Shown here: positions 1 to 64,000 of the stretch, piece after piece
Layout of the letters: every line of letters begins with the position of its first letter
How positions within the stretch are numbered: position 1 is the stretch's first letter
From: Malacoraja senta
Lineage: Eukaryota
DNA: 64,000 bases
Direction of reading: 5' to 3'
NCBI GenBank assembly: GCA_038087875.1
Contig: CM075988.1
Coordinates: 17,424,001-17,488,000, forward strand
Position numbers and translations under genes: made by a program
The notes under the pieces: generated by a model
Told to the model about the DNA's origin: nothing
What the model saw: the letters and a program-made list of their open reading frames with translations, nothing else
The model's database searches: none

Positions 1-83
1 GAAGGGACAGAACATCCTACACCTGGCTGCTGGTGGACATGTTAAATGGACAACTTTAACAATTGCTCCATCACTTCACTTTA

Positions 84-376
84 GACTTTACAGAAACAGG
101 CCCTTCGGCCCACCCGAGTCCACGACGACCAACAATCATCCCGTGCACTAACTCTATCCTACACACTAGTGACAATTTAACAACATACCAAAGCCAATTA
201 ACCTACAAACCTGTACGACTTTAGAGCATGGGAGGGAACTAGAGCACCTGGAGAAAACCCACGCGGTCAAGGGGAGAATGTACAAACTCCATACAGACCG
301 CACCCGTAGCCGGGATCAAACCGGGCTCTCAGGTGCTGTAAGGCAGCAACTCTACCGCTGCACCACTGTGCCGCCC
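84..376 (-). mobile_element. tRNA-derived V-SINE (HE1-like)
   Basis: Reverse strand reads GGGCGGCACAGTGG tRNA-like head, GGTTTGATCC B-box-like motif, V-domain core and GGGCCGAAGGGCCTGTTTC CR1-type tail. Confidence 0.85.
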
Positions 377-1619
377 CTAAACCGCTGTTGTATTTAGTTA
401 GTCCCATTCTGGTCATGTCTAATTTTTCTCTTCCTACTATTTGCTAACAGCTATCCTGTTCCGATATCTCGGCTGCTAGATACAATGTCCAGTTTTAGTC
501 AGTTATGACATTCATAAGCACTTTCAGGATCTCTGAGATAGGAAAGGGGCTGAAAGAAGTGGCAGGAACAGAAAGTTTCCAAAAGTGATCAATAAGCATT
601 GTCAAAAAATATGCTTTGTGTTGGGCCAAAAGGCCTCTTTTTATGTCGTATGACTCTATGACTATTATAGTGTACAAAAACATGAGGGGAGTGGACTGGA
701 TGTATGCACAGATACTTTTTCCGCAGGTTTGGGAAAGCAAGAACAAGGGGCAACTTTTTCACATGGGTATATGGAATGAGCCGCCAGAGAAAGTAGTTGA
801 AATAGGGACAATAACAAGATTTAAATGATAGACACGAAATGCTAGGTTAAATGCTGAAGAAGGGTCCCGACCTGAAACGCCACCTATCCATTTCCTCGAG
901 AGGTGTTGCCTGACTGTTACTGAGATGTTGAGTTACTTCAGAATGTTGTGTCTATCTTTGGTATAAACCAAATATCATTTAAGCCTCTGCAGTTTTTTTT
1001 ATTGTAACATTTAAATGATAGTTTGACAGTTACATGGATAATAAAGGTTGGAGGGATACGGATCAAATACAGGCAAATGGGACAAGCACAGATGGGTATC
1101 TTGGTCAGCATGGGCAAGTTGGGCTGAAGGGCCTGTTTCCAATCTGCATGAGTCGATGACATCTCTGTGTGTAGACTACAAATGCTAACAGGGTGGGCAC
1201 CAGGTATGGAACATGTTGTAGCCAGAGAGGGTGGGGAAACAATTAATGCTTCTAAAAGGTTGTTGGAAAACTTTAAAATCAAGTCGAAGATGAGATCTCC
1301 TTTCAACATCCCAACGAATGCTAAACCGAATGTTGATGCATTTCCAGGCCGAGAGTCAACAGCTGATTAACGCGAGCTGGCAGGCTCTTTCATTAGCTCT
1401 TAGACACTGCTTTTCCTCACTCAAACGTATTTTAAACACTTCAATTAGATGCCAACAGCTAACAAAACCTCAGTTCATGAGCAGATCTTGTTACACGATT
1501 AGCGTTGTGCGCGCGAGGAAGATGACATCATTGTGCAATGCTGGAAATAAAGCTGCCAACAATGACCAACTTTGCAGAAACTGATAACAGCAAACACCTC
1601 CCACTCCCTCCATAACCCC

Positions 1620-2360
1620 TTCTGCTCACTCTCCACAACACCCCCCTCCACACCACCCTACCCCCACTGTCCACAATCCCCCCACCCCCCACACCCCCCA
1701 CCACCCACCCCCGCACTCTCCACCCCCCCCGCACTCTCTACCACTCCCACACTCTCCACCCCCTGCACTCTCCACCCCCCGCACTCTCCTCCCCCCCCCC
1801 CCCGCACTCTCCCCCCCGCACTCTCCTCTCCCCCCCCCGCACTCTCCACCCCCCACACTCTCCACCTCCCCCACACTCTCACCCCCCACACTCTCCACCC
1901 CCCACACTCTCCACCCCCCACACTCTCCACACCCCCCCCCCGCACTCTCCACCCCCCCCCGCACTCTCCACCCCCCGCACTCTCCACCCCCCCCCACACT
2001 CTCCAACCCCCCCACACTCTCCACCCCCACACTCTCCACCCCCCACCCCCCCCCACAGTCTCCACCCCCCGCACTCTCCATCCCCCCCCCACACTCTCCA
2101 CCCCCCCACACTCTCCCCACACACTCCACCCCCCACACACTCCACCCCCCACACACTCCACCCCCCCACACTCTCCACCCCCCCACACTCTCCACCCCCC
2201 CACACTCTCCACCCCCCCCACCCACACTCTCCACCCCCCCCCCACCCACACTCTCCACCCCCCGCACTCTCCACCCCCCCACCCACAATCTCCACCCCCC
2301 GCACTCTCCACCCCCCCACCCACACTCTCCACCCACCCACCCCACCCCCAACACTCTCCA
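1620..2360. repeat. C-rich minisatellite, unit about CACTCTCCACCCCCC(C/G), 15-18 bp
   Basis: Dozens of tandem cactctccacc(c)n units are directly visible. Confidence 0.95.
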
Positions 2361-2470
2361 CTGCCCCTTAACTTTGTAATCTCCCCCTGCATGAATCCGC
2401 TAAGATATTTATTTCGAACTCAGTCATTGAAAGCCATTTCTCCAAACCCTTTAAACTTTCCAGCTCTCCA

Positions 2471-2715
2471 TCCTGACCTTGGGTGCTGTCAGTACGGAGT
2501 CTGTATGTTCTCCCTGTGACCGCGTGAGTTTTCTCCGGGTGCTCCGGTTTCCTTCCACACCCCAAAGACGTACAGGTTTGCAGGTAAATTGGCTTCCGTA
2601 AATTGTCCCGAGTGTGTAAGATAGTGCTAGTGTAAGGGATGATCACTGGTCAGCGCAGACTCGGTGGGCCAAAGGGCCTGTTTCCACGCTGTATCTCTAA
2701 AGTCTGAAGTCTAAA
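2471..2715 (+). mobile_element. HE1-like SINE, 5'-truncated
   Basis: gggtgctgtc...ttttctccgggtgctccggtttcc...gggccaaagggcctgtttccacgctgtatctctaa. Confidence 0.85.
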
Positions 2716-3431
2716 GAGTGCTGTCTGTGTGGTTTGCACGCTCTTACTTTGACCATGTGGGTCAATTTTAAGTGCCCCAGTTACCTCCCACATCCCAAAA
2801 ACATGTGGATCGGAAGTTTAAATGGCTGCTGCAAAATTGCCCCAAGGGTGTTAGTGAGGGAATGAATCTGGGGTGAATTAATTGAACGATGGGATAGAAT
2901 AATTTAAGGTTAGTGTAAATGAGTGGTTGATGGTCCCCTGTGGACTTTGTGCCCCAAATCTATGAATATCGTGCCATCAAATGTTTTGCAGGGTGAATGG
3001 ATTACCCATATTTTAGTTTGTGCTATCATTTTATTTCCATCATGTCGTCTATGGCCCCATATTCCATAAACACTCTCGATTCAAATACATTGCCCTGACA
3101 CAATGTAATTACAAATAGTGTTCCAGAGACAATCCTTCCAGTGGGCGACAGCAGAATAGATTCCAGAAGATTGATGGTGAGGAGGTGTGGTATGATTCAT
3201 GATACGGTATAAATGTATAGCCGTACTGCACACCAATTAGTACAATGCCCTGCTGGGCTAAATGCTTCACCCTTTACACAATTCACGCTGGTCTGACCTG
3301 GAAAATGTGTTCTGCTGAATGAAAATGTAGGGCAAGCATTTCCTTTTCACAGCAGTGCAAAAAAGATGCCTGTTGCTCCACTGAATAGAAAATCCACCAG
3401 TGTTCAGATATCGTGAAGCGATAGTGTGGTA

Positions 3432-3888
3432 CTGTCATACGAGGAAAGATTGAAAAGACTAGGCTTGTATTCACTGGAGTTTAGAAGGATGAGGGGGATC
3501 TTATAGAAACATATAAAATTATAAAAGGACTGGACAAGCTAGATGCAGGAAAAATGTTCCCAATGTGGGGCGAGTCCAGAACCAGGGGCCACAGTCTTAG
3601 AATAAAGGGGAGGTCATTTAAGACTGAGGTGAGAAAAAACTTTTTCACCCAGAGAGTTGTGAATTTATGGAATTCCCTGCCACAGAGGGCAGTGGAGGCC
3701 AAGTCACTGGATGGATTTAAGAGAGTTAGATAGAGCTCTAGGGACTAGTGGAGTCGAGGGATATGGGGAGAAGGCAGGCACGGGTTATTGATAAGGGACG
3801 ATCAGCCATGATCACAATGAATGGCGGTGCTGGCTCGAAGGGCTGAATGGCCTCCTCCGGCACCTATTTTCTATGTTTCTATGTTTCT
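3432..3888 (+). mobile_element. CR1-clade LINE 3' fragment
   Basis: Encodes LSYEERLKRLGLYSLEFRRMRGDLIETYKI...TRGHSLRIKG...FFTQRVVNLWNSLP (CR1 ORF2 C-terminus). Ends in a (ttctatgt)n tail. Confidence 0.9.
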
Positions 3889-5534
3889 GTGTTACTGTTC
3901 TCATCAGACCTAATCTTCCAAATTGTGAGAAGGATGAGGGGTGTGGACTTCAAAAATAATTATCAGATGTTTGTTGCATCATGAGAAGTTTCTTAACCCC
4001 AGTAAATCTCCACGGCCATTTCAGTATAAGGTCACAGGGTCATAGGTGATAGGAGTAGAATTAGGCCATTCGACCCATCAAGTCTACTCCGCCATTCAAT
4101 CATGGCTGATCTATCTTTCCCTCTCAAACCCATTCTCCTGCCTTCTCCCCATAACCCCTGACATCAGTACTAATCTAGAATCTATCAATTCCCACCTTAA
4201 AAATATCTATTGACCTGGCCTCCACAGCCTTCTGTGGCAACGAATTCCACAATATCGAGTTGGCATCTATTACTGGAGTGCGGGGCCTAAATCCAATTAT
4301 TTTAAAACATTTAAGAGGCAATTGAACACACAGTTGGAGAGAGAAGTAGAAACAAGGAACTACAGGTAATGGTTTACAAAAAAAAACACAAAGTGGTGGA
4401 GTAACTCAGCTAGTCAGAGAACATCTCCAGAGAACATGGATAGGCCTCGTTTTGTGTCGAGGCCCTTCTTCAGGCTGGTTGTTGTAGGACAGGAAAAGTT
4501 GGAAGGCAAGCGAGGTGGGGGTAGGCCTAAAAATCTTGGATAGCAACAGGGAGAATGGGGAGATGTCTCTATGGGGTGAAACCATGATGATTTAAAAAAA
4601 AAACACAAAGTGCTGGAGTAACTTAGCAGGTCAGGCAGCATCTCTGGAGAACATGGATAGGTGCCGCTGCATGTTGGGTTAAGACTAGTCGGACTGTTAA
4701 AGAGTTTTTCAAAAGAGCTTGTACAGGGACAATAGGCTAAATGGCCTACTTCTGTGCTGTAATATATACAAAGGTAAAGATCATTTGACATCAAACGGTT
4801 TTGATGGTATCCTGGGACAGTGACTTACACAAAATAAGCTCAAGATATTGCACTGGGAATTATTAGCGTGGAACAGATTCCTCAACATGACTGAAGCTCT
4901 TACAGGAATGGGACAGTCATGAGTACTTGTATGAAGACATAATAAGGTGGTCACGCCGAGATGGACTGTGATTTACTGTATGTGTCACCAACACACACAT
5001 TTATTATTGCCTCTGCTTGAGTGTTCAAGATACATCTGAAAATAAAGTTACAAAACACTCTTGTTTGAGCTGATCCCTGACAACGTGGTCTCATTATATC
5101 ATTTCTATTGGTTTAGTCCGTCCTCTCTTTCTTTCCCCTTATATCATGACAACATCACTTCTGGCATTGAAGTGCTTAATCTCACATCTCTGTCCCATAC
5201 AATGACACAAAGAATTGGCATCTTTACATTTACTGCAGCACAGAAGTAGGCCATTCGGCCTATTGTCCCTGTACAAGCTCTTTGGAAAGACTCCGCAACA
5301 GTCCTACTACTCTTATCATCACAACATTTTTAACGGGCTTGACAGTCTCGATGCATTGAAGGCGTATCACTGGATTAAATACTCTAGAACTAGACGGCAC
5401 CTTTTCAGAATTAAGGATAGGCCATTTCAGACTGAGATGAGGAGAAATTCTTCCCCCTCTGCTTGGTGAACATTTGGAATTTGGGTTGCAACAGCTCAGT
5501 TGTTGCATCAATTCAAAGCAGAGATCAATAGTTT

Positions 5535-5852
5535 CGTTTAGTTTTAGTTTAGAGATACAGCGCGGAAACAGGCCCTTCGGCCCACCGGGTCCGCGCCGAC
5601 CAACGATCCACACACATTAACACTATCCTACACACACAACACACTAGGGACAATTTTTACATTTACCAAGCCAGTTAACCTACAAACCTGTACGTCTTTG
5701 GAGTGTGGGAGAAAACCGAAGATCTCGGAGAAAACCCACGCAGGTCACCGGGAGAACGTACAGACAGCACCCGTAGTCGGGATCGAACCCGGGTCTCCGG
5801 CGCGGCATTCGCTGTAAGGCAGCAACTCTACCGCTGCGCCACCGTGCCGCCC
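5535..5852 (-). mobile_element. HE1-like SINE, full length
   Basis: Head gggcggcacggtggcgcagcggtagag, B box gggttcgatccc, V core and (taaac)n tail. Confidence 0.9.
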
Positions 5853-6790
5853 TAAAGTTTTCTGGTCGTCAAAGGATACACAGACGGTGCTGGAAAATGG
5901 CATTTAGGCAAGAGATCGGCCACAACTGGGACACGTGATGGCTCCTCCTTCTCCGACAGTCTAACGCCGTGAATGGAAAGGGCAGCTTTGGATAACATTC
6001 CCCTGGCCTGATTCGCAGTTTAACGGGATTAACACTTTTAATAGGGCTTGTCAGAAATGGGAGAATTTATGCCTCAAAGCATTAAACATGGACCAAAATT
6101 AACCAGTAAAAGAAAAAGATAATTTAACCTATTAATTATTCAGTAAAACCTGAAACGAAGACAAATATGTGCCTGCCAGTACAACAGGCTTTATATAGAA
6201 AAGCTGGCCTATCAACAAGTCCAAACTGGCTCTATAGGGATGAAATATTAATTTCTCATCCATTTATGTAATTAGGAACAAGATTAAAATTTTACACTTG
6301 CCAGAAAAAAAAGTAATTGCACATCCAAGGTAGCCACAGTTCACATGCTGTTTTGAACAATGCGGCATGATTGAATTTGTATTGGATGTCAGTGGGCGGC
6401 AAACAGGCTTATCTCCAAGTCAGAAGATTTAAATCTTGCTCCATATTCTCAAGGACATGTTGACACTCTGATGGCAATCCTAAGGCACTGCTACCTTGTT
6501 GGAGTTGCCATTACTTCGCCGAGTGGTTCAGTTGAGATTCACTCCACAGTCAACTTGTACGCTCTAAACTCCCAGCGTAAGAAAGATCCAATAATTTATT
6601 TTAGTCAGGAGGAGAAACAAGGAATTGCAGATACTGGTTTACCGAAAAGGACACAAAGCAGTGGAGCTTCTAAGCGGGCCAGGCTGCATCTCTGGAGAAC
6701 ATGGAAAGGTGACATGTCTGGCCAGACCTTTCTTCAGACTGAGCAGCAGGAATCACAGAGGGGGAGCAGTGAGAGAGGGTCTCACAGAAC

Positions 6791-7100
6791 AGGGCGGCAT
6801 AGTGATGCAACGGTAGAGTTGCTGCCTTACAGCACCAGACACCCAGGTTAGATCCTGACTACGGGTGCTGTCTGCATGGAGTTTGTACATTTCTCCCTGA
6901 GATCGCATGGGTTTTCTCCGGGTGCTCCAGTTTCCTCCCACACCACTAAGGCGTACAGGTTTGTAGGTTAATTAGCTTTGGTAAGTTGCACAATTGTTCC
7001 TAGTGTGCAGAAAGTGCTGGTGTACGGGGCGATCACCGGCCGGTGTGGACGCGGTGGCTGAAGGGGTATGTTTCCGCGCTGTATTCTCCAAAATAAAATC
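6791..7100 (+). mobile_element. HE1-like SINE
   Basis: Same family consensus on the plus strand. Confidence 0.85.
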
Positions 7101-9469
7101 TAAAGAACTCTTCCCTTGAAGAGAATTTGCAGTTGAGCAGTAAAATGGTAAAACAAGGAACTGCAGATGCTGGTTTACAAAAAAAAGACACAAAGTGCTG
7201 GAGCAACTCAGCAGGTTGGCCAGCATCTCTGGAGATCATGGATAGGTAACATCTGGCAGGACTGATGTAACATTGATTGAGTGAGAAATATTGGGCTGCC
7301 TCACCAACTGGAGATTCACTCCTGATAGTTTTCAGCAATAATGTTTAATGAGGCGATTGCTGTACTTCCAATTGTTCAATCGACAGAGTCTCTGGCCAGC
7401 TTCATGTTCGCCAATCATTGGCACACACGGGAAGCCCTGCGATCGACCCCTGCCTGCTGATCATATGCAATGCTTGGTCATCCCAGGCGATTGACCGGGA
7501 AACCCTCGCAGCAAACATGATGGCTGCAAACTATCAGTGAGACAGGAGTCAGGTGGGGCAACCCAATATTGACCCCTCAATCAATGTTACGAGACCAATG
7601 TATTGAATTATTGTCAAACTGGGAGTTTACGATGTGCAAGTTGACCATTGGGGGGGATCTCAATTGACCAACTCACTGTTTCCTTCCTTGGGATATACTG
7701 TAGCATTGACTCATTTTAAATCCCCTCCCCCACCCCCATCCCTATAAGGACAAGTAAAAAAACATCAGCAAGAATTTCCATGCTAATCCCCGAGCGGGTA
7801 GAATACATTTAAAAGGGCAAACATTATCTATCGGCTGCTTTCCCTCTTTTAAAATGTGTCAGGACCTTCATGACTGGAATAAAGCTCAGCGCCGTATACC
7901 ATTCATGGCTTCTGAAAGAAAACATTTTACTCAACTCCATCTTAGATCGGTGACCCCTCATTTTTAATGGTTCTTCCACCAGAGGCAACATGCTCTCCAC
8001 GTCCACCTTGTTAAATAATTGAAGATGTCTCAATTCTAAACTCTACTGCATACAAGCCTGATCCTTTGGTCTTTGTACTAATGTCGCTGATACTAACATC
8101 TTCCATATCAGCCTCATCATCCGTTTCTGGTGTAACACCTTATCTGAAAATCAGCTCTTGTGGCAGCGTGGCACTCTTAAAAGTATTAGAAAAGAGATTC
8201 AGCTTGGATTTTGGACTCACATCTTGAATTGATACTTGAATCTTCAAACTTCTGTTTTTGACAATCCAAGAGCCCCAAGGTGCTCCCACAAGCACAAGCC
8301 TTTCTCTGGGCGAGCTCCCGAAAATACTGCTGTATTTGTGAAGTCTTAATGAAAAGACATTACTATACGTTACTAAGACGTATCTGATTAACTAAGACTA
8401 TCACTGGCTGCCTCCAGGGTCAATGAACTCTGGTGCTTGTATATGATGCAGCATTAGACAATGCGATTGTCAGGGATTAATTTCTAGGTCTGGACGCTGC
8501 CTTATAAAACCTCCAGAAATGTGCCAGACAATATTGGCATTCCTAGCATTGAACCCTTGCTCAGTTCATGAAAAAATAAATTCAACAAGATTCCCCACTT
8601 TAAGTGTAGGAAGGAACTGCAGATGCTGGTTTAAACCGAAGATAGACACAAAAAGCTGGAGTAACTCAGCGGGACAGACAGCATCTCCAGATTTAAGTTC
8701 TGTGTTTTAGTCAGAAAATCATACAGCATTGAAACAGCTACTTCGACACAGCTTATCCATGCCAACCAAGAGGAGAACTGAAGGACTTCAATTTAATTCC
8801 CTCAAATCTCTCTGGAGATCACCTGGTGTACCAACATTTGACATCAGACAATAGTACTGATTTCCACCCCCCACCCCCACCCCCATCCTCCCACAGCTTT
8901 CGAATTCACCCGAGTCATGGTTTCTGCTGTTAGTAACTGGGTTACTGCACATCATGTCACTTCAAAACAGCAATGTATTTTGTTGCAATGTGGTTTGTTG
9001 CAGAACATCTAATCCCCGAGATGATGGGAACCGCTCATCCCTCCATTCTCTGTTTGTCATAACAAATTAGCTGTAATTTAATTGCCTTTTCAACCATTTC
9101 TGGCCTTCTGCTCTCCCTCCAAAGCTGCTGAAACATGTTGCGGTTACATGGGTAACAGGCCTTGCCCAACTGACCATTCTTCATGGGCAAGAGGTCGCAT
9201 GATACTAGACCCATCCTATCAATGGCAGATTTACATTTTAGAGTCATACAGCATAGAAACAGGCCCTTCAGCCCATCAAGTCCAGGCCAACCATTGTACC
9301 CATCCACAATAATCCCTTTTACCAGCAAATGATCTGTGGGTTTCCATGCTTTAGCATTTCAAGTGTTCACCCATATACTTCCCAAATTATGTGAAAGTAC
9401 ATGCCTCCATCACATGTAGCCACCTTCTGGGATCCTCAGATTCTCTCTTATTCCTCAATTTAAAACCTA

Positions 9470-10262
9470 TTCCTGGTTAGGTGTTCCATACTAGAACATC
9501 CCAGATGTCCTAATTCTTTAGGGAATGGGGGTTCCCCTCTCCAATCATAGATGAGGCAGTTACTCATCTCCTCGGCACCCCGCAGCTCCGCCCTTGCTCC
9601 CCCTCCCCCTAGTCACAACAGAGACAGAGTCCCCCTAGTCCTTACCTTCCACCCCATCAGCTGTCGCATACAACACATACCTCCTCCAACCTCATCTACT
9701 GTATCCGTTGTTTAAGATGTGAACTCTTATATATCGGCGAGACTAAACGCAGACTGGGCGATTGTTTCGCAGAATACCTTCGCTCAGCCCGCCTGAACCA
9801 ACCTGATCTCCCGGTTGCTGGACACTTTAATTCTCCTTCCCATTCCTACACAGACCTTTCTGTCCTCGGTCTCCTCCATTGTCAGAGTGAGGCTAAACGC
9901 AAATTGGAGGAACAGCATCTCATATTGCGCTTGGGCAGCTTACAGCCCAGTGGTATGAATATTGATTTCTCTCACTTCAGATAGCCCCGGCATTCCCTCT
10001 CTCGCTATCCCTCTCCCACCCATCGCAATAGCTTCTCATTTTCACCCTACAAACAGCTTACAAATGGCCTGTTTCCTTAACCATCGTTACTTTTTTGCAT
10101 ATCTTTCATTCATTGTTCTTTATCTCTCCACATCACCGTCTATATCTCTTGTTGCCTTTATCCCTAACCAGTCTGAAGATGGGTCTCTACCCAAAACATC
10201 ACCCATTCCTTCTCTCCAGAAATGCTGCCTGTCCTGCTGAGTTACTCCAGCTTTTTCTGTCT
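9470..10262 (+). mobile_element. Penelope-like element 3' fragment with GIY-YIG endonuclease remnant and pLTR
   Basis: 9679-9984 reads TSSNLIYCIRCLRCELLYIGETKRRLGDCFAEYLRS...PVAGHFNSPSHS...KRKLEEQHLILRLGSLQPSGMNIDFSHFR*, i.e. GIY-YIG with an internal CxxC. It is followed by a 3' UTR and a decayed hammerhead motif near 10172. Confidence 0.88.
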
Positions 10263-10494
10263 ATCCTGGTTATATATATATATCTGTTATACATTTTATA
10301 GCACTTTCCAGAACCCCAGAACAGCACAAGAAATGTACCAGTCAATTAAATATTTCAGGACTGCAATCACTTAAAGGAATTGTGCAGTAGTCAATTTCTG
10401 CAAACAAGGTTCTTGCTATCAACAATAGTTTCAGTTCACACAAATATAGTTATTTAGTGTGTCAATTTACTATTAGTTTAATAGTACTGAATTA

Positions 10495-10782
10495 GTTTTG
10501 TTTAGTTTGGTTTAGTTATACAGTACAGAAAGGTCCCTTCGGCCCACCGAGTCAGTGCTGACCAATGATCCCCGCCCACCAACACTATCCTACACACTAG
10601 GAACAATTTGCATCTATACCAAGCCAATTAACCTACAAACCTGTACGGCTTTGGAGTGTGGGAGGAAACCGAAGATCTCGGTGAAAACCCACGGGGAGAA
10701 CGTACAAACTCCATACAGACAGCACCCGTAGTCAGGATCGAACCTGGGTCTCCGGCATTGCAAGCGCTGTAAGGCAGCAACT
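10495..10782 (-). mobile_element. HE1-like SINE
   Basis: Family consensus in reverse. Confidence 0.85.
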
Positions 10783-10956
10783 TCCCTAATCATTTCCCAG
10801 ATTCACTAATAGATCAAGACAATGCTGGCTCTAGCCAGTTGTGCAGGCTGTGAACACGACTTTAAAGGCAGAGAGCATCAGACAGTTGAATTAGCAGATT
10901 CAACAACGCCACTTGTGATTTTGTATGCTTACCCCGACTGAAAATAATTAACTCAC

Positions 10957-11044
10957 CAGAGCAAAAACTTTGTGGGTGAGAACCACGGGCTAAGGTCCTT
11001 CCGCTGCTGGACATTGTGGGACTGTGTCCAGTGGGGACACCCCT
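10957..11044 (-). other. Candidate 88-nt exon (possible alternative ABCG4 N-terminal exon)
   Basis: Acceptor ttcctttccttgttAG and donor TG|GTGAGT. The open frame RGVPTGHSPTMSSSGRTLARGSHPQSFCS ends in phase 1. No homology recognised. Confidence 0.25.
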
Positions 11045-11369
11045 CTAACAAGGAAAGGAATGTCACTCTAGGGGGCCACATGAGTGGCAATGATGTGTAA
11101 GAAGGAACTGCAGATGTTGGTTTACACCAAAGATAGACAAAATGCTGGAGCAACTCAGTGGGACAGGCAGCATCTCTGGAGAAAAGGAGTGGGTGACGTT
11201 CTGTGTCTGAAGAAGGGTCTGACCCAAAGTGAAACTCATTCCTTCCCTCCATAGTGGCAATGTTGCAGTGTAAGGAAAAAGGGAGATGCTAACAACACTG
11301 ACCATGTTGAATATATAGACACTGGGAAAGATTTTTGCATGGTTTTTGTTTTGAATTCTGGTATTGCAT

Positions 11370-11670
11370 CACAGCACCAGAGAGCCGGGCTCAATCCTGA
11401 CCTCGGGTGCTGTCTGTGTGGAGTTTGCACGTTCTTCCCGCAACCGCTTGGCTCCCTTCATGTGCTCCAGTTTTCTCCTCCATCCCAAAGACGTGCAGGT
11501 TTGTGGGGTTCAATGGCTTCTGTGAAAAGAAATGCCCCTAGTGCGCTGGGAGTGGAATGAGAAAGTGGGATAACACAGAACCAGTGTGAATAATTGATCA
11601 ACTGTTGGCATGATCTTGTGGGCTGAAGTGCCTGTTCCCATGCTGCATCTCAAACTCTAAACTCAACATA
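11370..11670 (+). mobile_element. HE1-like SINE, diverged
   Basis: V-core and tail recognisable. Confidence 0.75.
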
Positions 11671-13237
11671 AACTGGTGACGCAGACCAAGACCTTCCTAT
11701 CTGACAAGACTGATGCCTCATCCTATATTGCATGTAGCTCCATTCAATCACTGAGGCATCATTTTGATTCTGAGACCCAAGGGACAGGACCAACGTGCTG
11801 AAATCGCCAACTCTATTTACGATTTAATCAAACTGCATTTGGCTGGCCTGTGGTTCCTGTGATGAATAATGCTGCTTTATTTTGCAGTGAAACAGACTAA
11901 TGGCACACAAACTAACAGCACACAAAAACTGAAGCAGAAAAAAACGCGGATGTTAAACTAAAAATGATAGAAGGATCCAGAATGTATACTGGTCTAATCA
12001 CAGGAAATAATCCAAGCAGAAATGCCACATTTTAACACTTATTTTATATTGGAAGGAGCAACCAGTTCTATTTCAAAACATCTCAATGCAGTGGATATTT
12101 GAACCACGTTTGATACTAAAGGAGGTGATCAAAGCTTGGTCAGGGATGCAGGTTTCAAAAGACCATCTTAAAAGGAGGAGGTTGGAGTAGTGGAAAGGTG
12201 ATGTGGGGGAGTTCCATTGCTTGGGGCATTGGTAACCTTCAAGTCATGGCTGCCCTAGCAAATCAAGGAGACTAGAATTAGTGTGTAGAAAGGAACTGCA
12301 GATGCATGTACTGTATATACCAAAGATAAACACAAAGTGCTGGTGTATCTCAGCCGGTCAGGCAGCATCTCTGGAGAAAAAGGATGGGTGACGTTTTGGG
12401 TCGGGGCCCTTCTTCAAACTCAAGAGAGTCAGAAGAAGGGTCCCAACTCGAAACTTCACTCATCCTTTTTCTCCAGAGAAGCTGCCTGTCCAGCTGAGTC
12501 ACACCAGCACTTTGTGTCTATCTTTGAGGTTTCAATGAGGGTATCCCGGTATCTGAGAGGGTTGCCAAGTTGTGGAGGCTGCAATGATGAGAGGTTGAGT
12601 GAATGGCTTGAGTGGTATTGCAAATTTAATTATAAAATGGGTATTGATGGTGAACAACTTGTGCTCCATTTCATCTCATCCCCACAGAGCATGCAACCCA
12701 CATCAGAAGTTTTAACATCAACCTGAACAGGTCAGACCTTAATTTCACATGACAGACCCTCAGCTGGGTATAGTCCAACATTACTCTAGAAATCAAACCA
12801 CTATTTTCTGATTAGAAATGTAATCAACTAAACTGAATTGATTTTCATCCATAACTGATGCACACTTCCTGAGCATTGAAGTGGGGCCCTATTAATGGAC
12901 AGCTATATCTTGTCAGACAAAAAACAATAAGAACACACGGTCAATTGTTCTACCTCACCTGCCAGTTTCAACTCGGATACACAACAGTGCATTTATCATT
13001 TAATGCAAAGAGGGTATAAAATGTCTGCGGTGTAACGTCATTTGCATCCTAGATGATTTACATCTTCTGAAGTACGTTGCATTCCAGTTCACCATCTTTA
13101 GCAGCCTCTGTTCAACCACCACAACCCCACAGTAAGACCAAGTTTAGGAAGTTACCATCACCCTGTGACCATTTTACAACACCACAGATTGGTTTAGTAA
13201 CTAAAACACTTTCCGTACGGCACCTTTTTAAAAAATA

Positions 13238-13506
13238 GTTTAGAGATACTGCGCAGAAACGGGCCCTTGAGTCCACACCGACCAGTGATCCCCACACATT
13301 AACACTACCCCACACACACTCGGGACAATTTTTTACACTATTCCAAGCCAATTAACCTACAAACCTGTACGTCTTTGGAGTGTGGGAGGAAAGCGTAGAT
13401 CTCGAAGAAAACCCACAGGTCACGGGGAGAACGTACAAACTTCGTACAGACAGCACCCGTAGTCGGAATCGAACCTGGGTCCCTACGCTGTGCCACCGTG
13501 CCGCCC
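13238..13506 (-). mobile_element. HE1-like SINE
   Basis: Family consensus in reverse. Confidence 0.85.
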
Positions 13507-13583
13507 TGGATTTTTTCCAGCACATCCGCAGCAATCCTTCATTATAATAATGACTAAAATTCAGAAGCCCTGACTCTGAAGAA

Positions 13584-13920
13584 AGTAAGTAAGTTTATTG
13601 GCCAAGTATTCACATACAAGGAATTTGCCTTGGTGCTCCGCCCACAAGTAACAACATGACATACAGTGACAGTTACGAATGACTCAGAGAACACTAAACA
13701 TTAATAATAATAAAACATTAATGATAAACCACCATTGATCAAGCATGTGAACCAACAAAATACCAGATCAAAGGGAGGCTACAGATTTTTGGCTGTTGAG
13801 TAGAGCAACTACTCATGGATAAAAACTGTTTTTATGTCTGGCTGTGGCAGCTTTGACAGTCGTCCAGAGGGAAGTGATTCAAAGAGTCTGTGGCCAGGGT
13901 GAGAGGGGTCAGAGATGATC
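13584..13920 (-). mobile_element. Rex/Babar-like LINE 3' end
   Basis: Reverse strand reads IISDPSHPGHRLFESLPSGR-type C-terminus, then AATAAA and a (ctta)n tail. Confidence 0.7.
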
Positions 13921-14734
13921 TGAAGGGTTTCTGATGGTCAGAAGGGTATCAACTCAGAACCTCACCTATACCTTTTCTCCGGAGATGCTGCCTGACCCGC
14001 TGAGTTGCTCCAGCATGCTGTGTCTATCTTCGGTGTAAACCAGCACCTGCAATTCCTTCCCACACATTCAGAAAGCATTTCTTTGGTTGAAAAATATTTA
14101 GGATAAGTCAAGATTGTGAACAATCTAGTTCGACTTAGGTTATGAACATCTTTATTTCTGACAGTCAAAACCACTTGATAAGATCTTAAGATTCAATGGA
14201 TATTGGCGTTCGTAAATACTCAGCCATCCCCTCTCTGGCTGTGCCCTTCCCCCCCACCAGCCTGCTTTCTCCAAAGAAGATGGACTTTTTTACACAACTA
14301 TAAACATCTAGTTTGTAGATCCTAGTTTCCTGGATGCTCTATTAGGGAATGCAAAACTACTCCAGGTGAAATCCCTGACCATGCGCCAATTTCAGCAATG
14401 GTTACCTGAAATTAGTCATAGAAAGATATGACACAGAAGTAGGTCCTTTGGCCCACAGCGATAACAATACACAAAACAGGAACATGCCCTTTAGCCCACA
14501 ATGTCTGTGTCGAATATGATGACACGATAAAATCTCATCTGTCTGCATGTGATCCATATTGCTCTATTGCTCTCATATGCTTACACCTATCTAAAAGCCT
14601 CTTAAAATGCCACTACCATATCTGCCTCCAAATTAATCAAATCAACCTTATTTTTTCAATTCTCCTCAGTTCCATTAAATTACCCCCACCCTGACACCCG
14701 CACCCCCAATTCTATCCATTCATCCACACACTAT

Positions 14735-15075
14735 GTCATAAATGATAGGGGCAGAATTAGGCCATTCGCCCCATCAAGTCTAATCTATCTCTCCCTCCTA
14801 ACCTCATTCTCCTGCCTTCTCCCCATAACCTCTGACACCCGTACTAATCGGGAATCTATATATCTCTGCCTCAAAAATATCCATGGACTTGGCCTCCACA
14901 TCCTTCTGTGGCAAAGAATTCCACAGATTCACCACCGTCTGACTAAATAAATTCCTCCTCATCTCCATCCCAAAGGATTAATTCTGAGGCTATGACCTCT
15001 AGTCCTAGACTCTCCCACTTGTGGAAACATCCTCTCCACATCCACTCTACTGAAGCCTTTCACTATTCAGTACTT
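14735..15075 (-). mobile_element. CR1 LINE 3' fragment
   Basis: Reverse complement of the CR1 C-terminus and 3' UTR (gaattccacagattcacc..., ctatgacctctagtcctagactctccc). Confidence 0.85.
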
Positions 15076-15711
15076 TTCACGTTTCACTAGGGGCAGTTCA
15101 GAGTTAATCTACCAATGCACAGGCCTTTGGGAAGTGAGAGGTAAGTGGAGCACCCGGAGTTGCAAACTCCACATAGACAGCGCCCAAGGTCAGCATTAAA
15201 CCCCAGATCTCTGGCGCTGGGAGACAGTACCTCTAGTAGCTGAGCTATCCCAAAACTATTCCTCTGCCCCGACTCAGAAAGGAGAAAAATTGTTCTTGAT
15301 TCCCAGTCTTGTTGTCTGTACAGTGACTCCTGTGTAAGAGATGCACAGATGCGCAGATACGGACAAGATAAGGCTTGCTTGAATCCACTCATTCCTGCAG
15401 TGCGTTGAAGAATTTTATGGCCAATTAGGTACCCAAGGGCTGAAGGCACCTGCAGAGAATCAATATGGAAGAACAAATTTCGACAGGAAACAAAGCCGGT
15501 GACAATAGAAATGTATTGACATTGCTCTAACTTGACTTATTCTGTAAACCTGGTTTTCAGAGCTGAACGTCAAGTCTATGTATTAATTAAATAGATGAAG
15601 CATCAATTTTCTTTCCTTCTGGCAGACCAACATTGCAGTAGCCGATTTGCATCGGGAGACATTAAATCTCACTGGGCGACTGCGCAGAGCTGCCTGCTGT
15701 CTCTGCAGTGA

Positions 15712-15744
15712 GGGTTACTACAGGTCGGCGACTGCCAGTAACCC
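15712..15744. promoter_or_regulatory. Inverted pair of LXR/RXR-type DR4 elements
   Basis: GGGTTA-ctac-AGGTCG (+, 15712-15727) and GGGTTA-ctgg-CAGTCG (-, 15729-15744), 1 bp apart, in non-repetitive intron DNA. Confidence 0.6.
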
Positions 15745-17651
15745 AGCTTGCTGCCACTGTTGGGAGCTTCTGCATTTAAGCTCAGCGTGCAGTTTCACAC
15801 AGTTGTCGGTCTGTGAACACAAACAACACTGATGCCACTGCAAATTTCCCCGAGGCAGAAAATAAATGCATTTACTGGTTTTTCATGGTCATATGAGTTG
15901 AGTAATGAGCAAGACGTTTTGTCCATGCTACGGTACTGAATTGCTGAGCGGTTTCACTAAGGCAAGAATAATTTGGAACTGAACTTCTTGGTGTTGCATT
16001 GATTCTGGGAGTCCTTGTAGCTTCCTTATCTTAAAAGGGATTTTTTTTTTTTTTTTAACTTTAATACTTTTTTTATAATGGCTACTTCGGTGGGTATTTA
16101 AATTCAGCTGTATTGGTATGGGATACTAATCACATATAGAGATGTGTCTTTCCTTCCCAAAGGACATCTGAAACTAGGTGGAGCAACCGCACAAATATTG
16201 CCATTGCAACATAATGCAATAAAAGGAACAAGTCAGGAGTGTGCTTGAATAGTATTGACGGTAAGAGGAACCGAGGTCTGAGGGATGACGGTTTACTGGC
16301 CGATCTAAATCGAGGTGATGGCTGGAGGCCTTGCAACAGACTGGGGCTCAACTGGGTCAGGTGCTGCTCCAAGGGATGGAGCCCAAAGGACCGGACTTGA
16401 CCTATAGCGGCACGGAATGGTGGAGGAAGCCTAAATCTTCCCATATCCACGCCAAGCCTGCAACGTCGCCAAGCCAATGAGCATTTATGACCAGCTGCAC
16501 TTAAAGCAACTTGGACTTTGAAAATTGCGCCTAAACCTGGCGACTCATGTATATGGTCTCAGTGGACTAGTTCTACATACGTTGCATTTAATCTGAGATT
16601 ATGCTTATGTACAGTAATAATTTACTGAATTGTATGCAAACAAAATCACTGTACCTCGGTACATGTTATAATAAAGAACCATTGACTTGCTTAGGTAAAT
16701 GTAGGGTTTTCAGAACTTAATAAGCATAATGCCAGACAAGATAAAACATGTTGTTTGGGTTTCCCCCCATGTACGACCTTAAAGATTCACTCCCCTCACC
16801 ATCCATCCACCATACCATTAAGTAGCACAAGGATTGCAGCTGCTCAGAAACACGTGGAATAAAAATGCAGGAAAAGCTCAGTTGTTCCGTCAACATGGGT
16901 GGAACAAGAAACCATTAACGTTTCAGACTGAAGACCCTTCCTCAGTTCTGACGAAGGCTCTTCCACCCAAAATGTTGACCAATATTCTTTCCACAGATGC
17001 TGCATAACCTGCTGTGATTCATCAACATTTTCCGTTTTTTTATTCTAGATCATGCAGGTTAATTGGCCACTGTGACATGTCATTAGCGTGTAGGATGCGA
17101 AACTGGGATAATATTGAACCAGCGTACAATGTGGATTTTGTGCTGAGCGAAGACTCAGTGGTCAGAAGGGCTTGTTTCCATGCTGTATGTCTAAACTAAA
17201 CTAGGCTAATCTGTAGTTTTTACTTCATATGTCTCCTTTAATTCACCCCCATCTTTGGTTCCTTTGTTGTCACTGGGTCAACATTTGCTTAGTAACACTC
17301 CTATGAGAAATCATGCTACATTATAAATGATATGTATTAAAAAACTGCTATTTGTTCAAGGTACCATCCTCACTGTCAATAATTCAACTGGAATGACTGG
17401 GAGCAAGATACTTTGAGGTCAGCAGATAGTGAGGAACAGACGTCCATTGGTGTAAGCTGTGGCATTCACTATTAGCTGATGTTGCTTTGATCTTCATATC
17501 CATCCAAGCCACCTGAGCAGCCAGAAGGAGCTTCATTTTAATACCCCAAAGAGGAATGCGTCCACCAATGAATCATGCCATTAACACCACGTCAAACATC
17601 TGCCTTGCTCTCATATTCAAAGTGGAGTTTGATCCCACAATCTACCGATTA

Positions 17652-17960
17652 AGTTTAGTTTAGAGATACAGCATGGAAACAGGCCCTTCGGCTCATCGAA
17701 TCCACTCCAACCATTGATCACACTACTTCTATGTTATTCCACTATTTGATCCACTCCCTACACAATAGGGGCAATTGTGCAGCAGCCAATTAACCTACAA
17801 ACCCGCAAATCTTTGGGATGTAGGTGGAAGCCGGAGCACCCGGAGGAAACCCACAGGGAGAACGTGAAAACTCCACACGGGCAACACCTGAGGTCAGGAT
17901 CGAACCTGGGTCTCTGGCATGCGGAGGCAGCAGCTCTACCAGCTGCGACTCTATGCCACC
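17652..17960 (-). mobile_element. HE1-like SINE
   Basis: Family consensus in reverse. Confidence 0.82.
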
Positions 17961-19379
17961 CTGTTTGATGGGAGCTGCCAGCTGATCCAAACTAATGAAA
18001 TGAAGGTATTGCACTTACTCACACCCATGGTTTCACACCAATAACAATTGAATTCTTCACTATAGAAGATATGTTTTCCCCCATCACCTTTAGGATCATA
18101 AAGTGATCCTAAATTAGGAATGGGAATCAAATCTGAGGTGCCCAAACTGTAGGTAAATCAAAATGAAAGTCCAATATCCAAAGCTGGTGTTTAAGCTAAG
18201 CAAGATAATGGATTTTCCACCAAGAATAATATCAAACAATTCAATAGAGACTCGGTCACCTAGATGAAACAATTATAGGATCAGATGCCAAACTTAAAGT
18301 GATGAAGGTATGAAACAGTTAAAGTATGACATTTATAGAATTACAGCATTAGTCTGAGGAAATCAGTCAGCAAGTAGATAATTCTTTTAAATAATGGTGA
18401 TGAGGCCACAATTCTTGGAGACACAAGGAACAGCAAAAATACACAAAGTGCTGGAATAACTGAGTGGGTCAGGCAGCATTTGTGGATGGAATGGACAGGC
18501 GACATTTCAGGTTGGGACCTTTGTATTTGTTTGCAGTCAGCTTCCAGATAATAATGTATGGCACTTTGTAACAAATTATTGGTACACAACTGCTCAATTT
18601 TTTTCTCACCTTTCAACTTAACACTACAGAAAGACACATGTTGTGAAATCAAGTTAGGCACCAAGCCAAGCAAATGAATACAGCAATCAACTAAAAGATG
18701 AGCATTTTTGTCATGTGGCACTCTATGCAGCTCTGCATAATAACTAAGGAAAAATATTTAATTAAATTTGAAATTCAGTCATGGGAGTTCAATTAAAATT
18801 AAGTTGCGGACAGAGCTCTTTTATGAGAGCACACTTAGCATTAGTCAAATCATAGGACAAATTGTCCTAACTCATTTTTAGTCATATTTTACAGAAAACA
18901 CTTTGCAACCTGCACAGTTTGGCAAAAAGGTGCCAAAATTGGGAACTCTGACGCCTACTGTTATATGCCTTATGTACTGAAGGAGCCAAAATTGTGCTAT
19001 AAATTGAGCTGGATGTCATCTTGCCTCCATTATTAGTGCGCATACATTTAATACCTTCCTTGTGTATGCAGAGGAGGCATTGTTAATTAAGATGGCGCCC
19101 ACACCTGGCGACTCTTTGCGTGCTGGTCCCGGAAGTGGATTTGCTTTCATACATTACAATCTCTCCACTCTTTTAAATCTTTATTTATCTGTACAATGTG
19201 GATGGCTTGATTGTAATCATGTATAGTCCTTTCACTGACTGGATTGTCTGCAACAAAATGCTTTTCACTGCACTTCAGTACATGCGACAATAAACTAAAC
19301 TCATTCCAAGGCCTCAGTACACACTCCAGCCCGTGCTCTCTTATATTTGCACATCTGAACATACATTAACAGGGAGGAA

Positions 19380-19460
19380 GGGTTTCAGCCCAAAACGTTG
19401 CCTATTTCCTTCGCTCCATAGATGCTGCTGCACCTGCTGAGTTTCTCCAGCACTTTTGTC
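19380..19460 (+). mobile_element. Short PLE pLTR insertion with 13-bp TSD
   Basis: taacagggaggaa at 19367-19379 and 19461-19473 flanks a 5'-truncated pLTR. Confidence 0.8.
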
Positions 19461-20237
19461 TAACAGGGAGGAATAATGAAGAAAGGTCCCGACCCGAAAC
19501 ATCGCCTATTCATGTTCTCCAGAGATGCTGCCTGATCCTCTGAGATACTCCCAGCAGTTTTTTGCCTTCATTGGTAAACCAGCATCTGCAGTTCCTTGTG
19601 TCATCACGAATAATGCTCTCATCAACATTATTTTAAGGAACTATTAACTATCGACATGGTGTTTGGTGGTTGATTTCTGCAGACCAATGCTGCAATTTAG
19701 CAATTGTGTGTGGTATTTTCCATTGCTTAGGTTGTAAAACATTTTGGCCAGCACTGAAGATTTTTCGCTAACATCTTCGTGTTTGCCGGATGTGGGTCCA
19801 TTAGTAAACTTGGAACTTGGCTTGAGTGTGAGAATGAGAAGTGGGGCGGCTGAGTTGCTGTAAGGTTAAGCAGGAATGCAGAGGTGTTCAGAGCGCCTTA
19901 AGTGCACAAAAGTGGCAGGGAGAGGCAAGGAAGCAGGAACTGGAAATTAACTAGCAATCATCTCTGAAATCTACCACCCACATCAACCACACTGCAACCT
20001 TGGAGCCAAGCAAGGACTGCAACGGTGACCATGGCCATGCATTTTCTGGTGACAATGGCAATACACAAATCTGACACGCACCGTACAGCACCTGATATGG
20101 AGATAGTTGATGTTTTCTTTAAATAATGTTGATGAGGGCATTATTTGTGGTGACACAAAGAACTGCAGATGCTACATTACCAACAAAGATTTTTTTAAAG
20201 TGCTGGAGTATCTCAGAGGATCAGGCAGCATCTCTGG

Positions 20238-20380
20238 GGTGGGAGATTGCAACCTTCACGTGGTCCGCCCTGTTTCGACGAATGCAATCAACCCGGCGTG
20301 CACAATCAAATAAGATCAAATAGAACAAGTTGTCCTACAATTTTAGGCTGTGCACGCCATACGCAAGAAGAAGAAGAAGA
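20238..20380 (+). mobile_element. Short retroposon with (AAG)n tail and 15-bp TSD, inserted in a PLE pLTR
   Basis: TSD aggcagcatctctgg at 20223-20237 and 20381-20395. Tail gcaagaagaagaagaaga. Confidence 0.8.
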
Positions 20381-21729
20381 AGGCAGCATCTCTGGAGAAC
20401 ATGGATAGGTGACTTTTCGGTTCAGGACCCTTCTTCAGTCTGGTGAAGAAATTGCTCGAACGCTTTGTGTCTTTTTCGTAAACTAGCATCTGCAATTCTT
20501 ATTCATGTTGACATCCTGCAGTTTCTTGAGGCTTTTGATTGAAAAAAGATCCAATGACATTTTATTTCCTATTGTGAGGGACCATTGCATAAACAGAACA
20601 TACAAGTTGCTGGGATGAGGTTTATCTCGGTTCTATGGTACTAATGAATGCACACATAATGTTTTACCAGAACCATATTTCATCATTGCCTGACACCAGC
20701 ATAGAACGACTGCATAATGGAGATTAATAGATTTCAATGCCTGGGGCCTTGACAACTGTAATGATGTCCTACTTATATGCCAGTCCAATTTGAATAATTC
20801 CCAGTGCAGGCTCAGCGGAGCTACTGCATAACTAGTGCAGATATGTTAAAATATTGGGTTCTTATTGATGTATGCAGTCAACCAACAGTACAATTTGTAA
20901 GTGTATTGATTCTGCTACATGAACACATTGCCTCTTCACTGCCATCGCCAAATCTATTTTCTGTGCTTTGGCCTCCCAAATGCCTTGGTAGCCTCTCCAC
21001 ATCCTCACCATACCCTGACTTACTAGATCCTGACAGACCCCAACAAACAATCATTCATGAGAAGGCAAAGCAAGATGTGACTGGAAGGCTCCCTTCATTT
21101 GGAAAATGTTTCCAGTGGCTCCTGGGTTTATGCCAATCTTAGATCAGGGACTCTGTTCTGTTCTCATTGTGCAATTCTATGTCAACCCAAGGAAAGTACA
21201 CATAATCTGTGATCGGTAAACTAAACGAGGAAAACACTCATCAGGTCAGGCAGCATCCGCGGAAAGAAAAACACTTATCCTTTCACTTCTGAGACCCTTC
21301 ATCAGAACTATGAAAGAATGAATGAATGAATAAAGACTGCAGATACTGAGCAAAGAAAATAGTGCTGGAATAAATTAGCAGGCCAGGTGGCATCTGTGGA
21401 AGGAAATAGACAGACAACATTTTTGTTCTCTCCCTACTAGTCTAGCCTAGCCTGCTGGTTCCAACTTGAACATTTCAGGTTGGGACCTTCTTCAGGAGAA
21501 AAGTTACCTTCAGCTGCAGAGAAGGTGAGGGAGAAATGGGTAGAACAAAATGAACACCAAAGTGATGGGATGAGCCTAACTGGTTTAATGTGATAGCGTC
21601 AACTACATTGTACTTCTTTGTCTGTGATATGCATTGTTAATACGTGGGTTGTAGAACATGCCATGCAGTCTAGGCTAGGCTAGTAGAGAGAGAAAAGCAT
21701 AGCCAATAATTACAAATGGATGACAGATA

Positions 21730-22560
21730 AAAATGGTGGATTCACCCTGATACAGGCAGGAAGTGAGAGAATTTCACACCGAGTGCATATGGATACAATG
21801 TACATGGACACAAGATGAGATGTTATTCCTCAAGCTTGTGTGCGGATTCATTGTAAGTGCAGATGGTCATGGGTGGGTCAGAGTGGGAATGGGACGGAGA
21901 ATTAAAGTGGCAGGCAACCAGAAGATCAGGGTCACTCCTATGAATTGATGCAGTTTCTTTGTGTTCATACTTGGTTCCTCCAGTATAAAGACCACCGCAC
22001 TGTGAACACCAAACGCAGTGCGCTGGATTGCAAGTGAATTGCTGATTCATTTGGGCAGTGATCCCAACATTGGAAACCTGCTGCAACCATTTCAACTCCA
22101 AGAACTGTTCTGTTGCCAGTGAGGCCGTCACACAGAAGAGGCAAAGGACCAGTGACCCAGGAGCAAGACCTCATGAGCGATGAGACTTAATACTCACGTA
22201 ACTACATGTGTAAAACCCAGCTCACAAGTTGCATATTTTTGCATCCATTTGGATCCCTGGATGATAAGAAGACCAAAGGCAAAAGGACAGGTGATGCACC
22301 TTCTGTGGTTGCTTTGGAAATAAACACATGCAAGGGAAAGGAAGAGCAGACTGGGGAGGCTCAAATCAAGCGATCCCTTCAAAACGATGAACGAGGGAAG
22401 GAACATGTGTCTGGTGGTGGAAGCGTGTTGGGAATAGGTGGAAACTACAATGATCTGTTGAATGCAGAGATTGGTGAAATGGAAGGCAAGGAAGATGGGA
22501 CCTCTGGTATTTGACTGGCCAGGAGGAGAGAGGATGAGAACAGAGGTGCAGGAAATAGAT
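21730..22560 (-). mobile_element. Degenerate PLE fragments (GIY-YIG and linker)
   Basis: Reverse translation includes FTCNPAHCVWCSQCGGLYTGGTK and DPDLLVACHFNSPSHSHSD...HKLEE. Confidence 0.75.
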
Positions 22561-23582
22561 GAAATGATCAGTAAAGACAGAAAACAAAAATACTGCATTT
22601 CAATAGCATCTTCCACAAATTTGCAGCCAATTACTTTAAGAAATTTGCCGTGATGCAAGAAACACAATGCTTGATTCGTGCATGGCAAGATGTCACAAAC
22701 GCCAATGTGGTGATGACCAGATTTTGTGATGATGTTAGAGAGCAGAATTTCCTTTGTTCTTCTCTGAGATATTGTCATGGGGTCATTCACATGGAGGTTA
22801 TGACTTGGTATGACATCTCCTCAGAGAGTGCAACCAACAATTCCCTTTTCATCCATCTGGCCGTTTCATGTTAGTGATAACATTTAACACACAAGGGTCC
22901 TCTGATGACATTGCTGTGCTGGGCTTAATAATTATGCTAAGTTCTGCTTAGTTTAGTTTAGTTTATTTTATTTTAGAGATACAGCATGGAAACTGGCCCT
23001 CTTCGGCCCACCGACCAGCGATCACCCGTACACTAACACGATCCTACACACTAGGGACAATTTTACAATTTTTATCTCAGCCTATTAACCGCGAAACCTG
23101 CACATCTTTGAAGCGTAGGAGGAAACCCGAGCACCCGGAGAAAACCCAGTTCAAGTCCGCAACACGTGTGCGTTTCTATCAGGTGAATGCAAATGTCAAA
23201 GTTGCAGTCCATTTGAACTTGGCAAGCGCACCACCATTTCCAGTAATGAATCAACTACTTACTGTAAAAAAAAATGGAACCACCTCAATTGCCAATAATC
23301 TGTAATTCTTCAACAAAACTGCTCACTATCCTATGGACCAGTCGGTCCCGTGTTTGCAAGTCGGAAATGCAGCCGTAAATCGAGTTCCCTGATGGCAGTA
23401 GAGGTCGGCAGCCCCACAAATGTTGCCAAATCCACCCTGCTGGTCTCCCAAAAGTTCGAATTTCAGTACAAGCTGAACATCAGTCAGCCACACTTGGGAA
23501 GTCCTGTAAATGTCATTCTAGATACCAAAATTCCTGTTGCTCCATTCACTTACCACAGGATGCCTGACATAAAGTTTAACCT

Positions 23583-23709
23583 GTTTAAGAAGGAACTGCA
23601 GATGCTGGAAAATCGAAGGTACACAAAAATGCTGGAGAAACTCAGCAGGTGCAGCAGTATCTATGGAACGGAGGAAATAGGCAACGTTTCGGGCCGAAAC
23701 CCTTCTTCA
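23583..23709 (-). mobile_element. Short PLE pLTR insertion with 17-bp TSD
   Basis: gacataaa(g/a)tttaacct at 23566-23582 and 23710-23726. Confidence 0.85.
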
Positions 23710-23712
23710 GAC
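23680..23712 (-). ncRNA. Minimal hammerhead ribozyme motif, intact core
   Basis: GT-CTGAAGA-A-GGGT-TTCG-GCCC-GAAA-CGTT-GCC. Confidence 0.7.
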
Positions 23713-23814
23713 ATAAAATTTAACCTTATGTGTACAGCAGGATGTAGTGAATGGTTTGCGGGGACCACAAAGGTAATAATCCTTGGGATTGGTACATTGG
23801 CAGAGGGCAAATAC

Positions 23815-24134
23815 TAGCCCTGTCCCACGGTGTGAGTTCATTCCAAGAGCTCTCCCGAGTTTTAAAAAAATCAAACTCGTGGTAAGCACGGAGAATGAAC
23901 GTAGCGGGTACGTCGCAGCTCGGGAACGTCTCTTAGCGCTAACGGCAGGTACTCGGGAAGACTCGCTAATGGCAGGTAAGCACGGGAAGACTCGTGAAGA
24001 TTTTTCAACATGATGAAAATTGTCCACGAGAGCCCCGAGTGCCGACGAGTGGCCATTACCGTAAATCTCCGAGTTCGAATCAGGGCAAACTCGGGAGAAC
24101 TCTTTGAATGAACTCGTACCGTGGGACAGGGCTT
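23815..24134. mobile_element. MITE, PIF/Harbinger-like
   Basis: 46-bp TIR (23817-23862 vs 24087-24132, 4 mismatches) starting gccctgtcccacgg. Flanks tac/taa. Confidence 0.85.
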
Positions 24135-24759
24135 TAAACTCTGAAACTTCCTCCCCCAGTCACAGAGACCCTCAGGTAAGATCTTTCTCTTTGACCAAGC
24201 TTTTGGCCATCTGTTCCCGTGTAGTTGGCTCAAGCATATTGGACAACTACCTTGAAACCATTCGGCCCATCGAGTTTGAGCTTGCTCTCTGAGCATTTCC
24301 CAGCAGTCTGTTTCACTTTGTCAAAGGTGTTATGTAAATACAGATTATTTTTGTCGCTCGTGTCCCTCACTGCCTGAACTCTGGTGATATAATTACACCG
24401 TAAACCTTCCACATTAACCTCAGCTGAGTTTCAATTTCCAGTCGAAGTCATCCATCATCATTAACTTATTTAATGCACCAACACCTGAATAATTCCAAAT
24501 CCCCCTCTTGCTTTTCATCATTGCCTCACTGTACATGAGCCGATTACATCAATTAAGGTTTATCTGCAGCAAGGCAACTGTACATCATTACCGCCATCTG
24601 CAAGGGAATGTTTTTTTTAAAACAAGTCATAAACCAGCAATGACCCAAATAGCTTTCATTGGTTGAGAGCGCTGTACTGAGCTGACTGAATACAGTTCCT
24701 ATTGTTAATAACAAGCTTGAGCTTTCGGCAGCAGTAACAGTTCCTCACACAGCGCAAAT

Positions 24760-24936
24760 GTGTGGGAAGGAACTGCAGATGCTGGTTTAAACCGAAGATA
24801 GACACAAAAAGCTGGAGTAACTCAGCGGGACAGGCAGCGTATGTGGAGAGAAGGAATGTTCGACCCAAAACATCACCCATCCTTCTCTCCAGAGATGCTG
24901 CCTGTCCCGCTGAGTTACTGCAGCTTTTTGTGTCTG
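24760..24936. mobile_element. Inverted PLE pLTR pair with 16-bp TSD
   Basis: TSD tcctcacacag(c/a)gcaa at 24742-24757 and 24937-24952. The two halves are reverse complements. Confidence 0.8.
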
Positions 24937-26729
24937 TCCTCACACAGAGCAAGTACCCTAGCATATTTTCCTGAAATCATTTTGTGAGGCACGCCGCACA
25001 CAATTACCATTGAAAACATGCAACCAGACACCTGCTCCATGTTGTCCCCTTGTAAGGACGTTATAAAAGCACAGAAGGAAGCCAATCAGTCTATTGTGCC
25101 TTTTATTAAAACAGGATTTACATACACATCTATGATTTACATATTTTTCAATTTAAAACATCCTTATCCAGGATTTATTCCAGCCTCTCCTGGCACCAAT
25201 TATTCCTGGAAAGCCTCCAGCAAGCTGGCTCCCTCCCTCCTTCCCTCCCTCCCTCAGGACAACAGGCATACACTTGGAAGAGGAGCAGGCAGTCACCTTG
25301 GGCACAGAGTGCTGGAGTAACTCAACGGGTCAGGCAGTGTCTCTGGAGAACATGGATAGGTGATGATTCGGGCCGAGAACCTTCTTCAGACTGGTCTCGA
25401 GTTGAAGCGTCACCTTTGCATGTCCTCCAGAGAAGCTGCCTGACCTGCCGAGTTACTCCAGCACTTTGTGTCCTTTTGTGTATTGGACATCGTTTTGCAG
25501 GAACTGCTCCAGTACATCGAGCGCTTTGGACTTTGAATAATGGCGCCAAAAATCCTAGCGCCAACATGTGTAATATATGCAAAAAGGATTTCACTGTGCA
25601 TTTACATATGTGACATTGAACCAGTATCTGCAATTCCTTGGTTGTAATCATCTTGGACTGATCAGTGGACAGAATGAACAGACGACATATTGATTTAGGA
25701 CCAGAGTTCCTCTAACTCTTTATTTTTTGCTCAAGATTGCTGCATCTGCAGTTTCTCTTGTCCATCCTGGGTCACGCCATGGATGGCTTGCTGCCAGCAC
25801 CAGGAATGGCCACTGGAATTTTGAGGAGCAAGCCCCTCATCCGAATTGCACCTTCCCCCACCCCACACTGCATGTTCAAAGATGAGAAGAGTGCATCCAT
25901 TCAATTTGCCCTATTCCCCTACTCTTACCCCAAGAGTCTTGCAGATGTTTACCCTTCAAGCATTTATCCAAATCCCTTTTGATAGCAGGTTTTGAATCTG
26001 CTTCCTCTGCTCTTGCCCGCAATGTATTCCAGGCCTCGGAATATATATTTGCGAGTTGGCATCATTCGCTGTCATCGTTGCTGATGATGCTTGCTGCTGC
26101 TGCAGCTGCTGCTCCTACGTCTAAACTCACTTTAATTTGTGGACTGTCTCTTTCTAGTTGGCTGCCCACCCAAGCACTCAACAGGTACCCCTGCCTATCT
26201 CCACACAGTGGTTATTAGGCCAACAGACAAGCTGTAGGTAATCACACCAAGGTATGTAGAACGACAAAAGGATGGACATTAGACACCACAAGATGAGGTG
26301 AACTCCGAACACTCTTATTTACTTTAGACTTTAGGGACAGCACCTGAGGCCCAGCTTCAATCTTGACCTTGGCCGCTCTCGGAGTGGAATTTATACATTC
26401 AATTCCGTGCATGTGAGTTTTCTCCAAGTATTCTGATTTTCTCCCATGCTTCAAAAATGTATGGGTCTGCAGGTTAATTGGCCACTGTAAATTGTGAAAA
26501 TGAGTGAAAGAATCTTTGAACGAGAATAAAAGATAGGATTAATGTTGGATTAATGTAAATGCATGGTATGTGGTTGGCACAGACTCGGTGGGCCAAAGGG
26601 CCTGTTCCTGTATGACTATTGTTTTGCAAGACCTGAATGCTAAAACTCCATAGGCCGTTTACCTTTTCTGTCTAAACTATCATGTGTGGGATTCTAAAAC
26701 TTTAAGAGTTACTTGTGGGCATTAGTTTG

Positions 26730-27026
26730 TGGGCGGCACGGTGGCACAGCGGTAGAATTGCTGCCTGACAGCATTTACAGTACCAGAGACCCGGGTTCGA
26801 TCCTGACTATGGGTGCTGTCTATACATTCTCCCCGTGACCGTGTGGGCTTTTTTTTTCTTCTGAGATTCCTCTCACACTCCAAAAACAAGGGTTAATTGG
26901 CTTGGTATAAAAGTAAATTGTCCCTAGTGTGCAGGATAGTGTTAATGTGCGGGGATCGTTGGTTGGTGCGGACTCGGTGGGCCGAAGGGCCTGTTTCCGC
27001 GCTGTAACTCGAGACTAAACTAAACT
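26730..27026 (+). mobile_element. HE1-like SINE
   Basis: gggcggcacggtggcacagcggtag head, gggttcgatcc B box and tail. Confidence 0.88.
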
Positions 27027-27955
27027 ACTTAATCATTAACATATTACTCAAAATGGACCCCCCTGCTCTCCTTTATGCAAGCTATGCTTAGATTATTCTA
27101 TTAAAAAAAATCTTTGCTCATCCATTTAAAACTCCTTTACGTCACTGGCAGAACATAAATACAGCTGTTCTACCCCTTTGCTAGCTACCTGCAGCTTGGG
27201 TTCAATCTCAAATTAGTGTATGACATAGGCTGACCTCCTAATGGGGGAAAAACTGCACTGATGGAGATGTTGAAATTTAGATGAGATATTAAATGGAGGT
27301 TTTACCGGCCCTCATATGTGAATGTTATAAAAATCTGTTTATCTTTTCTGAAGAACAAGGAAGGGCCCTATATTTATCCGTCTAAAGTACTTGTAAGCAG
27401 CGTACTATTGCTGCTTATGGGAGCTTGCAATACGTAAATCGCTGCCACATACCCTATAATATATCATGGTCTGTACTTCAATTGACCGTAAAATATATTA
27501 GAATGCTTTAATGTTGTGGAGGATGCTAAATAAACATGGATGTCTAGTACTTGTTCTTAATAATCAAACGTCTTGCCCTGATCTCATCAAACGCTGAGAT
27601 AAGTGAATTACTAGCTTAGCAAACATCGGGACCTTCATGCAAATTGGCAAAAGTCCAACCTTGTCCTAACGTACCAAATAACCTTTATCGCATCACTACA
27701 GACGGGTGGACAGTTAGTCAAAAATAAAATTGTATGGCATGTTATCCAAAAATACTTTAGAAATTTAATCTGCTCATTGTACTGGGCACTGCTGGAGAAA
27801 CCATGGTGGCAGCCATTTTGGGTTCCATACAAACCAACGCCAGGTTGCATTGGCTAAGATAAGGTGACAAGTTGCTGACACTTAGTAGACCTGAAGATGC
27901 GGAGGACAGGTGAACCTATAAAGGTTTTGTCTACTGATGTTAAAAACGCTTGTCA

Positions 27956-28245
27956 TTTAGTTTAATGGTGCAGCATGAAAACAGGTCCTTCAGCCCATCG
28001 AGTTCATGCCAACACTAGTTCTAGATTATTCCACTTATTTTCATCCACTCACTACACATTAGGGGGGCAATTTACAGTGGACGATAAACCCACAAACCCA
28101 CACATCTTTGGGGTATGGGAGGAAACCGGGGCACCTGGAGGAAACCCACCTGGTCACGGGGAGAACATGTAAACTCCATACAGACAGCACCCGAGATCAA
28201 GATTGAATCCGGATCTCTGGTGGTGTGAGGCAGTAGCTCTACCAG
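27956..28245 (-). mobile_element. HE1-like SINE
   Basis: Family consensus in reverse. Confidence 0.8.
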
Positions 28246-29220
28246 ACCTACACTACTCAGATAGACCAATGATCAGAATCTCTGAATCAGTTTTTCACTT
28301 AGACATTGGGTTTAAACATAGCTGGATAGTGGCAGGGTAGCAGACATATTGGAAAGCTTTTCGTATGATGGCTTTTGGACTAAAAATAGCATTGCTGTGC
28401 CCAAGACCCAGGATCCTTTTTCTAAAATTCAAAACCTCTCTTTGCATTTCCCTTGTTTTTGAGAGTACTATATTGTACTATATTGACTATCTTGTATTAT
28501 ATATGCCTTTCCCCACTGCTGTTCAGGGCTGAGATCTGCTTCGATTTTAGTCTGACTCCAAGTGTTCTTTACTACACATGCCAGCTTATCTGCACATCAT
28601 CGTGAGTAGTTGACTCACATCACGTAATGTATACCTCATCAACCTATAATCTGATACACTGCTATTAAATATACACCCAGTGCTTCTCGAATAGAAGGTT
28701 ATGGGAATAAAAAAAAAGCAAGCCAATGTCTCGTGCTGACCCCTAATACTGGCGCTGGGAACAGCCAGCAAGCACGACGTGTTATGAGTCACCATTGCAG
28801 CGACCTAATCCAAGTCCAGTAACGCACTGTGGTCTCTCTGCACTCTTATCTCACTATTGTCCTGATCACACTCTAATGGTGCAATGTTGGCAACTTCAAT
28901 ATCAGGCAATGTGTCCTGTAATCAACTGGTTGCATTCACCAGAAAATACCTTGGCCCATTTTAGTTTGCCATCCAAATGGTTTCTATTTCCACTCTCTCT
29001 CACAACTGGCACCATCGCCATTTATGTCATTCAGTCTCTCTTGGTCTCCATGCCGTCACGGGCATGTCCATTGTTCTGCGCAGCACCATCCAATGGGTTC
29101 TTAAAAGAATATAAACCTTGTGTGTAGGAAGGAAATGCAGATGCTGGTTTACAGGGAAGATAGACACAAAATGCTGGAGTAACTCAGCCGGTTAGGCAGC
29201 ATCTGTGAAGAAAAGGAACA

Positions 29221-29253
29221 GGTGACGTTTCGGGTTGAGACCCTTCATCAGAC
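29221..29253 (-). ncRNA. Minimal hammerhead ribozyme motif, intact core, in PLE pLTR (about 29121-29253)
   Basis: GT-CTGATGA-A-GGGTCTCAACCC-GAAA-CGTC-ACC. Confidence 0.7.
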
Positions 29254-29324
29254 CCTGTTGCTTCTATTTATCCATCTACAAGATTCTTGTGCACATTTTT
29301 CATTTGCAGGTTCTCTCTGGGTCA

Positions 29325-29596
29325 TGAAGGCGTGACGTGTGGACATCCAATACATAAGAGCGAGCGTTTAGGAGGCTGGCGAGATGGATGGGGATGGATT
29401 TGCCGGCTATCGCAAGGCTGTGGGGTGGGAACGGGGAATTTCCACGTTACTGCTCTGCACACAACTCCTCCCCTCCCCTAGCTGCAGCAATGGGGGGCTG
29501 GGTGGGATCGTGCCGAGGTGGGCGCGTTGAGCGGACCCACTCACCGAGTCAGTGAAGCCGGCTGGCGGCTGCTCTTCCCACCGGCTCGCTGTCCCA
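29325..29596. promoter_or_regulatory. CpG/GC-rich non-repetitive patch, possible intronic promoter or enhancer
   Basis: Many CpGs, GGGAATTTCC at 29434-29443, and a minus-strand donor CG|GTGAGT with exon side ending at 29545. Confidence 0.35.
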
Positions 29597-29599
29597 TAG

Positions 29600-29992
29600 A
29601 TACATTCATAGAAAATAGGTGCAGGAGTAGGTCATTCGGCCCTTTGGGCCAGCACCGTCATATAATGTGATCATGGCTGATCATCCACAATCAGTACCCC
29701 GTTCCTGCCTTCTCCCCATATCCCTCGACTCCGCTAGCCCTAAGAGCTCTATCTAACTCTCTTTTGAATACATCCAGTGAATCGGCCTCCACTGCTTTCT
29801 GAGGCAGAGAATTCCATAAATTCACAACTCTCTGGGTGAAAATGTTTTTCCTCATCTCAGTTCTAAATGGCCTACCCCTTATTCTTAAACTGTGACCCCT
29901 GGTTCTGGACTCCCCCAACATCGGGAACACGTTTCCTGCGTCTAGCGTGTCCAATCCCTTAAAAATGTGATATGTTTCTATAAGATCCCCTC
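29600..29992 (-). mobile_element. CR1 LINE 3' fragment
   Basis: ORF 29691-29954: ESRTRGHSLRIRGRPFRTEMRKNIFTQRVVNLWNSLP. Confidence 0.9.
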
Positions 29993-31299
29993 ACATTCTT
30001 CCAACTCCCACTTCACAGCTACTTCTGTGACCCTCTCCCACTCACATCTTTCTTGTTCGTTTCTGACTCACAAACAGTACTCTGGAACTGAAACCTGTCA
30101 CAATCTAGGGACTTGCTGTACAAGGGAATTTTCCAATTGTCTAAAAGCGCCTTGTCCTTAATAATCTTGTGTACCTCAAGAACTCATCTTCTCGAGTATT
30201 ACCTTCCCACGCTAAAAGGCCTAATTTTCCTGATTCAGTCTTATCAACCTACTAATTCCCTCCTAATCACACACGTTTCAAGGTAACCTTATCAGCAGTA
30301 CCCAAGGCAATTACAACATCACTCTGCCAGGCTGAATTGAGGAAGTGGAAGCGGAGATCTTTAAACATGTCACCAGGTTTGATGTCTGGCCCTAAATGGT
30401 CTTAATTTCAATGTTTTCCAATTACATAAATGCTTGTTAAAGTCAATTATTGGTCCTGAAGTAACTTCCTGTTTTGTCATTTTAAGCTAAACTAGTAGAT
30501 ATGGACCACATTCTGGTTAAAAAAAACATATGGACACCACATTCTGATTCATTACTAATTCTTCTCAGTTCTAAGGACTGACCTGAGACATCCATCCCTC
30601 CCCAACCTAGTCATCCTACGAGTTTCACTGTCGTCCTGCTTAGTTTCATTGCTTGCATCCCTCACGGGTTATTGATTGGGGACGATCAGCCATGATCGCA
30701 ATGAATGGCTCGAAGGGCCGAATGGCCTCCGCCTGCACCTATTTTCTATGTTTCTATGCACCCCCTCATTAGCACCTTTTCCACAGCCAACAATGGACCA
30801 TTGTGGGCTCCACCTTTCCTTGATCATCAGTGCTGGCTTTGATTTGTTCTTTTCATATCTTTCATTCATTTCTTCTTTGTATCTTTTCATATCTCTAGTT
30901 TCCCATCCTCTGACTCTTAGTCTGAAGGTGAGTCTCAACCCGAACCGTCACCTATTCCTTTTCTCCAGAGATACTGCCTGACCCGCTAAGCATTTTGAGT
31001 TTATCTTCAGTGTAAACCAGCACCTGCAGTTCCTTCCTACACCTCATGAGCATTTCCAACGTTCTCTGTTATCAAATTATCCCTGGCAACAGTCCACTAC
31101 TAATCACCCAAAATCAACATTTTTATAGCAACAGTTTAATTAGTCTTTACCACATTGCTATTCATTGGAGTTTGCGTGCTTCTTTTGGTGGTGTATTCTC
31201 CACATAGTTGGTTTTGACTCGTATCAACTCCAACTTTAGCAAGAACCTGGACCCACTAAACTTGTCTACTGCTGCATAAATCAATCTCTCTGGCTCTAT

Positions 31300-32490
31300 A
31301 CTCTACATTGGACAACATGACCATGTTCGTCAGGCCTTTGCTCATTGACTACAGCTCAGCATTCAACACCATTATCCTCTCCAAACCTGTAATCAATCTG
31401 GGTCTCTGCAAATCACTAAGCAACTGAATCCTCAACTTCCTCATCAGCAGACCACAATCAGTAACAATTGGCAACAACATTTCCTCCTCGATAACCATCA
31501 GCATAGAAGCACCTCGGAGCTGTGTGCTCAGTTGCCTGTTCTACTCACTCTACACCCATGACGATGTAGTCAAACACAGTTCCAACACCATTTTAAAATT
31601 TGCTGACACCACCACCATAATTGCATGAATTGCGGGTAATAATGACACGGAGTATAGGAGGGAGGATGATAATCAGATTCAATGGTGCCAGAACTACAAC
31701 AACTTCCTGGCATGCAAATCTCTGAAGGTATGTCCTCGACCGAGCACATTGATGCAATGATAAAGAAAGCCGATCAACGCCTTTACTTCCTTAGAAAAAA
31801 AGGTTGAGGAGATTAAGTATGTCTCGACCCGAAACGTCACCTATTCCTTCCTTCCATAGATGCTGCCTCACCCGCTGAGTTTCTCCAGCATTTTTGTCGA
31901 CCTTCGATTTTTCCAGCATCTGCAATTCCTTCTTAAACATTCAGTATGTCGACGACTACTCTCTAACTTCCACAGGTGTACGGAGAGAGCATATTGGCTG
32001 GTTGCATCACAGTCTGGTTCAGAGACTCAAATGCCCAAGGACGAAGGCAATTACAAAAAGTGTTATATACTTCCCAGTCCATCACAGGTACTGACCTGCC
32101 CACCATCAAATACATGTTTACAAAGGCGCTGCCTCAAAAAGACAACCAACATCAACAAGGACCTGGCCACATTCATATTTCACTCCGACATTTGGGAAGA
32201 AGAGATATGAGTCTGTAAACTGTGATCTCCAGGTTCAAGTACAGCTTCCACCCAACAACCATCAGGCTCCATCTAACACACTACAAAACACCGACTAAAG
32301 TATGACCTGTCTTGGTCGCACTAAGGACTTTGGGCTTTTTGCATTAACATTAGGGTTTCTAATATTGATTTTTTCTTGTTTATTATGTTATCTATGAGTA
32401 CTGTGTTTACGGGCCTATAATCCTGCTGCAGATAAGTATTTCATTGTTCCGTTGTCAGTACATATGACAATTAAACATTCATGTCTCTTG
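31300..32490 (+). mobile_element. Rex/Babar-like LINE RT remnant, interrupted by a PLE pLTR (31824-31938)
   Basis: DYSSAFNTII, ..CVLS..YSLYTHD, KFADTT and ESILAGCITVWF motifs. The PLE insert has TSD att(a/c)agtatgtc. Confidence 0.85.
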
Positions 32491-32682
32491 ACACTTCATA
32501 ACAGCGACCCCACTTTATTGCTGTAGTGTGATTGAGTCGTTCTCAAAGGGGCTGAATGGCCACTACATACAAGCTCTGCTATCCAAGCCTAAACCAACAA
32601 CTGGAGATAAAGGAGTAGCGATCTCCATCCCCACTTCCTCACTGACATGGCTGCTGAACACCCAAGTCAAACTTTACCCTTT

Positions 32683-33325
32683 GTGTAGGAAGGAACTGCA
32701 GATGGAGGTTTACACTGAAGATAGACACAAAATGCTGGAGTAACACAGTGGGTCAGGCAGCATTTCTGGAGAAAAGGAATAGGTGATGTTTCAGCTCATG
32801 ATCTTTCTTCAGACTGAGAGTCAGGGAAGAGGGAAACTAGAGGTATGAAAAAGTTCAGGACAAATCAGGTGACCAAGCACCGATGACCAAGGTAAGGTGG
32901 AGCCCACAATGATCCATTGTTGGCTGTGGAAGAGGTGATAACGAAGGGATATATGGATGCGATCAGTGGAACTAGCAGGACTACTAGAGCAGGGGATGGA
33001 TGAAGAGAGAGGAAATGCAAGGGTTACTTGAAATTAGAGAAATTAATATTCATACCGCTGGGTTGTAAGCTGCCCAAGCAAAATATCTATGAGGTGCCAT
33101 TCCTCCAATTTGCACGTGGCTTCACTCTGGCAGTGGAGGAGGCCCAGGAATGAAAGGTCAGTATGGGAATGGGAAGGGGAGTTGAAATGATTGGCAACCG
33201 GGAGATTGCATAGGCCAAGGTGAACTAATTTCCCTCTCCCCTGGCTCTCAGTCTGAAGAAGGGTCTCGACCCAAAACGTCACCCACTCCTTTTCTCCAGA
33301 GATGCTGCCTGACCTGCTGAGTGAC
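32683..33325 (-). mobile_element. 5'-truncated PLE (GIY-YIG end, UTR, pLTR) joined to an inverted pLTR
   Basis: Reverse translation LPVANHFNSPSHSHTDLSFLGLLHCQSEATCKLEE. An opposite-strand pLTR lies at about 33225-33325. Imperfect TSD tcaaactt(t/c)acc at 32667-32678 and 33326-33337. Confidence 0.85.
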
Positions 33326-33650
33326 TCAAACTTCACCTGCCTTCAAATTGCAGAGCTCCATTTCCCAATCCAGATTGCGCAGTGATCAGATTCCACAAGA
33401 GGTCATAAAATCCATACAGCTTTTAGGTAATGCATAATGAAAAGTGAACAATCTGACTAATGGATGGGAATAATTCTTAGTTATTTTTTGGACTCAGTCC
33501 AATCAACTTAAAACCAAGGGTAAGAATGTGATTTGAGAACACAAGATTCTTCAGAAGCCAATTTCCTCTCAGTCCATTAATGGCTTCTATTTATTTTGTT
33601 CTAAGAATATAGCTTTGGTCTTAATCCATCCCCCTCAGACCTAATTCTTA

Positions 33651-33941
33651 TGGGCCTGTCTCACCTAGGAGATTTTTCAGGCAACTGCCGGCGCCTGAAA
33701 AAACGGCAACTGGAACAGGCGACTGTTAGAGTGAAACACACACACACATCGCTTCCTTCACCAGCCCGTTATGCAGGCGTGGGACAGGGCAAGCGGGTGG
33801 AGCGCTGACTGAGTGAAATTCACATGGTGCAAAGCCAAGGTGATACCGCGTTGGACAGGAAGGTTGGCGCTGTAATTAAGACGGCCAAAGCACAGTGGCG
33901 ACTGCATAGTCTCCTGCAGTCGCCTAAGTGAGACAGGCCCA
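33651..33941. mobile_element. MITE, PIF/Harbinger-like
   Basis: TIR tgggcctgtctcac(c/t)tagg with perfect TTA TSD at 33648-33650 and 33942-33944. Confidence 0.88.
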
Positions 33942-35081
33942 TTACTCACCTCGACAGTATCTTCTTTTTCAAGGTCTGTAATACTCTCTATTTACCTCTT
34001 TGCTTGTTCCCGTGTGTTCCCCTCTTTCTTAGCCAAAAGAAAAGGCAAATGTTCACTCCTTGAAGTTGGAGAATTGTGGGTTCAAGCTCCACTCAGGAGA
34101 CCCTCTGGCCTTTAACACATGGGTGACGGGTCAGTGCTGTGTTGAATGATTGCTGCTCTGTTAAGGCAGCCTGGATTCAAATGAAACATTGGTAGAGAAG
34201 GCGGAGGTATGTTCCCTCATGACATTTAAGAAGCATCAAGACAAGTACTTGAATCACCACAGCATAGAAGGCTAGAGCAAATACAGGTAAATGGGGCTAG
34301 TACAATGATCAGCATGGAAATGGTGGGCCGAAAGGCCTGTTTGTGCTGTTGTATTCCATGACTATTAACTTAGGGCATGATCTTCAAGTGATTATTTCCA
34401 ATATTCAAAAAGACCCATCCATACAAACAACAGATAAGACCCACAATTAGACCCGTCTTACATGGCTCACAGTTGAATCCAGGTATCACCTTTCATTCAC
34501 ATCTAATGTACTTGCCTGCACCTCCTCACCCTATTTATACCATGCAACACGACTGTCCTTCCAATTGACTTTGCACGGTGACATTGGTAGAACTACGGGA
34601 GCTTTGTGACTACAACACAACATCACAGTCATGAAAGGAGAACAGAGAGGATATTAAAGAACTCCATTAAAAGAATTAAACCGGATAGTAAAAATTCTCA
34701 CTTACACAAAACACACATTCAGTTTACATATTGCTTTGGGTTGGGAGAATCAAGTTGTTTCTCAGGATCTTGAGGGATTTTAGCCAAGACATTCAATGTT
34801 TCCATCTAGAAAAATTGCTAACTGATCAAATAAAAATACAACCTGCCAGTGCAGCCATAGCTCCTCCAACTAGGTAACTAAATGCAACATAAAATTGGCA
34901 TTCAAAAGACATTAGGATATGCATAAAGATCTGCAGGGAATGAAGAGATACGAGTTATCTGCGGGTAGATAAATGATGGTCTTGGCATCTTGTTTGGCAC
35001 AGATATTGCGGGTTGAAGGGCCTGTTCTTGTGCTGTAATGTTCTATTTTCTATGATCTAACAGAGCACACGAATACACATG

Positions 35082-35222
35082 AAGTGCTGGAGCAACTCAG
35101 GGGACAGGCAGCACGTCTGGAGAAAAAGGATGGGCGACGATTCGGGTCGGGATCCTTCTTCAGTTCCTCCAGCACTTTATGTCTATCTTCGGCATAAACC
35201 AGCATCTGCAGATCCTTTCTAA
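35082..35222. mobile_element. Inverted PLE pLTR pair with 15-bp TSD
   Basis: acac(g/t)aatacacatg at 35067-35081 and 35223-35237. Confidence 0.78.
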
Positions 35223-35583
35223 ACACTAATACACATGTCTCCCTGCAGTCGGTCTCAATACAACAATATGGGGAACAACCATGCTTGCCTTGCTATTCCA
35301 GGATGCTGAGTACACTTACCGCACCTCTACCACTGTCACGGAGGTAACATTATCTCAGGAGCACAGCTGTGGCCTTATTAGATTCGAATGTCAGTTGTAC
35401 AGTGGGCACTGCGAGCTGTATTTAATATATTTGCACAGAGCTTACTTTCATATTTCCATTTGTTGTACAGGGGCATTTCTTCAATGGATTGGCAATATAT
35501 CAATGGAATGATGTCAGCCCAAAGCATTAGCAATTGTACAATAACTAGGAGCATGCACTATTGCACATCAGGAGTCAAAATAT

Positions 35584-35774
35584 TCAAGAAGGAACTGTAG
35601 ATGCTGGAAAATCGAAGGTACACAAAAATGCTGGAGAAACTCAGCGGGTGCAGCAGCATCTATGGAGCGAAGGAAATAGTCTGAAGAAGGGTTTCGGCCC
35701 GAAACGTTGCCTATTTCCTTCGCTCCATAGATGCTGCTGCACCCGCTGAGTTTCTCCAGCATTTTTGTCTACCT
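35584..35774. mobile_element. Young inverted PLE pLTR pair with perfect 14-bp TSD
   Basis: aggagtcaaaatat at 35570-35583 and 35775-35788. About 60-bp near-perfect inverted arms surround a hammerhead core. Confidence 0.9.
35679..35711 (+). ncRNA. Minimal hammerhead ribozyme motif, intact core
   Basis: GT-CTGAAGA-A-GGGT-TTCG-GCCC-GAAA-CGTT-GCC. Confidence 0.72.
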
Positions 35775-36683
35775 AGGAGTCAAAATATATTTGGTTAGAA
35801 ATTACGGCAGTGGTGTGTGACTGCTTTAACACTGAGAGAGTTTACAGTCAGTCTGCACAGAGAGCTACTGTCAATGACAGATAGAGGACGGGCTCTCTCC
35901 GTATGCCCTTGTTTCATGTTTCATCAAGTGGGCCGTGGCCGTGTTCAGTGGGGAGGTGACAGATTATTGACCATTATTTTCAAAAGAGGGGCACAGTGCC
36001 GGGAATGCAATGTGGGAGAGAAACTGCGCTTTGTATTCGAGGAGCCACCTGGGGTAGGAGAAAGAAAGAGTGACTTAAGTGAACTGCAGCAGAGAGAGAA
36101 AGAGAGAGTGTACATGAGTGAGGAGAGGGAAAATTACAAATTAAAACAGAACCAGAGAGACATGTTGATATGGATTAAAACATGCCATTTATGCAACAGA
36201 GTCAGTAAGTGTGAATCTGCCTTGGGTGGAGATTGTTATTGTGGCGTCAACACTGACAGGGGAAGAGTTACTTGACATTTTAGGATACCACAAAATTATC
36301 TTCAGCTCATGGCATACAATGAACTGCATTAGACGCTGGCTATTACATATGAATAAACTGTTGCCAGTTTCTGCACATCGCATTAATTTTTTTTATAAAT
36401 AATGAATTAATCTATTTTAGTCAAGAGACGTTGAGGAGGAATATTCCCCGAGATACTGAACAAACTTCCTGTTCTTCTTTTCAGCAAAGTGTGACTGGAT
36501 TTCTATCAAGGGACTGAATAGGCAGCATTGAGCCTGACTTGAAGATCAGTGCCCCCAACAATGAAGCACTCTCTCAGTGTCACTCTGGAGATGATGAATT
36601 AAGGCCGTTGGTATTGACACTCAATCCACAACCTCTCCCTCTGGGGTGAAGATTCCAGAAGCACAGTGACCAGAGCATTTCGC

Positions 36684-37185
36684 ACAGAAACATGGAAAAT
36701 AAGTGCAGGAGTAGGCCATTTGGCCCATCGAGCCAGCACCACCATTCAATATGATCATGGCTAATCATCCAGAATCAGTACCCGGTTCCTGCTTTCTCCC
36801 CATATCCCTTGATTCCGTTAGCCCTGAGAGCTGTATCTAACTCTCGCTTGATTACATCCAGTGAATTGGCCTCCACTGCCTTCTGTGGCAGAGAATTCCA
36901 CAAATTCACAACTCTCTGGGTGAAAACAATTTTCCTCATCTCAGTCCTAAATGGCCTAGCCCTATTCTTAAACTGTGACCCCTGGTTCTGGACTCCCCCA
37001 CATGAGGAACATTTTTCCTGCATCCAGCCTGTCCAATCCCTTAAGAACTGTATATGTTTCTATAAGATCCCCTCTCATCCTACTAAATTCCAGTGAATAT
37101 AAGCCCATTCAATCCATTCTTTACTCATATGTCAGTCCCGCCATCCCGGGAATTAACCTGGTGAACCTAAGCTGCACTCCCTCAA
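36684..37185 (-). mobile_element. CR1 LINE 3' fragment
   Basis: ORF 36775-37023: PFRTEMRKIVFTQRVVNLWNSLPQKAVEA. Confidence 0.9.
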
Positions 37186-37247
37186 ATATGGATCACAAAA
37201 TCTTGAGCATAGCTAAAATGTATAACTATCTAATGCCTATGTGCACA

Positions 37248-38706
37248 TTTAGTTTAGCTTTGTTTTACAGATACAGCGAGGAAACAGGTCCTTCAGCCTA
37301 CTGAGTCCGCACTGACCAAGCATCACCCCTATACACTATCCTACATTCTAGGGGCAATTTACAGAGGCCAATTAACCTACAAACCTGCATTCCAAACCTC
37401 TCGAATGTGGGAGGAACCCGGAGCACCCGGAGAAAACCCACTTGGTCACAGTGAGACAATAGACAATAGGTGCAGGAGTAGGACAATTCGGCCCTTTGAG
37501 CCAGCACTGCTATTCACAGTGATCATGGCTGATCATCCACAATCAGTACCCCGTTCCTGCCTTCTCCCTATTGGCCCTGTCCCACAGGCAGGCGGTTACT
37601 GGCGGTGAAGCGCGGCGCCCCCGGAAGCGGGGACCGCGCGGCTACCGCGAGAGCGCCGTGCGTATGCCGCGGGAGCGCCGCACGGATGCCGAGTGATCTC
37701 CGTACGGCCGGTCCCACGAGCTTGCAGTAAGTAAAAAAAAATTAAACCTTACCGGAAGCTGTTGCCGCACGTATGCCGGGTGGTCACCGCACGGCCTGTC
37801 CCACGGGCCGACTGGAATGGATGTCGCGCGGCGTCGGGTGAAGACGTCATCGCGCAATGCAACGCGCTACGCGATGACATCAATTTGGCTCGCGGCGCTG
37901 TGGCGGTGCTCGTGCCGCTCGCGGCGCACTGGCGGCGCTGTGGCGGTGCTCGTGCCGCACTGGCGGCGGCTGTGCGGTAGGACAACATTTTTGAACGTTG
38001 TCGACTTTTTGTGAGCACCGTGCGGTGTTGGTACCAACACCGCACGGTCCCGGTGGTGTGCGTGGGACCGACCCCGCGGGCCATGCACGGTCTCTGGCGG
38101 TCCACGAGCGGTCCCGACTTGCTGCTTCACCGCCAGTAACCGCCAGTAACCGCATACCCGTGAGACAGACCTTTAAATCCCCTGGCTCCGCTATCTTTAA
38201 GAGCTCTTTTCTAACTCTCTCTTGAAAGCATCCAGGGAATTGGCCTCCACTGCCTTCTGGGGCAGAGAATTCCACAGATTCACAACCCTCTGTGTGAAAA
38301 AGTTTTTCCTCATCACCGTTCTAAATGGCTTACCCCTTATTCTTAAACTGTGGCCCCTGGTTCTGGACTCCCCCAACATCGGGAACATGTTTTCTGCCTC
38401 TAGCGTTTCCAAACCCTTAATAATCTTATATGTTTCAATAAGATAACCTCTCATCCTTCTAAATTCCATAGTAAACAAGCCCAGCCGCTCCATTCTATCA
38501 ACAAATGAGAGTCCCGCAATCCCGGGAATTAACCTCGTGAACCTACGCTGCACTCCCTCAATAGCGAGAATGTCCTTCCTCAAATTTGGAGACCAAAACT
38601 GCACAGAATACTCCACGTTCACGTGCAAACTCCAAACAGACAGCACCCATAGGATTAAACCCAGGTCTCTGGTGTTCTAAGGCAGCAATTCGGTCCCTGT
38701 GCCACC
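37248..38706 (-). mobile_element. HE1-like SINE split by a CR1 fragment (about 37455-38615)
   Basis: The SINE 3' half ends at ...ggtcacagtgaga and resumes at acgtgcaaactcc...gtgccacc. CR1 ORF at 38197-38646. Confidence 0.85.
37572..38173. mobile_element. GC/CpG-rich MITE, PIF/Harbinger-like, nested in CR1
   Basis: Termini tggccctgtcccac / gtgagacagacctt, with subterminal inverted gcggttactggcggtgaagc. It interrupts the CR1 3' region. Confidence 0.85.
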
Positions 38707-40051
38707 ATTTATAATTTCAATCAATTATTTTTATTTATACTTTTCAATACATTCAATTAATTATATAAAAGTGAGGATAGAATATAATTTAAAATGACAT
38801 CCACCATTAGTCCAATAATCCTTCAGGGAATACCATTTAAAAGTATTTGGCGAGTACCTTCAATAATATTGTCAGCATGATATTGAATGCCTTGCTGAAG
38901 CCCAAATAGAAAACATTGACGTCTTTCCGTCATCAACCTTTTTGGTTACTTCTTCAAATGACACAAATTCATAAGACACGATCTCCCACATATTAAACCA
39001 TGTTGACTATCCCTAACCAGCCCCTGTCTATCCAAATACAGATAATATCTTTCCCTTCAGAATCCTCTCTCCAGTAACCTGCCTACCACAGATGTTAGGC
39101 TCTCTGGTCTATAGTTCCCAGGCTTTTCTGTAAACTCTCCAGGGATTTGGCCCATCCTAATTCTGTATCCTGGTGTTCCAGCCTTCGGTTTTGCTCCTGT
39201 TGAGTTCCATTGTTTTTCCCTTGCGATCATTCATCTCAGGCTAAGTGTGCAACTGAGGCAAGGAGGGATTTTGATATATGGAGTATTGTAAATTTTTGGC
39301 ATTCTTTACCTCAGAGGGCTGTGAAGGCTCAGGCATTGAGCATTGTTATGCAGGACAGAGAGATTTTAGAGATGTTCAAAAATCTCTCTGTCCTCCATAA
39401 CAATTCTCAATGCCCGAGTCTTCACAGCTCTCTGAGGTAAAGAGAAGTTAGAGGGTATGAGAAGCAATTGGGCAACTGGATGAGGCTGAGATCAGACATG
39501 TTATGGAATGCTGGTGCAGGCTTGAAGGGTGGCATTTCTTATTTTTAATTTTGTTCCTATATTATACTGAGCATTAAATGATTTCTTATTGTCGCCCTTC
39601 TCTCCAAACCTAAACTGATAGATCTTGATAAAAAAAATGCCCAAGAATTCCTTGATGCTTGTATCAAGCATCTGAATTTGTGTTATTGCTATTGGTTTAT
39701 TATTGTCATGTGTACAAAAAAACTCTTTTTTGTATGCTATACACAAAAATCTGCAAATACGAAACATTATTCACGTTATTCCCTTTACCATGTGTCTGTA
39801 CACTGTGAATGGCTCGATTATAATCATGTACTGTCTTTCTGCTGACTGGTTAGCACACAATAGCTTTTCACTGTACCTCGGTACACGTGACAATGAACCA
39901 AACTCAAACAATTCATAGCGTATGAAGTATAACATGCGTTAGCAAAATATGACAGAAGGTAAGAACCAGCGATGAAACAATTTGTAAATGTCTGAATTTC
40001 AAAACATTATAATATCCAGGGTTTTATGCACAAGTAATTCAACATAAAGTA

Positions 40052-40348
40052 TGGCACGATGGTGCAACAGTTGGGTTGCTGCCTGACAGCGACAGAGACC
40101 CAGGGTCGATCCCAACCACGGGTGCCGTCTGTGTGGAATTTGTACGTTCTTCCCTTGATCGCATGGGTTTTCTCCAGGATCATTGGTTTACTCCCACACT
40201 CCAAAGACGTACAGGTTTGCAGGTTAATTGGCTTGGTATAAATATAAATTGTCCTTAGTGTGTACAAGATAGTGTTAATGTGCGGGGATTGCTGGTTGGT
40301 GTTGACTCAGTGGGCCAAAGGGCTGTGTTTCTATGCTGTGTCTCTAAA
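40052..40348 (+). mobile_element. HE1-like SINE
   Basis: Family consensus. Confidence 0.85.
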
Positions 40349-40599
40349 CAACAAAGGAGGCGGCAGAAGGTGGTGGACATTTCCCAGTCAATTATAGGAA
40401 CTGGCTTTCCCACCATCAAAGGGATTTACAGGAAGTGCTGCTTCAAGAGCCATCTAATATCATCAAAGACCACACCGCCCTGACCACACTCTCATCTCGT
40501 TGCTACCATCGAGATGGTGGTACAGAAGCCTGCGAACCATACCTCCAGTTTCAAGAGCAGTTTCTTCCCATCAGCAATGAATCAGCCTGTACAGCCCCA

Positions 40600-41172
40600 A
40601 CCGCAATCCTATCTTTGGCATCAATTCCAGCAACATCAACCGACTCCAACTGGTCCAGAATGCAGCCGCCCGACTCATTACCCACACCAAATCCTGGCAC
40701 CACATCACCCCAGTTCTCAAAGAACTCCACTGGCTCCTCATTTCCCACCGGATCATCTACAAAATCCTGGTCCTCACCTACAAAGCCCTCAACCACTTGG
40801 CCCCCCCCTTATCTCACTGACCTCCTCTCCCCCTACCAACCCTCACGGTCCCTCACATCCACATCAGCTGGTCTCCTCTCCACTCCGAAATCAAACCTCT
40901 GCACTTTTGGAGGCAGAGCCTTCTCCAGGGCAGCTCCCAGGCTCTGGAATTCCCTCCCACAACTGATCCAAAATTCTGAGTCCCTCACCATCTTCCAGTC
41001 CCGCCTCAAGACCCATCTCTTCACCTCTGCATACCCTTAGTCCCATGTTCCCCTCCCCTTTGCATCTCTGTCTTACTGCTCTATTTTATTTTGTTTATTC
41101 TTGACTCTCAATGTAAAGCGACTTTGAGTCCTGAAAAGCGCTATATAAATAAAATGTATTATTATTATTATT
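40600..41172 (+). mobile_element. L2-clade LINE 3' fragment, inside a Rex/Babar 3' fragment
   Basis: INRLQLVQNAAARLITHTKSWHHITPVLKELHWL and GGRAFSRAAPRLWNSLP...LKTHLF. Has gtaaagcgactttgag..gaaaagcgctatataaat and an (att)n tail. Confidence 0.88.
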
Positions 41173-41195
41173 ATTTTTACCTCTACACCAAACAA

Positions 41196-41359
41196 TCTCC
41201 ATATCACCGTCTATATCTCTTGTTTCCCTTTCCCCTGAAGGGTCTTGCCCCAAAACGTCACCTATTCCTTTTCTCCAGAGATGCTGTCTGTCCCGTTGAA
41301 TTATTCCAGCATTTTGTGTCTATCTTCGGTTTAAACCAGCATCTGCAGTTCCTCCCCTG
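41196..41359 (+). mobile_element. PLE pLTR insertion with 10-bp TSD
   Basis: caccaaacaa at 41186-41195 and 41360-41369. Confidence 0.78.
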
Positions 41360-43164
41360 CACCAAACAACTATGGACTTTTCTCTATTCTGGTTGCTTTA
41401 AGTAATTTGGTTTTTGCACTATCAAGGTTTAGTTTGCTTAGAATTACAGATAATTTATCATATATTTATTTTTGTTGTTGTCGTTGCATCTAATGTGCAT
41501 GCAAAGCTGCCGCTGGTAAGAATATTGTTGTTCCGTTTCATATGCGAAATGAACACTCTGACTCTGGAGCAGTTTTTACACTGGAGAAGAATACAAATGT
41601 GTGTGGGTCGTTTGGTTTGCGTCGAGTCGAGATCAGGTTCACATTACGAGTTACAATTGCATGAAATTGCTGATCATTTCACTTGGCTTACTGTGAGTGC
41701 AGCAGACACAATGAGGTGCATTTACTGGCAGCCAGCCACAGATTACTCCATAGTGAATTACCTGAAGGCCTCTCAGGCATTCAGAGTATTTGAGTATGCA
41801 CTGAACCAGAATAGACCTGTGTACATCCATATGTACTAATCAGCCAATACCGATTGCTACGTTTTAACCAGCAGGAACAATTTTCTCAACTATTTTCCCA
41901 ATTCTGTGGGAATCAAAGCTTTGTCAAACAAGTCACTAGGCAGGAGATCTATAAAGTCCTCTCGATAAAGTTTGAAGATTGGCCCAGTATCAATAACCAG
42001 GATAAGTCATAGAGTCATACACCGTGGAAACAGGCCCTTCGGCCCAACTTGCCCACGCTGACCAACATGTCCCATCTACACCAGTCCCACCTGCCTGCAT
42101 TTGGCCCATATCCCTCTAAACCTGTCCTATCCATGTACCTGTCTAAATGGTTAAGGAAGATAAGTTCTCCGGTCTTCTCTATGAAGATGAGCCCACTACT
42201 AATAACCAGCATAAGGAAGAGAAGATCTCCTGTACTCTCTATAAAATCTGAAGACTGGCCCAGTACTAATAATCTGCATAATTAAACCTCAGTCTTGGTG
42301 TGAACAAAATCATTAAATATACAGTTGTTATATATATTATTATTATTATTTTTACACATCTTATGGTAATGCATAGCCACAGGAGAGAACACGGACACAG
42401 AAATAATGGGATAATTCCATAGTGATCTACAGAAACATCAGTGGCAACCACCTTGGAGTGGTGGTTACACGTTGAGAAATTAGTACCAGATGACAAAACA
42501 TTTGCGTGTTACTTTTCACACAATAGAAGAAGTTCATCTATCTGGAAATATCCTAAAGTTTCAGCATTGCAATGTATAAATGGTTGCTTCAAAGATTTTA
42601 TCTCCAACAATAATCCTGGATCTATTTCACATGTTGATTATCCCTTGATCATAGAATAATTTCCTGACAATACTTCTGGATAGAGCTAGTAAAGGATTCA
42701 ACTTTGATCCCCTTAAGTTTGCCACATAATAACATTACAGATTCGTTTTTCACCACGTTAATTATCATTCACGGCATGTAAGTTCCCATCTTTGAAACCC
42801 TTTTCACAGTGAAAAGTTTAAGAGAGTCTGGTCTTTCTTCAAACCTGAGAAATTCAGATCAGCCTTTCTTTTTCAATTTTTCACTGGCCCCATGTGGATA
42901 TGGACTTGTCAGAAGCAACGCGTGTTCAGACATAACTTTATCCAAGTTCGATTTTACTGTACCTGTCATCCCCTGATCACTACAACCTCCATCCTATCTA
43001 CACATTTTAATCTTTGTGCTCTTTTCTATTCTCCCTTCTTCCATATTCTTAGCGATTGCTTGCTTCATTATTTCCTTTAGTGGTTCAATGGCAAGTTTGG
43101 TCCAATAATGTTCTGGTAAACTGTTTACCATAATAAAGATGCCATATAATTGCAAGCTCAAAAG

Positions 43165-43440
43165 ATCATAAATTCTAGGAGCAGAATTAGGCCATTCGGC
43201 CCATCAAGTCTACTCCACCATTCAATCATGGCTGATCTATCTTTCCCAGAATTTCACACATTCACCACCCTCTGACTAAAGAAATTCCTCCTCATCTCCT
43301 TTCTAAAGGTACGTCCTTTTATTCTAAGGATATGGCCGCTGATACTAGACTCTCCCATGAGTGGAAACATCCTCTCCACATCCATCATATCCAGGCCTTT
43401 CACTATTCAGGAAGTTTCAATGAGGTTGCCCCTCATCCTT
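43165..43440 (-). mobile_element. CR1 LINE 3' fragment, internally deleted
   Basis: gaattaggccattcggcccatc tail plus CR1 C-terminal sequence. Confidence 0.8.
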
Positions 43441-44875
43441 CTATACCCCAGGGAGCTATACTTAGGAGGTTTGCTATTCCATTAAATTGGATGTTGAGCA
43501 GTTCATTAAGGTACTTGGTCCACTTTTGGCTTCACTCATAGAGATTTCAAAAGCTTTCATGGAGATTGTTTCTTTACCATCAAGAAGCACAAAGGCACTT
43601 AGGGCATCGAGGCATCAATATCTCCAAGTTCTCCTGCCAGTCACACACTTCCCTGATCAAGAAGTATATTCATGGGTCTAAATGTTAGAACTCTACCCAA
43701 TACAATGTAGGAGTAACTTCATCAAAGGACTGCAGCAGCTGAGAAAGATGAGCACAATTAGGGATAGGCAATAAATGCTAGCCTTCTCATGGTCCAGATC
43801 TCAAAAGATAAATGTGAAAAAAAAAGTCTTCCTTCAGGCAGTATCTTACATTGGTCCATATTAAACTTCTTCCTCCTTCTCCAAGTTCCAACCTCCAAAC
43901 TAACATTTTAAACCCAATGCATTCCATGTTTTTTGGATCTCTTCTTCCAAGAAAGCAGTCTTTCCTAGTTTGATGTTTTCTGAAAATCGTACTGAGTTTC
44001 TCAAACCACGTCATGAATGAGAATTAAGAAAAATAAAAGCCTCATTAATTTTCTCTGAAGAGTCATGGAATATTTGCACATTTCAATTTTTTTAACAGTC
44101 TTTCCTTCTTTAAGAAAATGTATGTCCACTCCTAGAAGAAATCAAAATTTCCCAAAGCTTCAAAAATATAACTATTTTCTGCAAAATGTCCCACATTTGG
44201 CCAACACAAAAATAAAGTCAGAACGGATGTTCTCCTTCCAAATATCTGTCTCAAGATATTTTGCACTAATTAATCATCCATTATTAATGATAGATTAAAC
44301 AAAGGATTATGTTGGATCAGACAATAAAGCACCATATCTTTGTTCACTTTGGTTGATTCTAATTGAATCTTGTCACAGGCCAGATATTAAGAAGTAGCCC
44401 TTCAAATGAAGGGCATAGGGGTAATGGAACTCACTCTTCCACAAGGCCAAAAACAATTTTGACTGAATTTCACTGAGCCAGGACACAAAGCTGTGGGATT
44501 AAGACACGCAAATGAAAATATGGTGGAAATGAAAAGGCAGATATTGTTAAGGGTGCATAGACACAAGGAACTGCAAATGCTGGCTTACAACAACAAAAAA
44601 AGACCCAAAGTACTGGAGTAACTAAGCAGGTCAGGCAGTATCTCTGGAAAATATGGATGGGCGATGCTTTGCGTTGGGACCCTTCTGCAGTCCTGACCCA
44701 AAACATTGCCTATGCATGTTCTCCAGAGATGCTGCCTGACCTGCTACATTACTCCAGTACTTTGTGTGTTTTAGTGTTGGGTATGAATAGCTTACTTTTA
44801 TCTTTATGTATCCTGGGAATATATCAAAATCACCATCATTAAAGAAACAAAGCAGCAAAACGAAATGTCCCTAAC

Positions 44876-45104
44876 CTCTTTTCTTCCAACAAGGACCCTC
44901 CCTTATAGAGTAGGAGATATCGTTGAATTCTATGTCCACTGCAGGGCGCTTGGGGAGGTGGGAGAACCGCTGTGCCTCTGTGATATGGTTTTCCACCTTC
45001 TTCAGGTGTGTGGTGAGGAGAGGCGCGTCCTGGGATCCTCCATTGCATACAGTGTCTTCGAGAGCAATTGTCACACAGCTAGCATCAGGTGGCTTTTCAG
45101 CCAT
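44876..45104 (-). CDS. ABCG4: ABCG4 first coding exon (N-terminal 76 aa plus 1 nt, phase-1 donor)
   Basis: Translation MAEKPPDASCVTIALED...[49 protein letters not shown](G) matches the recalled vertebrate ABCG4 N-terminus (MAEK...[47 protein letters not shown]). A polypyrimidine tract plus CAG acceptor puts the exon start at 45113 (9 nt UTR). The donor is AG|GTTAGG with GT at 44875-44874. Confidence 0.93.
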
Positions 45105-46746
45105 AACTCCACGCTGTGGGGGGAAAGAGAGAGAGAAAGGTAAAGTTAGGAAGATGGTTTGTCCTCTGCTCCAACATATTACGGGAACTGAACTGAGTCT
45201 GCCACTTGGTTTTCTCGTGATTTGTTTCTGAGGGTAATGGATATTGATCGATTACAAGCCGACACCCTCCCGCAGCTATCATTACTCTACCTCATCTAGC
45301 CCAGCATCCTATGAATCCATCGCATATTTCTAGCTACATCTTTATCACATCAGTTCCATGATTTTCCACACCAGCGATATCCAAAAGCCTCTTAAATGCC
45401 ACCATCGTATCTGCCTCCACCACTACCCCTGGCACTCATCACTCTTTGTGTAAAATAAAACTTGCCCAGCACATTGTCTTTAAATGTAGAAACAAAGAAC
45501 TGCAGATGCTGATTTATACCAAAGATCGACACAAAGTGCTGGAGCAACCCAGCAGGTCAAGAAGCATCTCTGGAGTAAAAGGATGGGTGACCACACCAGT
45601 GCTGTCTTCCTTACACACCAACAACGGCATTCCCATCACCATCGTTGATGGGGTGGTCCCAACAGTATCTGATCCATTTCTCACATTTCCACTCTCAAAG
45701 GTAGGACTCCCCTTGTCCTCACTATATACTGTTAGCAGATTATTTTTCTGGCACAAGGGAAAAGTGGCAGCATCAACACAGAGAGAGGCACACTTGAGGT
45801 CATATACATTCAATGTTACATCCCTTCGGAGAATAACTCAATGATTTGTGAAGTCCACGAGCCGTGCAAGATTTTCTTTTTTTTGTTGTTATTTGTGAAT
45901 GGGAATTCAGTGAAGTTAATCATAATCATTATCATACTTTATTAGCCAAGTATGTTTTGCAACATAGGAGGAATTTCATTTGCCATACAGTCATAGCAAT
46001 AAAAAGCAACAGAACACACAAAATACATTTTAACATGAACATCCACCACAGTGACTCCTCCGCATTCCTCACTGTGATGGAAGGCAACAAAAAGTTCAAT
46101 CTCTCCCTTCTTTGCACCCAAGTTCACAATCTGTGCATTCTCATCACTATGTTGAGTGCTTAAATTTGTATACGTTTCCTGTGGGTCAGAAGTTCATCGC
46201 ACAAGACAGGTATTTGACCTCACATGTTTTCCTTCTGTTCACAATTTAAAATCTTTTTCCTCGCATTTAATTTCTCTTCTGCAGGCTGATTTTCCATTCC
46301 CACTGATTCTTGGTGTCACCCTCTGAAATCTTCTCATGCAACAAAGTTCACAGCTTTCTTCAGAGAAAACTGCAAGGATCTGCAGCAATCTCTCCCAGCA
46401 CCCACCCCATCATCAGCAGTGGATTTAAAAAGTAGATAAATTGTATATTTGCCACACCATCTGTGTGAAGATGGCTCCTGTCAACTCAGCCTAATCTGCA
46501 GATACCATTAAAAAAAACCTCAAAGCTGCAGTGACAACCAAAATCACCATTGGCCATCTCCGTCAGTGTGGAGGAAATACAATATTTATAAGATATGCCT
46601 TTTGAGAAAATATTCTGTTGAGGCAAACTTCCCCTCGCTCTGTTAAACAAATTATGCTGCAATTTTTGTTTTCCCTGCACAGTCTTAAATATAGGAAGAA
46701 ATGTTTCTTCATGTTGCAGAATTGTCTTTGAATCAATGAACATGTT

Positions 46747-46916
46747 GTCTGAAGAAGGGTCTCGACCCAAAGCATCACCCATTCCTTCACTCCAGAGATG
46801 CTGCCTGTTCTGCTGAGTTACTCCAGCTTTTTGTGTCTATCTTCGGTTGAGTCTGAAGAAGGGTCTCAACCTGAAGTGCTGCCTGTCCTGCTGAGTTACT
46901 CCAGTTTTTTGTGTCC
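46747..46916 (+). mobile_element. Tandem head-to-tail PLE pLTR dimer with two decayed hammerhead cores
   Basis: gtctgaagaagggtctc occurs at 46747 and 46851. Confidence 0.78.
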
Positions 46917-47139
46917 ATTATGTATTATGATCTGGTTCTCTCCTAACCCTCTGGTACTGTTCAGCAGACTCACAAGGTCATGGAATTCGAACTAAAATAT
47001 TACATTATTTTTGGCAAATAATCATAACCGCAATGCATATATGTTAACACATGATGGACATAGAATTGCAAGTCTTCCTTCCCGAGTCACTGGGAAGATG
47101 GAAACCATGCATCAAGGAAAAAGTCATCAGTACTTCATA

Positions 47140-47610
47140 TTGTGAGCAGTTTCAGGCCCCATATCTGATGAAGGATGTGCTGGCATTGAAGAGGGTCCAG
47201 AGTAGTCTAGGCCTGCACTCGCTGGAATTTAGTGGGATGAGGAGAATTTCATTGAAACCTACTGAAAGGCCTAAATAAGAGCGGATGTGGAGAGAATATT
47301 TCCAGTAATGGGAGACACTAGTACCAGAGGACACAGCCTCAGAATAAAAGCACGTACCTTTTAGAATGCAGATGAGGAGGAATTTCTTGAACCAGAGCGT
47401 GATGAATTAGTGGAACTCATTGCCATTGATGGCTATGGAAGCCGTCTTTGGGTATTTTTGAAAAGGATATTGATAGGTTCTTGATTAGTAGAGGCATCAG
47501 AGGTTAGGGGAGAGGGCAGGAGAATGGGGCAAGAGGGAAAAATAGATCAGCCATGATCGAATGGCAGAGCAGGCTCGATGGGCCGAATGGCCTAATTCTG
47601 CTTTATGCCA
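47140..47610 (+). mobile_element. CR1 LINE 3' fragment
   Basis: KDVLALKRVQ...LGLHSLEF and TRGHSLRIK, followed by the CR1 3' UTR. Confidence 0.85.
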
Positions 47611-48731
47611 TAATCATATATATCTTCACAAATTCACCAGAATAAATGTTTGCCATGTTACACACCACACGTTGAGAGCGAACCACCCATAGATCCTTTA
47701 GTTATTTAGTGCACAGAAATACTCAATGAGTGAAAATATGATGTTGGTGAAATTGTTCAACAAAAATACATTCGGAGTTACGGCCCATAACACATCCGGT
47801 GACGGCTTAACTGCCAATGAGTTTAGAACATGTTAGCTATTGCCACAGTGTGATACCCATGTAGTGTGTCCACATGGCAAGTTACTCATCACAGCCATCA
47901 CATCCATCTCACGCCTCATGGGGTTCAACAGAAGCAAATAAACCCTTCAAGCAGCCAGGATGCCTGGCCACGCTCTGAGCTGGGGAGAAAAACACCACGT
48001 AAGAGATGCAAAAGGAATAATGAGCAAAGAAACTAACATTAAAATGTATTATTTGCGTCACGTAACACTCACTACCGTGTGTGTGAAATATTTTGACAGA
48101 TGTGATGAACAGAACTTCAAGCTTTTCTTTCTCAGTCATTGGTTATAGAATACAGACCAAACAAAGGAAATGTTATATTTGCACCACGTAAGTCACCTTG
48201 ATTTTGCCAGACCTTCATGTGTTTTGTAAGAGCTACAGGATGAAAATGTGTCTATTGTCTAATGAGCTGAAAGCATATTAATCATAGAAAATGAGAAATG
48301 AAACAGATGATTAGCATCTCACCACTTATCACACTATTATTGCGATGTTTACATCTCCTAAAAACACAAATACATTATGTTCTTCATGACTGCAAGATTG
48401 TTCTGAAGGATGGAGTTTAACGCAACAAACGGTCAGAAGAATATTTGCCACTTAACAGTATCTGTGAGTAGGTACCATGGTCACATATTAATTGAAGATA
48501 ATGCCACGTGATTTACCACCTTTCAGGACAATGTTCTGGGTTGGTGAATACCCAATAGGGCTTATGAATCAACAGTGTGCTTATTTCTACCATGTAAATA
48601 TAATATTTTTCAATAACTAAAAATCCAAAACTCAAAAGAACAATGCAAATCATGAGATGCATCTTCCAAAAGATGTTTCAAAAATGATTCTACAGGCATA
48701 CTTACATGGCAAACAGAAAGCTTGCATTAAG

Positions 48732-49044
48732 GGTTAGTTTTAGTTTAGAGACAGCGCGGAAACTGGCCTTTCAGCCCACCGAGTCTGAGCCGACCAGAGA
48801 TCGCCCCATGCACAAACACTATCCTACACAAACTGGGGACAATTTACATTAATACCAAGCCAATGAACCTACAAACCTGTGCGTCTTTGGAGTGTGGGAC
48901 GAAACTGGAGATCCAGGAGAAAATCTATGCTGGTCACAGGGGAAACGTACAAACTGCATACGGACAAGCACCCGTAGTCAGAATCAAACCCAGGTCTCTG
49001 GCGTTGTAAGGCAGCAACTCTTCCGCTGCGCCACTGTGCCGCCC
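48732..49044 (-). mobile_element. HE1-like SINE
   Basis: Family consensus in reverse. Confidence 0.88.
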
Positions 49045-49546
49045 ACAACTTGAAGATGTGTTATAATGACCATGAGAGATTAACAGGTGCCAGAAAGAAA
49101 CCAATCAACAGTTAGTACACTTTGCCAGAATGCACAACTGACACTTGGAACCTCGTTGCATTTCCATTTATTGCGATGAAATAAGTAACAAGATTCATAA
49201 GGTCAAAAACCACATGGGCTTTAGGACAAACCTTTTTCTCCAGAACATATCAACCTAATTTTATCCATGATCATCTGCTCCAAGCGCAGCGGTTGAGAGC
49301 CCCCCCCACCACTTCTCCCTATGATGTGCAAGAGTGCTGGCTGCCAATGCACTCACTCCCATATTTCCAGTCAGTGGTCCAGCTGACTTCAAACCATCTG
49401 GCAGATGACGGATACAGCTCAAATGAACAGACCAATTTCTCCACATTCATCTTTTGTCATTTGTACTTTGTCCTAACCTGTGTGCCAATGGGACCGTCTT
49501 TCCTTCATGAATGTTCAGGTAATATTTCAAGTCTGAGTCAATATTG

Positions 49547-49580
49547 AGCCTGAAGAAGGGTCTCGACCCGAAACGTCACC
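49547..49580 (+). ncRNA. Minimal hammerhead ribozyme motif, intact core, in PLE insertion 49531-49646
   Basis: CTGAAGA-A-GGGTCTCGACCC-GAAA-CGTC-ACC. TSD aatatttcaa at 49521-49530 and 49647-49656. Confidence 0.7.
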
Positions 49581-50989
49581 CATTCCTTCTATCCAGAGAT
49601 GCTGCCTGTCCCACGGAGTTACTCCAATATTTTGTATCTATCTTTAAATATTTCAACAAGTTATGGAGTCATAGTCATAGTGATACAGCATGGAAAAAGG
49701 CCCTTCGGCCCACCTCGTCCATGCCAATCTAGATGCCTTATCTAAGTTAGTCCCATTTGCCTGTGTTTGGCCCAAATCCCTCTAAACTTTTCCTATGCCT
49801 GTACCCATCCAAATGTCATTTAAATGCTGTTATAGTACCTGCTTCAACTACTGCCTCTGGTTGACCCTTTTATATACCCGCTACCTCTGAGTGAAAAGGT
49901 TGTCCCTTAGGTTTGTATTAAATCTTGCCGCTTTCTCCTTAAACATTTGTCCTCTTGTTTTGATTCCCATACCTTGGGTAAAAGTCTCTATGCATTTCTT
50001 TGTTCCTCTCTGCAAGTTATGTATTTATTCACGTGAAACTCAAGTCTCTACCTCTGTCCCAAGGCTCCGAGACGGTCTTATCTTTCAGATTTCTCTTCCT
50101 CCTCAGAAACTACAAGTTAAACATTATTCAGTCTTGATCATATTCTGCGATAGCCTCCTTAAAGCTCCAAAAGATACACATCAATCTGTATTTATCCGAA
50201 TGATGAGTATCTTGGAGAGGAATTTCTTCCCCAAAGACCACTAAACGCTTCCCTTTAGGAAGACACTGGGGAGATATAACTAGCAGTTAAAGCAACTGGA
50301 GAATATTTAATCATTTCCTCGTAAAGGAAGCATCCTAAGAATCCCAAAACCCTACTGCAACACTTCAAAGTGCAAACGAACGCTCCTCCCCACTGACGTC
50401 TGATTCAATCTTACAGAGCTAGCTCCAGCCCCTGCTAAAACATGGCGATAGTGAGTCCTTGCTCAACTATTTAACAGAGAACAGCATTTCCGTTCGGGTA
50501 AGTTACTGAGCAAGCTGACACCAGAGATTGTGCATGTAGTATATAGGGGAGTCTAATAGTTGTGGCAAATCAGACAAACTTGAACAAATCCCATGGAGAA
50601 ACTCAGGACAATAGTGAGAATATGGAACTGCTCCCATTTATTGTTCTGAAGGCCAACGGGATGGAACACCTTTAATGGAAAGTTAGATAAATGTATGTGT
50701 TAGGAATGAGGGAATAGTTAGGACATGATAAAGGGATTTTGTGTGGAGTATAAACACGTGATCTGTTTATGGATGATACATTCCAAGGCTTAAACATCTG
50801 TGTATACACATTCATGCAGGCTGACCATTTGGCCCCTCAGGCCACTTCTGCCATTTGATAAGATCATGGCTGACTTAACTCTATAACATTGGCTTTTCAT
50901 TCCCAACCTACTTTCAAACCCTTCCTTCTCAAGCATGTATCTACATTCAACATTCAAAGAGTGCTTCCACCACCATTTCCATTGAGTCC

Positions 50990-51285
50990 CAAAGCAGGGG
51001 AAAGGATTCAAGGATGTGTTTATAAAATTCAACATCCCCACAGATGCCTCTGAATCCCTGGCCCAGTGTTTCATCAAAGTGGAGGAGGAATATTCAGAAT
51101 GGTATTGGAAACTTCCAGTTCATGGATCAGGAGCATCCAGAAGCCTACAAAAAGCGCAGAAGTAAAAAACCTCCTAACAAAACATATACCTACCTGTCCC
51201 AACTGCCCCATATGTCCCACATTAGTCACCTCAGAAAACCCCCACAGTAGGAGCAAGTCACCCCAGTTCTTGAGGGACTGATTAA
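50990..51285 (+). mobile_element. RTE-clade LINE 3' remnant
   Basis: FKDVFIKFNIPTDASESLAQ..SKWRRNIQNG...SHISHLRK resembles the RTE ORF C-terminus. Confidence 0.65.
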
Positions 51286-52101
51286 GATTGAGCAGACAAA
51301 GTTTTCGTACTGAACATTCTAGTATTGTGAGCATGAAGATGATCGCCTCAAATTTGGGATTGGATCCCAATCACTGGGATTGTCTGGAAAGAGCCAAATA
51401 AAGCTCTTTGGAAATCCCAACAAGGCCATTCCAAAGATTACCAAATTATTATTGAGACTATTTTAGTCCTCACAGGTTGTCGCATGAGATAAAACATGTT
51501 GATTACATCAAAGCATCAAATTAGATCCACGTTTGAAAGCCATGGCTTACTAGAACTAGGTTTGAGCCTACAATTTTGTTCAATATTATTTTAGCACTTT
51601 ATGAAACAAAATGGTATAGTAAGTAAGTAAATTTTATTTATATAGCACGTTTAAATCAACTCGCGTTGAAACCAAAGTGCTTTACATAAAAGAAATAATA
51701 GTTCCCGTAAAAATCAGAAAAATGACATAACACATTATAGAATTCAACAAGAATGTCCCCCACAACAGAATCAAAATTTTCCACTGTGGGGAAAGGCAAC
51801 AAAAAGTTAAGTCCTCTTCTCTGTGATCACCCGAGGCCGGGGGCCTATTTGTGGCCTCCGCAGCCAGTCCGATGTTTTCAGGCCCTCTTTGCGGGAAAGC
51901 TGGAACTCCGGCGTTGGGTAAACACTCCTCAGCAGCTTGGAAAATGTACTTATTTCACCATAACATCCAGTGCCAACTGGTGTGTTGGGGAAATCGGTAC
52001 GAATTCTCAGCATTGAAGAAATCAGTATTAATTTACGCCACAGTTTGTATTAGTTTTCGCCACAAAGGCGCAAAGCATATTTCTTCAGACCCAACAACAG
52101 A

Positions 52102-53647
52102 AGTCAGACTGATAACATGTTGACTCCCTTTGCTAAAACTTAAATATCCTTCAATTAAATAACCCACTTTTGGCGTAAGCTGATGGAAAACAAGAGCTGT
52201 TAAAGGTTCTGAGTTTGTATTAGTTTTTCGCCACAAAGGCTGTGCAAGCATATTTCTTCAGACCTTTCAACAATGTAACAAAGAGCTAGCATGAGCTAAA
52301 TTAGAAAATAATGCCACCTTCCATGGTGGGCTATACTTCTACCAAGTTCCTAATATAACAATGTTCAGAACATGATTCTTACACCTTGAGGGGAGTGTGG
52401 AAGAGAGGCAGTTGAGACAAAAGAATATTATAACTCAAGGTGTAGTGAGAAGCAGGAGAGACTTGTGTTAATGCCACCTCTCAAATATAACCTTCGGAAA
52501 TGGAATGTTGGAGAGATTGCTAAAACGTACAGTGCAAAGTTATGGTGTAAAAATACCAAGAGAAACTTTACAAGTGTACACATTACTCACCCAAGTCTAA
52601 CAAGGGATACACAGGGGAGTATTAATGTGTTATGTGATGATCAACATACAAAACAAAACATACAAGATCCCCTCCCTTCCATCGAGGGGATCTATCGCAG
52701 TTGCTGCCTCAAAAAGGCTGGCAGTATCATCAAGGACCCACACCATCCTGGCCACACACTCATCTCCCTACTACCTCAGGTAGAAGGTACAGGAGCCTGA
52801 AGACTGCAACGACCAGGTTCAGGAATAGCTAGTTCCCCACAGCCATCAGGCTATTAAACTTGGCTCGGACAAAACTCTGAACTTTAATTAGCCCATTAAC
52901 TGTTATTTGCACTTTATCAGTTTATTTATTCATGTGTGTATATATTTAAAGAATGGTATATGGACACACTGATCTGTTTTGTAGTCAATGCCTACTATGT
53001 TCTGTTGTGCTGAAGCAAAGCAATTTCATTGTCCAATCAGGGACACATGACAATAAACTCACTTGACTTGACTTGAAATAGAAGTACGATCAATCTTAGA
53101 CCCCTCGTGCCTACTCTGCATGAGATAAGACCATGGTTGATACCCTTCAGCACCAGCTCTTGATTCCCTTCATCATTGTATTTCAAAAGCTGATACTGTG
53201 GAGATTGTGGAAGCGATGACACAAGATCCTACTGTAACTAGTCCAGAAGTGACAGCTTCCTCAAGTCAAGAAGATAGAACACCAATGATACAACAGAATG
53301 ATTCTCAACGCTGCCAGCACTTCCCACTGTTAGAACAAGAACATTTGTCCCAGTTGCAGATAATTGCCAAGAAGATGGATGTGGCCAGGAAGCTGAATTT
53401 GTAGCAGTGATTGAAGATAGTGATTTCATCTCACCAATGTTCAGATACAGGACACTTCCTGACACCCAGAATTGGATGAGCAGATGTCAGACTGACAACG
53501 TTGCCTCCCTTTGCTAAAACTTAAATATCCCTCAATTTCATAACCCACTTTTGGCGTAAGCTGATGGATACTAAGAGATGTGGAAGGTTCTGAGTGTATT
53601 AGTTGACGCCACAAAGGCTATGCAAAGCAAATTTCTTCAGACCTTTC
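52102..53647 (+). repeat. Two ~165-bp direct repeats (52102-52268, 53487-53647) plus a partial copy at about 52041-52091
   Basis: Shared ctccctttgctaaaacttaaatatcc...taacccacttttggcgtaagctgatgga...aggttctgagt...cgccacaaaggc...tttcttcagacctttc. Confidence 0.85.
52665..53075 (+). mobile_element. Rex/Babar-like LINE 3' end
   Basis: LPSIEGIYRSCCLKKAGSIIKDPHHPGH, then AATAAA and a (cttga)n tail. Confidence 0.85.
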
Positions 53648-54519
53648 TTTATAGGTGGAATTAAGTTGTATTGCAGAAGCTGTTTGTGGATAGTTAAGTC
53701 ACCTGGATTTGTTGAACAACACAGGCTGAAAGGCATAGAACACATAGAATATAGGAACAGAAGTAAGCAATTTGGCCCTTCAAGCTCTGCTCTGCAGATT
53801 CAGTATGATCATGGCTGATCATCCATATTTAGTACTCTTTTCTAGCTTTCTTCACATGTACCTCGATCCCTCAAGTTCTGTGAACTACATCAAACTTCTT
53901 GAATGTATTTAATGACCCGGCTTCAACTGTTTTCTGTTAGAGAATTTCACAGGTTCACTGCTCTGGCAGAAAAAAAACCTTCTCTTTCCACCTTATATGG
54001 CTCACCCCCCTTATCCCTAGTCTGTGATGCCTTGTCCTGAACACTCCTCCCAATAGGAACACCGCTCCAGCAGGTAGCCAGTCCAGTCCTTTCAGAATAT
54101 TGTCCTTCAATATTGAGAGCACTCTAGGTACACATAATCTCTCTTGGCAAGTCTATTTTAATTTTCTATTCAACTTGTTTTACCAACAACTTTGTATCCT
54201 GCCAGATACACTAGGACCTGGCCCAGTCACCATGAGCATCACTATTGAACTGATCACTCCATGGACCAGTATCTCCTCATATTCCATCCCCTCCTTCCAT
54301 TTACTTAGATGGAAATGGTTTAGCGGGATATGAGCCAAATGCGGACTGGTAGGACTAGTGTAGATGGGGTATCTTGGTTGGTTAGGGCATCTTGGGCTGA
54401 AGGGCCTGTTTCTGTGCTGTATGACTATGATTCTACAGTTCATTTGAAGGCAAACCATCCAACTAGAAATAGTTCAGTAGCAAAACAGAATTTCTCCTCA
54501 TTGGCTCCAAATCAACACT

Positions 54520-55318
54520 CACTAAAATTAACAACCCCACTCTCACTATCGACAGTACCACTGTCTCCCCATCTCCTCAGGCACGCAACCTTGGCGTGAT
54601 CCTTGACTCAACCCTCTCCCTTGAGCCTCACATCCGCCATGTTGTCAAAAACATCATTTTTTCACCTTCGCAACATTGCAAAAATCAGATCGTCTCTCAC
54701 ACCCCCCACTGCTGAAAGACTCATCCATGCCTTCATCTCCTCCCGACTGGACTACTGTAACTCTCTTCTTTTCGGAATCAATTCCAGCAGCATCAAACGA
54801 CTCCAACTGGTCCAAAATGCAGCCGCTCGACTCATTACCCACACCAAATCCTGGCACCACATCACCCAGTTCTCAAAGAACTTCACTGGCTTCCCATTTC
54901 CCACCGGATCACCTACAAAATCCTGGTCTTCACCTACAAAGCCCTACAACAACCTGCCCCCCCCTTATCTCATTGACCTCCTCTCCCCCTACCAACCCTC
55001 ACGGTCCCTCAGATCCACATCAGCTGGTCTCCTCCTCCACTCCGAAATCAAACCTCCGCACTTTTGGAGGCAGAGCCTTCTCCAGGGCAGCTCCCAGGCT
55101 CTGGAATTCCCTCCCACAACCGGTCCGAAATTCTGAGTCCCTCACCATCTTCCAGTCCCGCCTCACGACCCATCTCTTCACCTCTGCATACCCTTAGTCC
55201 CATGTTCCCCTCCCCTCTGTCTTACTGCTCTATTTTGTTTTGTTTATTCCTGACTCTCAATTGTAAAGCGACTGAGTCCTGAAAAGCGCTATATAAATAA
55301 AATCTATTGTTATTATTA
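54520..55318 (+). mobile_element. L2-clade LINE 3' fragment
   Basis: FFHLRNIAKIR...AERLIHAFISSRLDYCNSLL...LQLVQNAAARLIT. Very similar to 40600-41172. Confidence 0.9.
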
Positions 55319-55545
55319 AATATACAGAGTTCTTAAATACTGCTTCAAGTGCTGAGATGTGTGCACTAGATTACATAAATTGCAATTTCATGAAACTCTT
55401 CAGTGGGGTCTTTGGTTGTCAGACACCACCTTGTAAAACAAACACAACTTACATTTGTCCAAAACAATTTTCAGGATATCCCAATGTCTGTACACACCTT
55501 TAAACTGCATTTACTGTTATGATGCAGGAAATAAAAGCAGGAAAT

Positions 55546-55860
55546 GGGCGTGGCAGTAGAGTTGCTGCCTTACAGCGCTAGAGATCCGGGTTCGATCCTG
55601 ACCGTAGGTGCTGTCTGTATGGAGTTTGTACGTTCTCCCTGTTACCTGTGTGGGTTTACTCCGGGTGCTCCGATTTCCTCCCACACTCCAAAGATGTACA
55701 GGTTTGTTGGTTAACTGGCCTCGGTAAAATTGTAAATTGTCCCTAGTTGTGTAGTATAGTGTTAGTGTGTGGGGATCGCTGGTCGGCGCAGACTCAGTTG
55801 ACTGAAGGGCCTTTTTCAGTGCTGTATCTCTAAACTAAACAAAAATATTAACTAAACTAA
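55546..55860 (+). mobile_element. HE1-like SINE
   Basis: Family consensus with (taaac)n tail. Confidence 0.85.
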
Positions 55861-56703
55861 ATACGTGCACTCCTACAAACAGTGATGTATTTGCTAGTAC
55901 ATTTACCTTTTGAGTTACATTGGAATATAACAAAAAAAAAGGTAATTCATGACTACTCCACCTTTCAATATGATTGTGCCAATATTTCACTTAAGTGCAT
56001 TTTCTGCACTAACTCCATATTCTTTGATCTGCTTAATATCTAAAAACCTATTGATCTCTGTCTTAAGTGTACTCAGAACTAACCCTCCACAGCCTTCCAA
56101 ATATTCATTACAATCCAGACTAAGAAATTTCTTCTCATCTCAGAACAACATCCTTTGTGATTTTGACCCTTGGTTCCAGATGCCCCATCAGTGGGGATCA
56201 TCATCCATGCATCCATCCTGTCAAACCGTGTACGGATTCGATGCAATATTGCCTCTTATCTTTCTCAAAAGCCTGTGCCCTATTTCTTCTGAGGACAAAA
56301 CTCTCTTCACAAGGATAACAGGTGGAACTTTAATGCACCCTCCTCTATCGCAAGCTTTTCCTTCCTTAGGTAGACAGATCAGATCCATACACAGTGCCCC
56401 AAATGGGGTCTCATCAAGCTTGTCTGTAATTGCAAACAGGCTTCTTCACTCCTGCATTCAAACGTTGTTCAAATGAAAGCCATTATACTGTTTGCCTTTC
56501 TCGTTGCATTCTGCCCCTTTACATTAACTCGTAATAACATATTTTACAATGAAACCTAGGCCACCCTTGACTTTCAATCTTTCACCATTTAAAAAAACGC
56601 TCTGCTTTTCTCTTTTTTCATCAGACTGAACTATCGCATATTTCTTTGAGAATTAGAACAACGGCAGAAATGCTTTGTGTTATTAGCTCGTCAGGTCATG
56701 AAT

Positions 56704-56903
56704 NNNNNNNNNNNNNNNNNNNNNNNNNNNNNNNNNNNNNNNNNNNNNNNNNNNNNNNNNNNNNNNNNNNNNNNNNNNNNNNNNNNNNNNNNNNNNNNNN
56801 NNNNNNNNNNNNNNNNNNNNNNNNNNNNNNNNNNNNNNNNNNNNNNNNNNNNNNNNNNNNNNNNNNNNNNNNNNNNNNNNNNNNNNNNNNNNNNNNNNNN
56901 NNN
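56704..56903. other. Assembly gap (200 N)
   Basis: Run of n. Confidence 1.
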
Positions 56904-59900
56904 TTCAGTATAAGGTCACAGGGTCATAGGTGATAGGAGTAGAATTAGGCCATTCGAATCATCAAGTCTACGCCGCCATTCAATAATGGCTGATCTATCT
57001 TTCCCTCTCAAACCCATTCTCCTGCCTTCTCCCCATAACCCCTGACATCAGTACTAATCTAGAATCTATCAATTCTCACCTTAAAAATATCTATTGACCT
57101 GGCCTCCACAGCCTTCTGTGGCAACGAATTCCACAATATCGAGTTGGCATCTATTACTGGAGTGCGGGGCTTAAATCCAATTATTTAAAAACATTTAAGA
57201 GGCAATTGAACACACAGTTGGAGAAAGAAGTAGAAACAAGGAACTACAGGTAATGGTTTACAAAAAAAACCACAAAGTGGTGGAGTAACTCAGCTAGTCA
57301 GAGAACATCTCCAGAGAACATGGATAGGCCTCGTTTTGTGTCGAGGCCCTTCTTCAGGCTGGTTGTAGTAGGACGGGAAAAGTTGGAAGGCAAGCGAGGT
57401 GGGGGTAGGCCAAAAAATCTTGGATAGCAACAGGGAGAATGGGGAGATGTCTCTATGGGGTGAAACCATGATGATTTTTTTAAAAAACACAAAGTGCTGG
57501 AGTAACTTAGCAGGTCAGGCAGCATCTCTGGAGAACATGGATAGGTGCCGCTGCATGTTGGGTTAAGACTAGTCGGATTGTTAAAGAGTTTTTCAAAAGA
57601 GCTTGTACAGGGACAATAGGCTAAATGGCCTACTTCTGTGCTGTAATATATACAAAGGTAAAGATCATTTGACATCAAACGGTTTTGATGGTATCCTGGG
57701 ACAGTGACTTACACAAAATAAGCTCAAGATATTGCACTGGGAATTATTAGCGTGGAACAGATTCCTCAACATGACTGAAGCTCTTACAGGAATGGGACAG
57801 CCATGAGTACTTGTATGAAGACATAATAATGTGGTCACGCCGAGATGGACTGTGATTTACTGTATGTGTTACCAACACACACATTTATTATTGCCTCTGC
57901 TTGAGTGTTCAAGATACATCTGAAAATAAAGTTACAAAACACTCTTGTTTGAGCTGATCCCTGACAACGTGGTCTCATTATATCTTTTCCATTGGTTTAG
58001 TCCGTCCTCTCTTTCTTTCCCCTTATATCATGACAACATCACTTCTGACATTGAAGTGCTTAATCTCACATCTCTGTCCCATGCAATGACACAAAGAATT
58101 GGCACCTTTACATTTACTGCAGCACAGAAGTAGGCCATTCGGCCTATTGTCCCTGTACAAGCTCTTTGGAAAGACTCCGCAACAGTCCTACTACTCTTAT
58201 CATCACAACATTTTTAACGGGCTTGACAGTCTCGATGCATTGAAGGCGTATCACTGGGTTAAATACTCTAGAACTAGACGGCACCTTTTCAGAATTAAGG
58301 ATAGGCCATTTCAGACTGAGATGAGGAGAAATTCTTCCCCCTCTGTTTGGTGAACATTTGGAATTTGGGTTGCAACAGCTCAGTTGTTGCGTCAATTCAA
58401 AGCAGAGATCAATAGTTTCGTTTAGTTTTAGTTTAGAGATACAGCGCGGAAACAGGCCCTTCGGCCCACCGGGTCCGCGCCGACCAACGATCCCCACACA
58501 TTAACACTATCCTACAACACACAACACACTAGGGACAATTTTTACATTTACCAAGCCAGTTAACCTACAAACCTGTACGTCTTTGGAGTATGGGAGAAAA
58601 CCGAAGATCTCGGAGAAAACCCATGCAGGTCACGGGGAGAACGTACAGACAGCACCCGTAGTCGGGATCGAACCCGGGTCTCCGGCGCGGCATTCGCTGT
58701 AAGGCAGCAACTCTACCGCTGCGCCACCGTGCCGCCCTAAAGTTTTCTGGTCGTCAAAGGATACACAGACGGTGCTGGAAAATGGCATTTAGGCAAGAGA
58801 TCGGCCACAACTGGGACACGTGATGGCTCCTCCTTCTCCGACAGTCTAACGCCGTGAATGGAAAGGGCAGCTTTGGATAACATTCCCCTGGCCTGATTCG
58901 CAGTTTAACGGGATTAACACTTTTAATAGGGCTTGTCAGAATTTATGCCTCAAAGCATTAAACATGGACCAAAATTAACCAGTAAAAGAAAAAGATAATT
59001 TAACCTATTAATTATTCAGTAAAACTGAAACGAAGACAAATATGTGCCTGCCAGTACAACAGGCTTTATATAGAAAAGCTGGCCTATCAACAAGTCCAAA
59101 CTGGCTCTGTAGGGATGAAATATTCATTTTCTCATCCATTTATGTAATTAGGAACAAGATTAAAATTTTACACTTGCCAGAAAAAAAGTAATTGCACCAT
59201 CCAAGGTAGCCACAGTTCACATGCTGTTTTGGACAATGCGGCATGATTGAATTTGTATTGGATGTCAGTGGGTGGCAAACAGGCTTATCTCCAAGTCAGA
59301 AGATTTAAATCTTGCTCCATATTCTCAAGGACATGTTGACACTCTGATGCAATCCTAAGGCACTGCTACCTTGTTGGAGTTGCCATTACTTCGCCGAGTG
59401 GTTCAGTTGAGATTCACTCTACAGTCAACTTGTACGCTCTAAACTCCCAGCGTAAGAAAGAACCAATAATTTATTTTAGTCAGGAGGAGAAACAAGGAAT
59501 TGCAGATACTGGTTTACCGAAAAGGACACAAAGCAGTGGAGCTTCTAAGCGGGCCAGGCTGCATCTCTGGAGAACATGGAAAGGTGACATGTCTGGCCAG
59601 ACCTTTCTTCAGACTGAGCAGCAGGAATCACAGAGGGGGAGCAGTGAGAGAGGGTCTCACAGAACAGGGCGGCATAGTGATGCAACGGTAGAGTTGCTGC
59701 CTTACAGCACCAGACACCCAGGTTAGATCCTGACTACGGGTGCTGTCTGCATGGAGTTTGTACATTCTCCCTGAGATCGCATGGGTTTTCTCCGGGTGCT
59801 CCAGTTTCCTCCCACACCACTAAGGCGTACAGGTTTGCAGGTTAATTAGCTTTGGTAAGTTGCACAATTGTTCCTAGTGTGCAGGAAAGTGCTGGTGTAC

Positions 59901-62900
59901 GGGGCGATCACCGGCCGGTGTGGACGCGGTGGGCTGAAGGGGTATGTTTCCGCGCTGTATTCTCCAAAATAAAATCTAAAGAACTCTTCCCTTGAAGAGA
60001 ATTTGCAGTTGAGCAGTAAAATGGTAAAACAAGGAACTGCAGATGCTGGTTTACAAAAAAAAGACACAAAGTGCTGGAGCAACTCAGCAGGTTGGCCAGC
60101 ATCTCTGGAGATCATGGATAGGTAACATCTGCAGACTGATGTAACATTGATTGAGTGAGAAATATTGGGCTGCCTCACCAACTGGAGATTCACTCCTGAT
60201 AGTTTTCAGCAATAATGTTTAATGAGGCGATTGCTGTACTTCCAATTGTTCAATCGACAGAGTCTCTGGCCAGCTTCATGTTCGCCAATCATTGGCACAC
60301 ACGGGAAGCCCTGCGATCGACCCCTGCCTGCTGATCATATGCAATGCTTGGTCATCCCAGGCGATTGACCGGGAAACCCTCGCAGCAAACATGATGGCTG
60401 CAAACTATCAGTGAGACAGGAGTCAGGTGGGGCAACCCAATATTGACCCCTCAATCAATGTTACGAGACCAATGTATTGAATTATTGTCAAACTGGGAGT
60501 TTACGATGTGCAAGTTGACCATTGGGGGGGATCTCAATTGACCAACTCAACTGTTTCCTTCCTTGGGATATACTGTAGCATTGACTCATTTTAAATCCCC
60601 TCCCCCACCCCCATCCCTATAAGGACAAGTAAAAAAACATCAGCAAGAATTTCCATGCTAATCCCCGAGCGGGTAGAATACATTTAAAAGGGCAAACATT
60701 ATCTATCGGCTGCTTTCCCTCTTTTAAAATGTGTCAGGACCTTCATGACTGGAATAAAGCTCAGCGCCGTATACCATTCATGGCTTCTGAAAGAAAACAT
60801 TTTACTTCAACTCCATCTTAGATCGGTGACCCCTCATTTTTAATGGTTCTTCCACCAGAGGCAACATGCTCTCCACGTCCACCTTGTTAAATAATTGAAG
60901 ATGTCTCAATTCTAAACTCTACTGCATACAAGCCTGATTCCTTTGGTCTTTGTACTAATGTCGCTGATACTAACATCTTCCATATCAGCCTCATCATCCG
61001 TTTCTGGTGTAACACCTTATCTGAAAATCAGCTCTTGTGGCAGCGTGGCACTCTTAAAAGTATTAGAAAAGAGATTCAGCTTGGATTTTGGACTCACATC
61101 TTGAATTGATACTTGAATCTTCAAACTTCTGATTTTGACAATCCCAGAGCCCCAAGGTGCTCCCACAAGCACAAGCCTTTCTCTGGGCGAGCTCCCGAAA
61201 ATACTGCTGTATTTGTGAAGTCTTAATGAAAAGACATTACTATACGTTACTAAGACGTATCTGATTAACTAAGACTATCACTGGGCTGCCTCCAGGGTCA
61301 ATGAACTCTGGTGCTTGTATATGATGCAGCATTAGACAATGCGATTGTCAGGGATTAATTTCTAGGTCTGGACGCTGCCTTATAAAACCTCCAGAAATGT
61401 GCCCAGACAATATTGGCATTCCTAGCATTGAACCCTTGCTCAGTTCATGAAAAAATAAATTCAACAAGATTCCCCACTTTAAGTGTAGGAAGGAACTGCA
61501 GATGCTGGTTTAAACCGAAGATAGACACAAAAAGCTGGAGTAACTCAGCGGGACAGACAGCATCTCCAGATTTAAGTTCTGTGTTTTAGTCAGAAAATCA
61601 TACAGCATTGAAACAGCTACTTCGACACAGCTTATCCATGCCAACCAAGAGGAGAACTGAAGGACTTCAATTTAATTCCCCTCAAATCTCTCTGGAGATC
61701 ACCTGGTGTACCAACATTTGACATCAGACAATAGTACTGATTTCCACCCCCCCACCCCCACCCCCATCCTCCCCACAGCTTCGAATCACCCGAGTCATGG
61801 TTTCTGCTGTAAGTAACTGGGTTACTGCACATCATGTCACTTCAAAACAGCAATGTATTTTGTTGCAATGTGGTTTGTTGCAGAACATCTAATCCCCGAG
61901 ATGATGGGAACCGCTCATCCCTCCATTCTCTGTTGTCATAACAAATTAGCTGTAATTTAATTGCCTTTTCCACCCATTTTCTGGCCTTCTGCTCCTCCCT
62001 CCAAAGCTGCTGAAACATGTTGCGGTTACATGGGTAACAAGGCCTTGCCCAACTGACCATTCTTCATGGGCAAGAGGTCGCATGATACTAGACCATCCTA
62101 TCAATGGCAGATTTACATTTTAGAGTCATACAGCATAGAAACAGGCCCTTCAGCCCATCAAGTCCAGGCCAACCATTGTACCCATCCACAATAATCCCTT
62201 TTACCAGCACATGATCTGTGGGTTTCCATGCTTTAGCATTTCAAGTGTTCACCCATATACTTCCCAAATTATGTGAAAGTACATGCCTCCATCACATTGT
62301 AGCCACCTTCTGGGATCCTCAGATTCTCTCTTATTCCTCAATTTAAACCTATTCCTGGTTAGGTGTTCCATACTAGAACATCCCAGATGTCCTAATTCTT
62401 TAGGGAATGGGGGTTCCCCTCTCCAATCATAGATGAGGCAGTTACTCATCTCCTCGGCACCCCGCAGCTCCGCCCTTGCTCCCCCTCCCCCTAGTCACAA
62501 CAGAGACAGAGTCCCCCTAGTCCTTACCTTCCACCCCATCAGCTGTCGCATACAACACATACCTCCTCCAACCTCATCTACTGTATCCGTTGTTTAAGAT
62601 GTGAACTCTTATATATCGGCGAGACTAAACGCAGACTGGGCGATTGTTTCGCAGAATACCTTCGCTCAGCCCGCCTGAACCAACCTGATCTCCCGGTTGC
62701 TGGACACTTTAATTCTCCTTCCCATTCCTACACAGACCTTTCTGTCCTCGGTCTCCTCCATTGTCAGAGTGAGGCTAAACGCAAATTGGAGGAACAGCAT
62801 CTCATATTGCGCTTGGGCAGCTTACAGCCCAGTGGTATGAATATTGATTTCTCTCACTTCAGATAGCCCCGGCATTCCCTCTCTCGCTATCCCTCTCCCA

Positions 62901-64000
62901 CCCATCGCAATAGCTTCTCATTTTCACCCTACAAACAGCTTACAAATGGCCTGTTTCCTTAACCATCGTTACTTTTTTGCATATCTTTCATTCATTGTTC
63001 TTTATCTCTCCACATCACCGTCTATATCTCTTGTTGCCTTTATCCCTAACCAGTCTGAAGATGGGTCTCTACCCAAAACATCACCCATTCCTTCTCTCCA
63101 GAAATGCTGCCTGTCCTGCTGAGTTACTCCAGCTTTTTCTGTCTATCCTGGTTATATATATATATATCTGTTATACATTTTATAGCACTTTCCAGAACCC
63201 CAGAACAGCACAAGAAATGTACCAGTCAATTAAATATTTCAGGACTGCAATCACTTAAAGGAATTGTGCAGTAGTCAATTTCTGCAAACAAGGTTCTTGC
63301 TATCAACAATAGTTTCAGTTCACACAAATATAGTTATTTAGTGTGTCAATTTACTATTAGTTTAATAGTACTGAATTAGTTTTGTTTAGTTTGGTTTAGT
63401 TATACAGTACAGAAAGGTCCCTTCGGCCCACCGAGTCAGTGCCGACCAATGATCCCCGCCCACCAACACTATCCTACACACTAGGAACAATTTGCATCTA
63501 TACCAAGCCAATTAACCTACAAACCTGTACGGCTTTGGAGTGTGGGAGGAAACCGAAGATCTCGGTGAAAACCCACGGGGAGAACGTACAAACTCCATAC
63601 AGACAGCACCCGTAGTCAGGATCGAACCTGGGTCTCCGGCATTGCAAGCGCTGTAAGGCAGCAACTTCCCTAATCATTTCCCAGATTCACTAATAGATCA
63701 AGACAATGCTGGCTCTAGCCAGTTGTGCAGGCTGTGAACACGACTTTAAAGGCAGAGAGCATCAGACAGTTGAATTAGCAGATTCAACAACGCCACTTGT
63801 GATTTTGTATGCTTACCCCGACTGAAAATAATTAACTCACCAGAGCAAAAACTTTGTGGGTGAGAACCACGGGCTAAGGTCCTTCCGCTGCTGGACATTG
63901 AGGGACTGTGTCCAGTGGGGACACCCCTCTAACAAGGAAAGGAATGTCACTCTAGGGGGCCACATGAGTGGCAATGATGTGTAAGAAGGAACTGCAGATG
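56904..64000 (+). repeat. Copy 2 of 4020-11116, runs off the window end; includes duplicated SINEs, PLE GIY-YIG fragment and candidate exon
   Basis: Starts at the gap edge with ttcagtataaggtcacagggt and is colinear to the end. Confidence 0.95.

Follow-up and report, generated by a model that had tools for sequence, protein, structure and literature searches.

Short hammerhead-bearing repeats in Malacoraja senta, derived from the pLTRs of a Penelope-like element, mostly share a fixed 5' edge

Penelope-like elements (PLEs) of the EN+ type, Neptune clade, are described as carrying a single RT and C-terminal GIY-YIG ORF with a cysteine linker, together with pLTRs, partial tandems, TSDs, an adjoining inverted 5'-truncated copy and a 30-40 bp tail confined to one end (PMC8557442; PMC3846280). 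Metazoan PLEs also carry minimal type I hammerhead motifs (min-HHRs), reported mostly as single dispersed motifs from truncated PLEs (PMC4209133, Cervera & de la Pena 2014), and the role of the hammerhead in the PLE cycle is described as unclear (PMC8557442). In the published account of the Poseidon element PAc of Anolis carolinensis, the tail is defined by RT starts at two internal sites, both DNA strands undergo extension, uncleaved RNA is inserted, and reads do not end at the hammerhead cut site (PMC11167929, Frangieh et al. 2024). Animal non-LTR retrozymes are non-coding, carry a type I hammerhead motif of PLE pLTR origin and have larger TSDs (PMC7229834; bioRxiv 10.64898/2026.07.22.740005), with dispersed 'monomers' mentioned in the latter source. 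PLE hammerheads and pLTR stubs are already known.

The repeats analyzed here in Malacoraja senta share the features just listed for these systems. They differ from EN+ PLEs in their very high density and in having 5' ends that, during the first pass alone, are fixed at the hammerhead front edge, a feature that we did not see described in the available portions of PMC8557442 and PMC3846280; nor do the available portions of the PAc study (PMC11167929) report that cDNA ends at a fixed point on the core edge. From non-LTR retrozymes they differ in having no hammerhead-bearing tandem arrays in 1.29 Mb sampled and no separate lineage that we could see, in unit length (97-127 nt versus 170-400 nt), and in carrying a minimal motif rather than a canonical ribozyme (PMC7229834; bioRxiv 10.64898/2026.07.22.740005).

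The window, the whole 64-kb stretch of DNA analyzed, was searched with a profile built from 17 of its own copies. This gave 43 matches at 31 loci in bases 1-56,703, with 30 of the 43 reaching the 5' edge of the core; across the window and a further 1.24 Mb there were 692 matches, against none in the reversed-sequence control. The first-pass annotation, which had proposed a family of short repeats with a shared hammerhead core, is confirmed in this respect and in most details. The four cores that it called intact are so (CTGA..GAAA at 23687-23710(-), 29228-29251(-), 35681-35704(+) and 49550-49573(+)), and we found a fifth at 16921-16945(-); all 12 positions that it called decayed hold a match whose core or stem II is damaged. 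The GIY-YIG remnants that it reported are present at 9679-9981(+) and 33027-33207(-), joined by a third, older one at 21760-22035(-), and it rightly identified the unit as the pLTR end of a PLE, carrying a minimal type I hammerhead motif. An Rfam scan gave no hammerhead family even at E<=5. Some microRNA-like Rfam matches were discarded as fold-back pairs scoring below gathering.

Bases 4020-11116 recur at 56904-64000 with 98.8% identity, beyond a 200-N gap, so copies in these two blocks are not independent. A host exon at 44874..45089(-), outside the element, matches an ABCG1-like ABC transporter (E 5e-18), and most of the window is probably intronic within this minus-strand gene. With 5.5 units per 10 kb, the window is typical of this genome, where sampled blocks range from 0.6 to 9 with a median of 3.9. 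A random 1.24-Mb sample contained 499 unit loci, or roughly one every 2.5 kb sampled, which extrapolates genome-wide to ~0.8 million loci and ~5% of bases.

As the first-pass annotation had claimed, stand-alone units carry TSDs of their own: nine window loci are bounded by TSDs of 10-17 bp with 0-1 mismatch, around inserts of 115-191 bp. The clearest stand-alone units are at 23583..23712(-) (127 bp, intact core, long 3' end with the tail, 17-bp TSD), 29121..29253(-) (intact core, long 3' end) and 49531..49646(+) (intact core, short 3' end, 10-bp TSD). The unit at 832..1005(+) has a decayed core at 854 and a 16-bp TSD with 1 mismatch, and that at 31824..31938(+) is truncated within stem II inside a 12-bp TSD. 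Upstream UTR is retained at 30762..31042(+) (~155 nt, decayed core, long 3' end) and at 41196..41356(+) (~35 nt, decayed core, 13-bp TSD). Two loci hold same-strand neighbours: adjoining units of different subfamilies at 19374..19599(+), and head-to-tail units at 46747..46921(+), the second with an internal deletion, whose junction was sought elsewhere and seen only in a duplicated block.

Many of the remaining loci are inverted pairs. Those at 11096..11252 (tail arm on the minus strand, core arm on the plus strand; 13-bp TSD) and 12287..12527 (both arms reaching the core edge) are head-to-head; others lie at 16831..17041 (old, holding the fifth intact core), 20381..20499 (decayed), 24758..24936 (long and short 3' ends; 16-bp TSD), 25301..25480, 35082..35222 (15-bp TSD), 35584..35774 (a young fold-back with an intact core on the plus strand and an exact 14-bp TSD) and 44563..44774 (old). 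In one further case a long arm at 32683..33207(-), comprising tail, unit (32687-32814), UTR and GIY-YIG remnant, stands head-to-head with a short arm at 33225..33332(+) whose core is without G12. Coding remnants are also found at 9319..9981(+), the 3' part of a PLE ORF, comprising remnants of RT thumb and linker and a GIY-YIG endonuclease (PF01541 at E 0.05, short of the cutoff; tblastn to the intact element E 3e-40), followed after ~190 nt of 3' UTR by a pLTR unit at 10171..10266(+) with a short 3' end and a decayed core that has lost G12, and at 21760..22547(-), an older remnant that spans thumb/linker through GIY-YIG and is accompanied by unit fragments at 21234-21495.

The intact parent element, L173, lies outside the window and consists of a 5' pLTR, an ORF of 1,221 aa from its Met, and a 3' pLTR in direct orientation. 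The ORF holds RT, a C-x4-C-x2-C linker and GIY-YIG in that order; Pfam matches (RVT_1 E 6e-6, GIY-YIG E 0.002) are both under the Pfam cutoffs, and a PDB sequence search with the ORF gave 0 matches. The C-x4-C-x2-C motif precedes GIY-YIG in L173, L081 and others, and a CX2-5CxxC linker between RT and endonuclease is described as defining EN+ PLEs of the Neptune type (PMC8557442); judged from its sequence, the parent is a Neptune-type EN+ PLE, with the linker as the sole basis for the clade. Of 30 ORF-start loci, 22 have UTR or ORF sequence reaching upstream past -8, and 7 of the 30 extend for over 1 kb into another copy of the ORF. Positions here are numbered with hammerhead C3 as +3, which puts the putative cut site at +30/31. 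The Met of L173 is ~33 nt past the tail, making the unit 5' UTR, in contrast to PAc, where it is the ORF start; the linker, being Neptune-type, also differs from PAc. We considered and rejected the unit as an ORF N-terminus, since the intact ORF begins that far after the tail and behind a stop.

The motif has the features of metazoan min-HHRs (PMC4209133): CUGANGA / GAAA / UH boxes, the extra base 9/10.1, G10.1-C11.1, a palindromic 15.2-16.2 and no helix III, with a helix II of 4 bp. Helix I is only 2 bp, as in the D. virilis variant, versus the usual 4-5 bp. Core and stem II are complete in 100 of 328 aligned copies, which extrapolates to ~1.5e5 intact motifs, versus 4,000-9,000 in coelacanth and Xenopus (PMC4209133). 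Ten of 11 core columns are invariant across six sequence clusters; the remaining column is G12, lost to CpG decay in one old cluster. This essential base, which lies at a CpG, is changed in 29% of copies, and cores decay like dead DNA. We do not read the lower core mismatch (6.4% versus 8.6%) as selection, given the decay of G12, the A/T-rich core and a selection of the 328 copies that favours core matches. In an alignment of 12 sequences 93% of the alignment cells in the stems are paired, with one two-sided change, equalled by 250 of 500 shuffles. Helix I shows a one-sided U-A/U-G change and does not form in predicted folds, and the hammerhead is not the predicted monomer ground state (z -0.29 to +0.36 in two copies, -1.3 to -1.7 in three). 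A body-tail helix with 5.5-7.8 expected pairs is predicted in the four youngest clusters. Upstream of the core, YCAGT is kept in all six clusters, though their UTRs differ. Inserted copies span the putative cut site uncut, and hammerhead cleavage was discarded as a source of 5' ends: there is no 5' spike at +31, and a start at +30/+31 is seen in only 3 of 389 singles.

The units terminate at either of two fixed 3' positions, near +97 and +127, and the 30 nt between them are the known 'tail'. The distribution is bimodal, with 161 long and 131 short ends among the 389 singles, and matching contigs from other organisms have the same two 3' ends, one of them also sharing the 5' end position. Of the 301 long-end matches, 2 continue into the ORF start, a region that PAc is reported to require on its RNA (PMC11167929).

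At the other end, 176 of 286 copies (~60%) stop between -7 and +12, a hazard of 0.048/nt that exceeds that of the flanking intervals 7-15 fold (0.003-0.007/nt); at -40..-8 it is 0.012/nt. The first-pass annotation had offered extreme 5' truncation as one reading, and such a concentration within a 20-nt interval does not agree with plain random truncation. The boundary is common to long-end (69/113) and short-end (67/104) copies and to three age classes and is therefore set by position, not length. It is also visible where the 5' end is defined by the TSD (11 of 17 copies at -2..+6), among the distinct loci of a young family (16 of 28 at -3..+3, none at -4..-100) and in a second family (16 of 26 at -8..+3, three of them read by eye beside an inverted arm). 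TSDs scoring at least 10 were called in 37 of 244 singles versus 5 of 244 with swapped flanks. Seven of the 176 short singles carry upstream UTR or ORF sequence, which we read as internal deletions. The boundary is spread over ~8 nt, many copies include -1 and -2, and an extra-G cap signature is weak (12/29 versus 27% background, P 0.07). A leader joined to the core, as expected of spliced templates, was not seen in 477 copies beyond chance matches of 9-10 nt, nor was a back-splicing joint from a donor-like site to the core among the joints listed.

The boundary disappears on the second pass: in one young family, picked by identity to the ORF start, none of 23 pLTRs preceding the ORF start stops at -3..+3 (Fisher P 6e-6), which rules out both solo-LTR recombination and a general RT block. 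That the short copies were inserted as such, as the first-pass annotation held, is upheld by this comparison; its own argument, from TSDs only, is weak because solo-LTR recombination leaves TSDs too.

Inverted loci are strongly asymmetric. Among 530 loci, 110 are head-to-head and 1 is tail-to-tail, and the 68 classifiable pairs comprise 60 long+short, 6 long+long and 2 short+short (expected 34/21/14, P 1e-9). The two arms of a pair share a cluster in 73 of 90 cases versus 20 by chance; of 61 inverted junctions, 60 are seen once and one repeats as a local duplication. Same-strand neighbours occur at 14 of 530 loci and none forms an array; in 1.29 Mb, none of 449 TRF arrays holds two cores. Each of the six clusters mixes short, long and inverted copies, and no short-only cluster appears at K=4 or 6, a comparison over 97 positions at 4-18% divergence with limited power for a small short-only lineage.

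We consider it somewhat probable, on the sequence evidence, that the units are terminal modules (hammerhead motif plus tail) of the pLTRs of Neptune-type PLEs, made as short cDNAs from two fixed internal priming sites with run-off at an RNA 5' end before the core. The link to RT/GIY-YIG sequence, the 3' ends, the TSDs, a 5' boundary at about -3..+3, the lack of a cut-site boundary and of a short-only lineage all fit this. The units would likely have been inserted singly by the element's own RT and endonuclease. A promoter internal to the pLTR, as in Penelope (PMC2377424), would set the start of a linear RNA close to, or exactly at, the conserved YCAGT; the protein would prime within the first pLTR of that RNA, as PAc does in vitro, and the RNA would end after 95-130 nt, giving a dead stub. 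A dimeric complex priming both DNA ends, one per site, would give head-to-head pairs with one tail, and long and tandem copies would come from multimeric or circular RNA without an end at that point. The hammerhead is carried over uncut and, within the stubs, is probably inert, decaying neutrally. Several observations sit uneasily with this reading: transcription beginning solely at the A of YCAGT would not give so spread a boundary or copies that include -1/-2; preceded by its pyrimidine tract, YCAGT could just as well be a 3' splice site (D. virilis Penelope has a comparable one; PMC4209133); and TSDs were called in just the 37 singles given above. If ORF-bearing RNAs began at the boundary, full-length copies should also end there, and 0/23 do; the reading therefore requires a further, hypothetical pool of longer or circular RNA.

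An unlikely, though not negligible, alternative makes do with a single RNA pool: a clamp on the priming pLTR, formed by PLE protein or by a spliceosomal complex seated just upstream on the pyrimidine tract/YAG, would release ~60% of cDNAs at the 5' edge of the bound domain, while a pLTR reached later in elongation, unbound, would be read through. This accounts for the spike and its second-pass absence, and the spread ends, the weak cap signature and the predicted body-tail helix suit it. The template boundary of telomerase is a model for such a fixed cDNA end, and PLE RTs are described as sister to telomerase RTs. The barrier would have to be a hypothetical protein, because by +3 the hammerhead would already have been melted by RT, and no stability is predicted for helix I, at 2 bp. 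The PAc hammerhead is reported to fold or cleave only with protein, so protein may contact the region, yet 5' truncation merely shortened the product there (PMC11167929), and the UTR upstream of -4 varies by family while the boundary does not. We regard as improbable an independent SINE- or retrozyme-like family, proposed in the first-pass annotation as mobilised in trans, in which promoter-bearing stubs are themselves transcribed, possibly via small circles. Fixed 5' and 3' ends with TSDs are what a SINE would show, pLTR sequences are reported to have sufficed for trans mobilisation in Adineta (PMC3846280), and one cluster is rich in short copies (50 short versus 15 long). Against this, the only cluster without long copies is a gap-driven, 13-member one at K=8, the unique junctions and the absence of two-core arrays are as given above, the cut site has no 5' spike, and the stubs are without the downstream ORF start. 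It is very unlikely that the units arose by ordinary truncation of 5' ends at random, or by a full element's two pLTRs recombining, with the spike an artefact of missing UTR references. PLEs are known for high 5' truncation (PMC8557442), seven of the 176 'short' singles do hide UTR or ORF sequence behind an internal deletion, and old subfamilies may be without a reference; but the spike is visible from TSDs alone and in the young family with unambiguous UTR, and the 5' ends of upstream pLTRs are smoothly spread, so recombination could not yield a fixed end.

The fixed front edge likely marks the start of the copied RNA rather than a separate self-spreading family. Tentatively, the hammerhead-headed pLTR might act as a bounded template, strong-stop or telomerase-like, from which a dimeric RT primes two DNA ends at two sites, in most cases ending its copy at the front edge; a whole element would come solely from RNA that is multimeric or circularised by the hammerhead, so that the ribozyme module would decide between dead stub and live copy, and the stubs would be the fossil record of a transposition intermediate that we did not find described in the literature searched. 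Genome statistics reach beyond the test tube here, with a position-fixed, first-pass-only cDNA end, no cut-site end and a strict long+short asymmetry, and together with an intact young L173 they make three mechanisms testable: an RNA start site, a protein-set template boundary and circular templates. For this genome, the stubs, which occupy introns too, could be mistaken by annotators for SINEs, MITEs or microRNA hairpins; they belong to a known kind of element and preserve a useful mechanistic fossil.

All four hammerhead cores that the first-pass annotation had called intact hold CTGA-N-GA..GAAA in a direct scan, and its 12 decayed positions are all damaged copies of the same motif. A profile built from 17 window copies gave 43 matches at 31 loci, five with a complete core, in the 56.7 kb of non-duplicated sequence; reversed sequence gave 0 matches against 692 real ones. 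The reported target site duplications (TSDs) of 10-17 bp were recovered at nine window loci. We excluded the last 7.1 kb from all counts because it is probably an assembly duplicate: beyond an N gap (56704-56903), block 4020-11116 recurs at 56904-64000 with 98.8% identity. Loci at 46810 and 49550 also reappear 52.9 kb further on, so that the sequence seems to hold a tandem duplication of about 52.9 kb, probably an assembly haplotype duplicate, including the host exon, an ABCG1-like ABC transporter coding exon at 44874-45089 (-). The rest of the window yielded no ABC motifs, in agreement with a very large intron. By these repeats, the host is presumably a cartilaginous fish.

In most of 18 other top GIY-YIG loci, the unit, a short pLTR end of a Penelope-like element (PLE), sits 120-200 nt (the UTR) past the GIY-YIG stop. 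An intact parent, L173 (G000:C8:4005134-4012134), consists of a 5' pLTR, an ORF, and a 3' pLTR, the ORF encoding 1,221 aa from Met with a reverse transcriptase (RT), a C-x4-C-x2-C linker, and a GIY-YIG domain (RT and GIY-YIG Pfam scores both below cutoffs). A cysteine linker of this type is described as marking Neptune PLEs (PMC8557442), and by this linker alone the element would be of Neptune type. The ORF Met lies about 33 nt downstream of the unit, which thus forms the 5' UTR of the next ORF. Ahead of the RT, residues about 180-500 form a long low-complexity, Pro/Ala/Thr-rich stretch with internal repeats, making the ORF unusually long, and the many near-intact copies indicate a young PLE family. 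At L173:1290-1906, 615 bases of the proline-rich N-terminal ORF region are skipped in contigs from two runs of organism C; the skipped segment begins with CT and closes with AC, or GT..AG when read from the other strand, and may reflect a deletion variant or antisense splicing. In PLE locus L184 a short-period C-rich minisatellite, an expanded 3' UTR, replaces the pLTR 3' of the ORF. The PLE copy L085 contains an open 339-aa frame (4835-5851, +), which we take to be a Tc1/mariner-like transposase.

The motif matches the minimal PLE hammerhead described by Cervera and de la Pena (PMC4209133) in its extra base before stem II, its G10.1-C11.1 pair, and a CG palindrome where helix III would be; its putative helix I is 2 bp, the length in the D. 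virilis variant of that account. Core and stem II are both kept in 100 of 328 copies, and ten of 11 core columns are identical across all sequence clusters, which suggests selection in the source elements. Among the copies, G12 has decayed in 29%. Stem changes are one-sided, with two-sided covariation at chance level, and predicted folds place the core purines opposite nearby pyrimidine tracts and form a conserved body-tail helix but no hammerhead. By analogy with related elements, cleavage would need a dimer or the protein.

Across 26 randomly placed blocks totaling 1,237,400 bases, we found 499 loci, or one per 2.5 kb and 5.0% of bases, extrapolating to about 7.8e5 loci genome-wide. With the window included, the 530 loci comprised 389 singles (a class that takes in arms of widely spaced pairs), 110 head-to-head pairs, and one tail-to-tail pair. 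Numbering positions so that hammerhead C3 is +3 and the cut site +30/31, the singles end near +97 (131), near +127 (161), in between (59), or shorter (38). The 30-nt gap is the PLE 'tail'; in PAc, the Poseidon element of Anolis carolinensis, it is reported to be flanked by two RT start sites (PMC11167929). Both ends could be classified in 68 pairs, of which 60 join a long and a short end, six two long ends, and two two short ends, against 34, 21, and 14 expected (P 1e-9). In 73 of 90 pairs the two arms belong to one sequence cluster (20 by chance). A one-ended tail and inverted copies are reported as PLE traits (PMC8557442; PMC3846280). Two old window units in opposite orientation 500 bp apart (19519-19652 and 20102-20237) share about 50 nt past the tail; either the segment was duplicated locally in inverted orientation, or an old subfamily has a 3' end that extends further.

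Upstream homology was scored by comparing each copy with all the others, using random flanks as the control. This left 376 scorable singles, of which 286 reach +12; of these, 176 stop between +12 and -7 (seven of the 176 having a UTR hidden behind a deletion). The stop rate is 0.048 per nt in this interval, compared with 0.0066 at +13..+40, 0.012 at -8..-40, 0.0033 at -41..-160, and 0.005 at -161..-400. The spike is equal for both 3' ends and in three age classes, and TSD-defined 5' ends, a reference-free check, fall at -2..+6 in 11 of 17 cases. In a young family (30 unit-identical loci chosen for holding the core, with the parent and a duplicate removed), 16 of the 28 copies stop within -3..+3, the interval -4..-100 holds no end, and the other 12 reach further; in a second family, 16 of 26 end at -8..+3 (two duplicates dropped). 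Only 3 of 389 singles end at the cut site, and this lack of a spike indicates uncut templates.

These first-pass ends, made in the pLTR where cDNA copying starts, were compared with those in 30 loci having a pLTR that precedes the ORF start and is met later. There, 5' ends are smoothly spread: six lie 3' of +12, one falls at +6, and none of 23 stops at -3..+3 (Fisher P 6e-6 compared with first-pass ends of the young family). In 7 of the 30 loci the element continues past the available sequence, reaching over 1 kb into another ORF copy. The boundary is therefore not a block at every RT encounter, nor can pLTR-pLTR recombination make it; it is a property of the pLTR where copying starts. Simple truncation, one origin proposed in the first-pass annotation, predicts a smooth profile, and 176 of 286 copies instead stop at the core's 5' edge; smooth truncation or recombination between pLTRs is very improbable.

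We lean, by a modest measure, toward run-off at a putative RNA 5' end. YCAGT is kept at the boundary across divergent UTRs and presumably fits the initiator consensus. Were priming to occur inside the first pLTR, the product would be exactly 95-130 nt long. Long copies would arise from RNA that is multimeric or circular, an origin already suggested in 2014 and one that the more-than-unit copies require. An internal promoter is described within Penelope pLTRs (PMC2377424). Against run-off, 5' ends spread over about 8 nt, the cap-G signature is weak (P 0.07), and the YCAGT letters equally fit a splice acceptor. The main rival, a boundary set by protein on the first pass, needs only a single RNA pool, and we consider it possible though distinctly less probable. 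The ORF Met overlaps a strong splice-donor-like site (L173:1246-1255 and the matching site in locus L008) conserved in two subfamilies, and a pyrimidine tract and YAG stand ahead of the core, so that the pLTR resembles a cassette exon about 160 nt long; no spliced or back-spliced pLTR forms occurred among the copies and contig joints inspected.

Other repeats share the window. One of them, abundant, dispersed, and about 300 bp long, is probably a SINE, its copies being 70-80% identical to one another (81-381, 2467-2717, 5529-5853, 6791-7104, 10493-10782, 13236-13491, and about 10 more). LINE RT 3' fragments belong to one family at 40614-41170 and 54771-55318 (93% to each other) and to a second, presumably CR1-like, at 36683-37185, 38177-38676, 29607-30010, and 3425-3883. 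A C-rich minisatellite (period 16-35) spans 1627-2349. The sequence at 39318-39428 folds back as a long palindrome with no relation to the PLE unit and may be a MITE or a further insertion with two arms.

Published work already covers PLE hammerheads, singly dispersed motifs, tails, and inverted arms. The abstracts surveyed and the papers cited here describe neither this family nor a first-pass boundary at the core edge; the second-pass control is an addition of the present analysis. The annotation's other proposal, an independent retrozyme-like family mobilized in trans, is unlikely. In the accounts consulted (PMC7229834; bioRxiv 10.64898/2026.07.22.740005, which lists the families of one chondrichthyan), what defines a retrozyme is a canonical ribozyme, units in tandem, and circles. 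Clustering of 328 core-and-body copies gave six groups, 4-17 differences deep, each mixing short, long, and inverted copies; inverted junctions are unique in 60 of 61 cases, none of 449 TRF arrays has two cores, and a head-to-tail junction taken from the window turned up nowhere else except in the duplicate. In favor of such a family, one cluster holds 50 short against 15 long copies, and the clustering test, with its 97 columns, has limited power. Only 2 of 301 long-end matches run on into the ORF start, a region that PAc is reported to require on its template (PMC11167929). With the ORF start nearly always missing, the stubs would, by analogy with PAc, probably be dead ends.
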